Virus record (IMG/VR): IMGVR_UViG_3300046786_000203
Coordinates: 1-52,505 of that record
Length of the DNA: 52,505 bases
Direction: 5' to 3' (one strand)
Origin: a virus
Taxonomy: Duplodnaviria > Caudoviricetes
Part shown: one piece after another, positions 1 through 52,505 of the stretch
How positions within the stretch are numbered: position 1 is the stretch's first letter
Layout of the letters: every line of letters begins with the position of its first letter
Translations under genes and position numbers: made by a program
The notes under the pieces: generated by a model
Database searches by the model: none
Seen by the model: only the letters and a program-made list of their open reading frames with translations
Told to the model about the DNA's origin: nothing

Positions 1-1
1 T

Positions 2-1144
2 AATAACCCTGCTTCTCAGCCCCCACCTCAACAACCAGGACCAGCATTAGCATCGGCACCCCCTCCACCAGGTGCTCCTACAACAAGTGCGGCGCCTACA
101 GCTAATAATCCACAACCTAAGCCAGGTGAAGTTCAGACTGCAGGTTCTAGTAAGCCAGCAAATAATGCAAGTTCAAATAGTAGTTCTAGTGGCCCGTCAG
201 CATTAGCAATGAGTGTTGTTGCTAGTGTACAAGCTAAAGTTACTGCTACAGAAAAAGCAACAGTTCAGCAAGCAAATGAGGCTGCCGCTACAGCGACAGC
301 ACAAGCAGTACAAACTGCTGAATCAGTTGCAAGCACAGCGCAAGCAAATAGCATCGCAAGTAGCATGAGTTCCACTACAAGTACTAGTAGCTCTAGTGGC
401 GGTTATGTTGCAACTACTCAGACTTCTACAGGTGGATTCTCACTACAAGCTAATACCCAAACTAGCGTTGTGTCTGTAAGTGTGTTAAAACCATACAGTC
501 CAACTATAGATGCTACGATTAATTCAACAGGATCATCTTCAGTTGTTCCTGGTCTAGACGTAATTAGAGTCAACACAAATAATTCAACACAAGTAGCAAT
601 GGTTCAACAACAGCAAGTTGTAGTTCAGCCATTGCAGGCTCCGCAACAAGTTCAGCAACAAACATCGCAAATGTATCAAGCCCCAGTTCAAATGATGCAA
701 CCACCTGTTAGCTACTCGTTGACAGAACCTAGTAAATTTAACTTTGAAATGACTAGAAAACAGGAAGTATCATCAGTGACAGAAGTAGAAGTTCCAAAGT
801 CTGACACATTAAAAATGGGAACCAGAAGTACATTAAATGACTATATGAATGAAAAACCATTAATGGCATTGATGGGCATGGAACCTACACAAGATGGTAT
901 GGTTAAACGTAATGTTCAACCAAATGAGGCTGCAGGTGGAGTTGATATTGCTAGTATTGCGACACAACCAAAAGGATATGATGCGTATGCTCAAATGACA
1001 TTAAAGGATACTGCATTCTACAAAGCAGAAGATATATACAAAGGTCAGCGAAATGTTGACAACGCAAGATTGTTAAGAGGACTGACTGGTGGTAGCGATA
1101 GACTACACCAGGATATGGTCAATCAACAATACAAAGGAAATTGA
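2..1144 (+). CDS. Low-complexity P/S/T/Q-rich hypothetical protein, 5'-truncated by the window edge
   Basis: The frame of ORF 209..1144 stays open back to base 2 (NNPASQPPPQQP...). Confidence 0.75.
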   Translation, partial: NNPASQPPPQQPGPALASAPPPPGAPTTSAAPTANNPQPKPGEVQTAGSSKPANNASSNSSSSGPSALAMSVVASVQAKVTATEKATVQQANEAAATATAQAVQTAESVASTAQANSIASSMSSTTSTSSSSGGYVATTQTSTGGFSLQANTQTSVVSVSVLKPYSPTIDATINSTGSSSVVPGLDVIRVNTNNSTQVAMVQQQQVVVQPLQAPQQVQQQTSQMYQAPVQMMQPPVSYSLTEPSKFNFEMTRKQEVSSVTEVEVPKSDTLKMGTRSTLNDYMNEKPLMALMGMEPTQDGMVKRNVQPNEAAGGVDIASIATQPKGYDAYAQMTLKDTAFYKAEDIYKGQRNVDNARLLRGLTGGSDRLHQDMVNQQYKGN

Positions 1145-1145
1145 T

Positions 1146-1286
1146 ATGACAGACACGGAAATAGTACTGACAATTGTAACATGCATGTTGTTAGTATATG
1201 CAGGCATACTCTCGCATATATTATATAAGATTGTAGGGGCGATGCTTACAGAAGCAGATAAGAAGAAAAAGAATTCATTGTTTTAA
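1146..1286 (+). CDS. Small membrane protein
   Basis: AAGGA RBS; MTDTEIVLTIVTCMLLVYAGILSHILY is a hydrophobic helix, followed by a basic tail. Confidence 0.55.
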   Translation: MTDTEIVLTIVTCMLLVYAGILSHILYKIVGAMLTEADKKKKNSLF

Positions 1287-1296
1287 AGGAAATGAT

Positions 1297-1884
1297 ATGA
1301 CAGAAGAAATTAAAGATGTTAATGCAAAGATTGACGCAGCCGAAGAGGCTATGAAGAAGTACGCTAGTGCAAACACAGTTATTAGTATCGGTGGGTATGA
1401 ATTTACACCTGCTAAACTAATGGTAGCTTTCACTATCGCAAGTTCTACATTAGGTGGATTGTACGGTGCGTTTGAAGTATACAAAGACTATCAAAGCATG
1501 AAGAAAAAGATTGCTGAATATAGTGCACCAGACTTATCCGGGTTTGACAAGCGTTTAGCAGTCATTGAAGAAAACAGTGCCAAAACTAGTGACTACACAC
1601 GTGATATCAAAACAGACTTGAAGAACGACTTACGCCGTAATGAATCTGTAACAGAGCAGGTAGAGCGTAGTGTCAAGCAAGCCCAACGTGAAACTGAATC
1701 CGAAATGCGTGAAATGCGTAAAGCAGTTCGTGAGGATTTAGAAAAGGCACGTAATGAAGCCAATACTATTCGTAGAGAAATGGCTGATGCCCGTAGAGAA
1801 ATCGAGCGTGAGGTTGTCCAATTGAAGAAGGAAGTGGACAACAAAATCCAAAAGGCTATTGACAATCCACTTGCAAACAAGTAA
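1297..1884 (+). CDS. Coiled-coil protein with one predicted TM segment
   Basis: RBS; hydrophobic segment followed by a long E/K/R-rich helical region. Confidence 0.75.
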   Translation: MTEEIKDVNAKIDAAEEAMKKYASANTVISIGGYEFTPAKLMVAFTIASSTLGGLYGAFEVYKDYQSMKKKIAEYSAPDLSGFDKRLAVIEENSAKTSDYTRDIKTDLKNDLRRNESVTEQVERSVKQAQRETESEMREMRKAVREDLEKARNEANTIRREMADARREIEREVVQLKKEVDNKIQKAIDNPLANK

Positions 1885-1893
1885 AATGTCTTA

Positions 1894-2754
1894 ATGAGTC
1901 ATTATGTAGTTGCGTTTAGAGGCGGTGCGTCAGGACGCTTTGTGGCAAATCTTGTATGGATGATGATACAAGATTTGCCATTTGACCTAACATTTACCCC
2001 TGAAAATTCTGCACACGAGCATAACCCGTGGTGCGTGACATGGAATAGTGTTATTGGTGCCGAACATAATGCCAAAGAAGTTTATCAAAATTGGAGATTT
2101 TCTGTACCTGACAACGGACTCTTTATAAGTCATACCTATCCCAATTTCAAAGTAATAAATGAGAGAATGCCTGATTTACGTGTTATCATAATTACTTTTA
2201 GTAAGGATGATTTGTTAGAAATCGCTACTAACATGATTCATAAAAATTTACTACCGGTATTAAAGAATTTTGCAATATACAATGATAAAGAGCAACTTTT
2301 TAAAAAGGTTCCTAAAAAAGAATACGACATGTACTACATAGCATATGTAAGAATGTATGGTAAACCGATGAGAAATACACCCGAGTTATGTAGTAATCGT
2401 GAATTCATTGATACAATGATCTATTTAAAATATGATACCCAGCTAGAAAATTGGAGAACTCATGAATTCTTTGAGGATAGTGGTATAGTTGTAAATAAGA
2501 ACTCTCTTGTTATTAAGTTTGCAGATATTTTTAAACAAGAGGATGACTCATTTGTAGCTCTCAATCAACTAAGAAAATTCTTAGATATAAACGTCAGTGA
2601 AGAAACTACCCAAGCAGTAAACACTGCATATGCACAGTACGTTAATAATCGTACTGAATTTTTAAAAAACAATTTACCTATAGAAACTTATGAAGACTTT
2701 CAAATCAGAAAAAATGCCACACTTGTACCTAGACATGGACGGAGTCCAAGCTGA
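1894..2754 (+). CDS. Hypothetical protein, possible sulfotransferase-like P-loop fold
   Basis: N-terminal RGGASGRF motif; 286 aa ORF. Confidence 0.55.
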   Translation: MSHYVVAFRGGASGRFVANLVWMMIQDLPFDLTFTPENSAHEHNPWCVTWNSVIGAEHNAKEVYQNWRFSVPDNGLFISHTYPNFKVINERMPDLRVIIITFSKDDLLEIATNMIHKNLLPVLKNFAIYNDKEQLFKKVPKKEYDMYYIAYVRMYGKPMRNTPELCSNREFIDTMIYLKYDTQLENWRTHEFFEDSGIVVNKNSLVIKFADIFKQEDDSFVALNQLRKFLDINVSEETTQAVNTAYAQYVNNRTEFLKNNLPIETYEDFQIRKNATLVPRHGRSPS

Positions 2755-3247
2755 CTTCTTTGGTGCGTGGGCAGATAAACACGGTGTCAGTCATTGGAAA
2801 GCAATTGACAACAAAGAAAACGAAATTGAAATATTAGCAAACAGTACATCGGAACAAGTGTATAGCTTCTTTCGCAACTTGCGTCCTTTGCCAGGGGGCA
2901 TGAAAATAATCAAGTGGTTACAAGATAACGATATCCCTTATACTGTGTTGTCAGCACCATTACGCGGTCCATATGCTGATGCAAGCAAACAAGCTAAAAA
3001 AGATTGGCTTGACGAGTTCCATACAGGGTCAAGTGCAAACGCTATCTTCACTAGTAGAAAGCAACTGTATGCAATAAGTGACGGTGTTGCTAACGTACTA
3101 GTTGATGACTTTGGTCCATATATTCAGAAGTGGACAGATGCTGGTGGTATTCCTGTCAAGCATGAAGATGAGTCTGAGGTATCTACTGCGGCTAATGACA
3201 CTATTAGACAATTGGAACAAATTTATTCCCCGTTTTTGAATAAATAA
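2690..3247 (+). CDS. HAD-family 5'(3')-deoxyribonucleotidase-like protein
   Basis: LYLDMDGV motif I, LSAP motif, KKDWL and LVDD motif. Confidence 0.85.
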   Translation: MKTFKSEKMPHLYLDMDGVQADFFGAWADKHGVSHWKAIDNKENEIEILANSTSEQVYSFFRNLRPLPGGMKIIKWLQDNDIPYTVLSAPLRGPYADASKQAKKDWLDEFHTGSSANAIFTSRKQLYAISDGVANVLVDDFGPYIQKWTDAGGIPVKHEDESEVSTAANDTIRQLEQIYSPFLNK

Positions 3248-3301
3248 TAGGGCAATCAATTAATGATAAGTATTGAAATAACTATAGAAAAATGTTAAAC
3301 T

Positions 3302-3490
3302 ATGTCTAACAAGGGCCCAGGTTCAGAACAGCAAAGATATGAAGTAATCACTCAACAGGATGAAAAATCCGGTGATTTGCTTTTGCCTATCCCTCCCGTA
3401 CTATTAGCTAAAATGGGATGGAAAGAGGGAGATGATATTGATTTTGCAGTGGATGACAATGGCAGACTTGTCTTAAAAAAGAAAACATAA
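3302..3490 (+). CDS. AbrB/MazE-like DNA-binding protein
   Basis: GDLLLPIP..LLAKMGWKEGDDIDF swapped-hairpin signature. Confidence 0.75.
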   Translation: MSNKGPGSEQQRYEVITQQDEKSGDLLLPIPPVLLAKMGWKEGDDIDFAVDDNGRLVLKKKT

Positions 3491-3939
3491 TGTCAGATAC
3501 AATTTACATAAACTCTCCCGATACAATGTTGGACGATACAATAACAATCACTGGCGCAGTCGGTGCAACTAGTAGTTCATTGGATATAGATTGGGGACTC
3601 AGTCCTTCATATGTGTTTAGCAATACAGGGGCAGCCGGTCAGGTATACACAACAACTGGTACAGGCGCATCTTCATGGGCAACTATTTCAGCAGATCCCA
3701 ATCTACAGGGAAACACATTAGAGGTTAGAGGAGACGCTAACTTTGAGGGTGATGTAAAGATAAAGGGCAAGAGTATCTGTGATTCACTAGAACGAATCGA
3801 AGACCGATTAGCTATCCTTCGTCCAAATGAAGAACTAGAAGCTAAATGGGAAAACTTGCGCGGTTTACGTAAAGCTTACATGGAGCTTGAAGCCGAAATC
3901 ATCGAAAAAGAAAAGGTTTGGGGAATACTAAAGCGTTAA
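3490..3939 (+). CDS. Hypothetical phage protein
   Basis: 149 aa ORF coupled to the previous stop; C-terminal coiled coil. Confidence 0.7.
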   Translation: MSDTIYINSPDTMLDDTITITGAVGATSSSLDIDWGLSPSYVFSNTGAAGQVYTTTGTGASSWATISADPNLQGNTLEVRGDANFEGDVKIKGKSICDSLERIEDRLAILRPNEELEAKWENLRGLRKAYMELEAEIIEKEKVWGILKR

Positions 3940-3953
3940 TACTTTAGTAGTAC

Positions 3954-3982
3954 TTGACTTTTATTCTATGATCCGCTATAAT
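3954..3982 (+). promoter_or_regulatory. Sigma70-type promoter
   Basis: TTGACT-17 nt-TATAAT. Confidence 0.7.
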
Positions 3983-4011
3983 TGACTATAATTCACTATG
4001 AAATATACATC

Positions 4012-4404
4012 ATGACCATGCATCTAGCACATCCCTCATTGTCAATGGGCGGTAAGCGTAAGGGTAAAGTTAAGTTTCGCAATGCTGAGGAAGCACGTAA
4101 GGCACGTGAGCTTGACGCATCATGGAAAGAACTTCAAAAGAAATGGGACGTAGAGGCCGAGGACAAAAAGCGCAAACGTGCATTGGCGTCAGAGCCTTTG
4201 ACATATAAGTTATCAGCCCCCGTAGGCCGCTCTACATCCAATCATATTCCCAGCCGTGTAACTGAGGGTGGCTCTACTGCACCTGTTCACAAAGTTTACA
4301 CAGGCAACAAAATTATCGGTATCGGTACTATGCACAAGAGTAATGCTGTGCCTATCTTCTCCGACGAGCAAGCAAAAGATATCTCTAGGATGCGCCGTGG
4401 CTGA
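4012..4404 (+). CDS. Conserved hypothetical phage protein
   Basis: C-terminal YTG..IIGIGTMHKSNAVPIF motif that I recall from T4-like phage hypothetical proteins; start moved downstream of the promoter. Confidence 0.7.
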   Translation: MTMHLAHPSLSMGGKRKGKVKFRNAEEARKARELDASWKELQKKWDVEAEDKKRKRALASEPLTYKLSAPVGRSTSNHIPSRVTEGGSTAPVHKVYTGNKIIGIGTMHKSNAVPIFSDEQAKDISRMRRG

Positions 4405-4675
4405 TTATAATTACTACTGTGAAGTTGAATACGACCGTGCTGATATCAAGCCGGGTGTCTATTCGTTCAGGGCAGTCAACGGCAACACGCTAGGTTACAA
4501 CCGTTTAATCACACTCAGCAACAAAATCTGGCGCCAAGGGCCTCATGGCGGAGTAAAGATTGTTAAAAGTAGACACGAATTCGCGGGTACTCAGTATGTC
4601 ACCCGTGATGAAGAAGTGATGAAGAAATTCATGTGGGTTAAACTTCAAGCCCAACCATACAACAAAGGAGCGTAA
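4397..4675 (+). CDS. Hypothetical protein
   Basis: GTG start overlapping the previous stop, within ORF 4268..4675. Confidence 0.55.
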
Positions 4676-4686
4676 AGCAAAAGCAT

Positions 4687-4902
4687 ATGGCTAAAGAAGA
4701 AGGTATTAAGATGGATGGTAAGGTAATAGACGTATTACCCAATGCCGTCTTTAGAGTCACATTAACTGGTGGGCAACAGGTCACTGGATATATCTCAGGT
4801 AAAATGCGTAAACATGATATCAAGATTCTACTAGGTGATACTGTAGAAATTGAGTTCAGCCCGTATGACCTGACAAAAGGAAGAATTGTAAGGCGCAGAT
4901 AA
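4687..4902 (+). CDS. infA: Translation initiation factor IF-1
   Basis: [26 protein letters not shown]...[35 protein letters not shown]. Confidence 0.97.
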
Positions 4903-5525
4903 TGCAATTCTATGATAGTTTCTTAGGACATGATCCTGGAAGTGATTTCAATTCACTAGGTCATCGTTGTAAAGAAATAAAAGATATCAATCTGCAAAAC
5001 TATATTTTATTTGCCGGCGACAACATAGGTGTTGGGCTTGGTACACCTATTGAGGAAACTTATCCTTACTTAGTAGCAAACAAGTTGAAAACAGATTATT
5101 ATAATCTGAGCATATTCAACGGTGGATTAGATGCACTTAGATATAATTTAATCACTTGGTTTACTGTTATAAAACAAAGACCAAGGGCTGTTGTTGTTAG
5201 TTGTGAATTTTTAAACTCATTAATAGTATCAGACCAAAACTATTCATATTACGATTATTGCAACCTAGATGATGCTGATGTACAAGACTTATTAGATGCG
5301 GGGAACATGACCGGGTTCTTCAATGCTAGACATATGTTCGCTGATAAACAAATCAGTAATCTAATCACTACTCCTATCTATCAGATAATCTTTAAAGATA
5401 AACAACCTGCATTTACTCACAATATTATAAACATAACACACTCTGATGATATGTTTGACCATGATAAAATATCTGATAACTTAGTCAGTCAGATTAGAAA
5501 AAGAATGGGGACAGTTAGACCATGA
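4902..5525 (+). CDS. SGNH-like hypothetical protein (paralog of the next gene)
   Basis: FNSLGHR, LFAGDN..VGLG and YYNLSI motifs shared with 5522..6280. Confidence 0.65.
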   Translation: MQFYDSFLGHDPGSDFNSLGHRCKEIKDINLQNYILFAGDNIGVGLGTPIEETYPYLVANKLKTDYYNLSIFNGGLDALRYNLITWFTVIKQRPRAVVVSCEFLNSLIVSDQNYSYYDYCNLDDADVQDLLDAGNMTGFFNARHMFADKQISNLITTPIYQIIFKDKQPAFTHNIINITHSDDMFDHDKISDNLVSQIRKRMGTVRP

Positions 5526-6280
5526 AGTTCTATAACGATTTTATAGGTGAGGATTCGAATAATACCAAATTAAATTTTCTACACGGTAACGGTGACAGTG
5601 AAGAAAATTATCTAGCCAATCTAAAAACTCAACCCGATGATTGGTATTATAGAGAAACTAAAATTGAGTATTCTTTTAACTCATATGGTCATCGTTCTAA
5701 AGAGATAAAAGATTTAGACTTTGATAATTATTTGCTTTTTTTGGGATGCAGTCATACTCAGGGAGTGGGAGTAAAACTCGAAGAATCTTATCCCTATCTA
5801 TTAGCAAAGACACTCAAATGTGACTACTATAACTTAGGTATATCTGCCACCGGGATAGATGTTCTTGAATATAACTTACTGACATGGTTCTTTAAGTTCA
5901 ACAAAAAACCACGTGCAGTGATTACACAATTTCCCGATCACAGTCGTTTTTTGTCTTGCTATCCGGGATATGACAATCTAATACCCAACGGTAGTTGGAA
6001 CATAGGTTCTGACAAGAATGTTGAAAAATTACTTGTTAACGGCGAGACTACTGGATTCTTTCACGCTAGAAAGAACATATCATATCGCTTAATCAATACC
6101 GTTGTGCAAGTTCCTACAGTCAGAATCAATTACGGTAGTCAAGTAGCATATGATACAATAGACGAATTTAGATTTAGGAGACTAGATTTAGCCAGAGACT
6201 TATCTCATCCGGGTATCAAGTCTCATAAGGAAGTAGCTAGTAATGTGCATAATGTCATTAAGTCTCTTATCCGAGAATAA
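5522..6280 (+). CDS. SGNH/GDSL-like hydrolase-fold protein
   Basis: LGCSHTQGVG, YYNLGISATG and C-terminal DLSHPG motifs. Confidence 0.65.
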   Translation: MKFYNDFIGEDSNNTKLNFLHGNGDSEENYLANLKTQPDDWYYRETKIEYSFNSYGHRSKEIKDLDFDNYLLFLGCSHTQGVGVKLEESYPYLLAKTLKCDYYNLGISATGIDVLEYNLLTWFFKFNKKPRAVITQFPDHSRFLSCYPGYDNLIPNGSWNIGSDKNVEKLLVNGETTGFFHARKNISYRLINTVVQVPTVRINYGSQVAYDTIDEFRFRRLDLARDLSHPGIKSHKEVASNVHNVIKSLIRE

Positions 6281-6289
6281 ATACAAGTT

Positions 6290-6619
6290 ATGAATATAAC
6301 GATAACAGAATCAGCACAAGGAAAGATAGCAGAAATACTATCTGAAGAAAACAATCCTGCACTTAGATTACGCATGTTTGTGCAGGGCGGTGGATGTTCC
6401 GGTATGAGCTATGGATTTAGCTTAGACGAAGAAAAGAATGAGGACGACTTTGAGATTCCAGCAGGTTCATCAAGTGTCCTAGTTGACAGTATGAGCTTTC
6501 AATATGTTGATGGGGCCACTGTTGATTTCGTAGACGATTTACAGGGTTCTAGATTCTCAATCAATAACCCTCAAGCTAAAACAAGCTGTGGATGTGGGAG
6601 TTCGTTTAGTCCGTATTGA
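6290..6619 (+). CDS. erpA: A-type Fe-S cluster carrier (ErpA/IscA, HesB family)
   Basis: GGGCSGMSY and C-terminal SCGCGSSF motifs. Confidence 0.9.
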   Translation: MNITITESAQGKIAEILSEENNPALRLRMFVQGGGCSGMSYGFSLDEEKNEDDFEIPAGSSSVLVDSMSFQYVDGATVDFVDDLQGSRFSINNPQAKTSCGCGSSFSPY

Positions 6620-6643
6620 TAAATACAATATGAGGACTAAACT

Positions 6644-7738
6644 ATGGCAATTCCAGGCATTCAGGATATAAATATAGGCTTACAAAACGAATCAGCAGGA
6701 AGCGATTCATTATTCACAGCCTTCAACAAAACACAAACAAACTTTACAACCCTATTCAATAGCGCAAGCCCCTACAACACATTTACTGGTGTAGGGATTA
6801 ATGCAAATGCTGATTCAGGGTCCGGAACTGTAACATTAACAAATACTGGTGTCACTAGTATCATTGCGGGCACTGGAATAGTTATAGATCAGGCTAACGG
6901 AAATGTTACTATTTCCAGTACGGGTGGCGGTAACGGCGCAGGCGGTACTGTAACTAGCGTCGGTGTACAGCCCGTAAGTTCATCTAGAATCACTGTTTCC
7001 GGTAGTCCAATTACAACAAATGGTAATATTACACTTGATTTAGCTACTACTAGTGTAACCCCAGGATCATATACATACCCTACAATGACTGTAGATTCCT
7101 ATGGCAGGGTAACTAGTATATCTAGTGCTAGCTCAGTTGGTACTGTAACTAGCGTAGGTATATCTCCTGGTACAGGTATTAGTGTAACCGGTAGCCCTGT
7201 CACAACTAGTGGTACAATGACGGTCATCAATACGGGTGTTACACGTATCAGTGCAGGAGCTGGTATCAGTGTTAGCGGACCAAATGGTAATATCACTATT
7301 TCAAGTACTAGCGCAGGTGGTACTGTAACTAGTGTCGGTGTATCTAGTTCTACATTAACTGTATCAAATAGCCCTATAACTACTACAGGAACAATATCTG
7401 TAGAATTGCCCGCTAACGTAGCAATAACAGGTCAGTTCTTGTTAAACAGCAGTGAGAATTTAACATCAGGATCTGCCGCAAACTTAGCAGTAACAGCAAG
7501 CTACTTTACAACAACTGGTGCAAGCACTGCTACATTGGCAGCAGGTACAGCAGGGCAGATTAAAACATTTATGATGGTCGCAGATGGTGGTGATATGGTT
7601 ATCACTATTACAAATGCTGGCTGGAAGTCAAGTGGTACAGGCACTATCACGTTTAACGACATTGGTGATGGCTGTACTCTACAGTACATGAACAGCAAGT
7701 GGTACTGTATCGGTCAAAATGGCGTAACGTTCGCATAA
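6644..7738 (+). CDS. Virion structural/tail-fibre-like protein
   Basis: G/T/S-rich with GTVTSVG and AG.GI..(S/D)..NGN.TISS repeats; N-terminal GSDSLFTAFNK. Confidence 0.7.
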   Translation: MAIPGIQDINIGLQNESAGSDSLFTAFNKTQTNFTTLFNSASPYNTFTGVGINANADSGSGTVTLTNTGVTSIIAGTGIVIDQANGNVTISSTGGGNGAGGTVTSVGVQPVSSSRITVSGSPITTNGNITLDLATTSVTPGSYTYPTMTVDSYGRVTSISSASSVGTVTSVGISPGTGISVTGSPVTTSGTMTVINTGVTRISAGAGISVSGPNGNITISSTSAGGTVTSVGVSSSTLTVSNSPITTTGTISVELPANVAITGQFLLNSSENLTSGSAANLAVTASYFTTTGASTATLAAGTAGQIKTFMMVADGGDMVITITNAGWKSSGTGTITFNDIGDGCTLQYMNSKWYCIGQNGVTFA

Positions 7739-7751
7739 GCAGGATAACGAA

Positions 7752-10700
7752 ATGGCAAATACAACAATAAAAATAACACAATTGCAGAACATCGGTAACG
7801 GGCTAGCGACCAATACGTTACTACCAGTGGTAAACACTAGCGGCACAGCAATAACACAGAAAGTAACTGTAGGCAATGTCGCTAATTTCATTATGAATCA
7901 AGCAGGTAATACACTAGCGCCTGCATTCTTAGCGAATCTAGCATACTCAGTAGTCAATGCCGCACAACCTAACATCACTAGCGTTGGTACATTGAATGTT
8001 AACACGTTAAAAATATCCGGCGGCACTAACGGCTATGTACTACAAACAGACGGTACTGGTAACTTATCATGGACTACACAATCAGGAGGCGGGGGTAATG
8101 GAACTCCAGGTGGTTCTAACGCACAGATTCAGTACAATCTTAATGGCGAATTTGCCGGTGATCCAGACTTAGTATGGGATGCGGGAACAGGTAGATTATT
8201 AACATCTGCAATAGAACCCGGTGCAATATACACTGATGAATATTATTACGCTAATGGTGAGCCCTTTAGTTCAGGTAATGGTGTTCCTAGTGGTTCTAAT
8301 ACTCAAATTCAATTCAACGATGCTGGTGCGTTTGGTGGTAACACGGGGTTCACATTCAACAAAACAACAGGTATCTTCACATCACCTTTCTTAGCAGGTA
8401 ACGGTAATGGATTAGCAAACATTCAAGGTGCTAATGTAAGCGGTGCTGTATCATATGCGTCAACTGCGAATGCTGTAGCGGCAGCAAATGTGTCCGGATT
8501 AGCTTCATACACAGGTAATGTTGGCGCAAATATTGTAACTGCTAACAAAATTTCTAGCGGAGAACTATATAGCTTCTCCGGTGTAATTGTAGAGAATGCT
8601 GATTTAACCCATGGTGCGACTGCGGCGTTGCAATTACCTAACAATGCTAACTCATCAAGTCCAATACAAATAACTAACAGTTATGGAAACATTAGATTAA
8701 CTACTGGTATTACTGCCGGCTCATTGAAGAATTGGACTTTTGACCAAAACGGTGTTTTATACTTCCCCGGTGGCACAATTGCAGCCGACGACATTGAAGG
8801 TACAAACAACTTTGGATTTGAAATGCCAGCCAACGTTGGCTTTGGTATTTTAACAGACGCTGGTAATAATGAATGGTCGTTTGGAAGCAATGGTACATTA
8901 TCCGTACCTGGAATCAATAGTGCGGCTATCGAAGGTGCAGACGGATTTAATTTGAGATTCCGTGCTATAGGTGAAGATGCTAGCGCAAAACTTGAATACT
9001 ACGATGGAAATTCAACCACTTCCGCAGTAGCAGTCGGCATTAATAGCGTATCTGTTTACACTGGTGGTAATACTTGGACATTTGACCAAAACGGTAACTT
9101 AACATTACCAGGCAATACTTTTGCTGTTAACTATGCTAATGGCCAACAAGTAAACATCAGTGGTGGTAGTGGCAACACAGGCAATGTAACATTTGACAAT
9201 CAAATCGTTATTGGTACAGGTGATGAATTTGGTGGTGGTGGATTATACTTAGCACCAGGACCTGCTGAAATAGCAAATGGACAATATTTACAAGTGCGCG
9301 GCGGTGACCAACCAAGTCACATTCACTTTGACACAGGCAACAATAATTTTTACGACCAATACTTTGGTAACGATAACAAGTATGTCAAACTATCAGCAGG
9401 CGCAGATGGTAACATATTAATCGGCACTGATGACACTACCGGTAATCTTTATAGATGGACATTTGACAGTGCAGGTGACACAACTGTTCCCGGCGACATC
9501 AAAACTATCACTACTGGATTCTCATTCACCTCTAACATCAGTGATGTTGACACTACTACTGTTGCCAATGCGGTAATAGTTACATTTGTTACTAGTTCAT
9601 TATTCCCGGCTCCTGTGACAGGCCAAGTAACAATTAGTAGTGTTGTCGGAACTACTGAAACTAATGGCACTTGGTATTTTGAAGCAGTAGAAGCCAATCA
9701 GATTCAACTATATTATGATGAAGCATTACAATATCCAGTAGATGGAACTGGCTGGCCAGCATATGTCAGTGGTGGATTAGCAGTAGCGGCTGGTTATAAC
9801 AACTTGAGTATCACTGGCGGTAATGTGTCTATCATCAACAATAACGGTAATGTTTGGACATTTGATAATGCAGGTCAAATTAATATACCAGAAGGTTCTG
9901 GTTCATTCTCTCTAGGTCGTATTCAAAGTGCTAACGGTTATCCAACATTATTAGGATATGGTTCAGGTAGTCATGGTGGTCCTGAATTAGATTGGATGAA
10001 CAGTAATGATCCTGCTAATGGGTTCCAGGACAACACTGTCCTACGCAACACATTGTATATCAACGATGAAGGTTTCTATGTTGGCTTCAATGAAAATGAA
10101 GTGGCTAACACTGCTATTGTCAATTGGAAGTTTAACCCAGACGGTAGTACAATATTCCCAACATTAACTGTAGATTTACACAACGGTGGTACTCAAAATG
10201 CTCAAACATTACAGTTTGGTGATAACACACAGCAAGCAATCATAACTGGACCAACTCCTAGTGCTGATGTAAACGCACAACGATTAATCATTCAAGGTCA
10301 ACGTGGCAACGGCCAAAATAGCGAAGGCGGTGATGTTTACTTCTGGGCAGGTGATGCTGACACTTACGGCGGTGATATCAAAATCTACGCAGGTGATGCA
10401 GATAATGTATCAGCAGGTTACGGTGGTTACATCAACATTCAAGGGGGTAAAGGCTTTAATGAAGGTGGCTATGTCAATATCACAGGCGGTCAAAGCACCA
10501 ATAGTGTAGGTGCTTATGTAGGTCTCACTGGAGGCCAGGGTAGCACCACAGGCGGTGAGATTGATATTAACGGTGGTTACGGTGGCGGCAACGGTGGTAA
10601 TGTTAACATTATAGGTGGTGTCGCAGGTAATGGTCTAGGAGGATACGGCAATGTAAACATTAGTGCAGGTGCAAGTACTTGGACATTTGACAACACAGGC

Positions 10701-11393
10701 TCATTTGTATTCCCCGGTGCTGGCGTGACAATGGATGGTCAAACTAACGCATTACTAACAAGTGGTCTTGCTAATGTTACTATTGGTACATTTGTACAAG
10801 GTGCTGACGGTGGCGTAAGTTGGGAGTATCAAGGTGATGGAAGTGGTAATTCTAGTTACGGTGCTGTAGGTTTAGATACAGGTGGAACTGCTAACACCGC
10901 AAACTTACGCTTTAAAGTACAATTGGTATCAGATCAAGGTAATGTATCTACCAATAAAGAGTGGTTGTTTGATACTGCTGGTAACTTGACATTACCTACA
11001 ATTTCTACTGGTAGTGGCACAGATGAGCAAACAGTTATTCAAAGTCAGCGTAAGATTATTCCTCCATTCAGATATAGTGCTGTAATTGATGGTACTACGC
11101 CTACAGTAGTATACACTGCATCTAGTGTTAACATAACTTCAATGAAAGTTACTATGCAGATCCAACATACTGGTTTAGGTATGGAGTTCTTTGAAGTATA
11201 TGCCACATATACAGGACCCGATACATTCTATACAGTAAGTAACAGAGTTGCGCCTCCTACAATTGATGACAGTGGTGTAGTTGTTGACTTGAACGGTTCT
11301 AACCAAATGCAGATTACTGTAGAAATTAATTCAGGTGCCGCAACATCTTGGGTAACATATGATTCAACAGAGTTTGGCATCCCACAAGACTAA
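7752..11393 (+). CDS. Long tail-fibre-like protein
   Basis: 1213 aa, G/N-rich; QPNITSVGTL, GYVLQTDGTGNLSW, GSN.QIQ(F/Y)N and repeated W.FD..G.L..P motifs. Confidence 0.75.
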   Translation: MANTTIKITQLQNIGNGLATNTLLPVVNTSGTAITQKVTVGNVANFIMNQAGNTLAPAFLANLAYSVVNAAQPNITSVGTLNVNTLKISGGTNGYVLQTDGTGNLSWTTQSGGGGNGTPGGSNAQIQYNLNGEFAGDPDLVWDAGTGRLLTSAIEPGAIYTDEYYYANGEPFSSGNGVPSGSNTQIQFNDAGAFGGNTGFTFNKTTGIFTSPFLAGNGNGLANIQGANVSGAVSYASTANAVAAANVSGLASYTGNVGANIVTANKISSGELYSFSGVIVENADLTHGATAALQLPNNANSSSPIQITNSYGNIRLTTGITAGSLKNWTFDQNGVLYFPGGTIAADDIEGTNNFGFEMPANVGFGILTDAGNNEWSFGSNGTLSVPGINSAAIEGADGFNLRFRAIGEDASAKLEYYDGNSTTSAVAVGINSVSVYTGGNTWTFDQNGNLTLPGNTFAVNYANGQQVNISGGSGNTGNVTFDNQIVIGTGDEFGGGGLYLAPGPAEIANGQYLQVRGGDQPSHIHFDTGNNNFYDQYFGNDNKYVKLSAGADGNILIGTDDTTGNLYRWTFDSAGDTTVPGDIKTITTGFSFTSNISDVDTTTVANAVIVTFVTSSLFPAPVTGQVTISSVVGTTETNGTWYFEAVEANQIQLYYDEALQYPVDGTGWPAYVSGGLAVAAGYNNLSITGGNVSIINNNGNVWTFDNAGQINIPEGSGSFSLGRIQSANGYPTLLGYGSGSHGGPELDWMNSNDPANGFQDNTVLRNTLYINDEGFYVGFNENEVANTAIVNWKFNPDGSTIFPTLTVDLHNGGTQNAQTLQFGDNTQQAIITGPTPSADVNAQRLIIQGQRGNGQNSEGGDVYFWAGDADTYGGDIKIYAGDADNVSAGYGGYINIQGGKGFNEGGYVNITGGQSTNSVGAYVGLTGGQGSTTGGEIDINGGYGGGNGGNVNIIGGVAGNGLGGYGNVNISAGASTWTFDNTGSFVFPGAGVTMDGQTNALLTSGLANVTIGTFVQGADGGVSWEYQGDGSGNSSYGAVGLDTGGTANTANLRFKVQLVSDQGNVSTNKEWLFDTAGNLTLPTISTGSGTDEQTVIQSQRKIIPPFRYSAVIDGTTPTVVYTASSVNITSMKVTMQIQHTGLGMEFFEVYATYTGPDTFYTVSNRVAPPTIDDSGVVVDLNGSNQMQITVEINSGAATSWVTYDSTEFGIPQD

Positions 11394-11412
11394 TAAGAAT
11401 AAGGAAAAATAA

Positions 11413-13683
11413 ATGTCAGCAAATTTACTACCAATCTCATCTCAAGGTGGGTTTATCACAGGAGGAAACATTGTAGTTTCTAGTTATCCAGTATCAAGTC
11501 CTGCACCATATATTAGCGGTTTCTCTAGTGTTAGTGCTGACGGTATTAACCTATTGGCTGGCAACATCAATGGCGGCATTGCTACAGTTGTTACTGATGG
11601 TATCAATTCTATCGCATTAGCCTTAGGTGCTCAGATGGATGTGTTTGGATTCCCGTTTAGTGCTGCCGGAATCCGAGGGCAGTTGACAATAACTGATGTT
11701 ACTACTCCATCTGAGGCTAATGGTAGTTGGTACTATCAATCAGTCAGTGATATTGCATATCAGTTGTATACGGATAGCACATATTCTACTCTAGTGGATG
11801 CTACTGGTTGGTCAGCATACACTGGTGGCGGTAATGTTGCTATTACAAAACAAACACCGGCAGCAAATATTGTTATAAATTCCAATGGATACCTGTCAAA
11901 ATTTGGTGAAACTGGTAACTTAACATTGCCCAACAATCTTAGTGTTGCTGGAGGTGAAATATATCTAACTGGCGAAGGTCTTATTAGATCCAACAACGAC
12001 ACAGTTACTATACAATCGTATGACACAGCTAATAGCATTGGTCGTGGATTAAGAGTTGGAGACAACGGTGGCGTGTATTTAGAACGAGGTACCGATCCTT
12101 CTTGGTTGAGTTTTCACCCAGATGGAGTAGATGCAACAATTTATTCAGGTCCCGGTACATCTGGCGGTGCTGGCAAAAATTTATCTATCTCTGCTGGAGT
12201 TGCTGATTTAGGTAGTTACAACACCAGCCCAGGTGGTAACTTAAATCTTGTTGGTGGTATTGGTGCTAGTGATGATGGCGGCGGAGGCGGCCCTGGAGGT
12301 AGTGTTAATATTCGTGCTGGTGATAGTGCTGATCCAGCTGGTCATGCCGGCAATGTAGTTGTTCAAGCAGGTAGCGCTAATACATGGACGTTTGATTACA
12401 CTGGTAACTTGACTAGTACTGGCAGTATGCAAATACAAAACATCAGAACAGTTGACGGCACAGTTCATGTGGGTCAAGGCGCTGGTCTAACTAGTCAAGG
12501 CACTTATGCTATTGCGATGGGTCGCTTTGCTGGCAGTGACACCCAAGGTGGGGCGGCATTGGCTATAGGTCAGTTAGCAGGCGGAACTAGTCAAGGTAAC
12601 AGTGCTATTGCGTTAGGTCTTTATGCGGCTAACAACACGCAAGGTGCAAACTCTATTGCCATCGGTACTTATGCGGCTAATCTTACACAAAGCCAGAACT
12701 CAATCGCTATTGGTAATCAAGCAGGTAGTAACGCACAAGGACAACAAGCAGTTGCGATAGGTTATAATGCTGGTAATATTACACAAAAAGCAGGAGCGGT
12801 TGCTATCGGTTTAGCCGCAGGTAGTAACACACAAGGTAACAACTCTGTTGCGTTTGGTACTCAGGCAGCAGAAATACAACAAGGGGTAGACGCAATATCT
12901 ATTGGTACTCTTGCCGGTCGTGCATTACAAGCAAACAGTGCTATCGCTATTGGTAGTAGCGCGGCGATTGGTGGTCAAGGTGAGCATAGTATTGCGATTG
13001 GTTCAGGTGCCGGCGGTAACACACAAGCAACCTTATCAATAGCAATGGGCTTGTTTGCAGGTGAAGATCATCAAGGTACTAAAGCAGTTGCTATCGGTGC
13101 ATACGCAGGTAATGTGGGACAAGGTGCGAATAGTATTGCTATTGGAGCAAGTGCAGGTGTAACTAATCAAGCAAGTAGCAGTATCATATTGAATGCTACC
13201 GGTACTACACTAAATGGAACTAACTCAGGTTTATATGTTGCTCCTGTACGAAACGATACCGGTAATGTTACCAACACAGTTTTCTACAATACATCTACTA
13301 AAGAATTGACATACTCAGCCTCGGCGCAAGTTACTGGTAGTTGGACACTTGCGGCAGGTGTTAACACGGTGACCATAAGTGTTCCATTGAATGGTACCTA
13401 CTCTATCTGGGTTAATGGCAACATCCCTAACGGTATCATTACATATACTGCTACCGCAGTCGTTACAAACAACAATGTCCCTGTTCTTGGTAGTCAGTAT
13501 GGCTGGTACTATTCAGCAGGTGGTAATTTAGTTCTTACATCAATGCCAGCTCAAATTGTAGGTACAGTCGGTACTATCAGCACTGCTACAGTAAGCACGA
13601 CAACTGCTAATGTATTCTCATTTGGTATTACTAATAACAGTGGCGCAAGTCAAGTTGTAAACTGGGGTTATACTAAACTATAA
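11413..13683 (+). CDS. Tail-fibre/adhesin-like protein with YadA-head-like repeats
   Basis: About 14 tandem 16-aa QG..(S/A)(I/V)AIG..AG repeats. Confidence 0.75.
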   Translation: MSANLLPISSQGGFITGGNIVVSSYPVSSPAPYISGFSSVSADGINLLAGNINGGIATVVTDGINSIALALGAQMDVFGFPFSAAGIRGQLTITDVTTPSEANGSWYYQSVSDIAYQLYTDSTYSTLVDATGWSAYTGGGNVAITKQTPAANIVINSNGYLSKFGETGNLTLPNNLSVAGGEIYLTGEGLIRSNNDTVTIQSYDTANSIGRGLRVGDNGGVYLERGTDPSWLSFHPDGVDATIYSGPGTSGGAGKNLSISAGVADLGSYNTSPGGNLNLVGGIGASDDGGGGGPGGSVNIRAGDSADPAGHAGNVVVQAGSANTWTFDYTGNLTSTGSMQIQNIRTVDGTVHVGQGAGLTSQGTYAIAMGRFAGSDTQGGAALAIGQLAGGTSQGNSAIALGLYAANNTQGANSIAIGTYAANLTQSQNSIAIGNQAGSNAQGQQAVAIGYNAGNITQKAGAVAIGLAAGSNTQGNNSVAFGTQAAEIQQGVDAISIGTLAGRALQANSAIAIGSSAAIGGQGEHSIAIGSGAGGNTQATLSIAMGLFAGEDHQGTKAVAIGAYAGNVGQGANSIAIGASAGVTNQASSSIILNATGTTLNGTNSGLYVAPVRNDTGNVTNTVFYNTSTKELTYSASAQVTGSWTLAAGVNTVTISVPLNGTYSIWVNGNIPNGIITYTATAVVTNNNVPVLGSQYGWYYSAGGNLVLTSMPAQIVGTVGTISTATVSTTTANVFSFGITNNSGASQVVNWGYTKL

Positions 13684-13688
13684 GCCAC

Positions 13689-13716
13689 AAAAAAGCCCCA
13701 CTTAAGGGGCTTTTTT
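13689..13716. terminator. Bidirectional intrinsic terminator
   Basis: AAAAAAGCCCC-ACTTAA-GGGGCTTTTTT between convergent genes. Confidence 0.9.
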
Positions 13717-13921
13717 ATTTTACCTTTACTAGCATGTGTTCAGCATATTTGTGCTTACACATTGCAGGAATATCTTCCCAGGGGAATTCCTCATAGAAAG
13801 GACACTTTGATTTCCAGACACCTTTCTGAATGAAATATTTGAGTTCCAACAAATCTTCACGCCTACTAGGGTCAAAAGTTCGCTTAGGTTCCGCAAGTCT
13901 ATTCAGTAGTGAGGATCTCAT
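13715..13921 (-). CDS. Hypothetical protein
   Basis: 68 aa ORF coupled to the upstream gene. Confidence 0.65.
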   Translation of the reverse strand: MRSSLLNRLAEPKRTFDPSRREDLLELKYFIQKGVWKSKCPFYEEFPWEDIPAMCKHKYAEHMLVKVK

Positions 13922-14115
13922 TAACTATCCATTTCCATTGCATTCCATTCTTTAACTACAGTAATCATTTCTTCCTCTGTAGTGCAAAGAATTTTACAGT
14001 TCTTCCAATCATTGTCATCATCACGACCACCAACTTCTACCATGAAGCCGTTGTCATAACGATTGACAGTGATTGATTCGTTTACTTTTGAAAGTTTGCT
14101 TAATTTAGTTGTCAT
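13921..14115 (-). CDS. Hypothetical protein
   Basis: Start set at MTTKLSK; coupled stop/start. Confidence 0.65.
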   Translation of the reverse strand: MTTKLSKLSKVNESITVNRYDNGFMVEVGGRDDDNDWKNCKILCTTEEEMITVVKEWNAMEMDS

Positions 14116-14142
14116 GTTTTTAGGGGCATGTAGCCCCATTCC

Positions 14143-14526
14143 TTATTCAGTAGTTTCTTTTGTTGCGGCAAGAACTTCTTCGGCTGTGACAGCCTTCTTC
14201 TTACCACGAGCCTTGATAGATTCAAGACTAGGCTTAGTTGCCTTAACTTTAACAGTGCCTTTGCTTGCTTCTTTAGTTTTGTCAGCAAGACTATCAGCAA
14301 TGGTTGCCTGATCTTCAGCAGATTGGAAGTCAGCATGTGATGCCAGATACTTAAGGCATTCAATCTTTGTCATCTCGCTCGGCAACTCAACAAAGTCACA
14401 GCGAGTGGCACCGCCTTTAGTGAATTGCTTGATGCGGCGAACCATGTCATCAGTGAAACGAACTTTAGCGTTACCATTGTGAACAGTAATACCAGCGACT
14501 TTGAAAGTTTGATTAGAATTAGCCAT
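14143..14526 (-). CDS. Hypothetical protein with basic C-terminus
   Basis: AAGGA RBS before MANSNQ; sigma70-like promoter upstream. Confidence 0.7.
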   Translation of the reverse strand: MANSNQTFKVAGITVHNGNAKVRFTDDMVRRIKQFTKGGATRCDFVELPSEMTKIECLKYLASHADFQSAEDQATIADSLADKTKEASKGTVKVKATKPSLESIKARGKKKAVTAEEVLAATKETTE

Positions 14527-14634
14527 TATGTTTCCTTTAAAAAAAGCTAAGTTTAAAAAATGTGCCGATATCACTCAGCACTGTATAATGATAGCACAAG
14601 TAGTTATTAATGTCAACCACTGTGTTACCCATTA

Positions 14635-14790
14635 TTAAGCATAGTTTGCCGATTCGGAGATCAGCAACCTACCATATTGAGCCTTTGCCATTTGGATTGC
14701 TTGGAAAGGATTGTCAGCGAAGATGGACACACGGCCGAAACCTGCACCCGGTTCGTCTTTGTATTTTACGAGTACCCAAAATTGATTCAT
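14635..14790 (-). CDS. Small hypothetical protein (51 aa, not in the ORF track)
   Basis: MNQFWVLVKYKDEPGAGFGRVSIFADNPFQAIQMAKAQYG...; fills the gap in the operon. Confidence 0.6.
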   Translation of the reverse strand: MNQFWVLVKYKDEPGAGFGRVSIFADNPFQAIQMAKAQYGRLLISESANYA

Positions 14791-14791
14791 A

Positions 14792-15217
14792 TTAAGCCTC
14801 AACAGTGTATGGTTTGTTCCAAGAACCGATGTTCACATCAACATACCAACCCACATCAAAGTAGTCAGTTTGGATGTCCGAATTGTCGTGGTTGCCACCG
14901 TTCATTGTAGTGATAACTTCTTTGAGAAAGTCACGAGCCTTACCCGAGAAGTGTTCTTTGTACCAGTAAACGTTCACATCCAACGATTGATTCTTGCGGA
15001 TGTACTCAATCTGTTCCTGCGACATTTTGTTGCCGTACATCACATTAGCATCGGTCTTGATAAAATTTTCAATGAAGTCAATTTTACCCGACTTGATATT
15101 GAGGACGAAAGTAGAGTGGTTGCGAACAGCAAGCGAACCCTTAACACCATACTTTTTCAGGATAGCCTTGATAGCAGGAGCTTTTTGTGCTTTGCGTTCT
15201 TGATTGAAATAAGCCAT
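14792..15217 (-). CDS. Conserved hypothetical phage protein
   Basis: RBS and own promoter; C-terminal DNSDIQTDYFDVGWY. Confidence 0.75.
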   Translation of the reverse strand: MAYFNQERKAQKAPAIKAILKKYGVKGSLAVRNHSTFVLNIKSGKIDFIENFIKTDANVMYGNKMSQEQIEYIRKNQSLDVNVYWYKEHFSGKARDFLKEVITTMNGGNHDNSDIQTDYFDVGWYVDVNIGSWNKPYTVEA

Positions 15218-15249
15218 TTGTTTGTCCTTTTCTTAACTGTCTAAGATTC

Positions 15250-15279
15250 TATTATATACCCAAACCCATTTATTGTCAA
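15250..15279 (-). promoter_or_regulatory. Early sigma70-type promoter (one of a repeated family)
   Basis: TTGACAATAAAT-11 nt-TA(T/C)AAT; similar copies end near 15511, 17124, 17405, 22344, 25765, 26175, 30305, 35204 and 43280. Confidence 0.8.
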
Positions 15280-15282
15280 CCT

Positions 15283-15450
15283 TTATTCAAAGGTATTTGA
15301 AACAATTTCTTTGATGGTCTTGTAGGCTTCCAGTGTTTTCTTGGGCTGTGCCAACGGATTCTTTGCGATAAATTGCATCGTTGCAAAGTGGGTCAATCCC
15401 AAAAATTCAGCTTCTTTTTGGATGATGTTCAGAGCAGTTTCGATTTTCAT
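15283..15450 (-). CDS. Small hypothetical protein (55 aa)
   Basis: GAGGA RBS, own promoter; MKIETALNIIQKEAEFLG... Confidence 0.6.
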   Translation of the reverse strand: MKIETALNIIQKEAEFLGLTHFATMQFIAKNPLAQPKKTLEAYKTIKEIVSNTFE

Positions 15451-15520
15451 TTCAAGTCCTCTTTATCAGTGTCAATACAAGTATTGTACGCCCAAAACCA
15501 TTTATTGTCAACCTTTGGCT

Positions 15521-15606
15521 AAAATCGCTAGAAGTGTGTCAAGATACGTCCCTGAATCCTCAAGCGATTTTGAAGCTCCTGCGGTACCAAAATGAGTACT
15601 TTAGTT
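15521..15606. repeat. About 85 bp intergenic repeat, copy 1
   Basis: Shares TCGCTAGAAGT, ATCCTC.AGCGATTTTGAAGC.CCT and AAAATGAGTACTTTAGTT with 30315..30399. Confidence 0.8.
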
Positions 15607-15618
15607 CGCCAAATAGTA

Positions 15619-16410
15619 CTACTTGAGTACTACTTTTCCAGCCCTCAAACGAGCGAAAATGTCGTCACCAAACTTCCAACCCTCTGGCATTGAAGTCTGC
15701 AGGTCTAGTTCATTGTCAAGCAAAGACGCTTCCTCGTTTGTAATCAAAACGATTGCAAGATTATTTTTAATCATTTGTGCTACTTCCGTGACAGGAGCCT
15801 TCTCCATTGTCATACTAATAGCCTGATTATAAATCATAATACAGGGAACAATATGTTCTCGGTATGTGTTTTCTTTTGTACGATTAACACTTTCACCAAT
15901 AGTAATCAAATGGTCGATACTATCACCTTCCAATAATGCTCGGGTATTTTCTAAACCAAATCCATCTTCGCTGTCAATAAAATACTTAAATCGTTTTGCG
16001 ATTTTTTCAAAGATATTACGCTCGGATACTTCTCGGGGAATAGGCTTAATAGCTTGACCACGAACCTTCTTTACGATAGTTTCAATACCTTCAATTGTGC
16101 CAATGATAATCCAAAAGTTTTCAAGGACATCACCGTCATAATTGATATTGATAAAGTCTTTTGCATCCTTGCGAGTAGCAGAACGTTTACCGATTTTCTC
16201 AGTAAAGCCTTGTGCCATTATGCGTTTACGCATTTCAGCAACATCCTCAGGCTTTGCTAACCAACCTACTGTATAGTGATTCTTTTTAATCTCGCATTTA
16301 ATACCGTTATTGGTATAGAGTACACAGTTGTTTTGTTCCTCATATACCCGTTCGGTGTACCCTCGCTCCTCGCAAGAAGTTTTAAAGAGGTTAAAGGGTA
16401 CAGCCGCCAT
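15619..16410 (-). CDS. Hypothetical protein, possible HNH-like C-terminus
   Basis: 263 aa; YREHIVP motif. Confidence 0.65.
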   Translation of the reverse strand: MAAVPFNLFKTSCEERGYTERVYEEQNNCVLYTNNGIKCEIKKNHYTVGWLAKPEDVAEMRKRIMAQGFTEKIGKRSATRKDAKDFININYDGDVLENFWIIIGTIEGIETIVKKVRGQAIKPIPREVSERNIFEKIAKRFKYFIDSEDGFGLENTRALLEGDSIDHLITIGESVNRTKENTYREHIVPCIMIYNQAISMTMEKAPVTEVAQMIKNNLAIVLITNEEASLLDNELDLQTSMPEGWKFGDDIFARLRAGKVVLK

Positions 16411-16583
16411 TATGAGTTCACTGTAATAAAGGGGTTAAAATCATCTTCGGTTTTTTCACAATCCTCAATGACCTCATATACCCAAGAAACAGGCACATCA
16501 AGTACTGCGGAGATCGTAGACGGGTGAGTACCCTGTTCCAACATCAATTCGATATCCAGGTATAGTTCGTTCATTTTGCTCAT
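16410..16583 (-). CDS. Small acidic hypothetical protein
   Basis: MSKMNELYLDIELMLEQG...; overlapping start/stop with both neighbours. Confidence 0.6.
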   Translation of the reverse strand: MSKMNELYLDIELMLEQGTHPSTISAVLDVPVSWVYEVIEDCEKTEDDFNPFITVNS

Positions 16584-16768
16584 TTTGAAACCTTCACATT
16601 AGACTTAAACACACCTGCAAGAATAATCACAGCAAACCACGTATAGATATCATACGGGATTGCCAATGCAGGGAACAATGTATTCAGCGACCACAATGTA
16701 AGCAGGGGTCCTGCAACAATGATGATAGCAATAACAGCCAACCAAAAAACAATTTTAATCAAAGTCAT
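16580..16768 (-). CDS. Small membrane protein
   Basis: AAGGAG RBS; two hydrophobic segments. Confidence 0.65.
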   Translation of the reverse strand: MTLIKIVFWLAVIAIIIVAGPLLTLWSLNTLFPALAIPYDIYTWFAVIILAGVFKSNVKVSK

Positions 16769-16778
16769 AATTTTCTCC

Positions 16779-17063
16779 TTAAGCGGCTTGAAGCATGTTA
16801 GCGGGGACTCGCCAGTTTCCGAACGCCTTACCGTTTTCACGGACGATGATGAATTTACGATTTACCTTTTCAACAGTACCAAGCACAGTTTGACCTGACT
16901 TGCTACTAGTGAATTTCACTTGGGAACCTGCACGGAATGTAAACTTGGCTTTCTGTGCAAGTTGGGTACGAGCAAACTTAATAGCCATTTGGATACTATC
17001 CAACTGCTCATTAGTGAATGCACCTGCGATGATAGTAGAATTAATTTCCTGAATCGTTGACAT
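16779..17063 (-). CDS. Hypothetical protein, SH3-like C-terminus
   Basis: AGGAG RBS and promoter; G.VEKVNRK...WRVPANML. Confidence 0.7.
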   Translation of the reverse strand: MSTIQEINSTIIAGAFTNEQLDSIQMAIKFARTQLAQKAKFTFRAGSQVKFTSSKSGQTVLGTVEKVNRKFIIVRENGKAFGNWRVPANMLQAA

Positions 17064-17127
17064 GTTTGCTCCTATGTGTCAGTGTCAATACAAGTATTGT
17101 AAACCCAATTTGATTTATTGTCAAGCC

Positions 17128-17343
17128 TTAGACGTAAAAATCAGTGTCAAAACCAAGTTCAAAATAGACAGCCTCACGGACTGCGGTGTCAGTAGCCTCA
17201 CCGAAGTCTTCGGGGAAACGCTCAGCCAAACTACGGAGTTCAGCAAGAGTTTTGGGCCAATCCAATTTGAGTACTTTAGCAGTACGCACAATTGCATCAA
17301 CTGCATCGTTACCAAAATCTGTGTACATTGCGTAGTAAGCCAT
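17128..17343 (-). CDS. Hypothetical protein
   Basis: AAGGA RBS and own promoter. Confidence 0.65.
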   Translation of the reverse strand: MAYYAMYTDFGNDAVDAIVRTAKVLKLDWPKTLAELRSLAERFPEDFGEATDTAVREAVYFELGFDTDFYV

Positions 17344-17419
17344 TTCTGAGTCCTTTAGTTAACTGTCTATGTAATGATTATATACCCAAATCCATTTATT
17401 GTCAACCTTTTTAGCCATA

Positions 17420-17446
17420 AAAAAGTAGTACTTTCGTACTACTTTT
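17420..17446 (-). terminator. Probable intrinsic terminator
   Basis: AGTAGTAC-GAAA-GTACTACT-TTTTT on the minus strand; same core recurs at about 22355-22382. Confidence 0.6.
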
Positions 17447-17463
17447 AGTGTACTACTTCTGTA

Positions 17464-18522
17464 TTAGAATGCAGAGAAGTAATCGTAGGTCTTAGTCTTG
17501 ACCTTTGTCAGAATCAAGCGAGTACCTTTGTCCTCAAACTCAAACTTACCTTGTTGAGCATCCACTGATACCAATGCATTAGCATTGAAGTGGAAGTATT
17601 CCCAATCACAATCACCGTCTGGATCAGGGTCAAAGGACACTTCAACACCTTTTGGTTGCAGGGGGTTACCATCGAACACGCTAGGATTTACATCACCCTT
17701 GATACTTTCACCATTCTGAATAATTTCAACACTGTACTTAGAACCACCATCGAACTCTGGTTTAGCGTTCAGCATCTTCAAAGATTCTTGAGGAGTTTCA
17801 TCGTAGCGATTCATTTCTTCAACCAATGCCTTCAGCATGTCAAAGTTGAATTCAGCAAACAAGCTAGCAATAGAAACAATCTTTTCAATGTGGTTTTTGT
17901 TTTCCAAAGTGTCTTGGCAGTACTCACGAATGAATTCCGCATCTAGACCCTTAAAGTCAAGCATGTAGAAGATACGACCAGGACGGTTACGCATGTGATA
18001 GTCAACACGGTACTTGTCGTTGGTTGTCAACATAAACAACTTTTTAGAAGGGAAGACACCATCAAGCAATGTCAAGATTGCTTCCTGTTCATCACGGTCA
18101 TAAGTTTTTTCAAATTCATCAAACAAGATAGCACATGGCTGAGTGATAGTTTGAATGAAGCTATTGAACTTGTCACCGTGCCATGGAGCATTGATAACAA
18201 TAGTAGGGATACCTTGCTTTGCCAATTCAATAGCGATGTTCTTGGTTAGCAGTGTCTTACCAGAACCCTTTTCACCTGTCAACATGATACCAGTTGCCGC
18301 AGGTCGTGCCATGAAAGTACGAATCACTCGATCGGTATTTTTCAGGCAGTCACCGTATACTTTGGATAGTGAGGTGAAGCTATCAATCTGCTCCAAGTAG
18401 AGAGGGCCGCCCATTGGCATCTCTTTAACAGTGTAGTTACCTGCAGGCAACATATTGCGAACATCCATAGATTCTTCGGATGCCACCATGAATTGATTGC
18501 CATTTTTAATAAAGCGAGTCAT
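17464..18522 (-). CDS. AAA+ ATPase
   Basis: Walker A GEKGSGKT, Walker B ILFDEFEK, NRPGR arginine-finger region. Confidence 0.9.
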   Translation of the reverse strand: MTRFIKNGNQFMVASEESMDVRNMLPAGNYTVKEMPMGGPLYLEQIDSFTSLSKVYGDCLKNTDRVIRTFMARPAATGIMLTGEKGSGKTLLTKNIAIELAKQGIPTIVINAPWHGDKFNSFIQTITQPCAILFDEFEKTYDRDEQEAILTLLDGVFPSKKLFMLTTNDKYRVDYHMRNRPGRIFYMLDFKGLDAEFIREYCQDTLENKNHIEKIVSIASLFAEFNFDMLKALVEEMNRYDETPQESLKMLNAKPEFDGGSKYSVEIIQNGESIKGDVNPSVFDGNPLQPKGVEVSFDPDPDGDCDWEYFHFNANALVSVDAQQGKFEFEDKGTRLILTKVKTKTYDYFSAF

Positions 18523-18614
18523 GAATTTCTTTCAAACAATTTAACGATTAAGAACTTGTATTGTACGTGAGTTTGGATTTGTTGTATATAAGAAAAGGGC
18601 AAGTGCCCCTTTCT

Positions 18615-20015
18615 TTATTTCATGCTGTTAGCACGAACTTCGTCAAATGTATATTCCTTGATGATTTTACCATCACGATACACTTCAACCAGTGCTTCTG
18701 TCCAAGGACCAATACCCTTGTCAGTCCATCCTTTTGGTGCTTCAACACTAGATGCGAACTCACCACCAGACTGCCAAAGAGTGATACGACCTTTCTTAGA
18801 AGCTTTCACTTTGTCAGTGATTGGGTCTTTGAACACATCAATCCATTCACCGTTGACTTCTGCACTTGAACACTTCATAGCGAACTTTTGGGTATCGCGG
18901 TCAAGTTGTTGCAACAATGCACCGCCCATACCGAATGCAATGTTATCTGCACTGTAGCCATGCATGTCAACCATCACACTGAGGATTGACTTGATGCTCA
19001 ATTGGTTGATACCGTCACCCCACAACACACGAACATTGTTCAGTACTTTGTAGCCCTTGCTGTTTGTAGTGTAGCCGAAACCTTCAGCCAAGATGCGGAA
19101 CATTTTTGGCAACACTTCTACAGGATCACCACTGTCTGGACGAATCACGACTGTAGCACCACTGTCAATGACTTGTTGTTTCAAGTCACCAGTACTCCAC
19201 ATGCGGCATGCTTCGTAAATGTCGTAGCTGTCAGACACAACTGCCAACAATGCACCGGATACACCAAACTGCTTGACCATGTTGCTGTAGGCTTTTACTT
19301 CGCCTGCACGACCCCAACTAGTGATAGTACTGTGTTCAGCGGCTGGGATGGAGAAACCAGCAACACCAGCGTTGTAATATTCACGAGCCACCAGTATACC
19401 ACTGAGAGTATCAGTCCCCATGAAGTTAACCAAGTGCGCGGCACCACCGATACCAGCAGACTCCATGCTAGAGACACCACGAGCGCCGAAATCATGTAAC
19501 TTAAAACCAATAGTTGTAGGGTCACCTGATTTCTCCAAGTATTCTGCGAGAATGTTTTTAATGAATTTGCTTTGTGTTGATACTGTAGTACCATACCACA
19601 CTGCTCGGAGCAATGCAGTCTCAAGCCAGGTAGTCAACCAGAAACATTCTGTATCGGTATTTTCAATTGTAGCGAGTACGTTCTTGACAGGGACAACAGT
19701 TCCTTCAGGGACTGCTCGGATGACAACTGGCAAGTATCCTTGGTGCTTGTCAAGAATGTACTGCCATCCTGCTCGGTTGAAAGGCTCACCGTGTGCGGTA
19801 AGAATTTCATCAGCGATATCAATGTCGGCTTGTGTGATTGGTTCGAGCAAGTATTCCTTGATAAAAGCCTGTAGTCCGAAGAATACAGTCCTATCGTAAC
19901 GTCCACCGCGTGATTCGATATATGAATATACACCTGTAGTTCCTACTGGGTATTGTTTGAACATTGATACTTTATAGCTATCAGTGTTAAGTATTAAGTT
20001 TTTTGCGAGTTTCAT
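18615..20015 (-). CDS. nadV: Nicotinamide phosphoribosyltransferase (NAMPT)
   Basis: TDSYKVS, LHDFGARG, SIPAAEHS, VSDSYD and IRPDSGDP motifs. Confidence 0.95.
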   Translation of the reverse strand: MKLAKNLILNTDSYKVSMFKQYPVGTTGVYSYIESRGGRYDRTVFFGLQAFIKEYLLEPITQADIDIADEILTAHGEPFNRAGWQYILDKHQGYLPVVIRAVPEGTVVPVKNVLATIENTDTECFWLTTWLETALLRAVWYGTTVSTQSKFIKNILAEYLEKSGDPTTIGFKLHDFGARGVSSMESAGIGGAAHLVNFMGTDTLSGILVAREYYNAGVAGFSIPAAEHSTITSWGRAGEVKAYSNMVKQFGVSGALLAVVSDSYDIYEACRMWSTGDLKQQVIDSGATVVIRPDSGDPVEVLPKMFRILAEGFGYTTNSKGYKVLNNVRVLWGDGINQLSIKSILSVMVDMHGYSADNIAFGMGGALLQQLDRDTQKFAMKCSSAEVNGEWIDVFKDPITDKVKASKKGRITLWQSGGEFASSVEAPKGWTDKGIGPWTEALVEVYRDGKIIKEYTFDEVRANSMK

Positions 20016-20093
20016 AATAAAGTTCCTTTATTTAAATTGCCTTGCGTCTATCGCTAGGACTTGTTTACAGTATAACACTAACCTATTTTAGTG

Positions 20094-20552
20094 TCAACCG
20101 AATTCGACCAAAGTGACAGTGCCACCTTGATTCGAAACTTCTCTGGCAAAGGTTTCCAACATTGCCATAATCGTAATTTTGTCTCCACCGGCGAGTCCCA
20201 TTCCTATATAAGGAAAGCCAAATCGCTTAGTGCCATACGTGTGTGCGAGTTTTTGTAGAATCAATTCAAATGCCACATACTCAAATACATCAGTACCTTT
20301 ACTCATGTCATACTGTGTGTAGGCATTTATAATAAGAAACATTCCCTGGTCATACTCTGTCCAGTTGCCTAGTTTCATATACTCACCTGCTTGGGTAAGG
20401 CTATCAATTTCAGCACACAATGGGTAGCGTTCACGAATCTCACGAGCAATACCACCGCCCATCGTGTTAAAGCAATTACAGCCTTGAACGATAACATCAA
20501 AGTCACCATTCTCTGCCATGTCAATCAAGTTACCTTTAATATGGTTCAACAT
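20094..20552 (-). CDS. Macro-domain (ADP-ribose processing) protein
   Basis: IVQGCNCFNTMGGGIA and FPYIGMGLAGG motifs. Confidence 0.88.
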   Translation of the reverse strand: MLNHIKGNLIDMAENGDFDVIVQGCNCFNTMGGGIAREIRERYPLCAEIDSLTQAGEYMKLGNWTEYDQGMFLIINAYTQYDMSKGTDVFEYVAFELILQKLAHTYGTKRFGFPYIGMGLAGGDKITIMAMLETFAREVSNQGGTVTLVEFG

Positions 20553-20553
20553 G

Positions 20554-21576
20554 TTAAGCTCCTAAAAAGTGTTGCAAAATTTCATAGTGGTCTTCAAAGC
20601 ATTCCTCTGACTTGACCTCTGCGATAGGGACCCAACGTGCTTTTTCAGCATCATCACTGCCCTTTACCTTAGGCAGATCGCCATCAGGTAACTCAATGTG
20701 AAATGCATGTGTAATGATACGACCACGAGGACTACGGTCAATTGCATCAAAGACCTTGCTACGTTTGATACTACCACGCAACACGGGTGCGGGTACTTTA
20801 ATCATTGTTTCTTCACGCAATTCTCGGATAGCCGCATCCTCTACACTCTTGTCAGTATTGGCATTAACATAACCACCGGGTAGTGCCCACAGACCTTTAC
20901 CGGGTTCGCTACGGCGTTTAATCATCAACACATGACCCGACTGAATCACAACAGAATCAGCAGTACTAAAGATAGGAGGATAAGGAAGTGAAGCATATTG
21001 TTTTTTGTAGTTAGCCACAAACTCACGTTCGCGGATTATTTGTTCATATTCAGGTGTATCTTTAAACTGCATCAAGAAGTCAAAGGTAGTTTCTGGAACC
21101 ACACCTTGAATGAATTTCATGTTTACGTCACGTTTGAAATACAAGTCACGGATATTGACTGCACTCAAGAATTCAATCAGTTCAACATCCTCGTATCCCC
21201 ATTGAGGGAACATATCGAGGTAGAAACTAGAATCGTCTTTCTTGTGACCAATGATGCCTACCCCAGCACCACCGAGAACACGGTACTTACTAACGATGCC
21301 TTGAACACGCACTGCCCAAGCTTGGTCGTTGTAAATAGTATCAATGTTTTCTTCAACATGAACCTGCATACTAAGACCAGCAGTTGCAGCCTTAATCATG
21401 TTACGGCGTTCTTGACTAGTAAACGGGTTTTTATAAGTGCGAGGTTGTTTACCTGAACCTGTGATGATGACCAATTGGTCAGTCAATGCTGTGGCACGTT
21501 TGATAATCTCAAGGTGAGCATTGTGTAAGGGTTGAAAGCGTCCAATGAGGACTAGGGTATCATACTTTTTTGACAT
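20554..21576 (-). CDS. nadM: Bifunctional NMN adenylyltransferase / Nudix ADP-ribose pyrophosphatase (NadM-Nudix)
   Basis: GRFQPLHNAH nucleotidyltransferase motif; Nudix box LPGG...AAIRELREET. Confidence 0.93.
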   Translation of the reverse strand: MSKKYDTLVLIGRFQPLHNAHLEIIKRATALTDQLVIITGSGKQPRTYKNPFTSQERRNMIKAATAGLSMQVHVEENIDTIYNDQAWAVRVQGIVSKYRVLGGAGVGIIGHKKDDSSFYLDMFPQWGYEDVELIEFLSAVNIRDLYFKRDVNMKFIQGVVPETTFDFLMQFKDTPEYEQIIREREFVANYKKQYASLPYPPIFSTADSVVIQSGHVLMIKRRSEPGKGLWALPGGYVNANTDKSVEDAAIRELREETMIKVPAPVLRGSIKRSKVFDAIDRSPRGRIITHAFHIELPDGDLPKVKGSDDAEKARWVPIAEVKSEECFEDHYEILQHFLGA

Positions 21577-21647
21577 TGAAAAATCCTTTCAATAATGTCA
21601 GCGCGGAGTCTATCTCGTTGCTTGTATCTTTATTTATCTATAGTATA

Positions 21648-21839
21648 TCAAACTTTACTTTTTCTGTCAACCTTTAATCGCCAGAAAAGTCTCCAAAGTC
21701 TTGATTGTTTTGTCCGATGTAGGCTTTGTGTGCCTGTCATAAACCTGTTACCGATCAACTTACCGAAGGGCTTTGCTTTGGGCTGACCCTTCAGTAGTTT
21801 CTCGGATATGCGTTCGTATGTAGTCATTTTGAAATACAT
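21648..21839 (-). CDS. Small basic hypothetical protein
   Basis: 63 aa ORF in operon orientation. Confidence 0.45.
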   Translation of the reverse strand: MYFKMTTYERISEKLLKGQPKAKPFGKLIGNRFMTGTQSLHRTKQSRLWRLFWRLKVDRKSKV

Positions 21840-21842
21840 AAT

Positions 21843-22286
21843 TTAAGCTAATCTTGCTTTGAGTTCCATGTAGAAAACTTGGTACTTAGCAATACGAGCA
21901 ATGTCTTTTTCAGTCACACCCTTCAATCGACGGATATCAGTGTTGTGACGTAGATCAGCCATCTTTACTCGCATAGCATCCTCATTAGCAAAAACACCTT
22001 CTTTGTATTCTTCGTAAGTCTGACCAGGTTGCTTAGTCAAAGCACGAATACCAGTAATAACCCTTTCACTGATACCAGCATCACGAAGGTCCTTATATGT
22101 AACACTTGTGTCTTCAATTACATCATGACCAAGAGCCATACACATCAGTTCCTCGTCATCACTTTTCAGGTAATGCATAACCTTGAGCGGGTGCAGAATG
22201 TAGGGGTTACCACCCTTGTCAAATTGACCATGATGCCCATTGACTGCAATGTGTAGCATTTTGTCTAACATTTCGCCTTTTCGCAT
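21843..22286 (-). CDS. HD-domain hydrolase (SpoT/Mesh1-like small alarmone hydrolase family)
   Basis: HHGQFDKGGNPYILHP, GHDVIEDT and VKMADLRHN motifs. Confidence 0.85.
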   Translation of the reverse strand: MRKGEMLDKMLHIAVNGHHGQFDKGGNPYILHPLKVMHYLKSDDEELMCMALGHDVIEDTSVTYKDLRDAGISERVITGIRALTKQPGQTYEEYKEGVFANEDAMRVKMADLRHNTDIRRLKGVTEKDIARIAKYQVFYMELKARLA

Positions 22287-22388
22287 TTTTAGTCCTTTCT
22301 TCTATCTTGCTTACAGTATATCACGTTGACCATTTATTGTCAACTTTTTAACCAAAAAAAAGAGTACTTTCGTACTCTTTTTAAACTC

Positions 22389-23405
22389 TTATCGAGTTGG
22401 GAAGGGCCAAGGTCCTTTGAGTGTACCCACTGATTCGTGTTCGTACACCGTCTTCGCTACAAATTTATAGCGAGGACTGTCACCCCAGTCTGCATCAGTC
22501 GCACCCTTGTCATAACCTTCGTCATAATCCTTTCGGGCTTTGAAACCAACAGGATCAGTGTAGTCACGACCTTCGTAGCCATCAGTATAACCACGATAGA
22601 AATCAGTAGAACCAGTCTTAGGCTCACGTACAACAGGCTTAGCAATGTTGTTGCTTGCGTTAGATTGCACAGGCTTGTTGAAAGCATTGTCAATCTTGTC
22701 ACCTTCATTACTGATTTCACCAATAACTTCATAGCGACATGCACGACCTTTAGCGTTGTTGTAGTCGCTAGGGATAGAGACTACATCAGCGGGATTGATC
22801 TTAACAATCACGATACGGCTATCGTATCCATTGCCAAAGTGTGGCAGATAGTCTTGACTACAGAAGTGCAAACCGGTTGAACAAGTTTGATCCTTGTTGT
22901 CATCAACTTCGTTGCGTTCCATTTCAACAACTTTACCAACACTGTTATCCATAGTGCCACTGTGGATGTCCAAGTAGTCATTACGAACTTTCTTGTAAGC
23001 CAAGAAGCAACCATCAGGAGTGATTGGCAAACTGTTCTTTTCCAAGAAACCATACAGTTCATCAACTGCACGTTTGCTTGGGTTAGTCATCAAGTTCTCC
23101 ATGAAGTTAACCAGAGGCTCGATTGGAAACTCATCTTGCAACATAGCAATCATACGAGTAGCCAGACCATTGTTCATAGGCTTGCCCTTCCAGTAGAGTT
23201 GCTCACCTTGGACACTCACGTTGCCCTTGCCGTAATTCAATACGACCTTCTTGGGTTCGACCAAGTCAGCAACCTTTGTCCAATCTCCCGCCTTGATAGC
23301 GTCAACCACTTTAGTGTAAGTGATATGAGATTTAGCAATAGTGTGCGGCTTGTTACCAATCACAACAGTAATGTTATTACCTTGAATAATATATGGGTAT
23401 GACAT
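22389..23405 (-). CDS. rIIB: rIIB-like protein
   Basis: ITPDGCFLAYKKV, CSTGLHFCS and VKINPADVVSIPSDY..KGRACRYEV motifs; follows an rIIA-like gene. Confidence 0.85.
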   Translation of the reverse strand: MSYPYIIQGNNITVVIGNKPHTIAKSHITYTKVVDAIKAGDWTKVADLVEPKKVVLNYGKGNVSVQGEQLYWKGKPMNNGLATRMIAMLQDEFPIEPLVNFMENLMTNPSKRAVDELYGFLEKNSLPITPDGCFLAYKKVRNDYLDIHSGTMDNSVGKVVEMERNEVDDNKDQTCSTGLHFCSQDYLPHFGNGYDSRIVIVKINPADVVSIPSDYNNAKGRACRYEVIGEISNEGDKIDNAFNKPVQSNASNNIAKPVVREPKTGSTDFYRGYTDGYEGRDYTDPVGFKARKDYDEGYDKGATDADWGDSPRYKFVAKTVYEHESVGTLKGPWPFPTR

Positions 23406-23406
23406 T

Positions 23407-23544
23407 TTACTTTCCTTCAACTTTCATTTTTTTACGTGCTTCTTCAAAATCTTTTGCAGTGTCAGCCTTAGCCTTCTCTACAAGCTTATCAATATACTTA
23501 GCGAGTCGTTTCTGAGCCGCTTTTGCTTCTTTTTCAATGTCCAT
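23407..23544 (-). CDS. Small charged hypothetical protein between rIIA and rIIB
   Basis: MDIEKEAKAAQKRLAKYIDKLVEK...; tight coupling to both neighbours. Confidence 0.55.
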   Translation of the reverse strand: MDIEKEAKAAQKRLAKYIDKLVEKAKADTAKDFEEARKKMKVEGK

Positions 23545-25704
23545 TTAGATTCCTTTAGTCTGGTCAATCAAATTAATATACTCTGCCAAGTCAGCACCTT
23601 CAGTGCCGTATTTGCTAAGATTCTTAATAAGCGGGTAACGCTTTACAATAGTCTCAACTTCTTTGTTGTACTTATCAATCAAACTTGCAGGGTCAACGTT
23701 AGTTGAAGTAGCAACTTTATACTGTCGGCACAACCATTCCAAACTCTGACGTACTTTCTGGTCAGATTCTTTCACATCCTTGAATGTGTTGAACAATACC
23801 ATGTAAGGACTAGATTTATTTGCAATGTACTTAGTAGCATTATACTGGTAAAGTTCTTTCCAGTCAATACTTTGTTTGACCAAACCCATCACATCACTTT
23901 GACCCAACTTAGCAAGCTTACCCTTAACATGTTCGTCAAGGTTAACCCAGTTCTTTTGTGTCTTAACCCATTCAATATCAGTTTTACGAACACCGTAAAT
24001 GTCTTGAGTGTAGATACCTGCTTTACGCAAGTGAATCTCCAATTGTTTAATATCTTCAACAATACCGAGATTCTTGTAACCACTCAGAGGCAAGTAATAG
24101 TGAATATCTGTAGCATCAAAGCTTGACGCCTTACCAGCGTCACGCCATACCATTTCAGCACGATCACGCCAACCATTTCTACGACCTTCTTCCAATCGCA
24201 TGATAGTGACGTTAGCACCCATGCTACCTGCACGTTCTTTTTCAAGCAAAGAACTAGCCTTCAGAATCTTAGCTTCAGGAGGGCTAGACAATGCTTTGAA
24301 GAATGCACTAGTCAACACTGGCTTAGATTTGTCAACTGCCTCAATCACATACACATTGGAAGTGTATTGTTTTGTGTCGGTTGAATTCTTCCAGTGAAAC
24401 TTAGCACGTTCGGTAGCACCAACTTTGGTATCGTTGATAACAAAGTATACATCATCGCTTACACGAATTTCCCAGTCATCATGATAAACAGTAGTACCGT
24501 TAACATTATCGTAAGCATGAGTTGGCTTGAGTGTAGAACACGCATTGTAACAACGGCTCTTAGTAAAGCCACGAATCACCATGTTATAATCTTTAGCCAA
24601 ATCCTTGACTTCAAACTTGAATTGCTTCATTGCATTCCAACGATTGTGTTGAGGAGTGAACAACTCGAACTTAGTGTCAGTCACATACTTAATCACAGCC
24701 TGATTGAACAGATGGTCACTGAAACGCTTTTCCAAGTAACTAGCACGTTCCCACAAGTTGGTAATCTTGTCAGCTTCGGTAGCAATATGAATTGCCAACT
24801 GTGCATTCAATGCTACCAATTTGTTTTTGATAGCTTCGATAGTTTGTGGAATGTATGACAGACCTTCACGGCTTGCTTGGAAGTCAAGCTCACCAATATT
24901 AAATTCCATCACCAAGCCACAATTCAGTAGACCTTGCAAACCACCAAGTACCTTGTCAGCACTAGGAATGTCAGTCAATGGATACTTGATGTTACCCATG
25001 ATAGCATAACTACGATTATTGTCGTTGGAGTAGTGAACACCAGGGATGATGTTTTCTTCTTTGTACTCAGGGTCCTTGAATTTAAAGTCGGCGTTGCCAC
25101 TAACTACTGGACGCAGTTTGAAGTACTCATAGACATACTTAGCCTCTTGACGGAACTTGTCAAAGTCATACCGATCTTCTACTGCAAAGCGAACCTCGAC
25201 ACCTGACGGGTCTGTAGTTTCTTCTTCCATCATCAATGCGATAGATGGCACACCTTGTTCGTTAATGAAGGCTGTGTAAATACCTTTACGACCGTCTTTA
25301 ATCGCTGTAACGGTGAAGTTGTCAGTGTACGAGAATGGAGATTTGGATCCCAGACCAAGCGCACCGATGAATTCGTTACTCGCTGTTTTAGTACTTTCAA
25401 AGTAAGTGGTGTAGATGTTTGTGACTTGTGCATGTGTCAGACCTGTACCATAGTCACGGATAGAAAAATGAGGTTCGAGACTGTTGGGCAAATGAACGTC
25501 AAAGGGTGTATCTTGCTTGCCTGCGGCAGTGTGACTGTCAACGGCGTTACAAGAAAGTTCACGGACGATTGCGCGGATCTTGTTAGCATACAGACCGCTG
25601 GACAGAATGTTGAAAGCCTTAGCACTATTGCGAATGCGGAATTCGCCGATCTCACCTACGTTGGAGACGATTGCTTCGTTTTGGACTGCGCTGTGAAGTT
25701 TCAT
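23545..25704 (-). CDS. rIIA: rIIA-like protein with N-terminal GHKL (HSP90-like) ATPase
   Basis: AIVRELSCNAVDSH, IRDYGTGL and GALGLGSKSPFSY motifs; ELDFQASREGLSY. Confidence 0.88.
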   Translation of the reverse strand: MKLHSAVQNEAIVSNVGEIGEFRIRNSAKAFNILSSGLYANKIRAIVRELSCNAVDSHTAAGKQDTPFDVHLPNSLEPHFSIRDYGTGLTHAQVTNIYTTYFESTKTASNEFIGALGLGSKSPFSYTDNFTVTAIKDGRKGIYTAFINEQGVPSIALMMEEETTDPSGVEVRFAVEDRYDFDKFRQEAKYVYEYFKLRPVVSGNADFKFKDPEYKEENIIPGVHYSNDNNRSYAIMGNIKYPLTDIPSADKVLGGLQGLLNCGLVMEFNIGELDFQASREGLSYIPQTIEAIKNKLVALNAQLAIHIATEADKITNLWERASYLEKRFSDHLFNQAVIKYVTDTKFELFTPQHNRWNAMKQFKFEVKDLAKDYNMVIRGFTKSRCYNACSTLKPTHAYDNVNGTTVYHDDWEIRVSDDVYFVINDTKVGATERAKFHWKNSTDTKQYTSNVYVIEAVDKSKPVLTSAFFKALSSPPEAKILKASSLLEKERAGSMGANVTIMRLEEGRRNGWRDRAEMVWRDAGKASSFDATDIHYYLPLSGYKNLGIVEDIKQLEIHLRKAGIYTQDIYGVRKTDIEWVKTQKNWVNLDEHVKGKLAKLGQSDVMGLVKQSIDWKELYQYNATKYIANKSSPYMVLFNTFKDVKESDQKVRQSLEWLCRQYKVATSTNVDPASLIDKYNKEVETIVKRYPLIKNLSKYGTEGADLAEYINLIDQTKGI

Positions 25705-25761
25705 GTGTGTTCCTGTGTTTCAGTGTCAATACAAGTATTGTAATTGATTTTGGATTTATTG

Positions 25762-25986
25762 TCAATCCTTTTTGTTCAGTTTATCCAACGATTCCTGATA
25801 CTCAAGGCGAGACAAAATCAGACTGTAGCACACGTACAACAGTCCACCAATGCAACCAAATTGAATTGCATTGATGATTGTTTCCCGAGGAACAAAAGTA
25901 GTAATAAAGTGTACAAGTTCTGCACCTGCAATACCTGCGGCAACGAGACCAACCAATTGAAGAAGGGCTTTAATTTTAAGCGACAT
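25762..25986 (-). CDS. Small membrane protein
   Basis: Two hydrophobic helices; AAGGA RBS. Confidence 0.6.
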   Translation of the reverse strand: MSLKIKALLQLVGLVAAGIAGAELVHFITTFVPRETIINAIQFGCIGGLLYVCYSLILSRLEYQESLDKLNKKD

Positions 25987-26116
25987 TTTGAGTTTCCTTT
26001 GTAAGAATAGAGTCGGTGAACAGAGTGCCACCGTATGCTTGTTGAAACGTTTCAGCTACAGCCTTAACGTAGAAAGTGAATACTTTACCGTTACCTGTAA
26101 TCAACGTGAATTTCAT
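25976..26116 (-). CDS. Small hypothetical protein (46 aa)
   Basis: MKFTLITGNGKVFTFYVKAVAETFQ...; own promoter. Confidence 0.5.
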   Translation of the reverse strand: MKFTLITGNGKVFTFYVKAVAETFQQAYGGTLFTDSILTKETQNVA

Positions 26117-26172
26117 ACTTCCAATTCCTTATCGTTTCAATACATGTATTGTATCAGGAAATGGATTTATTG

Positions 26173-26424
26173 TCAACTGTTTTTTAGCAGGTGCATCGTC
26201 AAGTCTGGACCGCCAATTAGTACACATTGATTTGTATACTTTAGATAACCCGTGTCATCTCGGTATTTTGATAGCATGTCAATCACACGGACCTGCTTGG
26301 GTGTGATTTTGATAACCTTACCAACGTAAAGGCTATTATGATGGGTGTATGCGACGGCATCACCCTCTTTGACCTCACGACCTAGCAAGTCTCGGTGATC
26401 TTCAGGTAGAGCTTTAGTACTCAT
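26173..26424 (-). CDS. Hypothetical protein (KOW/SH3-like)
   Basis: DLLGREVKEGDAVAY...GKVIKITPKQVRV. Confidence 0.65.
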   Translation of the reverse strand: MSTKALPEDHRDLLGREVKEGDAVAYTHHNSLYVGKVIKITPKQVRVIDMLSKYRDDTGYLKYTNQCVLIGGPDLTMHLLKNS

Positions 26425-26572
26425 TTTTATTACGATGCTTTTGTTTACGAACGTACTCACCTTTTTTGGATTGTACAACCTTAGGTTTAAACGGAGTGTT
26501 GTCGTCAAACAACACACGATGGGCACGATGTTTCATCGGCTCAAGTTTAAAAGATAGTATTTCTCGTTTCAT
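26414..26572 (-). CDS. arfA: ArfA-like alternative ribosome rescue factor (putative)
   Basis: LFDDNTPFKPKVVQSKKGEYVRKQKH resembles the ArfA core L..PLFR.RV...KKGKGSY.RK.KH. Confidence 0.6.
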   Translation of the reverse strand: MKREILSFKLEPMKHRAHRVLFDDNTPFKPKVVQSKKGEYVRKQKHRNKNEY

Positions 26573-26594
26573 AACCCATAGTATAGCATGAGTC

Positions 26595-26918
26595 TTATTT
26601 ATTGTCAACCAATGACAATTCAATACGTTTGATGTTTTTGATAGTAAAACTACGCCACTCTTGTTTCTCTACATCGAACACACGCAATGCCTTTGTGCTG
26701 TCAGATTGTTTGCGTGGCTTTGCATCTTCTTTTACTACAACAGGTGGCAACTTGGTTGCTTCTAATGTACATTGCATCACACGCTCAGTGCCATCTACTT
26801 TAGTGAAAGTAATTTTTGCCTCAGTGACTGATAGAATGTCCTTAAGCCACTTATGCAACATAGGCTCAACCTTGTCATCAATCTCAAGTAAGTTGTTAGA
26901 ATCTGTCCAATTAATCAT
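26595..26918 (-). CDS. WYL_2/Sm-like domain protein
   Basis: ITFTKVDGTERVMQCTL...VFDVEKQEWRSF. Confidence 0.75.
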   Translation of the reverse strand: MINWTDSNNLLEIDDKVEPMLHKWLKDILSVTEAKITFTKVDGTERVMQCTLEATKLPPVVVKEDAKPRKQSDSTKALRVFDVEKQEWRSFTIKNIKRIELSLVDNK

Positions 26919-27238
26919 ACTACCCCCAATACAGTTTTTGCTCGTTTAACTAAGTCTGGTTCATCATTAAATTCATACCCTTCTTCAATAAGTCTCAATG
27001 TATAATACTTGTTGAAGAACAATCCAAATAGCAATGCGGTGAGAATCCATAATGGCAATGTCAACAAGTGAATCACCAAGCATACTAATGATATCAGAAA
27101 CTCACCCCTTACTAAGGGTACGATCCATCCTAGATTAAAAATTCCTAAAAAGAAATATGAATAGCTGAAACCGACGTAGCCAGTTTTCGTAATCCCTGTC
27201 TTTCTATTAATCATCATTACTGATGTGGCCATATGCAT
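26915..27238 (-). CDS. Membrane protein
   Basis: GFSYSYFF, hydrophobic segments, NKYYTLRLIEEGY. Confidence 0.65.
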   Translation of the reverse strand: MHMATSVMMINRKTGITKTGYVGFSYSYFFLGIFNLGWIVPLVRGEFLISLVCLVIHLLTLPLWILTALLFGLFFNKYYTLRLIEEGYEFNDEPDLVKRAKTVLGVV

Positions 27239-27674
27239 CCTTTTGATCTGTTAGTGTTGTAAAAAAGTTTTTAATCTTAGTTTCGTTGTCCCAAGATTTA
27301 ATATAGTCGTTGTCTCGGTCACACATAGTTAGTGCTTCTTCCTTAGAAACAACACGATGTGAAACGATTGTCTCGCCTAAATATTCTTGACTAAATTCTT
27401 TAGCTTCATTCATGGTTACGGTGTCAAGTGCGTACTCAGCCTTGCCCTTAGGAACTTCTACCATATACCGTTCTCTAAAAGTAGAGATGCATTCAACCAT
27501 CACCCACTCAGTTTCTTTTTTAGTGAGTTGGAATGAACCATTACCCATGTCTTTCCATAGCAATGTGTCGCCGATTTCAAAACCAGATTCATCAAGAACC
27601 TCTTGTGGTAGTTCAATAAATAAATCACCGTCGGGTGCTTCTTGAACATCAATGATGTAGTGTTTATTGGACAT
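27207..27674 (-). CDS. AbrB-like N-terminal domain fused to a hypothetical domain
   Basis: GDLFIELPQEVLDESGFEIGDTLLW resembles 3302..3490. Confidence 0.65.
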   Translation of the reverse strand: MSNKHYIIDVQEAPDGDLFIELPQEVLDESGFEIGDTLLWKDMGNGSFQLTKKETEWVMVECISTFRERYMVEVPKGKAEYALDTVTMNEAKEFSQEYLGETIVSHRVVSKEEALTMCDRDNDYIKSWDNETKIKNFFTTLTDQKDAYGHISNDD

Positions 27675-27682
27675 AGTTTTCC

Positions 27683-27982
27683 TTAGTTAAGTGTCATACG
27701 AATCAGTGCAATACTGTCTATTGTAACAAGTAATAGATAGTTTGCAAGCATTCCGGAACTCTTGCGAGTCCAAGCCGCCCATGCAAAGATAGCACATTGA
27801 GTAATAAAAAGCGGGTATAAGATTAAGAAAGGCGGAGTAGGAACAGTTAGCATCATTGTTACTGAGCAGGTTATACTCAGTATCCATGCTAATACTTCTA
27901 AAAAACAACGGAGAGGATTAGATTTCCAATCCTCTCTGATCCACGTGAGTGTGTTAAAAACGATTTCGTTCATTGAGTGCAA
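27683..27982 (-). CDS. Membrane protein
   Basis: Three hydrophobic segments. Confidence 0.65.
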   Translation of the reverse strand: MHSMNEIVFNTLTWIREDWKSNPLRCFLEVLAWILSITCSVTMMLTVPTPPFLILYPLFITQCAIFAWAAWTRKSSGMLANYLLLVTIDSIALIRMTLN

Positions 27983-28275
27983 GTTCGTTCACGATACACT
28001 GTACCATCTTGTGATTGAACCTCTTTCCAAGGGCCACAGTTAGGCTGTGATTGATAGACCACAGGTGGTTGTTGTACAATAACAGGCTGTTGTTGCACAA
28101 CTACCGGGCGATTGTAAATGTCATATACTACTGCACCTAGAATTGCACCACCGACGACTGGTCCCCAACCCCAACCATGACCATGTCCACCATGACGATG
28201 TCCATAGTGACCGTGATGCTGTGCGAATGCAGGTACTGATGCTAATAGTGCGAGTGCTAAAATAACTTTTTTCAT
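27970..28275 (-). CDS. Secreted His/Gly-rich protein
   Basis: Signal peptide MKKVILALALLASVPAFA; AGGAG RBS. Confidence 0.7.
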   Translation of the reverse strand: MKKVILALALLASVPAFAQHHGHYGHRHGGHGHGWGWGPVVGGAILGAVVYDIYNRPVVVQQQPVIVQQPPVVYQSQPNCGPWKEVQSQDGTVYRERTCTQ

Positions 28276-28294
28276 GTTAATCTCCTATATATAA

Positions 28295-28810
28295 TTAACG
28301 TTTCAAGTCATCATTCCGATGACGCAAAATCATTTCTTCCAAAATAATTTCCACCATCTTATTTAGCGTAACATCACGATCATGAGCCATAGCCATAAGC
28401 TTATACAATTCATCCTTGTCTAATGTCAGAGGAATTTGTACTCTTTCGTCAAACTCTTCACCATTGAAAATAGCAGTTGCCTTTTCTAGAAAATCTTCTT
28501 CTGTTTCTAGATCAACCCACTTAACATCATCCCATGCTTGATCGGGATCAGATTCCCGTTCTTTTGCCTCATTGTACAACTCAGCTTTGTACTTTGGATT
28601 TAACCAACGATACGGCTTTTTGCTTTCATCATTGTCACAAATTTCTGCTTGAAAGATTTCCTGTGTTTCAGTGCTATAGATTATACTGGCGCTACTATGT
28701 TCACTTCCATAGTCTAGGAATCGTGCGTTAGGTCCATAACAGCGCCACCCGTACTCACTGCCACTAGTGATTTTGTGACTGAATGCTTCATTTACTTCGC
28801 TTAGGTGCAT
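28295..28810 (-). CDS. Hypothetical protein
   Basis: AAGGA RBS before MHLSEVNE. Confidence 0.7.
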   Translation of the reverse strand: MHLSEVNEAFSHKITSGSEYGWRCYGPNARFLDYGSEHSSASIIYSTETQEIFQAEICDNDESKKPYRWLNPKYKAELYNEAKERESDPDQAWDDVKWVDLETEEDFLEKATAIFNGEEFDERVQIPLTLDKDELYKLMAMAHDRDVTLNKMVEIILEEMILRHRNDDLKR

Positions 28811-29006
28811 TTTCAATTCCTTTATAGTGTTCAATGATCGGTTCGATATCGTTATTATATATCTGTTCCATTGTTTTGTAAAGCATTTCGGCATCCTCTT
28901 TTGTCATACCTGCTGTCCAAGATGGATCAGATTTTTCTTTTCGCAAACCATAATCGTGTCTGTATGATAGACACATGCTGTTAATAATTTCTTCTTTTGA
29001 TTTCAT
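28788..29006 (-). CDS. Hypothetical protein
   Basis: ATGA coupling; MCLSYRHDYGL. Confidence 0.6.
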   Translation of the reverse strand: MKSKEEIINSMCLSYRHDYGLRKEKSDPSWTAGMTKEDAEMLYKTMEQIYNNDIEPIIEHYKGIENAPKRSK

Positions 29007-29230
29007 AACCATTTCAATGCGAACATTACCGCATCCTTTTCTGTAGTAAACTTGAACATTGCATGATCCCAACTTGCATCTACATTGTACCCTTTTGTAT
29101 TTTTATTACACCATTTACGGGCTTTGTCTACGTTATTGTCATGCTCAAAATAGGCCCAGCCAACTTGAGCTTCTAATTTAATAGCATGTGGAAATTCTCG
29201 TTTAGCTTTGCGTCTTTGTGCAGAGTTCAT
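29003..29230 (-). CDS. Hypothetical protein
   Basis: C-terminal F..EKDAVMFALKW; coupled to neighbours. Confidence 0.65.
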   Translation of the reverse strand: MNSAQRRKAKREFPHAIKLEAQVGWAYFEHDNNVDKARKWCNKNTKGYNVDASWDHAMFKFTTEKDAVMFALKWL

Positions 29231-29562
29231 AGCTTAAGGGTAGCCCACAGTGCTGTCTTCTCTAAGTCTTGCTGGAACTCGGGATAGACTTCATTCAGTT
29301 CATCTATACCAACCGAATCATATCCGTTTTTTTGTTTCTTTAGAAACATCTCCGTAGCATCCCAGTCTTGTCCATTCCACAATTTAGTCTGCAACTTTGT
29401 ACCACGACGGCCCCAGAATGTTAGGTAATCATTACGTTCAGGTCTATAATTTGGAAAGGGATGAAAAGTGTCATGTGATGCCGGGTGATGGGCTATGCAA
29501 ATGATGCCCCACACTTTATCATGCTTTCCTTCTCGGCACCAACCAATGTGTTTGTATTCCAT
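29227..29562 (-). CDS. Hypothetical protein, WGR-like
   Basis: HDKVWG...FWGRRG...KQKNGY. Confidence 0.6.
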   Translation of the reverse strand: MEYKHIGWCREGKHDKVWGIICIAHHPASHDTFHPFPNYRPERNDYLTFWGRRGTKLQTKLWNGQDWDATEMFLKKQKNGYDSVGIDELNEVYPEFQQDLEKTALWATLKL

Positions 29563-29692
29563 TTTAGAAACCGTCTTTAATCAGAATTGCAAGACCCATG
29601 ACAATCACGGGCAACATAACGATAATCAAATTTGTAATTGCAGTCATAATATTCCTTTAGATGATGTATTGTATTGCCAAATATATTTACAG

Positions 29693-29935
29693 TCAACCTT
29701 TGATGTAGTCAAACAAGTGTACCTTGTCGTAAGCTTTTTTTACTACAGGAAGATTGTTACGCCAAATTGCAAATTTAGTAATAGTCCTTTCTGCCCAGTC
29801 CATCATACGTTGACCGATATTTGGTATAGGAGAAAGGATCATGGCAACTGCTAGCAAGAGTATCACGACCGGAACTGCCGGTGCAGTAATAGTCCAAAAG
29901 ATGATATTCAGTTTAAGTTTAGAATTTATTTTCAT
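29693..29935 (-). CDS. Small membrane protein
   Basis: Hydrophobic N-terminal half; ATGA coupling. Confidence 0.55.
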   Translation of the reverse strand: MKINSKLKLNIIFWTITAPAVPVVILLLAVAMILSPIPNIGQRMMDWAERTITKFAIWRNNLPVVKKAYDKVHLFDYIKG

Positions 29936-30270
29936 TTGACACCGAATGTGTTGAGTGCAGGTTGCAATGTGTTAATCAATTCAGTCTCGCGGGCATGAGC
30001 AGGACGCTTGCCACGGACAACTTCAACAGTACCAAACACGAAACGCTCGGCACCACGTTCACGCAATGCACGTGACAAACCCCAGTTTTTGTTCTCAGCA
30101 AGGGCACGTTGCATGTGCTTTTGCATACGACGGCGAAGGGTTTTGAATACGTTACCATTGAATTCCATAGCAGTCAAACCGATGTAGTACTCAAGTGTTA
30201 CTGTATCTTGGATAAAGTAGATCACTTGGTTACGATCAGTTCTGCGCTTACGGACGATTTTCGAGTTCAT
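29932..30270 (-). CDS. GIY-YIG-like nuclease domain protein
   Basis: VIYFI...YYIGLT motif, E..LI...PALN; follows its promoter almost directly. Confidence 0.7.
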   Translation of the reverse strand: MNSKIVRKRRTDRNQVIYFIQDTVTLEYYIGLTAMEFNGNVFKTLRRRMQKHMQRALAENKNWGLSRALRERGAERFVFGTVEVVRGKRPAHARETELINTLQPALNTFGVK

Positions 30271-30314
30271 AAGTGTATTATATACCCAAAGTGATTTATT
30301 GTCAAATTTTGGAG

Positions 30315-30399
30315 ATTTCGCTAGAAGTCTGTCAGTATCAATGACAAGATCCTCTAGCGATTTTGAAGCCCCTAGGGGTCAAAAATGAGTACTTTAGTT
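30315..30399. repeat. About 85 bp intergenic repeat, copy 2
   Basis: See 15521..15606. Confidence 0.8.
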
Positions 30400-30919
30400 A
30401 GCCAAATTGTAGTACTAAAGTATTCACAAATTCGTCTGTAGAATCCCCCAAATCGTGGTCTTCACAAAACACTGCAACATCACCGAATTTTGCAAGCTTG
30501 CGGCCTGCATCATCATTGTCACAGACGGCTACTACTTTTCTATTCAACATAGAAAGCCAGTTCTGCAAGTCTTTGCCGGTGTTGTTGCTCAGTACTGCAA
30601 GGGCACTGTAACCCTTTTCAGTGAGCCTACATGCATCGAAAACACCCTCAGTCAGGAAAACGACATTAGGAGATAAATGTAAACTTTCTACTCCCCAGAC
30701 CGCTAGCGTGGGTTGCTTTCTATATGTGAAATACTTGCCTTGCTTGGGATTGTTTTGTGGCTTCTTTTCGCCCTCTGGTCTGTATTGTTGATAACCAACA
30801 ACCTGACCACTCAAATTGTACAGAAGGAATGTTGCTACACGTTCAACTTCATCAACCATTGGACGATGCAACTCAAGATTGAGGTGCCTGTCTTTAAGGT
30901 GTTCTGTAACTGTTTTCAT
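30398..30919 (-). CDS. Toprim-domain (primase-like) protein
   Basis: LTEGVFDA and VCDNDDAG motifs. Confidence 0.85.
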   Translation of the reverse strand: MKTVTEHLKDRHLNLELHRPMVDEVERVATFLLYNLSGQVVGYQQYRPEGEKKPQNNPKQGKYFTYRKQPTLAVWGVESLHLSPNVVFLTEGVFDACRLTEKGYSALAVLSNNTGKDLQNWLSMLNRKVVAVCDNDDAGRKLAKFGDVAVFCEDHDLGDSTDEFVNTLVLQFG

Positions 30920-30939
30920 TCATACATTGTATACCCATT

Positions 30940-31398
30940 TTACTTTTTTGTCAAGGCTATTTGTATGGCTTCTTTGAGAATTTTCTGTTGTTTTTGTGCA
31001 ACATCCATTTCCCATGGCAAACTAGAATGTTCTTTAACTGTTAACTCTTTTGCATGTGGGAAACTATATTTTTTATTATTCCACATATATGTACCATCAC
31101 GATTAACACTTAACATACCAGTATGTGTTTGATTTAAATGTATTAACTCATGCACTAATGCAGGTATAATCTCTTTATGATTTAAATCGTTATTAATTCT
31201 AACTCTGTTTTTGAATCTATTATCTAGTATAGTTTCCCCATATACTGAGGGACCTAGTAATGCAAATTCAATTTCAATGTTTTCTGGTAAAGCTATTATC
31301 TTTGAAACCGCTTCGCATAGTTTTACTGCTACAGCTTCACGGGGTAATGATTTACCTTCAGCTTGATATATGAACAAGACTTTCATCTTTAACCTCAA
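30940..31398 (-). CDS. Putative zinc metallopeptidase
   Basis: HELIH (HExxH) and downstream PWE motif. Confidence 0.7.
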   Translation of the reverse strand: MRLKMKVLFIYQAEGKSLPREAVAVKLCEAVSKIIALPENIEIEFALLGPSVYGETILDNRFKNRVRINNDLNHKEIIPALVHELIHLNQTHTGMLSVNRDGTYMWNNKKYSFPHAKELTVKEHSSLPWEMDVAQKQQKILKEAIQIALTKK

Positions 31399-31843
31399 CT
31401 GTAGTGCCAGTTAAGTATTCATAATTAACAGTTTCAACATTTTCACGTAATACTATTGCGCCGTTCTTTAAATGAAAACGTCTTGCTAAATTAGTTTTAG
31501 GACTGAGAGTTACAAACCGTGTTACACTCGGATACTGTTCTTGTATCTCTTTCACCGCCCTAAATAATAACTCTTGGCCTTTACCACTCTTGTAACTCCA
31601 TATAGTATAGAATACTGCGGTAGTAGGTACTTGGGTAGTCTTTGATAATCCTGCTACATCTTCAGGTACAAAATCATGGAAACTAACGCATACCATTGCC
31701 TCTGGATTTTGTTCTTGGTCAGTTAATGCGGCAACCATTCTCCCATCGCTGACCCTAAAGTCAGTTGGGATTTCAGGACGAACGGGGTCATCCTTTATAA
31801 ACTGTAATAATGTGTGTGATAAGTCTTTGATAAATTGTAGCAT
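31358..31843 (-). CDS. Hypothetical protein, GNAT-like
   Basis: FYTIWSYKSGKG..LL and A.RFHLKNG resemble GNAT motifs. Confidence 0.6.
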   Translation of the reverse strand: MLQFIKDLSHTLLQFIKDDPVRPEIPTDFRVSDGRMVAALTDQEQNPEAMVCVSFHDFVPEDVAGLSKTTQVPTTAVFYTIWSYKSGKGQELLFRAVKEIQEQYPSVTRFVTLSPKTNLARRFHLKNGAIVLRENVETVNYEYLTGTTVEVKDESLVHISS

Positions 31844-31894
31844 GATATAACTCTATTTATGTTAAACGCAAAATATACTGATATAAATACTAGT

Positions 31895-32797
31895 ATGAGT
31901 GTAATTGAATGGACAGTTGGTCTTAATGATTATAAAAGATGCAAGCTTGAGACTAATATCCATGTTAGTAGATTCTCCATGGAATTACTAGATAATGACT
32001 TCGAACCAAATCGTGAGATAGCTGATATATTCAGTGACCATTTAGCTAATCGTCAGACTAGCAAAGTAGAGGTTTTATACAGCGGTGGGTTAGATAGCGA
32101 ACTAGTTCTAATGTCGTGCATACGCAAGAAAATACCTGTAATCGCAATAACCTTAGTAGTCAAAATAGACGGGATGATTTCAAACACCCATGATCTATAT
32201 TATGCTGAAAAGTTCTGTAGGGAGAACAACATTGAGCAAAAACTTTTTGTTTTAGATGCTAATGAGTTTTATAACAGCGGTAACTATTTAGAGTATCTGA
32301 CTCCATATCGTATAACCGAGCCACATATTGCTACGCATTTATGGCTGTTAGAAAAATGCGATTATTTCCCTATAATAGGTGGTGATTGGCCTTGGCCCCA
32401 CGCACACAAAGAAGATAAGATATTAAGTCCATTTAAACTAGAGTTTTCTAGTTATGAAAGATTCTTATCTGATAAAGGTATGTATGGTATAGGTAATATG
32501 ATTAGTCACAGTTTAGAATCAAGTTGTAAAATGATTAAACTGCATTTAGATTGCTACAATGGTAATGAACCAATATCTGAATTCAAACACAGAATGTATA
32601 GTAAGTTAGAGCCTACTATTGAACCTAGACTAAAGAGTCATGGTTGGGAAATCGCACAAACAAAAAACTTTCACTTAATACCTAAGAGGCTTGAACTACT
32701 GAAAAAAGTAGGGATAGTTAAACCAAATATTATTTGGGGTGATACTATCACTAAGTTAATCAATTCATCAACTAACAGCAGTTCGATATTTAAGTAA
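31895..32797 (+). CDS. PP-loop (adenine nucleotide alpha-hydrolase-like) protein
   Basis: LYSGGLDS motif; TATAAATA just upstream. Confidence 0.7.
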   Translation: MSVIEWTVGLNDYKRCKLETNIHVSRFSMELLDNDFEPNREIADIFSDHLANRQTSKVEVLYSGGLDSELVLMSCIRKKIPVIAITLVVKIDGMISNTHDLYYAEKFCRENNIEQKLFVLDANEFYNSGNYLEYLTPYRITEPHIATHLWLLEKCDYFPIIGGDWPWPHAHKEDKILSPFKLEFSSYERFLSDKGMYGIGNMISHSLESSCKMIKLHLDCYNGNEPISEFKHRMYSKLEPTIEPRLKSHGWEIAQTKNFHLIPKRLELLKKVGIVKPNIIWGDTITKLINSSTNSSSIFK

Positions 32798-33389
32798 GAG
32801 GTTTTATATCATCATCGAAAACTCGCCAAGGTGATCTACCTTCGCTTAATTCTAGGTTAAACACTTCAGGTTCCATAAAATCTATAATAAGATGGGTTCT
32901 GTTAGTTTCACCTTTGTTTCTTGCTCCATGCAATACCCTATTGTTAATCTCATATACTTTACCGGGCTCCATTTTTAATCTAATGTTAAGCCAAGTATTA
33001 TCACATTTATCATTTGTCATGATAGGTATATGAATTCTTTTAGAAAACTTATGAGACCACTTACCGTCATAATGTAACTTGATAAGAGTGTCAGGGGGCA
33101 ATGTTGCTATCTCACAATTGATTACCGTTAAGTTTTGAAACTCATTCGGTAAACTATGTATAATCATAGTACATGCATTTACTAACTCTTGTTCTACTTC
33201 TGTATATATGGGGTTTGATGCAGACTTTGATTTCATCGGCAACAAGCGACTATACGTTGATAAGGATATATCATTATCACGGGTGTACCTATCTTCTGCC
33301 CAATTTATATTATTACATAACGTTGCGGCTTTGTTAACTAATTCGATAGGTACAGATCCAATTTCTAATACAGGTACATTTATTTGCAT
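32790..33389 (-). CDS. Aspartyl/asparaginyl beta-hydroxylase-like 2OG-Fe(II) oxygenase
   Basis: IKLHYD, RIHIPI and HGARNKGETNRTHLIID motifs. Confidence 0.8.
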   Translation of the reverse strand: MQINVPVLEIGSVPIELVNKAATLCNNINWAEDRYTRDNDISLSTYSRLLPMKSKSASNPIYTEVEQELVNACTMIIHSLPNEFQNLTVINCEIATLPPDTLIKLHYDGKWSHKFSKRIHIPIMTNDKCDNTWLNIRLKMEPGKVYEINNRVLHGARNKGETNRTHLIIDFMEPEVFNLELSEGRSPWRVFDDDIKPLT

Positions 33390-33412
33390 ATTGTATTTAC
33401 ACTAATTTTGTC

Positions 33413-33889
33413 CTATACATATCGAATGTCGCTAAAACCTTCCTCTTTAGTAGGTGGTTCGTAATTATCAATCATATTCTTCATTACGTGAGCAGGGATG
33501 TTTTTACCTTCACGTGAATTCAATCGACGGTCATGTTCTTCCTTTTCAGGTGTTTTAAACACGACCGCGATTGCTTCATAGTCAGGCAACATCTTGAACT
33601 TCTTTGCTCGGGTGGCAACTGTTGTAGAAGTTTGATCCCAAATAATGTCACACTTGTTTGCTTTAGCGACTAACACTTGGTTAGCCATTAAGCGAACAGC
33701 GATTGGCATGTATTCATCAAACACTTCACTGTAAGTCTTGCCTTGCTTTTCGGCATATTCTTCAACAAACCTATCAGTAGACACGACTACAGTATTATCG
33801 GGCCAAGATTGACTCTTGATCCAAGTACTCTTACCTGATGCTGGCACACCAATCAACATGTACAATTTACATTGATGGTCCATTTCCAC
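33413..33889 (-). CDS. P-loop kinase (AAA_33, polynucleotide-kinase-like)
   Basis: GVPASGKST, STD, IIWDQT and R...R lid motifs. Confidence 0.82.
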   Translation of the reverse strand: MEMDHQCKLYMLIGVPASGKSTWIKSQSWPDNTVVVSTDRFVEEYAEKQGKTYSEVFDEYMPIAVRLMANQVLVAKANKCDIIWDQTSTTVATRAKKFKMLPDYEAIAVVFKTPEKEEHDRRLNSREGKNIPAHVMKNMIDNYEPPTKEEGFSDIRYV

Positions 33890-34469
33890 TCCTCATACCA
33901 ACTGTTCCGCCTTCTGCTTCGATACGCTTGATAACGTCTTCAAATAAGATAGGTGTAAAATCAGTTTGCTCAACGCAAACACAATGATAACGAACATCAT
34001 TTTCATCACTGTATAATGTTGCACCTGTCTTAGCGTCAATACCCCTAGCCTTCTTTACTCTGTTAGAATGTAAGTGACCGTGAATGTTAACACCAAAACG
34101 ACCTAACGATGCCTCATGTAACGGGATGTGACTTAAAATCATACCGTTCATTACATGATACGCACGTAATTCACGGAAGTATAATCTATATTCATCATCA
34201 CGAAAGATATCATGATTGCCACGAATTAACACTTTGTCTCCGTTTAAGCGGCTCATGATGCTTAATGACTTCCTGTTGATAACTACATCACCTAAGTGAT
34301 AAACTTTATCATTAGGACGCACTGTATCATTCCAACGCTTGACCATTTCTTCATCCATCTCATTTGGATCAGTCCATGGTCGGATCTTCGTCACGCCATC
34401 TGCTTCTGTGAATCTACACACTCCGGCGTGGCCAAAGTGCGTGTCACTCGTTAAAAATACTGCTGGCAT
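33867..34469 (-). CDS. Calcineurin-like metallophosphoesterase
   Basis: SDTHFGH, HLGDV, GNHD, SHIP and IHGHLH motifs. Confidence 0.9.
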   Translation of the reverse strand: MPAVFLTSDTHFGHAGVCRFTEADGVTKIRPWTDPNEMDEEMVKRWNDTVRPNDKVYHLGDVVINRKSLSIMSRLNGDKVLIRGNHDIFRDDEYRLYFRELRAYHVMNGMILSHIPLHEASLGRFGVNIHGHLHSNRVKKARGIDAKTGATLYSDENDVRYHCVCVEQTDFTPILFEDVIKRIEAEGGTVGMRSGNGPSM

Positions 34470-34699
34470 TATACCCTCTCTTTCTTTACTCGTCCGATAC
34501 GACTAGCTTTGTTCCAATCGTATTGTACTCCGTCTGGGCACTTGCCGTTCTTTACAGAATCGACACCGAACATACCTACAATCTCAAAGTCCGGACCTGT
34601 GATAGTCACAAACTCGTTCATTACTTTAGCTGTGTGCATTGCTTCATCCAATGTCATTACATCCAATGAAACAATTTTACCTTTTACATTAAACATCAT
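34469..34699 (-). CDS. Hypothetical protein
   Basis: Coupled between the two phosphatase genes. Confidence 0.6.
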   Translation of the reverse strand: MMFNVKGKIVSLDVMTLDEAMHTAKVMNEFVTITGPDFEIVGMFGVDSVKNGKCPDGVQYDWNKASRIGRVKKERV

Positions 34700-35156
34700 T
34701 ATTCCTAAAAGTTCGCCAATCATCAATGTTTGGCTTTTCATCTTCATCATATGTCCAACCCAATGCCTTCATCATGCGATGCTTGACAAGCAAGTTAGGA
34801 CTGCGAAATCTGCCAGTGTCTTCAAAACCCATCATGACACCGACTTCACAAACTGCACCACTGCGGCAGATACCTGCATAGCAATGGACAACAACATTCA
34901 TTCTATTGTCTTTGGCATGTTGCAACAAACGAACCAATTCATTTGCTTGTTCTTGACTGCAACGCATTGCCTCATCCAATGCAAAATCATCCTTTTCAAT
35001 ATCCAAGAATTCAAAATTGTGAATCTCTTTGAACTTGTGTGCAGGTGTTGGTCTCCAGCTTGCAGGGTCAACGATGCTAATCAGCATACTATTCTCACCG
35101 GCTTCGTGATGAAATCTCTTTGGGATATCATCAGCCGCACAATTTTCAATCCACAT
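34689..35156 (-). CDS. Cys-based (PTP/dual-specificity-like) phosphatase
   Basis: VHCYAGICRS = CX5R P-loop. Confidence 0.82.
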   Translation of the reverse strand: MWIENCAADDIPKRFHHEAGENSMLISIVDPASWRPTPAHKFKEIHNFEFLDIEKDDFALDEAMRCSQEQANELVRLLQHAKDNRMNVVVHCYAGICRSGAVCEVGVMMGFEDTGRFRSPNLLVKHRMMKALGWTYDEDEKPNIDDWRTFRNNDV

Positions 35157-35201
35157 TTCTTATCTCCTAATATAGTATTGTACTACATTTTGGATTTATT
35201 G

Positions 35202-35756
35202 TCAACGTATGCCGATCAACATGAATCTATTATATGTAATACTTGAGTATTCAAACTTTTTAGTGCCAATATATAAGTTTTTTGTTAGCTGATACCTATT
35301 CAGAAACGAACCTATATTTGGACTTGGTTGCTTGATAAACCACGGGTCGGATGTATCTGTTACATCACTTGTTTGTAGACACACTATTGTGCCTTTATTG
35401 ATATTGTTAAACCAATCAGTGTTGTCCATATGTTCTAGACTACAATTTATAATTACTTGCGGGCCTTGCAAGTCATAGTTAGAAACGTCACCTACTCTGT
35501 TAGATAACTTCTTTTCTATGATCCATGGTTCACAAATTTTATCAGCCATAGCTACTGCATCAGGATCAATATCTATACCAACAATGTTATCATACAGTTT
35601 TCTATTGCGTGATAACATCAAAGATCCTAGTAAGTTGTACCAACTACCTAATACAAATACGGTTGCTTTCTCAGGCAAGTGTGGTTCTAAATGCTCACAC
35701 AACCAAATCTTACTCATTAGTTGACCATGTGAGAATGCTGATAAATCTATATTCAT
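35202..35756 (-). CDS. Class I SAM-dependent methyltransferase-like protein
   Basis: VLGSWYN, GIDID and INCSLEH motifs. Confidence 0.7.
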   Translation of the reverse strand: MNIDLSAFSHGQLMSKIWLCEHLEPHLPEKATVFVLGSWYNLLGSLMLSRNRKLYDNIVGIDIDPDAVAMADKICEPWIIEKKLSNRVGDVSNYDLQGPQVIINCSLEHMDNTDWFNNINKGTIVCLQTSDVTDTSDPWFIKQPSPNIGSFLNRYQLTKNLYIGTKKFEYSSITYNRFMLIGIR

Positions 35757-35775
35757 GTGCTATTTATTACGTGTT

Positions 35776-35992
35776 CCAGGCTACATATAGGAATGACCGG
35801 TCACTCTCACCACAAGAGCCCCGGTCTAAGTTGTTACACTGTCCACGTTCTTTTCCATTTAGACGGGATAGCGTCCCCGCCTTTGTGATTTCTCAAGTCG
35901 CCCTTAAAGAGGGCCTTGCAGTAGATCCAATGCACTGTGCTAGTATCGTATCTAGCAATTACGCACTTCCTTAACGTAGAAGTGTAGCCGGG
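35776..35992 (-). ncRNA. Unassigned structured RNA, family B copy 1 (about 215 nt)
   Basis: Terminal GGCUACA/UGUAGCC stem and several hairpins; motifs shared with 46427..46618. Confidence 0.65.
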
Positions 35993-36044
35993 TATTAGAG
36001 AACAGATGCGTAATTTCTCAGAGGCATCTGCCGTGTTACTCTAT

Positions 36045-37472
36045 TTATGAAAGATCGTAACGATCCTTCATAACTGTCTTCAACATGATAGCTTCTGGTG
36101 TGAAGTCTTCCAAGTCACCTGACAGTACAGATGTTGCAACAGCTGGGCTGAAGCCAGAGACAAGAGCGGTACCACTCTTATCGAACTTGACAGGGGTGTT
36201 GCCGTATGCGGCATTCAAGTTCCAGAACACAACTTTAGGAAGAGTGTAACCTGCTTCGCTAAACTTGCGCGCCATCATCTTGATAGCCGATTCGTCCTTG
36301 CCATCAACAGCTCCGTCGAACTGCATGTCAGAGAAGATAACAAGAGTTTCAGGCATTTCTGCTTGTGGAACCTTGTTAGCAACTGCGGTCTTCAACACTA
36401 GGTCAAACGCCGCATTCAAGTTGGTGTTAGCAACTTCGCCAGTGTTCATTTGGTCAATCTTTTGATTGATGTTACCCTTCAAGTTGACCAACTTAGGAGT
36501 ACGACTGAATGTTAGGAAACAGTCAGCGAACTTACCCTTGTTCTTGTCAGCAAAGTACAAGCCAAGAGACAGAGCAACATCTAGACAGGTCAAGCCTGAC
36601 TTAGAGTTGTAACCGCCTGCTGGACAAGTCATTGAACCTGACGAGTCAACCATTGGCAACACGTTAGCGTCACCGATGTAGTTAGGCAATGCATCCCATT
36701 GGGCTTGCAATGCATCCAACTCAGTCTTAGACATAGTTGAACGGCTGTATCGGTTGATAGCACCCTTCAACACATCGTAGGGGAATACTGCGCCTGCGTT
36801 AATCTTAACACCTGCTTCACCCTTAACCAACTTAGTTACGTATTCAGCGTAAGTTGTACCATTACGGCCAAACGCCTTCTTGTAACGTGCATGTGCCACT
36901 GAAGGTACATGGTTGTAGTTGATGTTATCCCAATCCTTAGCACACATTTGTGTTTCCACAACGTTAGTAAGCGCAACTAGGCTCTTACGATATTGCTTAG
37001 GAGTCATTCCGAAGAATTCACGGATTTCACGTGCGACTTCACCCTTACGAGGAGTCCACTTTGCCGCTAGACCATTACGAGCACGTAGTGCATCGCCAAG
37101 CATAGTGTATGCCTTAGCCTTTACAGGCTGAGTCTTGAACACCAGCAAGTCATCGTAACGACCGATTTCTGGGACCTTTGCCATCAAACGCATAGCGTCT
37201 TCTGGCGCATTCTTTTCTAGATAGACAAGAATGTCACGGAACACTTGACGTTCACCGGAACCACCACGGGCATCACGTGCCCACTGTGCAATACGCAGTG
37301 CGAGGTCAATGTTTTCAGCGTATGCCGCAACGAATGCGGGTACGATGTTCTTACCACGGCTTGCGCCGATGTTATAAAACAAGTCAACACATGCGTTAGC
37401 ACTTGACTTGCGAGCCTTCATACCGTTAGTGGTACGAACTTCTTGATTCTTGATTGCTTCTGCGAATTGCAT
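36045..37472 (-). CDS. DUF2828-family protein (TROVE/Ro60-like helical domain plus vWA)
   Basis: ARDARGGSGER, GRYDDL, AAKWTPR, YRK.L and VPSVA motifs; C-terminal vWA with DSSGSM MIDAS, FSDMQFD, VFWNL, SGFSP. Confidence 0.85.
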   Translation of the reverse strand: MQFAEAIKNQEVRTTNGMKARKSSANACVDLFYNIGASRGKNIVPAFVAAYAENIDLALRIAQWARDARGGSGERQVFRDILVYLEKNAPEDAMRLMAKVPEIGRYDDLLVFKTQPVKAKAYTMLGDALRARNGLAAKWTPRKGEVAREIREFFGMTPKQYRKSLVALTNVVETQMCAKDWDNINYNHVPSVAHARYKKAFGRNGTTYAEYVTKLVKGEAGVKINAGAVFPYDVLKGAINRYSRSTMSKTELDALQAQWDALPNYIGDANVLPMVDSSGSMTCPAGGYNSKSGLTCLDVALSLGLYFADKNKGKFADCFLTFSRTPKLVNLKGNINQKIDQMNTGEVANTNLNAAFDLVLKTAVANKVPQAEMPETLVIFSDMQFDGAVDGKDESAIKMMARKFSEAGYTLPKVVFWNLNAAYGNTPVKFDKSGTALVSGFSPAVATSVLSGDLEDFTPEAIMLKTVMKDRYDLS

Positions 37473-37498
37473 TATAGTTCCTTTCTATGTGATTTGCA

Positions 37499-37554
37499 AC
37501 AGGATGCGCTTTTTTACTATTATGAAAAGTATTAAAGTTGCTGAAAGCATCCTA
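37499..37554 (-). ncRNA. CAGCAA-stem RNA 1 (leader of the DUF2828 gene; CAU anticodon-like loop)
   Basis: AGGAUGC-UUU-CAGCAA...GCAUCCU-GU; inner hairpin with UUCAUAA loop. Confidence 0.75.
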
Positions 37555-37561
37555 AAAAATA

Positions 37562-37590
37562 ATTATACTACAGTTTTGATTATTTGTCAA
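37562..37590 (-). promoter_or_regulatory. Consensus sigma70 promoter for RNA 1 and the DUF2828 gene
   Basis: TTGACA-17 nt-TATAAT. Confidence 0.85.
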
Positions 37591-37606
37591 CTGTAGTAAG
37601 TGTAAA

Positions 37607-37757
37607 ACAGGATCGTTGTTGACTGCTTTTTGAATAGGGCCATCACTCCTATTGCGATAGAAGTATTTCAATAGTTACCTTCAACGTCCGTAGACTCCAA
37701 TAACTACCATACATTCCATCAGTTCCAATAAAGTAAATTATTGCTGAGCCGATCCTA
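37607..37757 (-). ncRNA. CAGCAA-stem RNA 2 (about 150 nt)
   Basis: AGGAUCG-GCU-CAGCAA...CGAUCCU-GU. Confidence 0.75.
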
Positions 37758-37769
37758 AAAATTTGTTAA

Positions 37770-37994
37770 ACGGGATGTTCGGAGAACGTAATTTTATTTT
37801 CTGGTTCTACTGTTAACTCCTAGAACCCTATCAACGATTCACGTTGACTAGTTTGTGTTGTGTCTGTACAAACATCATACTCTGTCTTTCCAAAGAGTCA
37901 TCAGTTCCGTCGCCGTCTAGTTTCCTAGATAAAGTCTTTCGAACCGGCTTCTACTGCATTAGTTGAATGTTTTTTAAATGCTGAAATCATCCCT
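37770..37994 (-). ncRNA. CAGCAA-stem RNA 3 (about 225 nt)
   Basis: GGGAUG-AUUU-CAGCAU...CAUCCC-GU; several internal hairpins. Confidence 0.65.
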
Positions 37995-38017
37995 GATTTC
38001 TGATCTTCAATACAAGT

Positions 38018-38046
38018 ATTGTATCTCATTTGACACTTGCTGTCAA
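38018..38046 (-). promoter_or_regulatory. Sigma70 promoter for RNAs 3 and 2
   Basis: TTGACA-17 nt-TACAAT, overlapped by the CAATAC-N2-GTATTG palindrome. Confidence 0.8.
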
Positions 38047-38066
38047 TCTATTTTGGGTAATGTCTT

Positions 38067-38156
38067 TGGCGGAAGCGGTGAGATTCGAACTCACGGTACT
38101 CGTTAAAGTACGACGGTTTTCAAGACCGTTGCGTTAAACCACTCTGCCACGCTTCC
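38067..38156 (-). tRNA. tRNA-Ser(TGA)
   Basis: Cloverleaf, long variable arm, CCA. Confidence 0.95.
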
Positions 38157-38171
38157 GTTATAAATATACTT

Positions 38172-38336
38172 ATGCACACATATGATGCCATTACAAAAAC
38201 CGGTTTAATGATTCACTTGTCCATGAGTGAGGATAATACCGGTTATATTTTAGTACATGATTTAGTTGATTTAAAACTAACCATGAAATTCTTTACTGAG
38301 TTAGAATCTGCGTTATCTTTTATACATTCATTATGA
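38172..38336 (+). CDS. Small hypothetical protein
   Basis: TATAAATA just upstream; ATGA coupling to the next ORF. Confidence 0.5.
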   Translation: MHTYDAITKTGLMIHLSMSEDNTGYILVHDLVDLKLTMKFFTELESALSFIHSL

Positions 38337-38524
38337 GTACAGAAAATAACTATCTAGGGTTGTATAAATTAGCACATAATTTGCCACCTTATCAACCAAC
38401 TAGTAAATGGTGTGCTAATGCACACTATAAAAATGATGAATTCTTTCTGAAAAAAGAATCAATAAAATTTGTCCCTGATAATATTCTCATAACTAAACGA
38501 GAATTTATCAGAGACAATTTTTGA
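38333..38524 (+). CDS. Small hypothetical protein
   Basis: 63 aa ORF filling the space between tRNAs. Confidence 0.5.
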   Translation: MSTENNYLGLYKLAHNLPPYQPTSKWCANAHYKNDEFFLKKESIKFVPDNILITKREFIRDNF

Positions 38525-38525
38525 T

Positions 38526-38599
38526 TGGCATCCCACCAGGGACTCGAACCCCGACCAACGGTTTTGGAGACCGCTATGCTGCCATTACACCAGCGAGAT
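38526..38599 (-). tRNA. tRNA-Trp(CCA)
   Basis: Cloverleaf, loop CUCCAAA. Confidence 0.93.
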
Positions 38600-38603
38600 A
38601 TGT

Positions 38604-38822
38604 TTATCTTTTACCAATACGTTTGAGATAATCTCTACCAACTAACCCTGCTTCAATTTCTTGAAGTGCAGTCACAGTAGGACCTGCTTTAGTAGTTAGT
38701 TTAGGCTTGTGCCCTCTATGCAACTCTCTTACCCTAGCTGCCGCAATAAGAACCAAATCAAATCTGTTTCCAACTTGATTAACAGCTTCTTCACTTGTGT
38801 ATCGTACTCTGCTTTCGGACAT
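38604..38822 (-). CDS. rpoZ: RNA polymerase omega subunit homolog
   Basis: VGNRFDLVLIAAARVREL...TVTALQEIEAG. Confidence 0.88.
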   Translation of the reverse strand: MSESRVRYTSEEAVNQVGNRFDLVLIAAARVRELHRGHKPKLTTKAGPTVTALQEIEAGLVGRDYLKRIGKR

Positions 38823-38849
38823 TTTTAACTTTCGTTTTGTTGATAAACT

Positions 38850-38925
38850 TGGAGCGGGAAAAGAGACTCGAACTCTCGACATTCACCTTGGCAAGGTGAC
38901 GCTCTACCAACTGAGCTATTCCCGC
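38850..38925 (-). tRNA. tRNA-Gly(GCC)
   Basis: Cloverleaf, CCA. Confidence 0.95.
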
Positions 38926-38932
38926 ATTAATT

Positions 38933-39007
38933 TGGTACCTGGACACGGTTTCGAACCGCGGACCCTCTCCGTGTAAAGGAGACGCTCTACCCCTGAGCTA
39001 TCCAGGC
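38933..39007 (-). tRNA. tRNA-Val(TAC)
   Basis: Cloverleaf, loop UUUACAC. Confidence 0.93.
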
Positions 39008-39019
39008 AATATATTCTAT

Positions 39020-39205
39020 TTAACCACCTTGATTAGAGTCTTTAACATTTCCCCAATCAAGTGTGTTATTTTCTTCTTTAGCGTCTGGGAGAGGAGGGGG
39101 AACATAACGTTCTTTCTTTGGCTTCTCTCCGAAGATTCTGTCCATGTTGTTTTGAAATTCAGTTGGACTCACACTGAATGGACGAGGACGAGAACCTTTA
39201 GACAT
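39020..39205 (-). CDS. Small hypothetical protein
   Basis: MSKGSRPRPFSVS...MDRIFG. Confidence 0.65.
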   Translation of the reverse strand: MSKGSRPRPFSVSPTEFQNNMDRIFGEKPKKERYVPPPLPDAKEENNTLDWGNVKDSNQGG

Positions 39206-39372
39206 TACTTAGCTTCCCTCTTACCGTGTCCTTGACGAGATTCATTTTTTGCAATTTCAACAAAACTACGAATGAATGCGCCTCGCACATGTGCGTCACT
39301 AATAAGTGATGCCGCACGTTTTACTGACTTACTAACTTTGACGGCTTTAGCGTCATAACCTCTACATGTCAT
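39205..39372 (-). CDS. Small basic hypothetical protein
   Basis: AAGGA RBS; MTCRGYDAKAVKVSKSVKRAA... Confidence 0.55.
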   Translation of the reverse strand: MTCRGYDAKAVKVSKSVKRAASLISDAHVRGAFIRSFVEIAKNESRQGHGKREAK

Positions 39373-39394
39373 ACTATCTTCCTTTTGTTAAACT

Positions 39395-39471
39395 TGGTCG
39401 GAGTACAAGGATTCGAACCTTGGACCCCCTGGTCCCAAACCAGGTGCGCTACCAGACTGCGCTACACTCCG
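39395..39471 (-). tRNA. tRNA-Pro(TGG)
   Basis: Cloverleaf, CCA. Confidence 0.95.
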
Positions 39472-39477
39472 AATTGT

Positions 39478-39551
39478 TGGATGCGGGTGACAGATTCGAA
39501 CTGCCGATGCTCCGAGCTTATGAGACTGGAGTGGTGACCGCCCTACCCGCG
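39478..39551 (-). tRNA. Atypical initiator-like tRNA-Met(CAT)
   Basis: C1:A72 mismatch, CUCAUAA loop; shortened D arm and bulged anticodon stem. Confidence 0.7.
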
Positions 39552-39566
39552 CAAACTATTTATATC

Positions 39567-39641
39567 TGGTACGTAATAGAAGATTTGAACTTCTGACCTC
39601 TACAATGTCACTGTAGCGTTCTACCCCTGAACTAATCACGC
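39567..39641 (-). tRNA. tRNA-Val(GAC)
   Basis: Cloverleaf, loop GUGACAU. Confidence 0.85.
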
Positions 39642-39643
39642 AT

Positions 39644-39787
39644 TTATCTTGTCAGTTTTCTAACAAGAGTCAAGAAGTAATATCTGAATCCTCGGTACAC
39701 TGGTACTATAGAAAAATCTAAGTAGATACCAATTTCTTTAGGAATGTGACCGTAAGCTTTATTCAATGTTTCATCAGACTTTGGCAC
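39644..39787 (-). CDS. Small hypothetical protein
   Basis: GGGAG RBS, GTG start (MPKSDETLNKAYGHIPKEI). Confidence 0.5.
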   Translation of the reverse strand: MPKSDETLNKAYGHIPKEIGIYLDFSIVPVYRGFRYYFLTLVRKLTR

Positions 39788-39809
39788 GTTTACTCCCTGT
39801 GTTAATGTT

Positions 39810-39885
39810 TGGTGGAGGTGACAGGGATCGAACCCGCGACCTTCTGAATGCAAATCAGACGCTCTCCCAGTTGAGCTACACCCCC
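39810..39885 (-). tRNA. tRNA-Ala(TGC)
   Basis: G3:U70 pair, cloverleaf. Confidence 0.96.
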
Positions 39886-39937
39886 AAATCTACATACTAC
39901 TTATCTCATTATACTCCGTATGTAAGGGAGAGTTCTT

Positions 39938-40022
39938 TGGTGCGACTGTCCGGAATCGAACCGGAACACCTTGCGGCGAGAGATTTTAAGTCTCTTGTGT
40001 CTACCTATTTCACCACAGTCGC
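39938..40022 (-). tRNA. tRNA-Leu(TAA)
   Basis: Cloverleaf with variable arm. Confidence 0.95.
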
Positions 40023-40028
40023 AAATTA

Positions 40029-40182
40029 ACCATAAATTAGTGTACTCGTATGGCAGACTATAAAGAGATACTATCGTCTTTATTAATATAGTATCATAGT
40101 TAGACTATTGTGTGCACCAATAGTCTAACCGAAGTCTGGCAAATTATATACTAAATTAATTTTGAGTACACTAATTTATGGT
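40029..40182 (-). ncRNA. Long-stem structured element overlapping the tRNA-Leu 3' end
   Basis: Perfect 19-bp inverted repeat 40029-40047/40164-40182 plus an internal 12-bp hairpin. Confidence 0.6.
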
Positions 40183-40262
40183 GCGTAAGGAGAGACTCGA
40201 ACTCTCAATCCTCGCGGCGCTGGCTTCTAAGACCAGAGTGTATACCATTCCACCACTTACGC
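40179..40262 (-). tRNA. tRNA-Leu(TAG)
   Basis: Cloverleaf with variable arm. Confidence 0.95.
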
Positions 40263-40280
40263 AAAAACAAACACATAACT

Positions 40281-40350
40281 TTTTAAAGAACAATCAGCGA
40301 TTTCTCACTGTCAATACATGTATTATATATCAAATTTTAATTGAATTCAA
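40281..40350 (-). promoter_or_regulatory. Promoter followed by an rrn-like boxB/boxA leader
   Basis: TTGAAT-17 nt-TATAAT, hairpin CAGTGA-GAAA-TCGCTG, then TGTTCTTTAAAA. Confidence 0.7.
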
Positions 40351-40363
40351 CTATTTTGGGCAT

Positions 40364-41014
40364 TCATATCAGTAATGATAGAGTACTATTTTTAAACATG
40401 TCACTCCAATAACCTACCTTAGGTATCAAGACCCATAGTTTAGATTCACCAAACACTACTAGTGTTCTGTAATTTCTAACTTCATTTAATGCCTCTGATA
40501 CTCCGGGATGAACACTGACAAAATCATCTCCTACTATCAAATTTGTTTCTGCACCGTATTTAATAATGTCATGCTTGACTCCTTCATAGGAATGCGCGCC
40601 ATCAATAAAAACAAAATCATACTCTTTTTCTTTTGTATGACTTTGACTAGTACCTTGATATACAGACAGTTTATTGTACATTATATCACCGATGCAAAAT
40701 CTAAACGCTTCTAACCAATTCTTTTGTTGAGCAATATGTATAGCAACTTTATACATTGATTCACTGCCGGAACAGTTTGAACTAGCGAAGTCGGGAATGT
40801 TTCTAAATGAGCTCCATGTACGTATATCCTCAAATGGATCTATTACTTCCAAAGATACTGAAGAATCTTTTCCGTTGTATAACGCTGTAGTAGACCTACC
40901 TAAAAAACAACCTATTTCTAACATAGAACCATTTTTAGGGACATGTTTAGCTAATATGGTTAGTATACGTAAATCATTTTGCGTCATCCAACCTGGGATA
41001 TCGTTACTACTCAT
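40364..41014 (-). CDS. Class I SAM methyltransferase (Methyltransf_24-like)
   Basis: LEIGCFLGRST, VIDPF, FIDGAHSYEGV and GDDF motifs. Confidence 0.85.
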   Translation of the reverse strand: MSSNDIPGWMTQNDLRILTILAKHVPKNGSMLEIGCFLGRSTTALYNGKDSSVSLEVIDPFEDIRTWSSFRNIPDFASSNCSGSESMYKVAIHIAQQKNWLEAFRFCIGDIMYNKLSVYQGTSQSHTKEKEYDFVFIDGAHSYEGVKHDIIKYGAETNLIVGDDFVSVHPGVSEALNEVRNYRTLVVFGESKLWVLIPKVGYWSDMFKNSTLSLLI

Positions 41015-41028
41015 TTATAAATTAATCT

Positions 41029-41102
41029 TGGAGCGGGGTAAGAGAATCGAACTCTCCGCATCAGCTTGGAAGGCTGAGGTATTACCACTATACGAACCCC
41101 GC
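41029..41102 (-). tRNA. tRNA-Gly(TCC)
   Basis: Cloverleaf, CCA. Confidence 0.95.
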
Positions 41103-41148
41103 ATATTATTACTACTTATCACTATGCAATCGCAAGTGATTTAAATCT

Positions 41149-41225
41149 TGGTGCCGCCTAATGGAGTTGAACCATTGACCCCCGCCTTATCAAGACGGTG
41201 CTCTAACCAACTGAGCTAAGGAGGC
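41149..41225 (-). tRNA. tRNA-Ile(GAT)
   Basis: Cloverleaf, loop UUGAUAA. Confidence 0.93.
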
Positions 41226-41243
41226 ATGTATAAATACTGTTCT

Positions 41244-41795
41244 ATGAACAAATACTTATCTAAACTATCATTAAACATTGAACCATTAACCATTGACATT
41301 CGTGACAAGAACGATAAGGGCTACCGTCATTCTGAATTGGGGATGGATGTTATCAATCCCGAAATGAAAGCTTTCTTGGAAAGCTTGGGTGTCGGTGTGC
41401 TAATGGTTGAAGTTTTTTATACTCCTCCCTTTATGACTCGCGGTATACATATTGATACTGCTCAAGGTGGGGATATAACTAAACTTAATTGGGTATATTG
41501 CGAAGACACTCATATCATGAATTGGTATGAACCAAAACCTGATGCACCTCGCAATATTGCACTGACTGCTGTATCTACTAACTATGTAAGTTACAAAGAA
41601 TCAGAAGTAAACCTGGTTCATTCTGAAAAGATGACTACTAACAATGTAATAGTGCAAGTGGGCACTCCACACAATGTAAGAAATCTACGTTACCCTCGTT
41701 GGGCACTATGTTTCACCATCTGTTACTTAAAAGACAAGTCTAGAATTACTATAGCCGAAGCACAAGAGATTTTCAAAGACTATCTAATAAACTGA
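41244..41795 (+). CDS. Cupin/2OG-Fe(II) oxygenase-like protein
   Basis: IHID...KLNWVY...VQVGTPHNV.N..R; paralog of 50189..50722. Confidence 0.65.
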   Translation: MNKYLSKLSLNIEPLTIDIRDKNDKGYRHSELGMDVINPEMKAFLESLGVGVLMVEVFYTPPFMTRGIHIDTAQGGDITKLNWVYCEDTHIMNWYEPKPDAPRNIALTAVSTNYVSYKESEVNLVHSEKMTTNNVIVQVGTPHNVRNLRYPRWALCFTICYLKDKSRITIAEAQEIFKDYLIN

Positions 41796-41872
41796 TGGTG
41801 CCTCGACCGGGACTCGAACCCAGAACCTACCGATTATGAGTCGGGTGCTCTAACCAATTGAGCTATCAAGGC
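41796..41872 (-). tRNA. tRNA-Met or Ile2 (CAT)
   Basis: Cloverleaf, loop CUCAUAA. Confidence 0.9.
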
Positions 41873-41880
41873 ATCAAATA

Positions 41881-41944
41881 ACAGGATGCATTTTTACGGT
41901 TTTGATTAAAAGTCAAATGTATAAATGTTGCTGGTAGCATCCTA
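41881..41944 (-). ncRNA. CAGCAA-stem RNA 4 (Lys UUU anticodon stem-loop)
   Basis: AGGAUGC-UAC-CAGCAA...UUUGA-CUUUUAA-UCAAA...GCAUCCU-GU. Confidence 0.78.
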
Positions 41945-42124
41945 AATCTTTTTGTCTATGCTTTTACCTTTATCATCGGTGTTTTTTACAACACCTTTTG
42001 ATGTATAAACTTCACATGTAACAATTTCTTTTCTTGTTACCGGATCTTGCAAAGACTTGTAAACTCGTGTTTGAAAATTATCACGCACATAGTCTACGAC
42101 ATGTTGTATAGCTGTTACTATCAT
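41942..42124 (-). CDS. Small hypothetical protein
   Basis: ATAAATA just upstream; 60 aa. Confidence 0.5.
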   Translation of the reverse strand: MIVTAIQHVVDYVRDNFQTRVYKSLQDPVTRKEIVTCEVYTSKGVVKNTDDKGKSIDKKI

Positions 42125-42144
42125 AGATAGTATTTATAATCAAC

Positions 42145-42762
42145 TCACTTCATAGTGACTTCATTGGGCTTATGTCGTTCACCTTTAAATTGAAACTCTT
42201 CCTTCAACTTAAAGTTAGTTACAAAAACCACTCTAGGTATTCCTGACAAATTACTATGAACATAATGCAACAACCATCCGGGAAAAATTAACATTTGACC
42301 GGACTCTGGGCGATGCCTATATGCATTGTAATGCTTATGTGAATCTAAACTAACTAATCCTAAGTTAGCACGTGGATCAATAAATTCTAAATCACCTGAT
42401 GTAGGGGTCACTTGACAGTAATACACACCTGATAAATGCGAAGACCTATGATTATGCATCCTTAAGTCTTGATTCGCTAATCTTGAATCACACCAACCTT
42501 CTTCCATGTGAAAGAACTCAGGCTTGTATTCAAATTCAGGATGACATTCATTTGCAAAGGTTGCCGCATTTGTCAAAAACAAATCATGCAACGTTTTGAT
42601 TGCCGGAACGTCATGTCGAATATTCCAAATATCATTATACAATCTAAAATTGTACTTGTTATCTGTCAACCCATCGACCTTCAGTAAGTCTTCATTTAGT
42701 GTACTAGCATTTTCTACTTCATAGATACCTATATTAGTAGGAAACAATTTCAAGTGAGCCAT
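42145..42762 (-). CDS. Putative 2OG-Fe(II) oxygenase (TIGR02466-like)
   Basis: HNH..HLSGVYY, GDLEFIDPR and LIFPGWLLHYV motifs. Confidence 0.85.
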   Translation of the reverse strand: MAHLKLFPTNIGIYEVENASTLNEDLLKVDGLTDNKYNFRLYNDIWNIRHDVPAIKTLHDLFLTNAATFANECHPEFEYKPEFFHMEEGWCDSRLANQDLRMHNHRSSHLSGVYYCQVTPTSGDLEFIDPRANLGLVSLDSHKHYNAYRHRPESGQMLIFPGWLLHYVHSNLSGIPRVVFVTNFKLKEEFQFKGERHKPNEVTMK

Positions 42763-42775
42763 GTTGTTCCTTTAT

Positions 42776-42864
42776 TATTGAAAAACACACTCTTAAACCT
42801 TCCTTCAGCGTTTAGTCGCTATCTCCCTTACTAATCGGGCGTAGGGTAAGTGTGTTTATCAATA
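42776..42864 (-). ncRNA. Long-stem structured element
   Basis: TATTGAAAAACACACT / AGTGTGTTTATCAATA inverted repeat around a GC-richer core. Confidence 0.45.
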
Positions 42865-42872
42865 GTAACGTA

Positions 42873-42988
42873 TACCATATAGAAACATACTCTGCAGGAA
42901 TTGAACCTGCCCACCAGATACTATTGATCCGGCTGTAATCCGCTACATCTGCCTGGCCAGAAGCATTTGAATATGTTTTTATATGGTA
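42873..42988 (-). ncRNA. Long-stem element with a T-arm, overlapping the tRNA-Lys 3' end
   Basis: 20-nt arms (18 identical positions); inner GCAGG-UUCAAUU-CCUGC. Confidence 0.55.
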
Positions 42989-43058
42989 GGGGCACAGAGA
43001 ATCGAACTCTGATAGACCGGTTAAAAGCCGGATATTCTAGCCGTTGAATTATACCCCC
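42984..43058 (-). tRNA. tRNA-Lys(TTT)
   Basis: Cloverleaf, loop CUUUUAA. Confidence 0.93.
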
Positions 43059-43061
43059 ATA

Positions 43062-43136
43062 TGGTCCCTCCGCTCAGAATTGAACTGAGTCTTCTCGGAT
43101 TAAGAGTCCGGTATGCTACCGTAACATCTCGAAGGG
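43062..43136 (-). tRNA. tRNA-Lys(CTT)
   Basis: Loop CUCUUAA; atypical positions 8-9. Confidence 0.85.
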
Positions 43137-43198
43137 ATGGATCGTAAATAGTTTTCTTTTACGTGCCATCCCTGACCATACGGGGGTCAAGAATGACA

Positions 43199-43222
43199 CT
43201 ATCGTTTACCTGAACGTTTCAT
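43199..43222 (-). CDS. Putative 7-aa leader peptide MKRSGKR
   Basis: Promoter at 43252-43280, AAGGAG RBS, 15-bp hairpin directly after the stop. Confidence 0.45.
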   Translation of the reverse strand: MKRSGKR

Positions 43223-43276
43223 GTCGTTCTCCTTTTCTTTAAGTTATATGTATTGTAGCACTGCTACGATTTATTG

Positions 43277-44497
43277 TCAACTCTTTTGTTGCAGTGATAT
43301 CCCAAAAGTTTCTTGGAAATTATCATTGCGTATTGAATCCATCTTTTCAGTAAAGTCTGAGAACAAAGAAGGATCACCAGGAACTCTATCTAATAGGTTT
43401 CTTTTGATGCCCTTAAGCTCTGTAGCAAAAATTAAAAAGTTAGGTGCTGTTAGTATCTCAACAGCCTTATCTATTTCTTCTATTGCTTTCTCTCTTAACT
43501 CACCGGTCAATCTATTATAATTCAAGTGTTCTGCGAACCTAACGTGATAGCACTTTGTCTGAATAGTGTTGTTGTCTGCGTACAGTCTCATTAAGAAACT
43601 AGCAAGACTTGACACATCCAATAGTGTATACGCTGAGATTGCAGTGTTGAAAAATATATTGAACGGCTTACCAAGCTTGTTGAATTCAATTACGTTTTTC
43701 TCTATAGTACTCCACGGAGTACCTGTACGAATATACTCTGCTGTTTTGCCTACACCGTCTATACTCATTACAAATTCAATACTTTTGAATTTCTTTAGTC
43801 TTTCAACAAATAACGGATTATAGACACTACAGTTAGTAAACAACTCTAAATCAATTCGATGACTGATGTTGTTATCAATCAAGTGATCCAAGTACTCATA
43901 GTATTCTTTGATGATGAAGGGTTCTCCACCAGTTAAACAAACTAAGCGTAAGTTTTTCGATGTTAATGATAACTCTTTTAGTTCTTCAACTGAGTGGCGA
44001 TCAATCGTTACGATAGACTTTTTTGCCTCTCTATCAATAACACTGATCTCCGATACAAAAGGTAGATTGTGTTCAATCTTTTCTTTTGCCCATTCTGAAC
44101 TAGAGGTTTCGTCACACATCTTGCATTTCATGTTGCAAAGGTTGCTGAATCTAAACTCTAGGCGATAAGGATCAGTAGGACTATTTTCATCGAACTTATT
44201 ATAAAACCATTGATCTTCATACTCTGGTTCTGGACCAGTGTAATAGTAATGCCACCAGGCACCCCTAGTACTTTTGAGACCTTGGTTCTCAATGTTCTTA
44301 CAAACCTTGCACGGTTCCGGAACAGTTCCGGACATCATGTCTGTTTTTAATTTCTTAAGCCAATCACCATTGATGTATTCTTGCGGTGATGCTTCAAATT
44401 CGTTTCTAATGACATGACACGGGCTAGGAGAATTCATTTGATAATAAATGTGACTCCACGGTGCCGGACAAAAGAACTTTTCTGAAAATTTAGCCAT
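43277..44497 (-). CDS. Radical SAM protein with twitch/SPASM-like Cys domain
   Basis: CNMKCKMC (CX3CX2C), GGEP, SIDG; N-terminal FCPAPW and CKVC. Confidence 0.9.
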   Translation of the reverse strand: MAKFSEKFFCPAPWSHIYYQMNSPSPCHVIRNEFEASPQEYINGDWLKKLKTDMMSGTVPEPCKVCKNIENQGLKSTRGAWWHYYYTGPEPEYEDQWFYNKFDENSPTDPYRLEFRFSNLCNMKCKMCDETSSSEWAKEKIEHNLPFVSEISVIDREAKKSIVTIDRHSVEELKELSLTSKNLRLVCLTGGEPFIIKEYYEYLDHLIDNNISHRIDLELFTNCSVYNPLFVERLKKFKSIEFVMSIDGVGKTAEYIRTGTPWSTIEKNVIEFNKLGKPFNIFFNTAISAYTLLDVSSLASFLMRLYADNNTIQTKCYHVRFAEHLNYNRLTGELREKAIEEIDKAVEILTAPNFLIFATELKGIKRNLLDRVPGDPSLFSDFTEKMDSIRNDNFQETFGISLQQKS

Positions 44498-44554
44498 TAC
44501 ATATCCTTGCTGTAGTAAGTGATATTTATCGTCATACAACACTGTCAAAGATAT

Positions 44555-44630
44555 TGGAGGCCAGGGTAGGAGTTTAACCTACCTTATACCGAGTTTGCAA
44601 TCCGGCGCATAAACGCTCTGCCACCTGGCC
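44555..44630 (-). tRNA. tRNA-Cys(GCA), atypical T loop
   Basis: Loop UUGCAAA, U73; T loop UUAAACU. Confidence 0.85.
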
Positions 44631-44648
44631 ATATTCATAAATAACTGA

Positions 44649-45191
44649 ATGAAATACTATCATTCTGTTTCAATTAATAATCTGTCTGTTATTCAAGCTA
44701 AAGCATTTAAGTTATTCCCAATGCAACACTTGAACAAGACTAAACTATTCTATCCACCAAATAACATAGAGTTATTTTTAAGTATACCTGAACTCAAAGA
44801 AGAATTAGATAGATTAGGTTGGACAGAACATGTAGATTCGTTTGGTTTTTATATCGTACAAAAAACAAAAGGATCCACACTTCATACTGACACTGGTGAT
44901 CGTAAGTACAGTTTTAACATACCTATACTAAATTGCAAAGAAACACTAGTCAACTTTTATACAACTGACTCTGAACCCGAAGTTCAGATACACGGTGAAG
45001 GAGTTGACTATAACAAATACGAGGTCGATAAATGTACCTTAGTTGATTCATTAGAAATGAATACACCTAACATTATCAATGTAAAAGAGGTACATAACAT
45101 TGTCAATGACAATCATAGACCTAGAATTACTTTATTAATCAGATTAAAGAGTACTCTAAATCTTGACCATTTATTTTATGAAACACATTGA
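44649..45191 (+). CDS. Cupin/2OG-Fe(II) oxygenase-like protein
   Basis: LHTD...FNIPI...VHNIVN...RITL. Confidence 0.65.
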   Translation: MKYYHSVSINNLSVIQAKAFKLFPMQHLNKTKLFYPPNNIELFLSIPELKEELDRLGWTEHVDSFGFYIVQKTKGSTLHTDTGDRKYSFNIPILNCKETLVNFYTTDSEPEVQIHGEGVDYNKYEVDKCTLVDSLEMNTPNIINVKEVHNIVNDNHRPRITLLIRLKSTLNLDHLFYETH

Positions 45192-45636
45192 ATACTTAGA
45201 ACTACCATCAGTACCCGAGCGTTTTTTAAAACCAGTTGAGGAGATAATTGCACTACCTCTAAAAGAAATGACTGCGGTTCCTGAAGTATATCATAACGTG
45301 TTTAACACTAGATACGTTGAAGAAGACTTAAACGAATGGTTAAAAACTATTTTTGATTTTCCTATGTATGCACAATATCAATTAATATACAGAGGAATCC
45401 CTGTACACAAGGACAAAGACGATAGACTGCTTGCCTACAACTACTTATTAGCTACGGGTGGTGACAACGTAATCACGACCATATATGATGACAACATGAA
45501 ACTATTACAATTTGAAAAATTGCAGTTAAAACGTTGGCATAGAATAGAAACAGGATATTTTCATGGTATACATGGAATATCAATAGGCTCAGTAAGGTGT
45601 AGCATAAGCATAACACCAGTAACTGGCAGAGAGTGA
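45178..45636 (+). CDS. Cupin/2OG-Fe(II) oxygenase-like protein
   Basis: VHKD...YNYLL...WH.I....FHGI. Confidence 0.65.
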   Translation: MKHIEYLELPSVPERFLKPVEEIIALPLKEMTAVPEVYHNVFNTRYVEEDLNEWLKTIFDFPMYAQYQLIYRGIPVHKDKDDRLLAYNYLLATGGDNVITTIYDDNMKLLQFEKLQLKRWHRIETGYFHGIHGISIGSVRCSISITPVTGRE

Positions 45637-45717
45637 GGGATTCGAACCCTCGGTGCTAGTTTTTGCTAACACGCTTTCTTAGCAGGAAAGTGATTTCAGC
45701 CTCTCATCCAACTCTCT
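45624..45717 (-). tRNA. tRNA-Ser(GCT)
   Basis: Cloverleaf, long variable arm. Confidence 0.93.
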
Positions 45718-45725
45718 ATATTGAA

Positions 45726-45939
45726 TTTGTAAGTCGTAGCGTCCCTCATATCGCTACCATTTTCCCATGTAATTAAGCCGGCTGGGTCAAGATTCGTCAC
45801 TCGGGATCTATCCAGATGATACTCACTGTATGCCGATCCCACTCAAGCGATCAGCCGGGCAACGAACCCGCATCCTTTTACTATATCAGTAGTTCGAACA
45901 TACCTTTATAGCGTGACTTCTCTTGCTGACACTTACAAA
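45726..45939 (-). ncRNA. CAGCAA-stem RNA 5 (about 215 nt, divergent closing stem)
   Basis: UUGUAAG-UGU-CAGCAA...CUUACAA; internal CCGGCUG/CAGCCGG and GGGAUC/GAUCCC stems. Confidence 0.65.
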
Positions 45940-45942
45940 ACT

Positions 45943-46019
45943 TGGCGCACCGTAGGGGACTCGAACCCCTGGCCTCTTGCGTGACAGGCAAGCGATCTAA
46001 CCAACTGAGCTAACGGTGC
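45943..46019 (-). tRNA. tRNA-Asp(GTC)
   Basis: Cloverleaf, G73. Confidence 0.95.
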
Positions 46020-46028
46020 ATGAATTTG

Positions 46029-46283
46029 ATCCAGATTACACGGCGCCAGAAAATAGGTACCCTATTCTAGCTTCTGTCCGGTGGCAGCCTTTTCCGCTGA
46101 CAATACTTTTCTTACCCCTACTGGACCGACTTACTCTCGCATCGTCAATCGTATCTGCTTGAACTACCAATGCACACTTGATTGAAGACCACGCAGTCTC
46201 GCATGGCTCGGTTTCCATCTACTCATATTACTAGGTATTGCCTTAGTATTCGTATTAGTTTCTATATCACCCATTGTAACTAA
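46029..46283 (-). ncRNA. Unassigned structured RNA, possible family B copy 3
   Basis: Shares AGUUAC, GUGCAUUGG, GGACAG and 3' UGUA..CUGGA with the other copies; boundaries uncertain. Confidence 0.4.
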
Positions 46284-46328
46284 TAAACATTGAGAAAGAG
46301 CTTGCATTGCAAGATTCCTATTTGCTCT

Positions 46329-46415
46329 TGGTGGAGACGACTGGAGTCGAACCAGTAGTGCCTTTCGGGCGGCGGATTTACAGTCCACTGGGGTTACCAA
46401 TTTTCCTACATCTCC
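46329..46415 (-). tRNA. tRNA-Tyr(GTA)
   Basis: Cloverleaf with variable arm. Confidence 0.93.
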
Positions 46416-46426
46416 AAAATAGTGAT

Positions 46427-46618
46427 AAGCTACTGGGTTCCACGCCAGCCCTTAATTGAGCAGTTACTCTGTCCATCTCCATTTATTCAAAGTCTGTGTG
46501 CAGTTGAGCTTCTGCCTATCAGAGTCTGCTGGGGTAGTTTCCATCCCTGCGCTAACGGTCTTCTGCCACCGGATCTCTATCGTTAATCATACGCTACTTT
46601 GAAGAAAGTAGTAACTGG
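46427..46618 (-). ncRNA. Unassigned structured RNA, family B copy 2 (about 190 nt)
   Basis: CCAGUUAC-hairpin-GCGUA...ACGAUA...UAAAUGGA..UGGACAGAGUAAC. Confidence 0.65.
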
Positions 46619-46622
46619 ATTC

Positions 46623-46697
46623 TGGAAGAGCCACGGGGAATCGAACCCCGCTTCTCAGGATGAAAACCTGATGTCCTAACCGATAGACGATGGCTCC
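46623..46697 (-). tRNA. tRNA-Glu(TTC)
   Basis: Cloverleaf, loop UUUUCAU. Confidence 0.92.
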
Positions 46698-46699
46698 AT

Positions 46700-46765
46700 C
46701 TATACATAAACACAATACTCATCGGCATACGCCATTTGACTGTTCGGCATTGTGTTTGTGTATAG
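46700..46765 (-). ncRNA. Long-stem hairpin element in the operon leader
   Basis: 17-nt arms CTATACATAAACACAAT / ATTGTGTTTGTGTATAG. Confidence 0.45.
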
Positions 46766-46800
46766 AGCCTTGAACTTAACAAGGATATACAAACTTTAAA

Positions 46801-46881
46801 TTTTAAAGAACATTGTGATTAGCAAGATTGCTTCATCACTTTCAATACATGTAGTATAACTCCTTTCGGATTATTTGTCAA
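46801..46881 (-). promoter_or_regulatory. Promoter followed by an rrn-like boxB/boxA leader
   Basis: TTGACA-17 nt-TATACT, hairpin GTGAT...ATCAC, then TGTTCTTTAAAA. Confidence 0.7.
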
Positions 46882-46928
46882 CAACTTTTTTAAAGTTTTT
46901 GCAAATATTTTTATACTACTTTTGTTTT

Positions 46929-47003
46929 TGGTCCGGCGTAAGGGAATCGAACCCCTATAATCACTTTAGAAGAATGATGTCCTATCCGTTGAACGAACGC
47001 CAG
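46929..47003 (-). tRNA. tRNA-Arg(TCT)
   Basis: Cloverleaf, loop CUUCUAA. Confidence 0.92.
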
Positions 47004-47076
47004 ATGAATTTCTTAGTTGTCTCTATTATAGAGGATTGTTGAATTATTGTCAAGCCTTTGCTCAACAATTTTTGAT

Positions 47077-47152
47077 TGGCTCCTCAACCTGGGCTCGAAC
47101 CAGGGACCAACGGATTAACAGTCCGGCACTCTACCAACTGAGCTATTGAGGA
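47077..47152 (-). tRNA. tRNA-Asn(GTT)
   Basis: Cloverleaf. Confidence 0.95.
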
Positions 47153-47160
47153 ATAAAATT

Positions 47161-47237
47161 TGGTGCCGCTTGTCGGATTCGAACTGACGACCTATCGCTT
47201 ACAAGGCGAGTGCTCTGGCCAACTGAGCTAAAGCGGC
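47161..47237 (-). tRNA. tRNA-Thr(TGT)
   Basis: Cloverleaf. Confidence 0.95.
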
Positions 47238-47308
47238 GTATAAAATTATTTATATGAAGTATATCACTGCGAAACTTTTTTGTCAAGCCTCGCAGTGATA
47301 ATTTCTTC

Positions 47309-47869
47309 CTATGAAAGCAAGATTCTAGAATGCTTTGGAACACCTGCTAGCAAGTATTCCATTTGATCTGCAAGAATAGTTCTATGCTGTAGAATCATGT
47401 TTTCGTAATGGTTAGGTGCATAAGGTGCATACAATAGTTCCATACGTGCTTCTTTCAAAGACTTATGGCCCTTCTTGCTGTTACATTCTTTACATGCAGT
47501 AACCACGTTCATCCAAGTGTTTTCACCACCACTGTATCTAGGTACAATGTGGTCACGACTTAGATTGTTGTAGTTAGGGTGATGTTCACCGCAGTATGCA
47601 CACACGTATCGGTCACGACCAAACAATGTTCGGTTAGTTAATGCTACAGTGGCGTGCTTGTGTGGGTTAAAGCTATGACCCTTAATCGCAATGATTGAGG
47701 GAGTTTCTAGGTAGCTTTCGGTTCCGTCGTTTTGAATACCACCACGATACTTAGCCACAACTTCACCCATTGACCATGCTACTGAATCAGTTGCGTGGTA
47801 GGCGATTGCGTCATCGTATGAAATCCACTGCCGGGGAACGCCCGAAATGTCTAGTGCTAGAACAGCCAT
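47309..47869 (-). CDS. HNH endonuclease
   Basis: RDRYVCAYCG, DHIVP..GG..TWMNVVTACKECNSKK. Confidence 0.92.
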   Translation of the reverse strand: MAVLALDISGVPRQWISYDDAIAYHATDSVAWSMGEVVAKYRGGIQNDGTESYLETPSIIAIKGHSFNPHKHATVALTNRTLFGRDRYVCAYCGEHHPNYNNLSRDHIVPRYSGGENTWMNVVTACKECNSKKGHKSLKEARMELLYAPYAPNHYENMILQHRTILADQMEYLLAGVPKHSRILLS

Positions 47870-47912
47870 GCTATACTCCTTTTTTACTGTCTACATTTAT
47901 TTAATGCCTTGT

Positions 47913-47987
47913 TGGAGGGTCATGTAGGAATTGAACCTACGTCATGAGTTTCGAAGACTCGTATGCTATCCATTGCACCAATGACCC
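47913..47987 (-). tRNA. tRNA-Arg(TCG)
   Basis: Cloverleaf, loop CUUCGAA. Confidence 0.88.
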
Positions 47988-48029
47988 ATACTATGATTAT
48001 ATGACAAATACCATTATTTGTCAACTATT

Positions 48030-48108
48030 TGGTACCCCCTCTCGGAGTCGAACCGAGAGAACTCTTCCTTTTGAGAGAAGCGACTTTGCCAGATTTGTCC
48101 AAGGGGGC
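48030..48108 (-). tRNA. tRNA-Leu(CAA), short variable region
   Basis: Loop CUCAAAA; no long variable arm. Confidence 0.85.
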
Positions 48109-48113
48109 ATATC

Positions 48114-48287
48114 TCATTTAGGTTCAGGAATTTTTCTTAGTGATTCTTTTTTCATAAGACAATCACGTTGAGTCCCAAACTTAAATACTCGCAAGTATTC
48201 AATGCCATCAATAAGTTGAATGGCTTTAGTGTCCTTGCAATAAAATTTCTCCTTATTGCGGAGATTTTCAAAGTAAATTGTTTTCAT
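48114..48287 (-). CDS. Small hypothetical protein (57 aa)
   Basis: AGGAG RBS; MKTIYFENLRNKEKFYC...IDGIEYLRV. Confidence 0.6.
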   Translation of the reverse strand: MKTIYFENLRNKEKFYCKDTKAIQLIDGIEYLRVFKFGTQRDCLMKKESLRKIPEPK

Positions 48288-48301
48288 TATTATCTCCTAC
48301 A

Positions 48302-48378
48302 TGGTACCCCAGATGGGACTCGAACCCACAAATACAACGACCTCAACGTTGCGTGTATACCAATTCCACCACCGGGGC
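48302..48378 (-). tRNA. tRNA-Leu(GAG), short variable region
   Basis: Loop UUGAGGU; no long variable arm. Confidence 0.85.
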
Positions 48379-48386
48379 ATTATAAA

Positions 48387-48499
48387 ACAGGATACATTCT
48401 TGACGAATGCTCTACCAATGAGCTAATCTGGCATGAAGCCAAATACTGGAGTCGAACCAGTAACCTATCGTTTGTGATAGTTTTGCTGTATGTATCCTA
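48387..48499 (-). ncRNA. CAGCAA-stem RNA 6: circularly permuted tRNA-like (YrlA-like)
   Basis: AGGAUAC-AUA-CAGCAA; CUAUC/GAUAG arm; T arm ACUGG-UUCGACU-CCAGU; loop-closed acceptor AUUUGGC/GCCAGAU; D arm UAGCUCAUUGGUAGAGC; GUAUCCU-GU. Confidence 0.85.
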
Positions 48500-48503
48500 A
48501 AAT

Positions 48504-48560
48504 TGGCGGGACATTTTTGATTGCAGTTAAGATACTTGCCAGCATCTATTTTTTTGTCCC
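48504..48560 (-). ncRNA. Mini RNA: acceptor-like stem ending in GCCA, no D or T arm
   Basis: GGGACA...UGUCCC-G-CCA between two family members. Confidence 0.35.
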
Positions 48561-48565
48561 ATAAC

Positions 48566-48688
48566 TGGTGTTGCCGCTGGGATTCGAACCCAGATTTCTT
48601 CCTTGACATGGATTAAGAAGAATGCTGAACGGACTCTAAAAACAGAGTCACCCTTTTATAAGCGTCCTAACCATTAGACGACAGCAAC
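48566..48688 (-). tRNA. tRNA (Asp-GUC-like) with a 48-nt insertion carrying the CAGCA module
   Basis: Acceptor GUUGCUG/CGGCAAC-ACCA, D and T arms intact; insertion contains GACUCU-G-UUUUU-AGAGUC-CGUU-CAGCAU. Confidence 0.7.
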
Positions 48689-48689
48689 A

Positions 48690-49055
48690 TTAAATTCCTA
48701 TATTCTTTCTTCCTCGTTTTCTAGCAAATGAAATACTGCCCTTCATTGCTGTAGCACAAAGAAACTTGTCACCTTTTTTCAAAGTGAATTCGTTTAGTCT
48801 AAATCCTTTGATGACTCTATCACCATTCCACCATTGACGTTGAGTTTCAATGTAACCTAGTTCTTCTAACTGATTACGCAACTTTGTAAACTCGTCATGG
48901 TCTTTGTGGGAAAGACTATAACTCTTATCGTATCCTTTTAAGATTTTGACAATATCTTCATGAGTAGGATTATTGCGATCTTTGATAAAGTCATGTTCTT
49001 CTCTGACTGCTACATCGCAAATAAACTGCTCGTCAATTGTAAATTGTTTCAGCAT
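48690..49055 (-). CDS. Hypothetical protein
   Basis: AAGGAG RBS before MLKQFTIDE. Confidence 0.7.
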   Translation of the reverse strand: MLKQFTIDEQFICDVAVREEHDFIKDRNNPTHEDIVKILKGYDKSYSLSHKDHDEFTKLRNQLEELGYIETQRQWWNGDRVIKGFRLNEFTLKKGDKFLCATAMKGSISFARKRGRKNIGI

Positions 49056-49069
49056 TGTTACTCCTTGAT

Positions 49070-49145
49070 TGGTGGCGACGGTCGGACTCGAACCAACCAC
49101 ACACGGATTTTCAATCCGTTGCTCTACCTGATGAGCTACGTCGCC
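49070..49145 (-). tRNA. tRNA-Phe(GAA)
   Basis: Cloverleaf. Confidence 0.93.
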
Positions 49146-49162
49146 ACTTAAAACCTATTAGG

Positions 49163-49235
49163 GGTGTTCTATGGGGAACGATCCCATACTACCAAGTTCA
49201 CAGCATGGTGTGCAGACCACTACACTAAGAACACC
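49163..49235 (-). tRNA. tRNA-His(GTG), no encoded CCA, atypical T loop
   Basis: G-1:C73, loop CUGUGAA, T loop AUCGUUC; flanks extend the acceptor stem. Confidence 0.8.
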
Positions 49236-49276
49236 CCTAATAAGTCTTTTGATAAATAAAGTTTTAAGGAAACAAT

Positions 49277-49606
49277 ATGGACGAACTAATCGCCGATATA
49301 AAAAATATCTTGCATCTGGCGCCGGCTAGAAGTTCTATTATAATGTTTAAAGCATTAATTGAAAAGCAATCAGGGTCAGTTAAAGTAACTATAGAATCTA
49401 CATTAGAATACTATGAGACACGAACTAACGATGACTGGTCTACTCCTATACTAACCAACCAACGACACATGGAAAAAATCAGAGATACTGGTCTTGCTAT
49501 TGGTTCATTAGAAGCCTTTTTGCATGATAGAAATATCACGTATGATATTTCATATCAAGAAGGTGAAGCTGAAGAAATTATTACAGAGGTAACAATATAT
49601 GCTTAA
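49277..49606 (+). CDS. Hypothetical protein
   Basis: ATAAATA upstream and AAGGA RBS. Confidence 0.6.
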   Translation: MDELIADIKNILHLAPARSSIIMFKALIEKQSGSVKVTIESTLEYYETRTNDDWSTPILTNQRHMEKIRDTGLAIGSLEAFLHDRNITYDISYQEGEAEEIITEVTIYA

Positions 49607-50192
49607 TACACCTGAGGTTATAAAATACAATAAATTTAGACATACAGTACGTTCATTTAATGTAAATGAAACAGTTAGTGATGAATTACTAGAGTATGTA
49701 AATGCCACTATTAATGAATATATTACAACACACAATCTAGATGTTAATGTAGTAGTGCTTACTGACCGTAGTGCAATTCAACAACTATATGCTAATGCAT
49801 TGCATCAGGATGAACCAAAAGAATTTGCATGGAAAACAAATCCACAAATACTCGCGCCGCTTGTATTGTCATTGATACCAAAGAGGAATGGCAATAAAAT
49901 GGAAATGCTTCATATCGGAAGACTGTATGCTAACATAGCACTACACGCTATTGATCTAGGTTATTCGTCTGGATTCTGCACGTGCTTTAACTTACGTGCT
50001 ATTGAATCATACGAAAAAATTGCACACATTTCCAATAGAGATCCTGATACTGATGAAAGAATTCGTCCTACATTTTTGGCTATAGGACATATGTTAGATG
50101 CTACTAAAGCTCATAACTGGTCTTACATAGATCATGGTCATTATATACAAAGTCATGTTAAACCACATGACAACTACATTACCATTGCATGA
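49599..50192 (+). CDS. Nitroreductase-like protein
   Basis: RHTVRSF, AP.VL, A..LGYSSGFC and LAIGH motifs. Confidence 0.7.
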   Translation: MLNTPEVIKYNKFRHTVRSFNVNETVSDELLEYVNATINEYITTHNLDVNVVVLTDRSAIQQLYANALHQDEPKEFAWKTNPQILAPLVLSLIPKRNGNKMEMLHIGRLYANIALHAIDLGYSSGFCTCFNLRAIESYEKIAHISNRDPDTDERIRPTFLAIGHMLDATKAHNWSYIDHGHYIQSHVKPHDNYITIA

Positions 50193-50722
50193 TATATTGC
50201 AAATCATTAAACTTAACAGTATCACCTTTAATAAATGAAAGTGATATTGTTAAGCAAACTGAAAGGCATATAGAGATAAATCTAGATAGAATCAATCCAA
50301 TCCTATATGCATATTTAAAATTACTCGGAGTACGAGTAAGCTACGCAGAATGCTTTCGTTTAAATCCATATCAAGAAAATAACATACACACTGATACAGT
50401 GAGAGGAGATTATGTTAAAATCAATTGGATTTACGGTGGCAAAGACAGCACTATGAGTTGGTATACACCAAACACAATCACTACAAAAAATCTAATGCAC
50501 ACTGCAACCGGAACTACGTATGAAAATTATACAGTAGATGAAGTTACACTAGCACATCGACAGTCATTGAGAAGCCCTAGCTTAGTACAAGTAGGTGTTC
50601 CGCATGATGTTCAAAACTATAGTGAAGTGCGTCATGCACTTAGCCTTGTCATAGCTAAAGGCGACAATCGACTTACGATGACAGAAGCTATTGACATATT
50701 CAAAGAATACATCTTAGAATAA
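50189..50722 (+). CDS. Cupin/2OG-Fe(II) oxygenase-like protein
   Basis: IHTD...KINWIYGG...VQVGVPHDVQN; paralog of 41244..41795. Confidence 0.65.
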   Translation: MIYCKSLNLTVSPLINESDIVKQTERHIEINLDRINPILYAYLKLLGVRVSYAECFRLNPYQENNIHTDTVRGDYVKINWIYGGKDSTMSWYTPNTITTKNLMHTATGTTYENYTVDEVTLAHRQSLRSPSLVQVGVPHDVQNYSEVRHALSLVIAKGDNRLTMTEAIDIFKEYILE

Positions 50723-50830
50723 ACAGGATGATGTGTCTAAAGCCGGGAGTCGAACCCACGACACGCCCCCAAATGGGCTGGCCTGCAAAAGTTTTGGCTG
50801 CAGAAATTTTATGTTGCTGTAGTCATCCTA
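50723..50830 (-). ncRNA. CAGCAA-stem RNA 7 (anticodon-like, variable-like and T arms)
   Basis: AGGAUGA-CUA-CAGCAA...CUGCAG/UUGCAG hairpin...GGG-UUCGACU-CCC...UCAUCCU-GU. Confidence 0.78.
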
Positions 50831-50834
50831 TAAC

Positions 50835-50909
50835 TGGTGGATGTAAGTAGATTCGAACTACTGACCTGCTCCGTATGAAGGAGATGCACTACCGCTGTGC
50901 TATACATCC
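50835..50909 (-). tRNA. tRNA-Met(CAT)
   Basis: Cloverleaf, loop UUCAUAC. Confidence 0.9.
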
Positions 50910-50917
50910 ATTAATCT

Positions 50918-50992
50918 TGGTGCTGATGGCGAGATTTGAACTCACGACCTCTTCCTTACCAAGGAAGTACACTACCACTGTGTTACATCAGC
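50918..50992 (-). tRNA. tRNA-Thr(GGT)
   Basis: Cloverleaf. Confidence 0.92.
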
Positions 50993-50995
50993 ATA

Positions 50996-51113
50996 ACAGG
51001 TTCTCTTTTTTCGTGCTACCACTACACTAACGTGATGACCAATTCACGTCCGGGATTCGAACCCGGCCTCTCTTTTTTACAGAAAGATTATTTTAATTGC
51101 TGAAAAGAACCTA
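50996..51113 (-). ncRNA. CAGCAA-stem RNA 8: circularly permuted tRNA with a Tyr GUA loop (YrlA-like)
   Basis: AGGUUCU-UUU-CAGCAA; UCUUU-CUGUAAA-AAAGA; CCGGG-UUCGAAU-CCCGG; ACGUGA/UCACGU loop-closed acceptor; D arm UAGUGUAGUGGUAGCAC; AGAACCU-GU. Confidence 0.88.
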
Positions 51114-51124
51114 AAGGTCAAACT

Positions 51125-51200
51125 TGGCACCCCCTGATGGACTCGAACCACCGCATGTCGGAATCAAAATCCGATGCCTTACCAACTTGGCGAAGAGGGT
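51125..51200 (-). tRNA. tRNA-Gln(TTG)
   Basis: Cloverleaf. Confidence 0.93.
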
Positions 51201-51208
51201 ATAATATA

Positions 51209-51268
51209 ACAGGATGCTGTTTGCTTTTTTCCAAATAAAAAGTTTTTTAATTTGCTGGAAGCATCCTA
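51209..51268 (-). ncRNA. CAGCAA-stem RNA 9 (short, one inner hairpin)
   Basis: AGGAUGC-UUC-CAGCAA...CUUUUU-AUUUGGA-AAAAAG...GCAUCCU-GU. Confidence 0.75.
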
Positions 51269-51272
51269 AAAC

Positions 51273-51367
51273 TGGCAGAGAGCAGAGGAGTCGAACCCCA
51301 TCCCATTCTTCATGAGAACCTAGTTTTCAAGACTAGTCGGCACACCAACGCGCCTGCATTACTCTCT
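51273..51367 (-). tRNA. Non-canonical (8/4) tRNA-Ser(TGA)
   Basis: 8-bp acceptor AGAGAGUA/UGCUCUCU, 4-bp T stem, 6-bp D stem, long variable arm, GCCA end. Confidence 0.75.
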
Positions 51368-51896
51368 ATATATGATTTTTATATACGTCCGGAAACTTTT
51401 GTTTTAATGCCATTAAAACAACAGGTAACGTATAAGGTCTAGATAAACTCATTGAGACTAGATATCTAGTCTCAGTACTAAAATTTAATCCGCAATGTGG
51501 TTTACTGCCATCAATCAAATACATTGCATTTTTTTTGTAGTACAATGGATGCATATCACGTATGTGATTACCTTGAGCCGGCTGTCCAAATAGTGTAAAA
51601 CTTTTATCGTACACATTTAAACACATAGTCAATGATGCATCTCTATTATAATCGGCGTGCCAATTGAAGCACGAGTTTGGCTCTAAACGTTGTATATAGC
51701 ACCTTCGTGATTCTACGAAAGTGTCTAGTATATATTTTGTCTGAACATCAGTATCGAATGCATCAGGTGATACATTGATACGCCATTCAACATTGTTATT
51801 TTCTCTCCACCAATCATCTACTTTGGCATTGTTTAATGCATCCCATAAATAATCTATAGTTTTATCAGAGCATGTTTCTATTTCAGTATAATACAT
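51366..51896 (-). CDS. Cupin/2OG-Fe(II) oxygenase-like protein
   Basis: WHAD...KPHCGLN...RYLVS; TATAAATA just upstream. Confidence 0.65.
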   Translation of the reverse strand: MYYTEIETCSDKTIDYLWDALNNAKVDDWWRENNNVEWRINVSPDAFDTDVQTKYILDTFVESRRCYIQRLEPNSCFNWHADYNRDASLTMCLNVYDKSFTLFGQPAQGNHIRDMHPLYYKKNAMYLIDGSKPHCGLNFSTETRYLVSMSLSRPYTLPVVLMALKQKFPDVYKNHI

Positions 51897-51914
51897 GCTT
51901 ATATTTATAACGTA

Positions 51915-51989
51915 TGGAGCTCTCGGGCAGATTTGAACTGCCGACGCCGGACTACAAAACCGGAATTTTTCCAACTAAACTACAAGAGC
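51915..51989 (-). tRNA. tRNA-Thr(TGT), second divergent copy
   Basis: Cloverleaf; loop UUUGUAG closed by a U:U pair. Confidence 0.75.
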
Positions 51990-51996
51990 ATAAAAC

Positions 51997-52070
51997 TGGT
52001 GCGGGGTAAGGGAGTCGAACCCTTGACAAGACGTTGGCAACGTCCTATTTTACCGTTAAACTAACCACGC
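51997..52070 (-). tRNA. tRNA-Gly(GCC), second copy with A73
   Basis: Cloverleaf, loop UUGCCAA. Confidence 0.85.
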
Positions 52071-52078
52071 ATTAAAAA

Positions 52079-52175
52079 GGCCCACTGCCTAGGATTCGAA
52101 CCTAGATTACCATGGACGGAATCGAACCGTCTCTTCGGGGTGCGCGCCAACCCGGGGACCCAACCCGCTAGTGGA
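52079..52175 (-). ncRNA. tRNA-like RNA with two tandem T arms
   Basis: GACGG-UUCGAUU-CCGUC and CUAGG-UUCGAAU-CCUAG inside a CCACU/AGUGG stem. Confidence 0.6.
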
Positions 52176-52181
52176 TAAATT

Positions 52182-52257
52182 TGGTACCTGAGACTGGACT
52201 CGAACCAGTATCGCTCTCCGTGTAAAGAAGACGTATGACCTTTCTACGCACTCAGGT
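52182..52257 (-). tRNA. tRNA-Val(TAC), second copy
   Basis: Cloverleaf. Confidence 0.88.
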
Positions 52258-52263
52258 ATAAAC

Positions 52264-52341
52264 TGGAACACCGAGTCAGATTTGAACTGACGACTTTACG
52301 GATTTGCAATCCGTTGCATTTGACCACTCTGCCATCGGTGC
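52264..52341 (-). tRNA. tRNA-Cys(GCA), second copy
   Basis: Cloverleaf, U73. Confidence 0.92.
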
Positions 52342-52348
52342 ATATGTT

Positions 52349-52425
52349 TGGCGCCACCGAAGAGATTCGAACTCCTGACTCCTTCGTTCGTAGCGAAGTA
52401 CTCTAATCCACTGAGTTACGGCGGC
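52349..52425 (-). tRNA. tRNA-Arg(ACG)
   Basis: Cloverleaf, loop CUACGAA. Confidence 0.93.
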
Positions 52426-52437
52426 ATAAATATCGAT

Positions 52438-52505
52438 ATGAAACAAATTGAATACGTAAATTGCATTCCACCAATCCCAGAACATTTACTTGAATCGTTC
52501 TTAGC
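52438..52505 (+). CDS. 3'-truncated ORF, probable paralog of 45178..45636
   Basis: MKQIEYVNCIPPIPEHLL resembles MKHIEYLELPSVPERFL; ATAAATA upstream. Confidence 0.5.
   Translation, partial: MKQIEYVNCIPPIPEHLLESFL

What the first reader, a model, noticed from the sequence alone, without database searches (positions are those of the whole stretch)
35776..46618. Second unassigned structured RNA family (about 200 nt, 2-3 copies) with a conserved alternative pairing
Seen: 35776-35992 and 46427-46618 share, in order, CC(G/A)G(C/U)UAC, a hairpin, GCGUA, ACGAUA, variable hairpins, UAAAUGGA, UGGACAG(U/A)GUAAC, a hairpin and a terminal GUAGC(C/U). In both, the 5' segment can pair either with the GUAAC after GGACAG or with the terminal GUAGC, suggesting a switch or a two-step reaction. 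46029-46283 shares some motifs and may be a third copy. One copy lies right after the DUF2828 gene. I do not recognise the family.
Basis: partly seen in the sequence, partly recalled or inferred. Interest (0 to 1): 0.72.

Follow-up and report, generated by a model that had tools for sequence, protein, structure and literature searches.

The report
Pseudoknot-rich RNA of phage tRNA operons
Two stretches of this fragment of an uncultured giant phage encode members of an apparently undescribed family of compact, knot-rich RNAs of about 205 bases that sit among the phage's tRNA genes; what they do is still unknown.

Summary
The family is real; the proposed switch is not supported. Copy A (35791-35994, minus strand) and copy B (46409-46623, minus strand) are paralogues. 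A model built only from A-type relatives finds B, and a model built only from B-type relatives finds A. Copy C (46029-46283) matches neither model.

I collected 91 distinct A-type and 80 distinct B-type sequences from uncultured viral contigs. They support a fold of four consecutive H-type pseudoknots, a small GUAAC hairpin and a two-part terminal hairpin. GUAAC is a hairpin loop. The "terminal GUAGC" is not the same site in A and B.

The genes lie in tRNA operons. 72 of 110 B-type copies start 1-6 nt after a tRNA end. 58 of 115 evaluable A-type loci directly follow a Ro60-like gene. Rfam has no match, and the Y RNA hallmarks are absent. Contigs from freshwater RNA libraries cover both copies.

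Best guess (about 30%): a stable RNA cut out by the tRNA-processing enzymes that works with the phage's RNA-repair proteins. A tRNA-end-cleaving ribozyme is the boldest rival. This scan had flagged the same RNA in other genomes.

The parts
35791..35994 (-). Copy A (A-type), whole RNA, about 204 nt
   Evidence: R1 216.9 bits. R2, which was built only from B-type sequences, scores it 34.2 bits with E 1.5e-9. Single-sequence fold z-score -3.16.
35964..35992 (-). A: pseudoknot 1. It consists of the 5' CCCGG (35988-35992), hairpin H1 CACUUC/GAAGUG (35979-35984 / 35964-35969) and its loop UACGUUAAG (35970-35978).
   Evidence: All 6 H1 pairs change on both sides, 96.4% paired. The 5' flank x H1-loop pairing passes the permutation test at 2/2000. 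In copy A itself only CG/CG (2 bp) can form.
35938..35963 (-). A: pseudoknot 2. S1 is CGUA (35960-35963) with UACG (35947-35950). S2 is UGCUAG (35952-35957) with CUAGCA (35938-35943). Loop 3 is AUA.
Evidence: S2: all 6 pairs change on both sides (helix 2). S1: 26 distinct duplexes in 77 sequences, permutation 0/2000.
35882..35937 (-). A: pseudoknot 3. H3 is CAGU/ACUG (35934-35937 / 35919-35922). Its loop (35923-35933) pairs with J4/5 (35882-35893). Hairpin H4 (35894-35918) is inserted between them.
   Evidence: In H3 all 4 pairs and in H4 all 9 pairs change on both sides. Loop x J4/5: 33 distinct duplexes, 0/2000. In copy A I read UUGGAU x AUC(A)CAA, 6 bp with one bulged A, by eye; the longest contiguous run is 3 bp.
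35845..35881 (-). A: pseudoknot 4. H5 spans 35862-35881. Its loop pairs with the segment just 5' of GGAC (35845-35849), across the A-rich linker UAAAUGGAAAAG.
   Evidence: 45 distinct duplexes in 77 sequences, 0/2000. In copy A the contiguous pairing is only ACG/CGU, 3 bp.
35829..35844 (-). A: conserved GGAC followed by the small hairpin H5b (AGU-GUAACA-ACU).
   Evidence: Read from the alignment: the two stem pairs switch between A-U and G-C and between G-C and A-U across sequences.
35795..35826 (-). A: terminal hairpin H6, GACCGG-GG-CUCU-UGUGGUG-AGAG-UGA-CCGGUC.
   Evidence: Outer stem: all 6 pairs change on both sides, 99.8% paired. Inner stem: 3 of 4 pairs change on both sides.
46409..46623 (-). 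Copy B (B-type), whole RNA. The core runs to the end of H6 at 46426.
   Evidence: R2 217.9 bits. R1, which was built only from A-type sequences, scores it 17.5 bits with E 1.5e-4 over its full length.
46594..46619 (-). B: the 5' UCCAG (46615-46619) and hairpin H1 CUACUUU/AAAGUAG with loop CUUC (46601-46604).
   Evidence: The pseudoknot 1 pair at alignment columns 9-26 reads CG 70, GC 5, UG 4 and AU 1. The single A-U is this window's copy B.
46572..46593 (-). B: pseudoknot 2. S1 is CGU (46591-46593) with ACG (46581-46583). S2 is GAUU (46585-46588) with GAUC (46572-46575).
   Evidence: Both stems are 100% paired in 80 sequences. The third S1 pair reads UG 55, UA 14, CG 11.
46494..46571 (-). B: H3 CGGU/ACCG (46568-46571 / 46556-46559), H4 (46528-46550) and H5 (46494-46522).
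   Evidence: H3 and H5 are invariant in the 80 sequences, which were gathered with a pattern that overlaps H3. H4 is a variable hairpin.
46475..46493 (-). B: the A-rich linker and the 3' strand of pseudoknot 4, which pairs with the H5 loop.
   Evidence: B-type: 27 distinct duplexes in 79 sequences, 65 of them 5-6 bp long, permutation 0/2000. In this window's copy only CUC/GAG is contiguous.
46426..46474 (-). B: GGAC, hairpin H5b (AGAGUAACUGCU) and terminal hairpin H6 (UAAG-GG-CUGG-CGUGGAAC-CCAG-UAG-CUUA).
   Evidence: H6: 7 of 8 pairs change on both sides. This 3' domain is the part best conserved between the A and B types.
46623..46697 (-). tRNA-Glu whose CCA end lies directly upstream of copy B.
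   Evidence: ARAGORN. In the family, 72 of 110 B-type copies start 1-6 nt after a same-strand tRNA.
46329..46415 (-). tRNA-Tyr starting about 10 nt after the terminal hairpin of copy B.
   Evidence: ARAGORN. 84 of 110 B-type copies end 6-9 nt before the next tRNA.
36045..37472 (-). Ro60-like gene (DUF2828 + DUF7788/vWA) directly upstream of copy A.
   Evidence: Pfam. PHROG 850 'RNA-binding protein'. Model with mean pLDDT 64.6; its best 12 Foldseek matches are Ro60/TROVE structures, E 3e-8 to 7e-4.

Best explanation
Copies A and B are two paralogous members (A-type and B-type) of an undescribed family of phage non-coding RNAs of about 205 nt.

Shown:
- Each RNA folds into four consecutive H-type pseudoknots with A-rich third loops.
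- These are followed by a conserved GGAC, a tiny hairpin with a GUAAC loop, and a two-part terminal hairpin.
- The genes lie in the tRNA operons of uncultured jumbo phages that turn up in freshwater samples.
- B-type copies are wedged between two tRNAs. A-type copies either follow a tRNA or directly follow the Ro60-like gene at the edge of the tRNA array.
- Contigs from RNA libraries cover both copies.

Inferred (biogenesis): the RNA is cut out of the operon transcript by the enzymes that mature the flanking tRNAs, with 3'-end processing of the upstream tRNA and RNase P at the downstream tRNA. The 5' pseudoknot and the 3' hairpin then shield both ends, so it accumulates as a stable, compact RNA.

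Inferred (function, about 30% likely): it acts in trans as the RNA partner of the phage's tRNA/RNA repair-and-surveillance island. That island holds the Ro60-like ring protein, a PNK-like kinase and phosphoesterases. In this reading it works like a Y RNA, as a protein tether or gate, without being a Y RNA by structure.

It is not a two-state switch.
For: Family and fold:
- The two models detect each other's copy.
- There are 91 distinct A-type sequences (78 clusters below 93% identity) and 80 distinct B-type sequences.
- A-type nested helices: 92.6% of cells are paired, 38 of 40 pairs change on both sides, and the covariation score is 0.621 against 0.193 when shuffled and at most 0.095 when slid.
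- B-type: 98.7% paired, 10 pairs change on both sides, 0/500 shuffles reach the observed values.
- Pseudoknot pairings beat partner-swapped controls: 2/2000, 0/2000, 0/2000 and 0/2000 for pseudoknots 1 to 4. Four control region pairs give 589-1678/2000. B-type pseudoknot 4 gives 0/2000.

Context:
- 72 of 110 B-type copies start 1-6 nt after a same-strand tRNA, and 84 end 6-9 nt before the next tRNA.
- 58 of 115 evaluable A-type loci have the Ro60-like gene directly upstream, at a median of 54 nt. Among loci found by DNA pattern alone the figure is 32 of 89.
- Of the 57 A-type loci without the gene, 37 have a tRNA ending within 12 nt upstream and 55 have a tRNA within 300 nt.
- The protein is Ro60-like by fold.
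- Homologues of the neighbouring phosphatase, metallophosphoesterase and PNK-like kinase occur in 127, 153 and 80 of 329 fetched loci.

Expression:
- Contigs from four freshwater RNA libraries cover copy A. One runs continuously from the Ro60-like gene into copy A (X2, 35819-36468).
- One X1 contig spans copy B (46116-46699).
Against: The link to Ro60 is not obligate.
- Two complete genomes (CheckV 100%) carry B-type RNAs but have no DUF2828 or TROVE gene.
- One complete genome has the gene and no RNA.
- B-type copies are never adjacent to the gene; only 9 of 111 share a locus with it.
- Only 25 of the 80 Ro60-like loci carry the RNA.
- The two cultured phages with a DUF2828 homologue that I checked have no such RNA within 4 kb.

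The Y RNA hallmarks are missing. The same window also holds other candidate Y-like RNAs, for example a weak YrlA hit at 48386-48498, which may be the true Ro60 partners.

In the window's own copies several pseudoknot stems are short: pseudoknot 1 has 2 bp in A and in B, and pseudoknot 4 has 3 contiguous bp in both.

No RNA ends could be mapped, because only assembled contigs were available. The tool warns that DNA can be present in RNA libraries and that depth must not be used to rank genes. The permutation tests ignore relatedness between sequences. No binding was tested.
Confidence: 0.45

Rival explanations
1. A large self-cleaving ribozyme that cuts at its own 5' border. It would release the upstream tRNA (or the Ro60-like mRNA) with a finished 3' end, as theta (HDV-like) ribozymes are proposed to do in gut phages. 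The neighbouring phosphoesterase and kinase would then heal the 2',3'-cyclic phosphate and 5'-OH ends.
For: The RNA starts 1-6 nt after the tRNA 3' end in 72 of 110 B-type copies. In 37 of the 57 A-type copies that lack the Ro60-like gene upstream, a tRNA ends within 12 nt. Its very 5' end is conserved and forms a short pseudoknot whose pairs covary: CG 70, GC 5, UG 4, AU 1. Sequence upstream of the border is not conserved, and the upstream tRNA varies in identity. Theta ribozymes have their cleavage site within 5 nt of phage tRNA 3' ends (PMC10879173, passages read). End-healing enzyme genes are frequent neighbours.
Against: The topology is a chain of simple H-type pseudoknots, not the nested double pseudoknot of HDV-like ribozymes. 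No ribozyme family in Rfam matches at E<=10. Only one or two of the 36 tRNAs in the window are followed by it, whereas a cis-acting processing device is expected after each tRNA it serves. About 205 nt with a highly conserved 3' domain is large for such a task. Cleavage was not tested.
Confidence: 0.17
2. An RNA that works on or with tRNAs without a dedicated protein. It could be a scaffold that docks tRNAs, or an RNA-only assembly, in the manner proposed for the large phage RNAs GOLLD and ROOL that also lie beside tRNA genes.
For: The only context shared by both types is the tRNA operon. Complete genomes carry the RNA without any Ro60-like gene. The fold is unusually elaborate for its size. 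The Kretsch et al. preprint 10.1101/2024.12.08.627333 describes GOLLD and ROOL as RNA-only complexes (search listing and start of abstract only).
Against: There is no similarity to GOLLD or ROOL in Rfam searches. It is several times smaller than those RNAs (their sizes are recalled, not checked). I found no conserved motif complementary to tRNA features; the UGG in the terminal loop is not universal. No structural or binding data exist.
Confidence: 0.13
3. A passive, nuclease-resistant module or decoy. The pseudoknot chain would block host exonucleases or soak up a host nuclease or defence protein, protecting the operon transcript or the Ro60-like mRNA.
For: Structured elements sit at both ends, at the very 5' and 3' borders. 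The position at the 3' end of the Ro60-like mRNA would suit a 3' stabiliser. RNA-library contigs cover the RNA.
Against: Sequence conservation of unpaired motifs (GGAC, the GUAAC loop, the terminal loop) across both types is more than a roadblock needs. Two distinct paralogous types are kept side by side in the same phages: the window, L162 and L200.
Confidence: 0.1
4. One reading: a switch or two-step reaction in which the 5' segment pairs alternately with the GUAAC after GGACAG or with a terminal GUAGC.
For: The 5' UUAC-type segment and the GUAAC region are complementary in many members. The best contiguous duplex is 5 bp or longer in 48 of 77 sequences.
Against: The complementarity is no better than with swapped partners (578/2000). 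GUAAC is the loop of a hairpin whose stem covaries. The terminal GUAGC is a different site in A and B and is lost in A's nearest relatives. There is no conserved 5'/3' pairing (918/1000).
Confidence: 0.04
5. A divergent member of a known family: a Y RNA or YrlA, a tmRNA or tmRNA piece, or RNase P RNA.
For: Copy A lies next to a Ro60-like gene on the same strand. A chain of four pseudoknots recalls tmRNA. By eye, ACAGAAC-like and CCCGG motifs recall RNase P RNA.
Against: None of these Rfam families hits the loci at E<=10, even with lax filters. There is no CGAA motif, terminal stem, T-arm, CCA end or tag reading frame. The CCGG stem of the terminal hairpin covaries with its own 3' strand, not with the 5' CCCGG.
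Confidence: 0.03

Closest known systems
Bacterial and phage Y RNAs (YrlA, YrlB, Yrl1, Yrl2), the RNA partners of Ro60/Rsr
   Same: Copy A and half of the evaluable A-type loci lie directly beside a Ro60-like gene, on the same strand and in an RNA-repair neighbourhood. Y RNAs are likewise encoded within a few kb of Ro60 (PMC4201824 and PMC12135203, passages read).
   Different: There is no 5'/3' terminal stem and no tRNA-like T/D module. The CGAA / GNCGAAN0-1G motif occurs in only 22 and 3 of 78 A-type sequences and 12 and 1 of 80 B-type sequences, at scattered places. Rfam's YrlA model does not hit the loci. The fold is a chain of pseudoknots. B-type copies and two complete genomes lack the gene altogether.
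Theta ribozymes (minimal HDV-like ribozymes next to phage tRNAs; PMC10879173)
   Same: A structured phage RNA whose 5' border lies within a few nt of a tRNA 3' end (paper passages). Pseudoknots are present.
   Different: About 205 nt rather than a minimal small ribozyme. It has serial H-type pseudoknots instead of one nested double pseudoknot. It comes from freshwater jumbo phages, whereas the paper reports over 80% of theta ribozymes in gut phages. It follows only one or two tRNAs per array. Self-cleavage is untested.
GOLLD and ROOL, large ornate phage-associated RNAs near tRNA genes
   Same: Elaborately folded RNAs of unknown function encoded next to tRNA genes in phages (Rfam family descriptions and my recall; the preprint was seen as a search listing only).
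   Different: No Rfam hit. Much smaller, with a different architecture. No evidence of multimer formation.
tmRNA
   Same: A run of four H-type pseudoknots, a gene placed among phage tRNA genes, and probable maturation by tRNA-processing enzymes.
   Different: No tRNA-like domain, no CCA end and no tag-coding stretch. The Rfam tmRNA models do not hit the loci.
Stable RNAs of the T4 tRNA cluster (species 1 and 2, rnaC/rnaD) and of T5
   Same: Non-tRNA stable RNAs encoded inside a phage tRNA cluster and released by tRNA processing, with function unknown. This is recalled from memory; an earlier scan note names the T4 and T5 stable RNAs.
   Different: No sequence similarity: blastn of A and B against 50,697 phage records found nothing relevant. 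I did not compare structures.

Membership tests
Y RNA / YrlA | Encoded within about 4 kb of a Ro60 orthologue on the same strand | tested here: inconclusive
   Met for copy A (51 nt downstream) and for 58 of 115 evaluable A-type loci. Not met for copy B (9.1 kb away), for 102 of 111 B-type copies, or for two complete genomes without the gene.
Y RNA / YrlA | GNCGAAN0-1G (CGAA) Ro-binding motif near the 5' end | tested here: not met
   GNCGAAN0-1G occurs in 3 of 78 A-type and 1 of 80 B-type sequences. CGAA occurs in 22 of 78 and 12 of 80, at scattered positions.
Y RNA / YrlA | Long stem formed by the 5' and 3' ends | tested here: not met
   5' end x 3' flank: own 4.21 against permuted 4.33, with 918 of 1000 permutations reaching the observed value.
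Y RNA / YrlA | tRNA-like module (T arm, D arm) and a match to the Rfam YrlA model | tested here: not met
   No RF02553 hit at copies A or B at E<=10. The only weak YrlA hits are elsewhere in the window (48386-48498 and 51013-51066).
Y RNA / YrlA | Bound by Ro60 | not testable with these tools
   Needs co-purification or gel shift. The complex predictor takes proteins only.
HDV-like / theta ribozyme | Cleavage site (5' border) within 5 nt of a tRNA 3' end | tested here: inconclusive
   The border lies 1-6 nt after a tRNA in 72 of 110 B-type copies. Whether it is a cleavage site is unknown.
HDV-like / theta ribozyme | Nested double-pseudoknot fold (P1, P1.1, P2, P3, P4) | tested here: not met
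   The strand order found is 1-2-1'-2', repeated four times. No HDV family hit in Rfam.
HDV-like / theta ribozyme | Self-scission | not testable with these tools
   Needs in vitro transcription.
tmRNA | tRNA-like domain with T arm and 3' CCA; tag reading frame | tested here: not met
   None is present in the parsed sequences. RF00023 and RF04321 do not hit the loci.
GOLLD / ROOL / RNase P RNA / other Rfam families | Match to the family covariance model | tested here: not met
   Across 4227 Rfam models there is no gathering-score hit, and no hit with E below 1 at copies A or B even with lax filters.
New family (A-type + B-type), as defined here | Full-length match to model R1 or R2, with the pseudoknot chain, GGAC, the GUAAC hairpin and the two-part terminal hairpin | tested here: met
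   Copies A and B are each found by both models. Copy C and the 11013-11164 hit do not qualify.

The most novel reading that the evidence does not exclude
This is a new class of large natural ribozyme tied to tRNA maturation. It either cuts itself off the 3' end of the upstream tRNA (a glmS-sized counterpart of theta ribozymes) or acts in trans on the phage's tRNA precursors. The conserved GGAC / GUAAC / terminal-hairpin domain would be its core, and the neighbouring end-healing enzymes would finish the job.
Probability: 0.15. Interest if true: 0.95.

Novelty: categorically new. Interest (0 to 1): 0.78.

Why it matters
Elaborately folded RNAs with strong covariation and no known relatives are rare, and in the past such RNAs have often proved to be ribozymes, riboswitches or parts of RNA-protein machines. 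This family has at least 171 distinct sequences. It occurs in complete phage genomes of 360-520 kb and is covered by contigs from freshwater RNA libraries. It sits where giant phages keep their own translation and RNA-repair toolkit.

Working out its role would bear on three open questions. Why do jumbo phages carry dozens of tRNAs? How are these long tRNA arrays processed? What do phage Ro60-like proteins do? The four-pseudoknot fold in about 205 nt is also an attractive target for RNA structure determination. The two covariance models made here give a direct way to annotate the family.

Tried and rejected
1. RNAalifold on a plain MAFFT alignment of 16 sequences found only 2 helices. I replaced it with hand-annotated covariance models.

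2. An H1-loop x distal pairing (UACGUU x AACGUG in copy A) looked good by eye. It failed the partner-swap test (1392/2000). It arises from ACGU palindromes, and the distal segment pairs with the H5 loop instead.

3. Pairing of the 5' CCCGG with the CCGGGG of the terminal hairpin, a P4-like RNase P resemblance, was rejected. The hairpin stem covaries with its own partner while CCCGG stays constant.

4. Readings of the terminal hairpin as a D-arm, T-box or kink-turn, and of its loop as pairing with J4/5 or with a tRNA ACCA end, are not conserved across members.

5. Copy C has no model hit. The 11013-11164 hit (16.1 bits) lies antisense inside a 1213-aa ORF and covers only 152 nt, so I treat it as chance.

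6. Alignment A6 has 415 columns, too wide for model building, so I built R2 from the B-type alignment instead.

7. Column-wise counting of pseudoknots 3 and 4 was abandoned because registers shift by one column between subgroups. I used per-sequence duplex search with permutation instead.

8. The 41 hits of the 17-mer pattern in cellular genomes contain no full-length member, and about that many are expected by chance. The cultured phages vB_OspM_OC and S13 have no hit within 4 kb of their DUF2828 genes with default filters. blastn against phage records found nothing relevant.

9. RNA-library contigs give no cover over 35401-35801 in any of the four runs, and little over most coding stretches at 41416-45425.

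10. The protein model is only moderate (mean pLDDT 64.6). I use it only for the fold-class call.

11. Literature: searches found no description of this RNA. Supplements are closed, so the phage YrlA tables of PMC4201824 and the motif lists of PMC5737381 could not be checked, and they may bear on novelty.

Full report
**What the window is.** The window is a whole IMG/VR virus record of 52.5 kb. CheckV estimates it as 16% of a genome. It carries 36 tRNA genes on the minus strand between 38067 and 52425. Tucked among them are genes for a radical-SAM enzyme, a 2OG-Fe(II) oxygenase, a methyltransferase and an HNH endonuclease.

Downstream of the array on the same strand lies a 475-aa gene (36045-37472) with DUF2828 and DUF7788 domains. 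Its AlphaFold model has a mean pLDDT of 64.6. Its best 12 PDB matches are all Ro60/TROVE structures, including the Thermus phage phiLo Ro60, with E from 3e-8 to 7e-4. Further downstream come a DSP-type phosphatase, a metallophosphoesterase and an AAA_33/PNK-like kinase. The finding therefore sits in a tRNA and RNA-repair island of a jumbo phage.

**The observation.** Both stretches read on the minus strand. Copy A lies 51 nt after the stop of the Ro60-like gene. Copy B lies between tRNA-Glu (its CCA ends at 46623) and tRNA-Tyr (starts at 46415). The shared motifs are there in the stated order.

A model built from five A-type relatives (R1) finds copy A at 216.9 bits and copy B over its full length at 17.5 bits, E about 1.5e-4. 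A model built from 80 B-type sequences (R2) finds B at 217.9 bits and A over its full length at 34.2 bits, E about 1.5e-9. So A and B are homologous.

Copy C (46029-46283) is hit by neither model at E<=10 with filters off. A 16-bit hit at 11013-11164 lies antisense inside a 1213-aa ORF, and I treat it as chance.

**Relatives.** A search with the Ro60-like protein returned 215 viral-contig stretches, of which the best 80 were kept. R1 found the RNA in 25 of these 80 loci, always directly after the gene.

Two DNA patterns from the conserved 3' domain returned 79 and 112 more stretches. A B-type pattern returned 110. A profile search gave 144 A-type hits in 143 sources, which reduce to 91 distinct sequences and 78 clusters below 93% identity. 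The B-type set has 80 distinct sequences.

Some phages carry both types: the window, L162 and L200. Among five complete genomes of 359-525 kb:
- one has two B-type copies;
- one has one B-type copy;
- one has one A-type copy after the Ro60-like gene;
- one has a single copy 1.1 kb from the gene;
- one has the gene but no RNA.

**The fold.** On the 79-sequence A-type alignment the nested helices are 92.6% paired. 38 of 40 pairs change on both sides. The covariation score is 0.621, against 0.193 for shuffles (0 of 500 reach it) and at most 0.095 when partners are slid.

Reading the sequences side by side showed four further pairings that cross these helices:
- the 5' flank with the H1 loop;
- the linker after H1 with the loop of the next hairpin;
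- the H3 loop with the strand after H4;
- the H5 loop with the strand just before GGAC.

Each turns a hairpin into an H-type pseudoknot with an A-rich third loop. I tested them by asking whether a sequence's own two segments pair better than segments swapped between sequences (n = 77). The observed mean was reached in 2, 0, 0 and 0 of 2000 permutations. Four control segment pairs gave 589-1678 of 2000. The pairings come in 32, 26, 33 and 45 distinct versions; examples are UAGGAU/AUCCUA, UACGAU/AUCGUA and CAGUGC/GCAUUG for the third.

In the B-type, pseudoknot 4 has 27 versions and 0 of 2000 permutations reach the observed value. The key pair of pseudoknot 1 reads CG 70, GC 5, UG 4 and AU 1, and the single A-U is the window's own copy B.

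After the pseudoknots come a conserved GGAC, a two-to-three-pair hairpin with a GUAAC-type loop whose pairs switch between A-U and G-C, and a terminal hairpin made of two covarying stems around a GG/UAG-type internal loop.

There are caveats. The permutation test ignores relatedness, although the controls share that weakness and show nothing. In the window's own copies some stems are short: pseudoknot 1 has 2 bp, and pseudoknot 4 has 3 contiguous bp.

GCGUA and ACGAUA are the two strands of stem 1 of pseudoknot 2. UAAAUGGA is part of the A-rich loop of pseudoknot 4. GUAAC is a hairpin loop.

The terminal GUAGC of copy B is the UAG internal loop plus the first C of the 3' strand of the terminal hairpin. 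In copy A the same letters lie after that hairpin and are already changed in the nearest relatives. The 5' segment is complementary to the GUAAC region, but no more than with swapped partners (578 of 2000). No 5'/3' stem is conserved (918 of 1000). The switch idea has no support.

**Context.** B-type copies are wedged between tRNAs. 72 of 110 start 1-6 nt after a same-strand tRNA (Tyr 44, Glu 16), and 84 end 6-9 nt before the next tRNA (mostly Asp).

Of 115 evaluable A-type loci, 58 have the Ro60-like gene directly upstream, at a median of 54 nt. Among the loci found by pattern alone it is 32 of 89. These are counts of loci, and some contigs were fetched twice. Of the 57 without the gene, 37 have a tRNA ending within 12 nt upstream and 55 have a tRNA within 300 nt.

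B-type copies share a locus with the gene in only 9 of 111 cases and are never adjacent to it. The two complete genomes that have only B-type copies contain no DUF2828 or TROVE match at all. Homologues of the phosphatase, phosphoesterase and kinase occur in 127, 153 and 80 of 329 fetched loci.

**Expression.** The run search listed 22 runs, of which 20 hold part of the stretch. I laid four runs from freshwater RNA libraries of four studies. Their contigs cover copy A. One contig runs from 35819 to 36468, from the Ro60-like gene into the RNA, and one spans 46116-46699 across copy B. These are assembled contigs. They show presence in RNA libraries, not ends, strand or level, and DNA carry-over cannot be excluded.

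**Comparison with what is known.** Rfam (4227 models) gives nothing at the gathering score and nothing below E = 1 at either copy, even when only the RNA itself is searched.

- Y RNAs are the obvious candidates because of the Ro60-like gene. Their defining features are a terminal stem, the CGAA motif and a tRNA-like module (passages of PMC4201824 and PMC12135203). All are absent.
- tmRNA shares only the run of pseudoknots.
- Theta ribozymes share the position at a tRNA 3' end (passages of PMC10879173) but have a different fold.
- GOLLD and ROOL share only the neighbourhood.

Five literature searches found no description of this RNA. Earlier notes of this scan had flagged the same RNA in other genomes, between tRNA-Thr and tRNA-Gly, without assigning it.

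**How it most likely works.** Shown: a conserved, elaborately folded RNA gene inside tRNA operons, present in RNA libraries.

Inferred: it is released by the enzymes that mature the flanking tRNAs, and it is stable because both ends are buried in structure.

My best guess for function, at about 30%, is a trans-acting partner of the repair and surveillance proteins of the island, above all the Ro60-like ring. That would make it a functional analogue of a Y RNA. The evidence against is real: the RNA occurs without the gene, and the window has other Y-like candidates.

The most exciting alternative, at about 15-17%, is a ribozyme that makes the upstream tRNA's 3' end. Self-cleavage assays and end mapping would separate these readings quickly.

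Noticed in passing
It is still an ORF-poor spacer of about 255 nt. Only its first 82 nt are conserved, in loci L316 and L278. It remains unassigned.
   Followed up: partly
window 35998-36036 (minus strand): A hairpin (8-bp stem, 14-nt loop) sits between the stop of the Ro60-like gene and copy A. It recurs in L003, L024, L026, L055, L063 and also in L076, which lacks the RNA. It has no U-run, so it is not an obvious terminator.
   Followed up: no
L043, L051, L052, L065, L066, L023, between the Ro60-like stop and the RNA: A conserved element of about 70 nt, closed by GAUUAGG...CCUAAUC, is inserted between the gene and the A-type RNA. In some loci a second element of about 100 nt follows it.
   Followed up: no
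L012, L014, L038, L047, L062, L064, L067, downstream of the Ro60-like gene: A different conserved structured element follows the gene in these relatives instead of the A-type RNA; it has (C)GCUGA...UCAGCG stems and a GGGAUGGGCUG motif. The gene therefore tends to be followed by some structured RNA, but not always the same one.
   Followed up: no
window 48386-48498 and 51013-51066 (minus strand): Weak Rfam YrlA hits: 29.6 and 20.3 bits against a gathering score of 69. Another note of the scan reads the first as a permuted tRNA-like body. These may be the true Y-like partners of the Ro60-like protein.
   Followed up: no
window 51278-51366 (minus strand): A tRNA-Sec-like hit below threshold, 38.6 bits against a gathering score of 47. 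ARAGORN does not call it.
   Followed up: no
window 33413-35156 (minus strand): An RNA end-healing gene set lies right after copy A: a DSP-type phosphatase, a metallophosphoesterase and an AAA_33/PNK-like kinase. Homologues occur in 127, 153 and 80 of 329 fetched loci around these RNAs.
   Followed up: partly
L008, L009, L030, L027, L042, downstream of the RNA or of the gene: A recurring motif of about 90 nt...CACCCUGCC(C)GAUAAGACAGGCUCU..., follows the A-type RNA, or follows the gene where the RNA is absent.
   Followed up: no
L332 (Cronobacter phage S13, NC_028773.1) 2474-2716: Next to this cultured phage's DUF2828 'RNA-binding protein' gene the record annotates a 113-nt 'tRNA-OTHER' and a 121-nt 'tRNA-Ser'. 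Both are oversized for tRNAs and are candidates for Y-like RNAs.
   Followed up: no
window 46475 joined to 35880 in run X4: An RNA-library contig at depth 220 matches part of copy B, then 33 other letters, then part of copy A (table 5c). It is most simply a related family member from another phage in the same sample.
   Followed up: no

What the first reader, a model, noticed from the sequence alone, without database searches (positions are those of the whole stretch)
36045..51268. Candidate new RNP system: Ro60-like DUF2828 protein plus about 10 Y-RNA-like RNAs sharing a CAGCAA-stem module
Seen: nine minus-strand intergenic elements (37499, 37607, 37770, 41881, 45726, 48387, 50723, 50996, 51209) and one insertion (48566) share a roughly 7-bp closing stem, then 3 nt, then CAGCA(A/U), usually with GU after the 3' strand. 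The stem covaries: AGGAUGC/GCAUCCU, AGGAUCG/CGAUCCU, AGGAUAC/GUAUCCU, AGGAUGA/UCAUCCU, AGGUUCU/AGAACCU, UUGUAAG/CUUACAA. CAGCA and its spacing stay fixed while the enclosed cargo varies from about 30 to 200 nt. Three copies sit directly upstream of the DUF2828 gene. Established: Ro60/Rsr (TROVE plus vWA) proteins bind the terminal stem of Y RNAs, usually encoded next to the gene, and bacterial YrlA RNAs carry a tRNA-like domain. Inference: the stem plus CAGCAA is the binding site for the DUF2828 protein and differs from the canonical Ro-binding sequence, giving one protein many interchangeable RNA cargos. I do not know of a described RNA partner for DUF2828, but cannot check the literature here.
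Basis: partly seen in the sequence, partly recalled or inferred. Interest (0 to 1): 0.95.

Follow-up and report, generated by a model that had tools for sequence, protein, structure and literature searches.

The report
Phage Ro60-like protein with CAGCAA RNAs
A phage gene for a ring-shaped, Ro60-like RNA-binding protein travels with a previously undefined family of small RNAs that share one short handle and carry tRNA look-alike parts, probably forming a particle used in the phage-host struggle over RNA.

Summary
All ten sites exist on the minus strand. Eight follow the pattern of a 7-bp stem, 3 nt, CAGCAA and a G-U after the 3' strand. One uses CAGCAU. One is a circularly permuted copy inside a tRNA-like gene.

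The module is an RNA family linked to DUF2828/DUF7788 genes. In 103 loci from distant phages and bacterial contigs it occurs 211 times on the gene strand and 32 times opposite; permuted-hexamer controls give about 23. 84 of the 103 loci have a copy within 1.5 kb, and 41 of those 84 hold no tRNA gene. All 7 stem pairs covary.

In whole-genome scans the model hit 5 of 5 phages that carry the protein. It hit 0 of 5 that lack it by the tests used (CcrColossus only partly tested).

The protein model (pLDDT 90) has the Ro60 fold (Z 21.9 to Xenopus Ro60), but the Pfam TROVE model does not match it. Cargos are tRNA parts.

No Rfam family covers the module. Two papers only guessed that nearby RNAs might be Y RNAs.

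Verdict: a new Y-RNA-like family for a divergent Ro60 branch. Binding is inferred, not shown. The module also strongly resembles Dictyostelium Class I RNAs; that link is untested.

The parts
36045..37472 (-). DUF2828/DUF7788 protein, 475 aa, Ro60 fold (helical repeat ring plus vWA domain with a DxSxS MIDAS motif)
   Evidence: Pfam PF25043 5.4e-41 and PF11443 4e-26, no TROVE hit. AF2 pLDDT 90.2, pTM 0.90. Foldseek top 13 hits are all Ro60/TROVE. VIA Z 21.9, 412 residues aligned to 1yvp. D276, S278 and S280 are invariant in 79 sequences.
37500..37554 (-). Short module RNA (55 nt): UAGGAUGC-UUU-CAGCAA ... GCAUCCUG. Its own perfect TTGACA-17-TATAAT promoter lies at 37590-37562.
   Evidence: CM R1 48.4 bits; Rfam Dicty_Class_I 28.0 bits, below its threshold
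37608..37757 (-). Module RNA with a 150-nt body (stem AGGAUCG/CGAUCCU)
   Evidence: covered by RNA-library contigs identical to the window
37770..37996 (-). Variant module RNA, about 225 nt: GGGAUG-(A)UUU-CAGCAU ... CAUCCC-GU. A promoter-like site lies at 38046-38018.
   Evidence: relatives carry GGGATGT stems
41882..41944 (-). Short module RNA (63 nt). Its inner hairpin, UUUGA-CUUUUAA-UCAAA, looks like an anticodon arm reading UUU.
   Evidence: CM R1 56.7 bits
45726..45939 (-). Divergent candidate (214 nt): UUUGUAAG-UGU-CAGCAA ... CUUACAAA. It lacks the G after the 3' strand, so membership is uncertain.
   Evidence: TTGTAAG stems recur 11 times in relatives; summed contig depth is high in two RNA libraries
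48388..48499 (-). YrlA-like module RNA (112 nt): terminal module, then hairpin, T arm, acceptor-like hairpin and D arm
   Evidence: Rfam YrlA full-length match, 29.6 bits against a gathering score of 69; fold
48569..48688 (-). tRNA-like gene with an encoded CCA. Its anticodon arm is replaced by the circularly permuted module (hairpin plus CGUU-CAGCAU at 48622-48649).
   Evidence: the same design was seen in 8 of 8 long tRNA-like genes examined in DUF2828 loci
50724..50830 (-). Module RNA (107 nt) with a T-arm-like hairpin (stem AGGAUGA/UCAUCCU)
50997..51113 (-). YrlA-like module RNA (117 nt): anticodon-arm-like hairpin, T arm, acceptor-like hairpin and D arm (stem AGGUUCU/AGAACCU)
51210..51268 (-). 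Short module RNA (59 nt)
   Evidence: CM R1 59.1 bits; Rfam Dicty_Class_I 31.2 bits against a gathering score of 41.5
38067..52425 (-). Array of 36 tRNA genes. Seven of the module RNAs sit in it, 4-12 nt from neighbouring tRNAs.
   Evidence: spacings read

Best explanation
The 475-aa DUF2828/DUF7788 protein is a divergent member of the Ro60 fold: a helical-repeat ring plus a vWA/MIDAS domain.

The small RNAs are its Y-RNA counterparts. They share one handle. It is a 7-bp helix that usually starts A-(A/G)-G. The 5' strand is followed by single-stranded (U)UA-CAGCAA, and the 3' strand is followed by G-U. This handle is most likely what the protein recognises.

The handle is attached to interchangeable tRNA-like bodies in three layouts:
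(i) RNAs of about 60 nt that hold one small hairpin, often shaped like an anticodon arm;
(ii) YrlA-like permuted tRNA bodies (T arm, acceptor hairpin, D arm) closed by the handle;
(iii) tRNA-like genes with normal ends, in which the handle, closed by a short loop, replaces the anticodon arm.

Most copies are transcribed with the protein gene or with the tRNA array, and are probably cut out like tRNAs.

The particle would then present tRNA mimics as decoys or as landing sites for tRNA-acting enzymes such as nucleases, repair ligases or exoribonucleases. That would protect or tune phage translation during infection.

Shown here: the RNA family, its covariation, its linkage to the gene, the protein fold, and the tRNA-like cargo. 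Inferred: binding of the protein to the handle, processing of the RNAs, and the biological role.
For: Fold. The AF2 model has pLDDT 90.2. The Foldseek top 13 hits are all Ro60/TROVE, E 3e-9 to 1.5e-6. VIA gives Z 21.9 over residues 8-455, with vWA-only hits at Z 10.3 or below. The MIDAS DxSxS motif is invariant.

Linkage. In 103 loci holding a homologue (named phages, IMG/VR contigs and contigs of bacterial genomes), the module occurs 211 times on the gene strand and 32 times opposite. Twenty permuted hexamers average 23.0 and 19.45. 84 of the 103 loci have a copy within 1.5 kb, and 82 of the 94 loci with more than 200 nt of upstream sequence do.

A test without selection for pairing. 156 of 234 CAGCAA hexamers in the 1.5 kb upstream on the gene strand have the closing 7-mer. 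The figures are 4 of 60 inside the gene and 32 of 365 on the opposite strand.

Not a tRNA-array feature. 41 of the 84 loci with a module have no tRNA gene in the locus.

Distant examples:
- Felix O1: AGACCNN, 4 copies
- Listeria LP-083-2: AGGAAUC, AGAGAGC and AGGAAGC
- Mycobacterium phage Clautastrophe: UGGACNN, 3 copies
- Campylobacter F341: 2 copies

Covariation. All 7 pairs change on both sides: 119 cells against 30 in shuffles.

Whole-genome scans with CM R1.
- All 9 hits in four phage genomes that carry the protein lie beside the gene. Six of those 9 were training sequences. CcrColossus gave none.
- In three bacterial genomes of 3.5-9.2 Mb, the hits lie beside the gene or in a 22-tRNA array 43 kb away.
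- Among five control phages, only KVP40 was hit, and only KVP40 has PF25043.

Permuted form. 62 on the gene strand against 5 opposite, with controls at 6.3 and 4.25. It was present in 8 of 8 long tRNA-like genes examined.

Cargo. 54 of 175 elements hold a T-arm-like or anticodon-arm-like hairpin, against a mean of 3.07 (maximum 7) in 200 shuffles. Full-length YrlA matches below threshold scored 29.6, 37.7 and 39.3 bits.

Context. An RtcB-like ligase and an RNA ligase lie beside the Listeria gene. A polynucleotide kinase lies in the mycobacteriophage locus.

Published work (passages read).
- Bas63 gp130 is Ro60-like, sits directly upstream of the tRNAs and counters the ppl defence.
- In Listeria phage CKA15, the most transcribed unannotated regions lie within 2 kb upstream of the Rsr-like gene.
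- True TROVE Ro60 proteins of phages bind Y-like RNAs encoded upstream.
Against: No binding data exist for any member of this family.

In the PhageMaP preprint, gp130 alone rescued T7 from ppl, whether expressed from a plasmid or inserted in T7. At least that activity therefore does not need the phage's own RNAs, unless host RNAs substitute.

Pfam TROVE does not match the protein. Sequence-level similarity to Ro60 is limited to the MIDAS stretch: PDB profile search E 0.03 and hhalign probability 72% over 47 columns.

The one CKA15 transcribed region whose coordinates are printed (26,236-26,727) maps about 0.7-1.2 kb upstream of the three Listeria modules, not onto them.

The RNA evidence for the window itself comes from assembled contigs only. 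These cannot show discrete ends, strand or level.

CM R1 misses the long-cargo members. Counts for those rest on a simple script that demands perfect 7-bp pairing.

19 of the 103 loci have no strict match. Seven of these have under 200 nt of upstream sequence.
Confidence: 0.7

Rival explanations
1. The module is a cis-acting leader of the DUF2828 mRNA, for example a site where the protein, or another factor, controls its own expression. It is not a separate RNA partner.
For: 155 of 179 nearby copies lie upstream of the gene on the same strand, at a median distance of 199 nt. In the window the nearest copy ends 28 nt before the ATG. RNA-library contigs run across the gene start and the modules.
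Against: Up to 6 tandem copies occur per locus. In Felix O1 and Clautastrophe the copies lie downstream of the gene. Copies lie 4-14 kb away inside tRNA arrays (window) and 43 kb away in G003. Some have their own promoters. The module is embedded in tRNA-like genes. Cargos are tRNA mimics.
Confidence: 0.1
2. The module is a processing or punctuation signal of phage tRNA operons, for example a site for a host RNase or a stabilising end structure. It has no specific tie to the protein.
For: In the window, seven copies sit 4-12 nt from tRNA genes, like members of the array. In G003 three copies lie in a 22-tRNA array. The 7-bp stem with an unpaired 3' G resembles an acceptor stem with a discriminator base.
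Against: 41 of the 84 loci with a module near the gene hold no tRNA gene. The tRNA-rich phages T4, T5, Bxz1 and G have no CM hit, while KVP40, the only one of that set with the protein, has one. CAGCAA is invariant across hosts from Actinobacteria to Campylobacter, whose RNases differ.
Confidence: 0.1
3. The short members are minimal, armless tRNAs (acceptor stem plus anticodon arm) that act in translation or as primers.
For: They have a 7-bp terminal stem. In about 25 elements an inner hairpin of 5 bp with a 7-nt CU-NNN-AA loop sits at a fixed distance. One permuted member has an encoded CCA.
Against: Most short members have no anticodon-like loop: 21 of 81 short elements matched the hairpin test, which also counts T-arm-like loops. 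There is no CCA after the stem, which is followed by G-U(U/A). There is no T or D arm to fit the ribosome or the synthetases. The invariant CAGCAA has no tRNA counterpart.
Confidence: 0.05
4. The repeats act at the DNA level, for example as ends of a small mobile element or as sites for a homing endonuclease or recombinase.
For: Multiple copies occur per genome. HNH endonuclease genes lie in the arrays.
Against: The strand bias follows the gene (211 against 32). Compensatory changes keep pairing in all 7 positions. G-U pairs are tolerated on one strand only. Cargos are RNA-type structures.
Confidence: 0.02

Closest known systems
Ro60/Rsr with Y RNAs, especially bacterial and phage YrlA (Rfam RF02553; Chen et al. 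2014, PMC4201824: passages and Table S2 read; phage phiLo Ro60-Yrl1/2, PMC12135203: passages read)
   Same: A ring plus vWA protein. Its RNAs are encoded beside the gene on the same strand, often in several copies. The RNAs are closed by a terminal stem. tRNA-like bodies carry the T arm, acceptor hairpin and D arm in permuted order. RNA-repair genes lie nearby.
   Different: The protein belongs to Pfam DUF2828/DUF7788, not to TROVE/vWA_Ro60. The handle is stem-N3-CAGCAA rather than the module seen next to the true TROVE gene of CcrColossus (GGGUGGCGUAG ... GUUCCCCC) or the CGAA bulge described for phiLo. YrlA scores stay far below threshold. The 2014 survey searched only genomes with TROVE-annotated proteins, so it did not cover this family. 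New layouts exist: 60-nt forms, and a permuted handle inside tRNA-like genes.
Dictyostelium Class I RNAs (Rfam RF01414; Kjellin et al. 2021, PMC7919456, and its preprint: passages and section 10 read)
   Same: Size of about 60 nt. [quoted passage not shown] It is directly followed by ..UUACAGCAA. In the phage family the three spacer positions are U 41%, U 55% and A 65%, followed by CAGCAA. The loci start with A-A-G. The 3' end is C-UGU, with the C paired to the 5' G. The remainder is variable and A/U-rich. The genes occur in clusters. Rfam aligns three phage elements full length, in register, at 28.0-31.2 bits.
   Different: The scores are below the gathering score of 41.5. The Dictyostelium stem-to-CAGCAA spacing is one nucleotide longer. 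Those RNAs are eukaryotic and probably made by Pol III, with a DUSE promoter. The known direct binder is the RRM protein Rnp1A. I could not check whether Dictyostelia have a DUF2828 protein.
Published notes on this protein family: Bas63 gp130 (PhageMaP preprint, PMC11482910) and Listeria phage CKA15_055 (PMC12282133)
   Same: The same gene position next to the tRNA cluster, the same Ro60 or Rsr likeness, and the same suspicion that nearby RNAs are Y RNAs. LP-083-2, studied here, is a close relative of CKA15: 96% identity over the 401 nt upstream of the gene.
   Different: Neither paper, in the passages read, defines an RNA motif, a structure or a distribution. The Bas63 authors suspected mis-annotated tRNA genes. 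The CKA15 authors discussed three unannotated transcribed regions.

Membership tests
Ro60/TROVE proteins (Pfam PF05731 plus PF25045) | Helical-repeat ring followed by a vWA domain (Ro60 fold) | tested here: met
   AF2 pLDDT 90.2. Foldseek top 13 hits are all Ro60/TROVE. VIA Z 21.9, rmsd 3.8, 412 residues aligned to 1yvp over residues 8-455.
Ro60/TROVE proteins (Pfam PF05731 plus PF25045) | Match to the Pfam TROVE model | tested here: not met
   Only PF25043 and PF11443 appear at E up to 0.01. CcrColossus gp139 does match TROVE at 1.2e-17. hhalign between the two covers only 47 columns around MIDAS.
Ro60/TROVE proteins (Pfam PF05731 plus PF25045) | MIDAS motif in the vWA domain | tested here: met
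   D276, S278, S280, T350 and D382 are invariant in 79 sequences.
Ro60/TROVE proteins (Pfam PF05731 plus PF25045) | Binds Y RNA on the outer ring surface | not testable with these tools
   No protein-RNA modelling or assay was available.
YrlA (Rfam RF02553) | Reaches the Rfam gathering score (69 bits) | tested here: not met
   29.6 bits at 48386-48498. 37.7 and 39.3 bits in L133 and L142. No hit in the Felix O1 locus.
YrlA (Rfam RF02553) | tRNA-like domain (T arm, acceptor-like hairpin, D arm) closed by a terminal protein-binding stem | tested here: met
   48388-48499 and 50997-51113, and Felix O1 L087 8424-8548. Most members lack this domain.
YrlA (Rfam RF02553) | Encoded within about 4 kb of the Ro60 gene on the same strand | tested here: met
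   84 of 103 loci have a module within 1.5 kb on the same strand. In the window, three copies are adjacent and seven lie 4-14 kb away.
YrlA (Rfam RF02553) | Canonical Ro-binding helix sequence | tested here: inconclusive
   The handle differs from the one beside the TROVE gene of CcrColossus. I did not compare it with a curated Ro-site consensus.
Dictyostelium Class I RNA (Rfam RF01414) | Reaches the Rfam gathering score (41.5 bits) | tested here: not met
   31.2, 28.0 and 28.1 bits. No hit in the Felix O1 locus at E up to 1.
Dictyostelium Class I RNA (Rfam RF01414) | Terminal stem, adjacent ..UUACAGCAA motif, conserved 5' (A)AG and 3' CUGU | tested here: met
   Frequency table of 175 elements, set against the Rfam consensus and against section 10 of PMC7919456. 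The spacing differs by one nucleotide.
Dictyostelium Class I RNA (Rfam RF01414) | DUSE promoter and dictyostelid origin | tested here: not met
   The sequences are from phages and bacteria. Sigma-70-type promoters occur where any promoter is present.

The most novel reading that the evidence does not exclude
DUF2828/DUF7788 proteins and CAGCAA-handle RNAs may form a second, ancient Ro/Y-type particle lineage. It would run from phages and prophages to giant viruses and eukaryotes.

On this reading, the Class I RNAs of dictyostelid amoebae are its eukaryotic members. These RNAs are abundant and developmentally regulated. Their function is unknown, and they have been reported as unique to Dictyostelia.

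The preprint of Kjellin et al. names DDB_G0281243 as a protein of unknown function. It was pulled down with Class I RNA DdR-21 and is conserved in all Dictyostelia. It could be the DUF2828-type partner. I could not look this protein up.

In phages the same handle lets one protein display a changeable set of tRNA decoys.
Probability: 0.25. Interest if true: 0.92.

Novelty: new variant of a known kind. Interest (0 to 1): 0.8.

Why it matters
- Homologues of the protein are found in 702 of the 50,697 phage records searched. They include workhorses such as Felix O1, P100/A511-type Listeria phages, KVP40 and mycobacteriophages. Annotators label the protein anything from 'hypothetical' to 'Ro-like'.
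- Defining its RNA partner family gives a precise motif to annotate and a modular design that can be tested.
- It may account for some of the unannotated, highly transcribed regions reported upstream of this gene in Listeria phage CKA15. That was not shown here.
- It offers candidate RNA partners to test in the reported anti-defence activity of Bas63 gp130.
- It extends Ro/Y biology to a protein branch that the TROVE-based surveys did not cover.
- It shows a handle used in both normal and circularly permuted topology on tRNA bodies.
- If the Dictyostelium link holds, it gives a long-standing orphan RNA class a candidate protein partner and an origin.

Tried and rejected
- **CM R1 on the long members.** R1 was built from 42 short elements. 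In the window it finds only the three short members and misses the long-cargo ones. Long members were therefore counted by script.
- **Rfam.** No family reaches its gathering score on any module in the stretches scanned: window 1-38100 at gathering score and 35000-52505 at E up to 1; Felix O1 and Ci1 loci; Listeria, Mycobacterium and Campylobacter loci; seven further loci. The freshwater-1 hit in L122 is a different motif.
- **Close phage relatives.** Megablast of window 36045-40000 matched only tRNA-sized stretches in 17 records.
- **Literature.** The ten searches were: 'DUF2828' (5 papers, none on function); 'YrlA, phage'; 'Class I RNA, Dictyostelium, CAGCAA'; 'Class I RNA, DdR-21, Rnp1A'; 'Ro-like, phage, tRNA, Y RNA'; 'Dictyostelium, Class I RNAs, von Willebrand' (0 papers); 'PF11443, IPR011205, UCP015417, PIRSF015417, DUF7788' (3 papers, none relevant by title and abstract start); 'Ro60, Y RNA, phage, defense system'; 'Class I RNA, Dictyostelium, CIBP'; 'DDB_G0281243' (1 paper). 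None describes this RNA motif.
- **Papers not reached.** Avesson et al. 2011 is not held. Supplements of the preprints were not read.
- **Dictyostelium homologue.** A search of longer proteins gave one Fusarium protein. The protein atlas gave Ascomycota and giant-virus clusters. Neither settles the question.
- **P0239 as query in viral contigs.** No match.
- **CKA15 transcription.** The one published region with coordinates does not coincide with the three Listeria modules.
- **RNA contigs for the window.** They show cover but cannot show ends. Parts without cover are not interpreted.
- **Earlier findings.** Look-ups by place and with five words returned nothing.

Full report
**What the window is.** The window is a whole IMG/VR virus record of 52,505 bases, estimated to be 16% complete. 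No phage in the GenBank phage collection is a close DNA relative over 36045-40000. Its right third carries 36 tRNA genes, all on the minus strand between 38067 and 52425. A 475-aa ORF at 36045-37472 (minus strand) matches Pfam DUF7788 (5.4e-41) and DUF2828 (4e-26), and nothing else at E up to 0.01.

**The observation.** A script looked for a 7-mer, 2-4 nt, CAGCA, and the reverse complement of the 7-mer within 420 nt.
- 37500-37554
- 37608-37757
- 41882-41944
- 48388-48499
- 50724-50830
- 50997-51113
- 51210-51268
- 45726-45939, with the odd stem UUGUAAG

NNAUCCUG-UU.

The site at 37770 is a variant with CAGCAU and one mismatch in the stem (37770-37996). The site at 48566 is a tRNA-like gene, 48569-48688. 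Its anticodon arm is replaced by GACUCU-GUUUUU-AGAGUC followed by CGUU-CAGCAU.

CAGCAA alone is not clearly enriched in the window (48 against 34 expected). The composite AGGATNNNNNCAGCAA occurs 6 times on the minus strand, and never on the plus strand or for the reversed control. Minimum-energy folds close the terminal stem in every element and mostly leave CAGCAA unpaired.

**Is it a family, and is it tied to the protein?**

The protein has 215 confirmed relatives in IMG/VR, on contigs of up to 364 kb. In the 80 loci kept (1.05 Mb), the module occurs 350 times on the gene strand and 85 times opposite, with new stems such as AGGTTAG, AGGCTAG, TGGATGA and GGGATGT.

A tblastn search found homologues below 60% identity in 702 phage records. 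These include Escherichia, Mycobacterium, Salmonella, Vibrio, Listeria, Staphylococcus, Campylobacter and Enterococcus phages.

The module lies beside the gene in each named phage examined for it:
- Felix O1 (38% identity): four copies with the stem AGACCNN and the tail GG, just after the gene and inside the tRNA array. One of them carries a T arm, an acceptor-like hairpin and a D arm.
- Listeria phage LP-083-2: three copies directly upstream of the gene.
- Mycobacterium phage Clautastrophe: three copies directly downstream.
- Campylobacter phage F341: two copies directly upstream.

I then pooled 104 loci (L087-L190). They comprised six named phages, 18 IMG/VR loci found with a 41%-identical homologue, and 80 contigs of bacterial genomes or MAGs found with the alignment. 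103 of them held a homologue. The exception is the CcrColossus locus. The strict module gave these counts:
- 211 on the gene strand and 32 opposite; twenty permuted hexamers averaged 23.0 and 19.45.
- 84 of the 103 loci have a copy within 1.5 kb.
- 82 of the 94 loci with more than 200 nt of upstream sequence have one, with 1-6 copies per locus, mostly upstream at a median distance of 199 nt.

A test that does not select for pairing gives the same answer. 156 of 234 CAGCAA hexamers in the 1.5 kb upstream on the gene strand have the closing 7-mer. The figures are 4 of 60 inside the gene and 32 of 365 on the opposite strand.

The tie is to the gene, not to tRNA arrays: 41 of the 84 positive loci hold no tRNA gene.

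**Covariation and a model.** I aligned 42 short elements with distinct stems. All 7 pairs change on both sides (119 cells against 30 in shuffles), and sliding the partner strand destroys pairing. Pairing of 100% was built in by how the elements were picked, so the informative figures are the pair types and the counts.

The covariance model R1 was then run on whole genomes:
- Felix O1, LP-083-2, Clautastrophe and F341 gave 3, 3, 2 and 1 hits. All lie beside the gene. Six of the nine were training sequences. CcrColossus (280 kb) gave none.
- In the bacterial genomes G002, G003 and G004, the few hits lie beside the gene. None of these was a training sequence. In G003, three more lie in a 22-tRNA array 43 kb away.
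- I picked five tRNA-rich phages as controls. T4, T5, Bxz1 and phage G gave none. KVP40 gave one hit at 42.8 bits. A Pfam search then showed that KVP40 is the only one of the five with DUF7788.

Together this is 5 of 5 against 0 of 5. One caveat applies: CcrColossus was not scanned genome-wide for DUF7788.

**Anatomy of the handle.** The figures come from 175 non-redundant elements.

| Position | Commonest base(s) |
|---|---|
| Base before the stem | A 66% |
| Stem position 1 | A 81% |
| Stem position 2 | A 53% or G 43% |
| Stem position 3 | G 73% |
| Spacer (3 nt) | U 41%, U 55%, A 65% |
| Motif | CAGCAA (required by the search) |
| First base after the 3' strand | G 93% |
| Next base | U 67% |

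**Cargo.** 54 of the 175 elements contain a hairpin of 5 bp with a 7-nt loop of the tRNA type. The loop is either a T loop (UUCGAnU) or an anticodon-like CU-NNN-AA. Shuffles average 3.07, with a maximum of 7. The anticodon-like triplet UUU occurs seven times. One of these is the window's 41882-41944 element.

Two window elements (48388-48499 and 50997-51113) have the YrlA layout. Rfam YrlA aligns full length to the first of them, and to elements in L133 and L142, at 29.6-39.3 bits, below its gathering score of 69.

**The permuted form.** All 8 of the 8 over-long tRNA-like genes examined in these loci carry a 6-7-bp hairpin with a short loop, then 2-4 nt, then CAGCA(A/U), in place of the anticodon arm. 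This is the handle read in circular permutation. In the window copy, the loop even keeps the G-U that normally follows the 3' strand. Across the 103 loci this closed form occurs 62 times on the gene strand and 5 times opposite, with controls at 6.3 and 4.25.

One handle is thus joined to tRNA bodies in either topology. That is what would be expected of a protein-docking site.

**The protein.** An AlphaFold2 model built from 79 diverse sequences has pLDDT 90.2 and pTM 0.90. The top 13 Foldseek hits in the PDB are all Ro60/TROVE proteins: Thermus phage phiLo, Xenopus, human and Deinococcus, at E 3e-9 to 1.5e-6. VIA-align gives Z 21.9, rmsd 3.8 and 412 aligned residues to Xenopus Ro60 over residues 8-455. 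Ten Ro60 entries score Z 13-21.9. vWA-only proteins follow at Z 10.3 or below. The MIDAS DxSxS motif is invariant.

At sequence level the relation is barely visible. A profile search against the PDB gives E 0.03 in the vWA region. hhalign against the TROVE protein of CcrColossus gives 72% probability over 47 columns. This is therefore a separate family with the Ro60 fold.

The true TROVE gene of CcrColossus is preceded by its own, different tandem RNAs: GGGUGGCGUAG ... tRNA-like body ... GUUCCCCC. The two protein branches thus appear to have distinct handles and the same overall design.

**Expression.** For the window there are only metatranscriptome contigs. Contigs with no difference from the window cover 37002-37877 in one run. 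Contigs with 0-1 differences cover 37495-37988 and 36993-37540 in two other studies. Together they span the gene start and the upstream modules. Summed contig depth there is 40-190, against 1-10 over 41.5-45.3 kb. Contigs cannot show ends, strand or level, and other organisms' contigs add to depth, so this is weak support.

Published work, of which I read passages:
- In Listeria phage CKA15, the three most transcribed regions of the genome are unannotated. They lie within 2 kb upstream of the Rsr-like gene and have strong sigma-A-type promoters. The authors raise Y RNAs as one explanation. The one region with printed coordinates maps upstream of the three modules, not onto them.
- In the window, a perfect TTGACA-17-TATAAT site ends 7 nt before the 37554 element. 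The other array-embedded copies sit 4-12 nt from tRNAs. This suggests release by the tRNA-processing enzymes, which is an inference.

**Function.** Neighbouring genes point to RNA repair and modification:
- an RtcB-like ligase, an RNA ligase and phosphoesterases in the Listeria phage;
- a polynucleotide kinase in the mycobacteriophage;
- a CCA-adding enzyme in Ci1;
- radical-SAM, methyltransferase and 2OG-Fe(II) oxygenase genes in the window's array, and a DSP-type phosphatase beside the gene.

Iyer et al. 2021 describe TROVE proteins of jumbo phages as an RNA-repair platform with a tRNA-like partner (passages). The PhageMaP preprint reports that Bas63 gp130, a Felixounavirus protein, is Ro60-like, lies directly upstream of the tRNAs and counters the ppl defence. 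It also reports that gp130 alone rescues T7. That result supports an anti-defence role. It also argues that this particular activity does not need the phage's own RNAs.

My best reading is a Ro/Y-type particle that displays tRNA mimics, with odds of about 0.7 for the RNP itself. Confidence in the decoy or enzyme-recruitment role is much lower.

**Prior knowledge and novelty.**
- Chen et al. 2014 searched only genomes with TROVE-annotated proteins. Their phage table lists phage G, CcrColossus and 20 Bxz1-type mycobacteriophages.
- GenBank annotators already call some members of this family 'Ro-like RNA binding protein'.
- Two recent papers guessed at Y RNAs nearby.
- None of my ten literature searches, listed under Tried and rejected, found the CAGCAA handle, its distribution or its permuted form. 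No Rfam 15 family reaches threshold on it in the loci scanned.

I file it as a new variant of a known kind.

**The Dictyostelium resemblance.** The only non-tRNA Rfam family that repeatedly aligns to the short elements is Dicty_Class_I_RNA: 31.2 and 28.0 bits in the window and 28.1 bits in L122. The matches are full length and in register, but below the gathering score of 41.5.

According to Kjellin et al.:
- Class I RNAs are about 60 nt long.
- A covarying 6-bp stem joins their ends.
- The stem is directly followed by an 11-nt motif. The Rfam consensus reads GaUcuC-CUUACAGCAA.
- The loci begin A-A-G and end C-UGU, with the C paired to the 5' G.
- Their function is unknown, and they were reported as unique to Dictyostelia.

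The phage family shares each of these features except one extra nucleotide in the spacer.

DUF2828/DUF7788 proteins do exist in eukaryotes and giant viruses. The preprint version names a protein of unknown function, DDB_G0281243, among four proteins pulled down with Class I RNA DdR-21. I could not find out what it is. This is a lead, not a result.

Noticed in passing
window 51278-51366 (-): A tRNA-like sequence with a long variable arm that ARAGORN did not call. Rfam tRNA-Sec scores 38.6 bits, below its threshold of 47. The anticodon loop reads CUUGAAA. It sits 10 nt upstream of the 51268 module RNA.
   Followed up: partly
window 45726-45939 (-): A 214-nt structured element between tRNA-Asp and tRNA-Ser. 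It has a CAGCAA start but an atypical stem and no 3' G. Summed contig depth is very high in two RNA libraries (about 2000 near 45917). No Rfam match at E up to 1.
   Followed up: partly
window 34689-35156 (-), 40364-41014 (-), 42145-42762 (-), 43277-44548 (-): A DSP-type phosphatase lies just downstream of the Ro-like gene. Methyltransferase, 2OG-Fe(II) oxygenase and radical-SAM genes are interspersed in the tRNA array. These may be RNA-modifying enzymes.
   Followed up: no
L089 (Listeria phage LP-083-2) 9963-10296 and 10381-10990: Two strong TTGACA/TATA(G/C)T promoters, each followed by 300-550 nt without a gene. The second corresponds to the most transcribed region reported for phage CKA15 (26,236-26,727). 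It is not a CAGCAA module, and its nature is unknown.
   Followed up: partly
L092 (Caulobacter phage CcrColossus) about 4500-5650 (-): Seven tandem RNAs that each start with GGUGGCG(U/C)AG and mostly carry tRNA-like bodies lie upstream of the TROVE gene. The 2014 survey lists three.
   Followed up: no
L122 1007-1068 (+): An Rfam freshwater-1 RNA (RF02979, 82.7 bits, above threshold) lies about 290 nt upstream of a DUF2828 gene, among module RNAs and tRNA-like genes. This may give genomic context for that orphan motif.
   Followed up: no
L191 (G003, Oscillospiraceae genome) 3083-7014: A 22-tRNA array with three module RNAs lies 43 kb from the DUF2828 gene on a 368-kb scaffold. It is probably one large prophage.
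   Followed up: partly

What the first reader, a model, noticed from the sequence alone, without database searches (positions are those of the whole stretch)
37499..51268. Family members display isolated anticodon stem-loops matching known anticodon-nuclease targets
Seen: RNA 4 encloses UUUGA-CUUUUAA-UCAAA, a 5-bp stem whose 7-nt loop is identical to that of the phage's own tRNA-Lys(UUU). RNA 8 has UCUUU-CUGUAAA-AAAGA, the same loop as its tRNA-Tyr. RNA 1 has a weaker stem with UUCAUAA (CAU). RNA 9 has a 7-nt AUUUGGA loop (UUG, less certain) and the 48566 tRNA has AUGUCAA (GUC). Established: PrrC cuts tRNA-Lys(UUU), enteric VapC cuts tRNA-fMet, and colicin E5 cuts Tyr/His/Asn/Asp tRNAs. Inference: these non-chargeable RNAs could be decoys or sensors for tRNA-cleaving anti-phage defences, held or recycled by the Ro-like protein.
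Basis: partly seen in the sequence, partly recalled or inferred. Interest (0 to 1): 0.88.

Follow-up and report, generated by a model that had tools for sequence, protein, structure and literature searches.

The report
Anticodon-arm mimics on phage Y-like RNAs
A freshwater giant phage carries, inside its tRNA gene cluster, small RNAs that join a conserved handle (probably held by the phage's Ro60-shaped protein) to copies of tRNA anticodon hairpins, which may serve as bait in the fight over tRNA-cutting host defences, though no experiment shows this.

Summary
Partly confirmed. Two of the five cited hairpins are exact anticodon-arm mimics. RNA 4 (41901-41917) has the loop of the phage's tRNA-Lys(UUU). 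RNA 8 (51071-51087) has the loop of its tRNA-Tyr. Shuffles of the 8 family RNAs gave two such hits in 1 of 5000 trials.

In 80 related loci, 45 of 176 unique family RNAs carry a 5-bp/7-nt hairpin whose loop equals a real tRNA loop; shuffles average 0.85. Orthologues keep the stem and C32-U33...A37-A38 while the anticodon letters change. RNA 4's 17-nt hairpin matches cellular tRNA-Lys(UUU) arms and none of 348 distinct phage tRNA arms.

RNA 1 and RNA 9 are only anticodon-like. The 48566 loop is not supported.

Mimicry is not general. In 54 more distant loci only 1 of 84 handle RNAs has a real loop, and the Escherichia phage HY02 and Citrobacter phage Moogle RNAs lack U33.

The neighbouring DUF2828 protein models as a Ro60 ring, and a handle RNA precedes the gene in 77 of 78 loci.

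The decoy or sensor role is plausible but untested.

This scan has found the same design before on other DNA. I found no paper describing it.

The parts
36045..37472 (-). Gene for a 475-aa DUF2828 + DUF7788 (vWA-like) protein with a Ro60-shaped model
   Evidence: Pfam DUF7788 at 5.4e-41 and DUF2828 at 4e-26. PHROG 850 'RNA-binding protein'. AF2 model with pLDDT 91.9 and pTM 0.91. The top 13 PDB matches are all Ro60/Rsr/TROVE; the best is 2i91_B at E 2.4e-8 and TMq 0.65. DxSxS at D276/S278/S280 is invariant in 71 sequences.
37499..37554 (-). RNA 1: short handle RNA directly upstream of the protein gene. The hairpin has a CAUAA-type loop and is only anticodon-like.
   Evidence: In the orthologue class (32 unique) the loops are 7-9 nt. 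A handle RNA lies within 150 nt upstream of the gene in 77 of 78 loci.
37607..37757 (-). RNA 2: about 150-nt handle RNA with no anticodon-like arm
37769..37995 (-). RNA 3: about 225-nt member with a variant handle (AGGGAUG ... CAUCCCGUU, CAGCAU)
   Evidence: Read. The strict pattern did not catch it.
41881..41944 (-). RNA 4: handle plus an isolated Lys(UUU) anticodon arm (hairpin 41901-41917), 8 nt upstream of tRNA-Met
   Evidence: Orthologue class. The 17-nt hairpin is identical to 11 cellular tRNA-Lys(UUU) arms and to none of 348 distinct phage tRNA arms.
48387..48499 (-). YrlA-like permuted tRNA body on the handle. The hairpin in the anticodon position has a 6-nt loop.
   Evidence: Rfam RF02553 scores 29.6 bits against a gathering score of 69. 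Fold.
48566..48690 (-). tRNA-like gene with a handle hairpin inserted after the D arm. The claimed AUGUCAA loop is not supported.
   Evidence: The fold gives an 8-bp stem and an 11-nt loop. ARAGORN did not call it.
50723..50830 (-). Handle RNA with a T-arm-like hairpin and no anticodon-like arm
50996..51113 (-). RNA 8: handle, then Tyr-type anticodon arm (51071-51087), T arm, loop-closed acceptor stem and D arm
   Evidence: Alignment of 14 unique orthologues.
51209..51268 (-). RNA 9: short handle RNA with a possible CUUUUU-AUUUGGA-AAAAAG hairpin
   Evidence: The same loop occurs in a KVP40 handle RNA (L083:12989-13047).
42984..43058 (-). Phage tRNA-Lys(UUU), used as comparator: loop CUUUUAA, stem UCCGG/CCGGU
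46329..46415 (-). Phage tRNA-Tyr(GUA), used as comparator: loop CUGUAAA

Best explanation
The RNAs are Y-RNA-like partners of the phage's Ro60-shaped protein. A constant handle (a closing stem, 3 nt, then CAGCAA at the 5' side, and CCUGUU at the 3' side) is the presumed protein-binding site. The variable cargo of some members is a tRNA anticodon arm, either alone (RNA 4) or inside a permuted, unchargeable tRNA body (RNA 8).

They sit between tRNA genes, so they should be released by tRNA processing together with the phage tRNAs. I think the arm most likely works as bait for host proteins that read anticodon arms, above all tRNA-cutting defence nucleases. It would act as a competing substrate or inhibitor, or as a sentinel, and the protein would stabilise or hold it.

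Shown here: the mimicry, its conservation, the turnover of the anticodon letters, the gene linkage and the protein fold. Inferred: RNA-protein binding, the identity of the baited protein, and any protective effect.
For: 1. Mimicry far above chance: 45 of 176 unique RNAs have a real tRNA loop against a shuffle mean of 0.85 and maximum of 4. Window alone: two such hits in 1 of 5000 shuffles. Short RNAs.

2. Selection on the arm. The CUUUUAA loop sits on 4 different stems, CUUCUAA on 3 and CUGUAAA on 3, with changes on both strands.

3. In 14 RNA 8 orthologues the stem and C32, U33, A37, A38 never vary. The anticodon reads GUA, GGA, GAA, GCA, GCG or ACG, and position 35 is among the most variable columns. 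RNA 4 orthologues switch between UUU and UCU.

4. RNA 4's 15-nt core hit 85 places in 80 bacterial loci. Of these, 74 are tRNA-Lys(UUU) anticodon arms and 11 match all 17 nt. None of 31 phage tRNA-Lys(UUU) genes has this arm. None of the 17 distinct mimic arms equals any of 348 distinct phage tRNA arms.

5. RNA 4 carries U36-A-A-U-C-A41. The section read from PMC12409363 gives this as the PARIS AriB site of E. coli tRNA-Lys. Its abstract names Lys(UUU) and Thr(UGU) as prime targets and says cleavage does not depend on tRNA modification. Both arms are displayed in this clade.

6. A passage of preprint PMC13692257 reports that a Cas13 enzyme cleaves isolated anticodon stem-loops.

7. Linkage and fold.

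8. Contigs from three RNA libraries cover 36000-37988 at word depth 35-155, against under 10 for most other bins that hold no tRNA gene. A DNA run is roughly flat at 14-19 where no tRNA lies. This is a weak hint of expression only.
Against: There is no experiment of any kind.

At least 10 anticodons are displayed. They include Phe, Cys, Ser(GGA) and Ile(UAU), for which none of the papers I read names a nuclease.

Position 35 may simply be unconstrained rather than under diversifying selection.

The 'Arg(UCU)' arms sit on the Lys-type stem and carry UAAU, which only 1 of 17 sampled bacterial tRNA-Arg(UCU) genes has. They are therefore not faithful copies of that tRNA.

AriB also needs D-loop contacts, and a T5 tRNA-Lys given the E. 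coli cleavage site was still not cleaved. A bare arm may not be recognised.

The Escherichia phage HY02 and Citrobacter phage Moogle handle RNAs have 7-nt loops without U33. Enterobacterial hosts are where these nucleases are known.

In 54 more distant loci only 7 of 84 RNAs show U33 plus a purine at 37 (shuffles 6.7), and 1 of 84 has a real loop (shuffles 0.52).

The exact 17-nt Lys match could be partly luck, because the stems are AU-rich and several arms were available to match. The bacterial sample was selected by that very pattern and is mostly gut bacteria, not the unknown host.
Confidence: 0.4

Rival explanations
1. The arms bait or titrate other readers of anticodon arms: A37 or wobble modification enzymes, aminoacyl-tRNA synthetases, or the ribosomal decoding site. 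The purpose would be to retune translation or tRNA modification during infection.
For: All exact mimic loops share C32-U33...A37-A38, and all but the ACG loop have U or A at position 36. From recall, these are the tRNA classes whose A37 is hypermodified (t6A or i6A), and small anticodon hairpins are accepted by several such enzymes. The GNA series of RNA 8 orthologues keeps A36-A37-A38 constant. From recall, anticodon-arm mimics that bind a synthetase are known, such as the E. coli thrS operator.
Against: No enzyme of this kind was identified next to the RNAs. The array's radical SAM, methyltransferase and 2OG oxygenase genes gave only generic family hits. The AU-rich make-up of the RNAs could by itself favour U or A at position 36.
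Confidence: 0.25
2. The arms are inherited pieces of the tRNA genes from which these RNAs arose. They are kept as a stable structural module or processing signal, and the loop sequence has no reader.
For: The family includes permuted tRNA bodies and a tRNA with an inserted handle. Cargo is heterogeneous: loops are 8 nt in 10 and 9 nt in 14 of 75 short RNAs. Mimicry is nearly absent in distant relatives.
Against: Relics should decay evenly. Instead positions 32, 33, 37 and 38 and the pairing are held while the stems change on both strands. No mimic arm equals a phage tRNA arm, so they are not recent copies.
Confidence: 0.2
3. At least RNA 1 is a cis-acting leader through which the protein controls its own mRNA. 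Its CAU-like loop has no link to tRNA.
For: A handle RNA lies within 150 nt upstream of the gene in 77 of 78 loci. RNA-library contigs run from the coding region across RNA 1 and RNA 2 (X6 record 9 spans 37002-37877). RNA 1-class loops vary in length and are not real tRNA loops.
Against: A contig does not prove a single transcript (note). This reading says nothing about RNA 4 and RNA 8, which lie 4-14 kb away among tRNA genes.
Confidence: 0.15

Closest known systems
Bacterial and phage Ro60 (Rsr) with YrlA-type Y RNAs (Rfam RF02553; Chen et al. 2014, PMC4201824: abstract and passages read)
   Same: A ring-shaped Ro60-like protein is encoded beside small RNAs closed by a 5'/3' stem. At least one RNA mimics tRNA with a T arm, a closed acceptor stem and a D arm, in the same order as here.
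   Different: The protein matches DUF2828/DUF7788; no TROVE match appears among the six Pfam families listed at E up to 10. The handle carries CAGCAA. Only 1 of 8 window RNAs matches RF02553 at full model length, at 29.6 bits against a gathering score of 69. Some members carry nothing but an anticodon arm. In the passages I read, only D. radiodurans Yrn1 is modelled with an anticodon arm, and its loop has 6 nt.
Thermus phage phiLo Ro60 with Yrl1 and Yrl2 (PMC12135203: abstract and section 17 read; PDB 9l5y)
   Same: A phage Ro60 ring shown to bind phage-encoded Y-like RNAs and host PNPase, and proposed as a counter to host defence. 9l5y is the third-best structural match to the model here.
   Different: Those RNAs are defined by a CGAA motif. 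Neither 'anticodon' nor 'tRNA-like' occurs in that paper's main text.
Phage tRNAs as nuclease-resistant replacements (PMC10264068 passages; T5 tRNAs against PARIS, PMC12409363 abstract and sections 22-23)
   Same: Same arena, a phage tRNA array facing host nucleases that attack the anticodon arm, and the same targets (Lys UUU, Thr UGU).
   Different: Those are functional tRNAs whose arms differ from the host's. The RNAs here cannot be charged, and RNA 4 keeps the cell-type arm.
AcrIIIA1 protein-RNA anti-CRISPR of a staphylococcal phage (PMC11662646: abstract and passages read)
   Same: Precedent for a phage protein that carries tRNA-derived RNAs which bind a host nuclease (RNase R).
   Different: The protein is unrelated; the authors report a single BLASTp homologue. 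Its RNAs are fragments of host tRNA and tmRNA, not phage-encoded designed RNAs.
Dictyostelium Class I RNAs (Rfam RF01414; PMC7919456, search listing only)
   Same: A short closing stem followed by a motif ending in CAGCAA. Three window RNAs match the model weakly at 31.2, 28 and 23.7 bits.
   Different: All three are below the gathering score of 41.5. The organisms are eukaryotes, and I did not test for a link to a DUF2828 protein.

Membership tests
Ro60 / Y RNA particle | Ro60 ring (helical repeats) plus a vWA domain with a MIDAS motif | tested here: met
   AF2 model with pLDDT 91.9. The top 13 PDB matches are all Ro60/Rsr/TROVE over about 505-567 aligned columns. DxSxS is invariant in 71 sequences.
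Ro60 / Y RNA particle | Sequence match to the Pfam TROVE domain | tested here: not met
   At E up to 10 only DUF7788, DUF2828 and four weak families (Dit_C, VWA_2, HTH_AraC, VWA) are listed. phmmer against PDB chains found no Ro60.
Ro60 / Y RNA particle | RNA reaches the Rfam YrlA (RF02553) gathering score | tested here: not met
   The best hit is 29.6 bits against 69, and a second partial hit is 20.3 bits. No non-tRNA family reaches its gathering score.
Ro60 / Y RNA particle | RNA genes lie beside the protein gene on the same strand and are closed by a covarying 5'/3' stem | tested here: met
   256 hits on the plus strand against 5 on the minus strand. 77 of 78 loci have one within 150 nt upstream. 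Stems AUGC/GCAU, UUCU/AGAA, AUAC/GUAU and AUCG/CGAU.
Ro60 / Y RNA particle | The protein physically binds the RNA | not testable with these tools
   No tool here models protein-RNA binding, and no data exist.
tRNA anticodon stem-loop (mimic) | 5-bp stem, 7-nt loop, U33 and a purine at 37 | tested here: met
   Met for RNA 4 and RNA 8. RNA 1 has a 9-nt loop in the MFE. The RNA 9 hairpin is not in the MFE. 48566 has an 11-nt loop.
tRNA anticodon stem-loop (mimic) | Loop identical to a genuine tRNA anticodon loop | tested here: met
   RNA 4 equals tRNA-Lys(UUU) and RNA 8 equals tRNA-Tyr. RNA 1 and RNA 9 match none of the 82 loops.
tRNA anticodon stem-loop (mimic) | Correct place in a tRNA body: the arm, then 4-5 nt, then the T arm | tested here: met
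   RNA 8 and its 14 orthologues.
Functional tRNA | Open acceptor stem with a 3' end that can be charged | tested here: not met
   ARAGORN does not call them. The acceptor stem is closed by a loop or absent.
Decoy or inhibitor of anticodon nucleases | Resembles the sensitive cellular arm rather than the phage's own tRNA | tested here: inconclusive
   RNA 4 equals 11 cellular tRNA-Lys arms and 0 of 31 phage ones. UAAU at 36-39 occurs in 16 of 16 bacterial but 3 of 21 phage tRNA-Thr(UGU) genes. However, the bacterial sample was chosen by the RNA 4 pattern, the host is unknown, and the Arg-type arms do not fit.
Decoy or inhibitor of anticodon nucleases | Is cleaved by or binds a nuclease and protects the phage | not testable with these tools
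   This needs bench work.
Dictyostelium Class I RNA (RF01414) | Reaches the family's gathering score | tested here: not met
   31.2, 28 and 23.7 bits against 41.5.

The most novel reading that the evidence does not exclude
A widespread phage Ro60-like particle uses interchangeable RNA cartridges that copy the anticodon arms of cellular tRNAs to blunt or sense tRNA-cutting immunity of the PrrC, PARIS or retron type. Rapid swapping of the anticodon letters would track the specificities of local host nucleases. This would be an RNA-based counter-defence aimed at tRNA-targeting systems and a concrete function for a Y-RNA-like family.
Probability: 0.3. Interest if true: 0.9.

Novelty: new variant of a known kind. 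Interest (0 to 1): 0.76.

Why it matters
What tRNA-mimicking Y RNAs are for is still open. The passages I read from Chen et al. 2014 leave the function unsettled.

Here the mimicry is reduced to one recognisable element, the anticodon arm, with the anticodon letters changing between close relatives. That yields a direct test: which protein binds or cuts that arm?

If the answer is a defence nuclease, phage tRNA arrays would hold decoys as well as replacement tRNAs. The large DUF2828 family, present in 702 phage records, would then gain a function.

If the answer is a modification enzyme or a synthetase, it would reveal a new way for phages to retune translation.

Tried and rejected
Rfam. At gathering scores only tRNAs match. 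At E-value thresholds only weak YrlA and Dictyostelium Class I matches appear.

Close phage relatives by DNA. None was found; only tRNA-sized pieces match.

NCBIfam gave no hit for the protein. phmmer against PDB sequences gave nothing meaningful.

AcrIIIA1. I suspected that Twillingate gp17 was the DUF2828 homologue, because the homologue in phage 6ec has locus tag PHAGE6E_17. I rejected this: the passages I read report one BLASTp homologue and no confident structural match.

First general handle scan. It was too loose, matched coding DNA and flooded the output. I replaced it with a stricter rule (AG or GG, then N5 ... N5', then CUG, CCG or CUA). That rule still gives 11 minus-strand against 87 plus-strand hits in set 2, so roughly a tenth of those hits may be false.

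A single distant protein as query for IMG/VR found nothing. An alignment query worked. I dropped 26 of its 80 loci because their protein is at least 60% identical to the window's.

RNA repair genes in four related large phage records. RtcB was found in 0 of 4 and the Rnl2-type ligase family in 0 of 4. The T4 Rnl1-type family was found in 1 of 4, at G003:112748-113308, inside the range of L064. This is too thin to use either way.

Sequencing runs. All runs are contigs, not raw reads, so RNA ends or cuts inside the loops cannot be seen. Stretches with little cover in the RNA libraries, which is most of the tRNA array, say nothing. Short structured RNAs are in any case poorly kept in such libraries (recalled).

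The array's radical SAM, methyltransferase, 2OG oxygenase and nitroreductase-like genes gave only generic names.

Supplementary files of the papers were not opened. Supplemental tables of Chen et al. 2014 and figure S3 of PMC12409363 may bear on which phage RNAs and which tRNA arms were already listed.

Claim that this is not in print. It rests on these searches: 'DUF2828' (5 papers listed, none with a phage title); 'Y RNA, Ro60, phage, tRNA-like' (4 papers); 'TROVE, bacteriophage, tRNA, anticodon nuclease'; 'anticodon stem-loop, phage, decoy, anticodon nuclease'; 'Ro60, phage, Y RNA, Thermus'; and 'tRNA mimic, bacteriophage, anticodon loop, small RNA, counter-defense'. Subscription-only papers are not covered.

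Full report
SETTING. The window is a 52.5-kb virus record. ARAGORN finds 36 tRNA genes, all on the minus strand, between 38067 and 52425. Rfam at gathering scores finds only tRNAs.

Downstream of the array on the minus strand lies a 475-aa gene, 36045-37472. It matches Pfam DUF7788 (5.4e-41) and DUF2828 (4e-26) and PHROG 850 'RNA-binding protein'. It has relatives in 702 phage records, all below 60% identity. DNA of the region has no close relative among deposited phages. The runs that hold it are freshwater metagenomes.

THE RNA FAMILY. On the minus strand I find eight elements built alike. Each has UAGG plus 4 nt, then 3 nt, then CAGCAA at the 5' side. The complement of the 4 nt plus CCUGUU closes the RNA at the 3' side. 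The interiors range from about 35 to about 205 nt.

The closing stems differ and stay paired: AUGC/GCAU, UUCU/AGAA, AUAC/GUAU, AUCG/CGAU.

In 80 IMG/VR loci whose DUF2828 protein is 71-98% identical, the same pattern occurs 256 times on the gene's strand and 5 times on the other. There are 251 copies upstream of the gene and 5 downstream. A copy ends within 150 nt of the start codon in 77 of the 78 loci that have enough upstream sequence.

The window RNAs lie between tRNA genes. RNA 4 ends 8 nt before tRNA-Met. RNA 8 lies between tRNA-Gln and tRNA-Thr. tRNA processing should therefore release them.

One member, 48387-48499, matches Rfam YrlA over the whole model. It scores only 29.6 bits against a gathering score of 69.

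THE PROTEIN. An AlphaFold2 model from 71 sequences has pLDDT 91.9 and pTM 0.91. Its 13 best PDB matches are all Ro60, Rsr or TROVE structures. The best is 2i91_B at E 2.4e-8 and TMq 0.65. They include the Ro60 of Thermus phage phiLo. A DxSxS motif at D276, S278 and S280 is invariant.

At sequence level Pfam lists no TROVE match at E up to 10. 'Ro60-shaped' is therefore tested. Membership in TROVE by sequence is not met.

THE FIVE CITED LOOPS. RNA 4 and RNA 8 are as described. Their 7-nt loops equal those of the phage's tRNA-Lys(UUU) and tRNA-Tyr.

For RNA 8 the energy model prefers a register shifted by 2 nt. That register breaks in 3 of 14 orthologues. The 5-bp register is intact in all 14 and puts the hairpin 4-5 nt before the T arm, as in a tRNA.

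RNA 1 folds with a 4-bp stem and a 9-nt loop. RNA 9's hairpin is not in the minimum-energy fold. Neither loop is found in any of 945 tRNAs of the window and its relatives.

The element at 48566-48690 folds as a tRNA with a handle hairpin inserted after the D arm. Its anticodon arm has an 8-bp stem and an 11-nt loop, so the cited AUGUCAA loop is not supported.

CHANCE. In the window, 681 interior nt hold two hairpins (5 bp, 7 nt) whose loop is one of the phage's 32 tRNA loops. Shuffles reach two in 1 of 5000. The remaining 48,716 nt hold five on both strands together, one of them in an uncalled tRNA-like gene.

Across the window and the 80 loci there are 176 unique family RNAs. Of these, 45 have such a hairpin with one of the 82 real loops. 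In 200 dinucleotide shuffles the mean is 0.85 and the maximum is 4.

Of 75 unique short RNAs, the main hairpin loop is 7 nt in 40, 8 nt in 10 and 9 nt in 14. Among the 40 seven-nt loops:
- 35 have U33
- 39 have a purine at position 37
- 29 equal a real tRNA loop

Shuffles give 2.6 seven-nt loops and 0.04 real loops.

The sequences are related, so these counts overstate the number of independent events. Even so, real loops occur in many separate RNA classes.

WHAT IS DISPLAYED (counts of unique RNAs).
- CUUUUAA, Lys: 10 RNAs on 4 different stems
- CUUCUAA, Arg UCU: 10 on 3 stems
- CUGUAAA, Tyr: 8 on 3 stems
- CUUGUAA, Thr UGU: 5
- CUUGAAA, Ser UGA: 3
- CUGGAAA, Ser GGA: 3
- CUGAAAA, Phe: 3
- CUUAUAA, CUACGAA and CUGCAAA: 1 each

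In the 14 RNA 8 orthologues the stem and C32, U33, A37 and A38 never change. The anticodon reads GUA, GGA, GAA, GCA, GCG or ACG. Position 35 is among the most variable columns of the alignment, and the acceptor-like stem covaries.

In 14 of the 15 RNAs sorted into the RNA 4 class the loop is CUUUUAA or CUUCUAA. The stems are UUUGA/UCAAA, UUAGA/UCUAA or UUCAA/UUGAA, which differ on both strands. The fifteenth, L063, does not align.

This keeps the frame of an anticodon loop and lets the anticodon vary. It fits either diversifying selection or a single unconstrained position. I cannot tell which.

CELL-TYPE OR PHAGE-TYPE ARM? The 15-nt core of RNA 4's hairpin was scanned against one genome per bacterial species.

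Of 85 matches in those loci, 74 are the anticodon arm of an ARAGORN-called tRNA-Lys(UUU). Eleven of them equal RNA 4's hairpin in all 17 nt.

None of 31 tRNA-Lys(UUU) genes of the related phages has this arm. None of the 17 distinct mimic arms equals any of 348 distinct phage tRNA arms; the nearest is one mismatch from a tRNA-Asn.

RNA 4 therefore carries U36-A-A-U-C-A41. Section 22 of PMC12409363 gives this as the PARIS AriB site in E. coli tRNA-Lys. There a U39 change abolishes cleavage and an A41 change inhibits it. Twenty of the 31 phage tRNA-Lys(UUU) genes lack U39 and all 31 lack A41.

UAAU at positions 36-39 occurs in 16 of 16 sampled bacterial tRNA-Thr(UGU) genes but in 3 of 21 phage ones. 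The Thr-type mimic has it.

Caveats on this comparison:
- The bacterial loci were chosen by the RNA 4 pattern itself.
- They are mostly gut taxa, and the host is unknown.
- The Arg-type mimic carries UAAU although only 1 of 17 bacterial tRNA-Arg(UCU) genes does.
- AriB also needs D-loop contacts, which a bare arm lacks.

LIMITS OF THE MIMICRY. Handle RNAs occur beside the gene in cultured phages, but exact anticodon loops are rare there. Escherichia phage HY02 and Citrobacter phage Moogle have 7-nt loops without U33. KVP40 has one RNA with RNA 9's loop AUUUGGA. In Listeria phage LP-048 two of the three tandem RNAs have no 5-bp/7-nt hairpin and the third has the loop UGUCUAA.

In 54 IMG/VR loci with a protein 41-59% identical to the window's (26 of 80 were dropped as closer), 84 unique handle RNAs were found within 6 kb of the gene. 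Seven show U33 plus a purine at 37, against 6.7 in shuffles. One has a real loop, an Asn arm in L228, against 0.52 in shuffles.

In the close set the real-loop RNAs lie mostly 1-10 kb upstream, among tRNAs:
- 12 of 117 within 150 nt of the gene
- 4 of 66 at 150-1000 nt
- 29 of 51 at 1-6 kb
- 7 of 17 beyond 6 kb

The distant set holds few tRNA arrays: 117 tRNAs against 945. Absence there is therefore not proven. Still, the anticodon arm is one cargo type among several, not a defining feature of the family.

EXPRESSION. Contigs from three metatranscriptome libraries cover 36000-37988, which holds the gene and RNAs 1-3, at word depth 35-155. Most other bins are below 10, apart from bins that hold tRNA genes. 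A DNA run is flat at about 14-19 where no tRNA lies. This is a weak hint of transcription. It cannot show ends or cuts.

READING. The constant handle next to a Ro60-shaped protein points to a Y-RNA-like particle. Phage Ro60 particles of the canonical kind are known:
- YrlA near TROVE proteins (PMC4201824)
- phiLo Ro60 binding Yrl1 and Yrl2 and damping host PNPase (PMC12135203)

What differs here is the protein branch, the CAGCAA handle, and cargo reduced to an anticodon arm with changing anticodon letters.

My preferred reading is bait for tRNA-cutting defence nucleases, at 0.4. The grounds:
- Lys(UUU) and Thr(UGU) are the prime AriB targets, and AriB does not need tRNA modifications (abstract).
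- PrrC cuts tRNA-Lys(UUU), and retron Ec78 depletes a host tRNA (passages of PMC10264068).
- A Cas13 enzyme is reported to cut isolated anticodon stem-loops (passage of PMC13692257).
- Phage tRNA arrays are themselves proposed as counter-measures (PMC10264068).

Rivals are bait for modification enzymes, synthetases or the ribosome (0.25), an inherited structural module (0.2), and, for RNA 1, a self-regulating leader (0.15). The RNA 1 reading concerns one RNA only and could hold alongside the others, so the four figures are not meant to sum to 1. None is excluded.

EARLIER NOTES OF THIS SCAN. The same design has been noted and followed up on other DNA. 176 notes hold the words DUF2828, CAGCAA, anticodon and RNA, and 46 also hold the words mimic, decoy, nuclease and PrrC. 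I used these notes as leads only. The frame-kept, letters-changing pattern reported in e1-5809772 is seen independently here.

My results are more restrictive on one point. In the more distant loci I sampled, mimicry is not above chance.

Noticed in passing
window 51278-51366 (-): A tRNA-like gene that ARAGORN does not call. Rfam tRNA-Sec scores 38.6 bits against a gathering score of 47. It has a Ser(UGA)-type arm CUAGU-CUUGAAA-ACUAG and a long extra arm, and it sits directly before RNA 9.
   Followed up: partly
window 48566-48690 (-): A normally ordered tRNA-like gene (acceptor, D arm, T arm, CCA). A hairpin made of the family's 3' and 5' handle strands plus CAGCA is inserted after the D arm. 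This is the mirror image of the permuted RNAs.
   Followed up: partly
window 52085-52150 (-): An unannotated element between tRNA-Val and tRNA-Gly with two T-arm-like hairpins (GACGG-UUCGAUU-CCGUC and CUAGG-UUCGAAU-CCUAG).
   Followed up: no
window 51210-51266, 37500-37552, 50997-51111 (-): Three family RNAs give weak matches to Rfam Dictyostelium Class I RNA (31.2, 28 and 23.7 bits against 41.5). They share a closing stem followed by a motif ending in CAGCAA. Whether those amoebae pair such RNAs with a DUF2828 protein was not tested.
   Followed up: partly
L083 (Vibrio phage KVP40) 12989-13047; also 12279-12366, 14344-14557, 16586-16833: KVP40 carries handle RNAs inside its tRNA cluster. One has the same CUUUU-AUUUGGA-AAAAG hairpin as window RNA 9, although the proteins are only 43% identical. 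The record annotates five 'tRNA-Pseudo' genes in the same region.
   Followed up: partly
L085 (Listeria phage LP-048) 2157-2421 and 5346-6491: Three tandem handle RNAs lie directly upstream of the DUF2828 gene. An RtcB-like ligase gene lies 1.3 kb downstream, which recalls the bacterial rsr-yrlBA-rtcBA operon (recalled).
   Followed up: no
G003:C1:112748-113308 (record of L064): A T4 Rnl1-type RNA ligase match (50.7 bits) lies within the DUF2828/tRNA neighbourhood of one related 338-kb phage. The other three large relatives have none, and none of the four has RtcB or the Rnl2-type family.
   Followed up: partly
window 38604-38882, 40364-41014, 42145-42762, 43277-44548, 47309-47869 (-); 49599-50192 (+): Protein genes are interleaved with the tRNAs: an RNA polymerase omega-like gene (Rpb6 family), a methyltransferase, a 2OG-Fe(II) oxygenase, a radical SAM protein, an HNH endonuclease and a nitroreductase-like protein. 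Their roles are unknown.
   Followed up: partly
window 41226-41795, 44649-45636, 49277-50722 (+): Open reading frames on the opposite strand lie inside the minus-strand tRNA array. None has a family match except the nitroreductase-like one.
   Followed up: partly
window 36000-37988: Contigs of three metatranscriptome libraries cover the DUF2828 gene and RNAs 1-3 at much higher word depth (35-155) than most of the array away from tRNA genes. The DNA run is flat.
   Followed up: partly
window 48387-48499 and orthologues (for example L045:4783, L064:809): In the YrlA-like class the hairpin in the anticodon position has a 4-6-nt loop in some relatives and an exact CUUCUAA or CUUAUAA anticodon loop in others.
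   Followed up: partly
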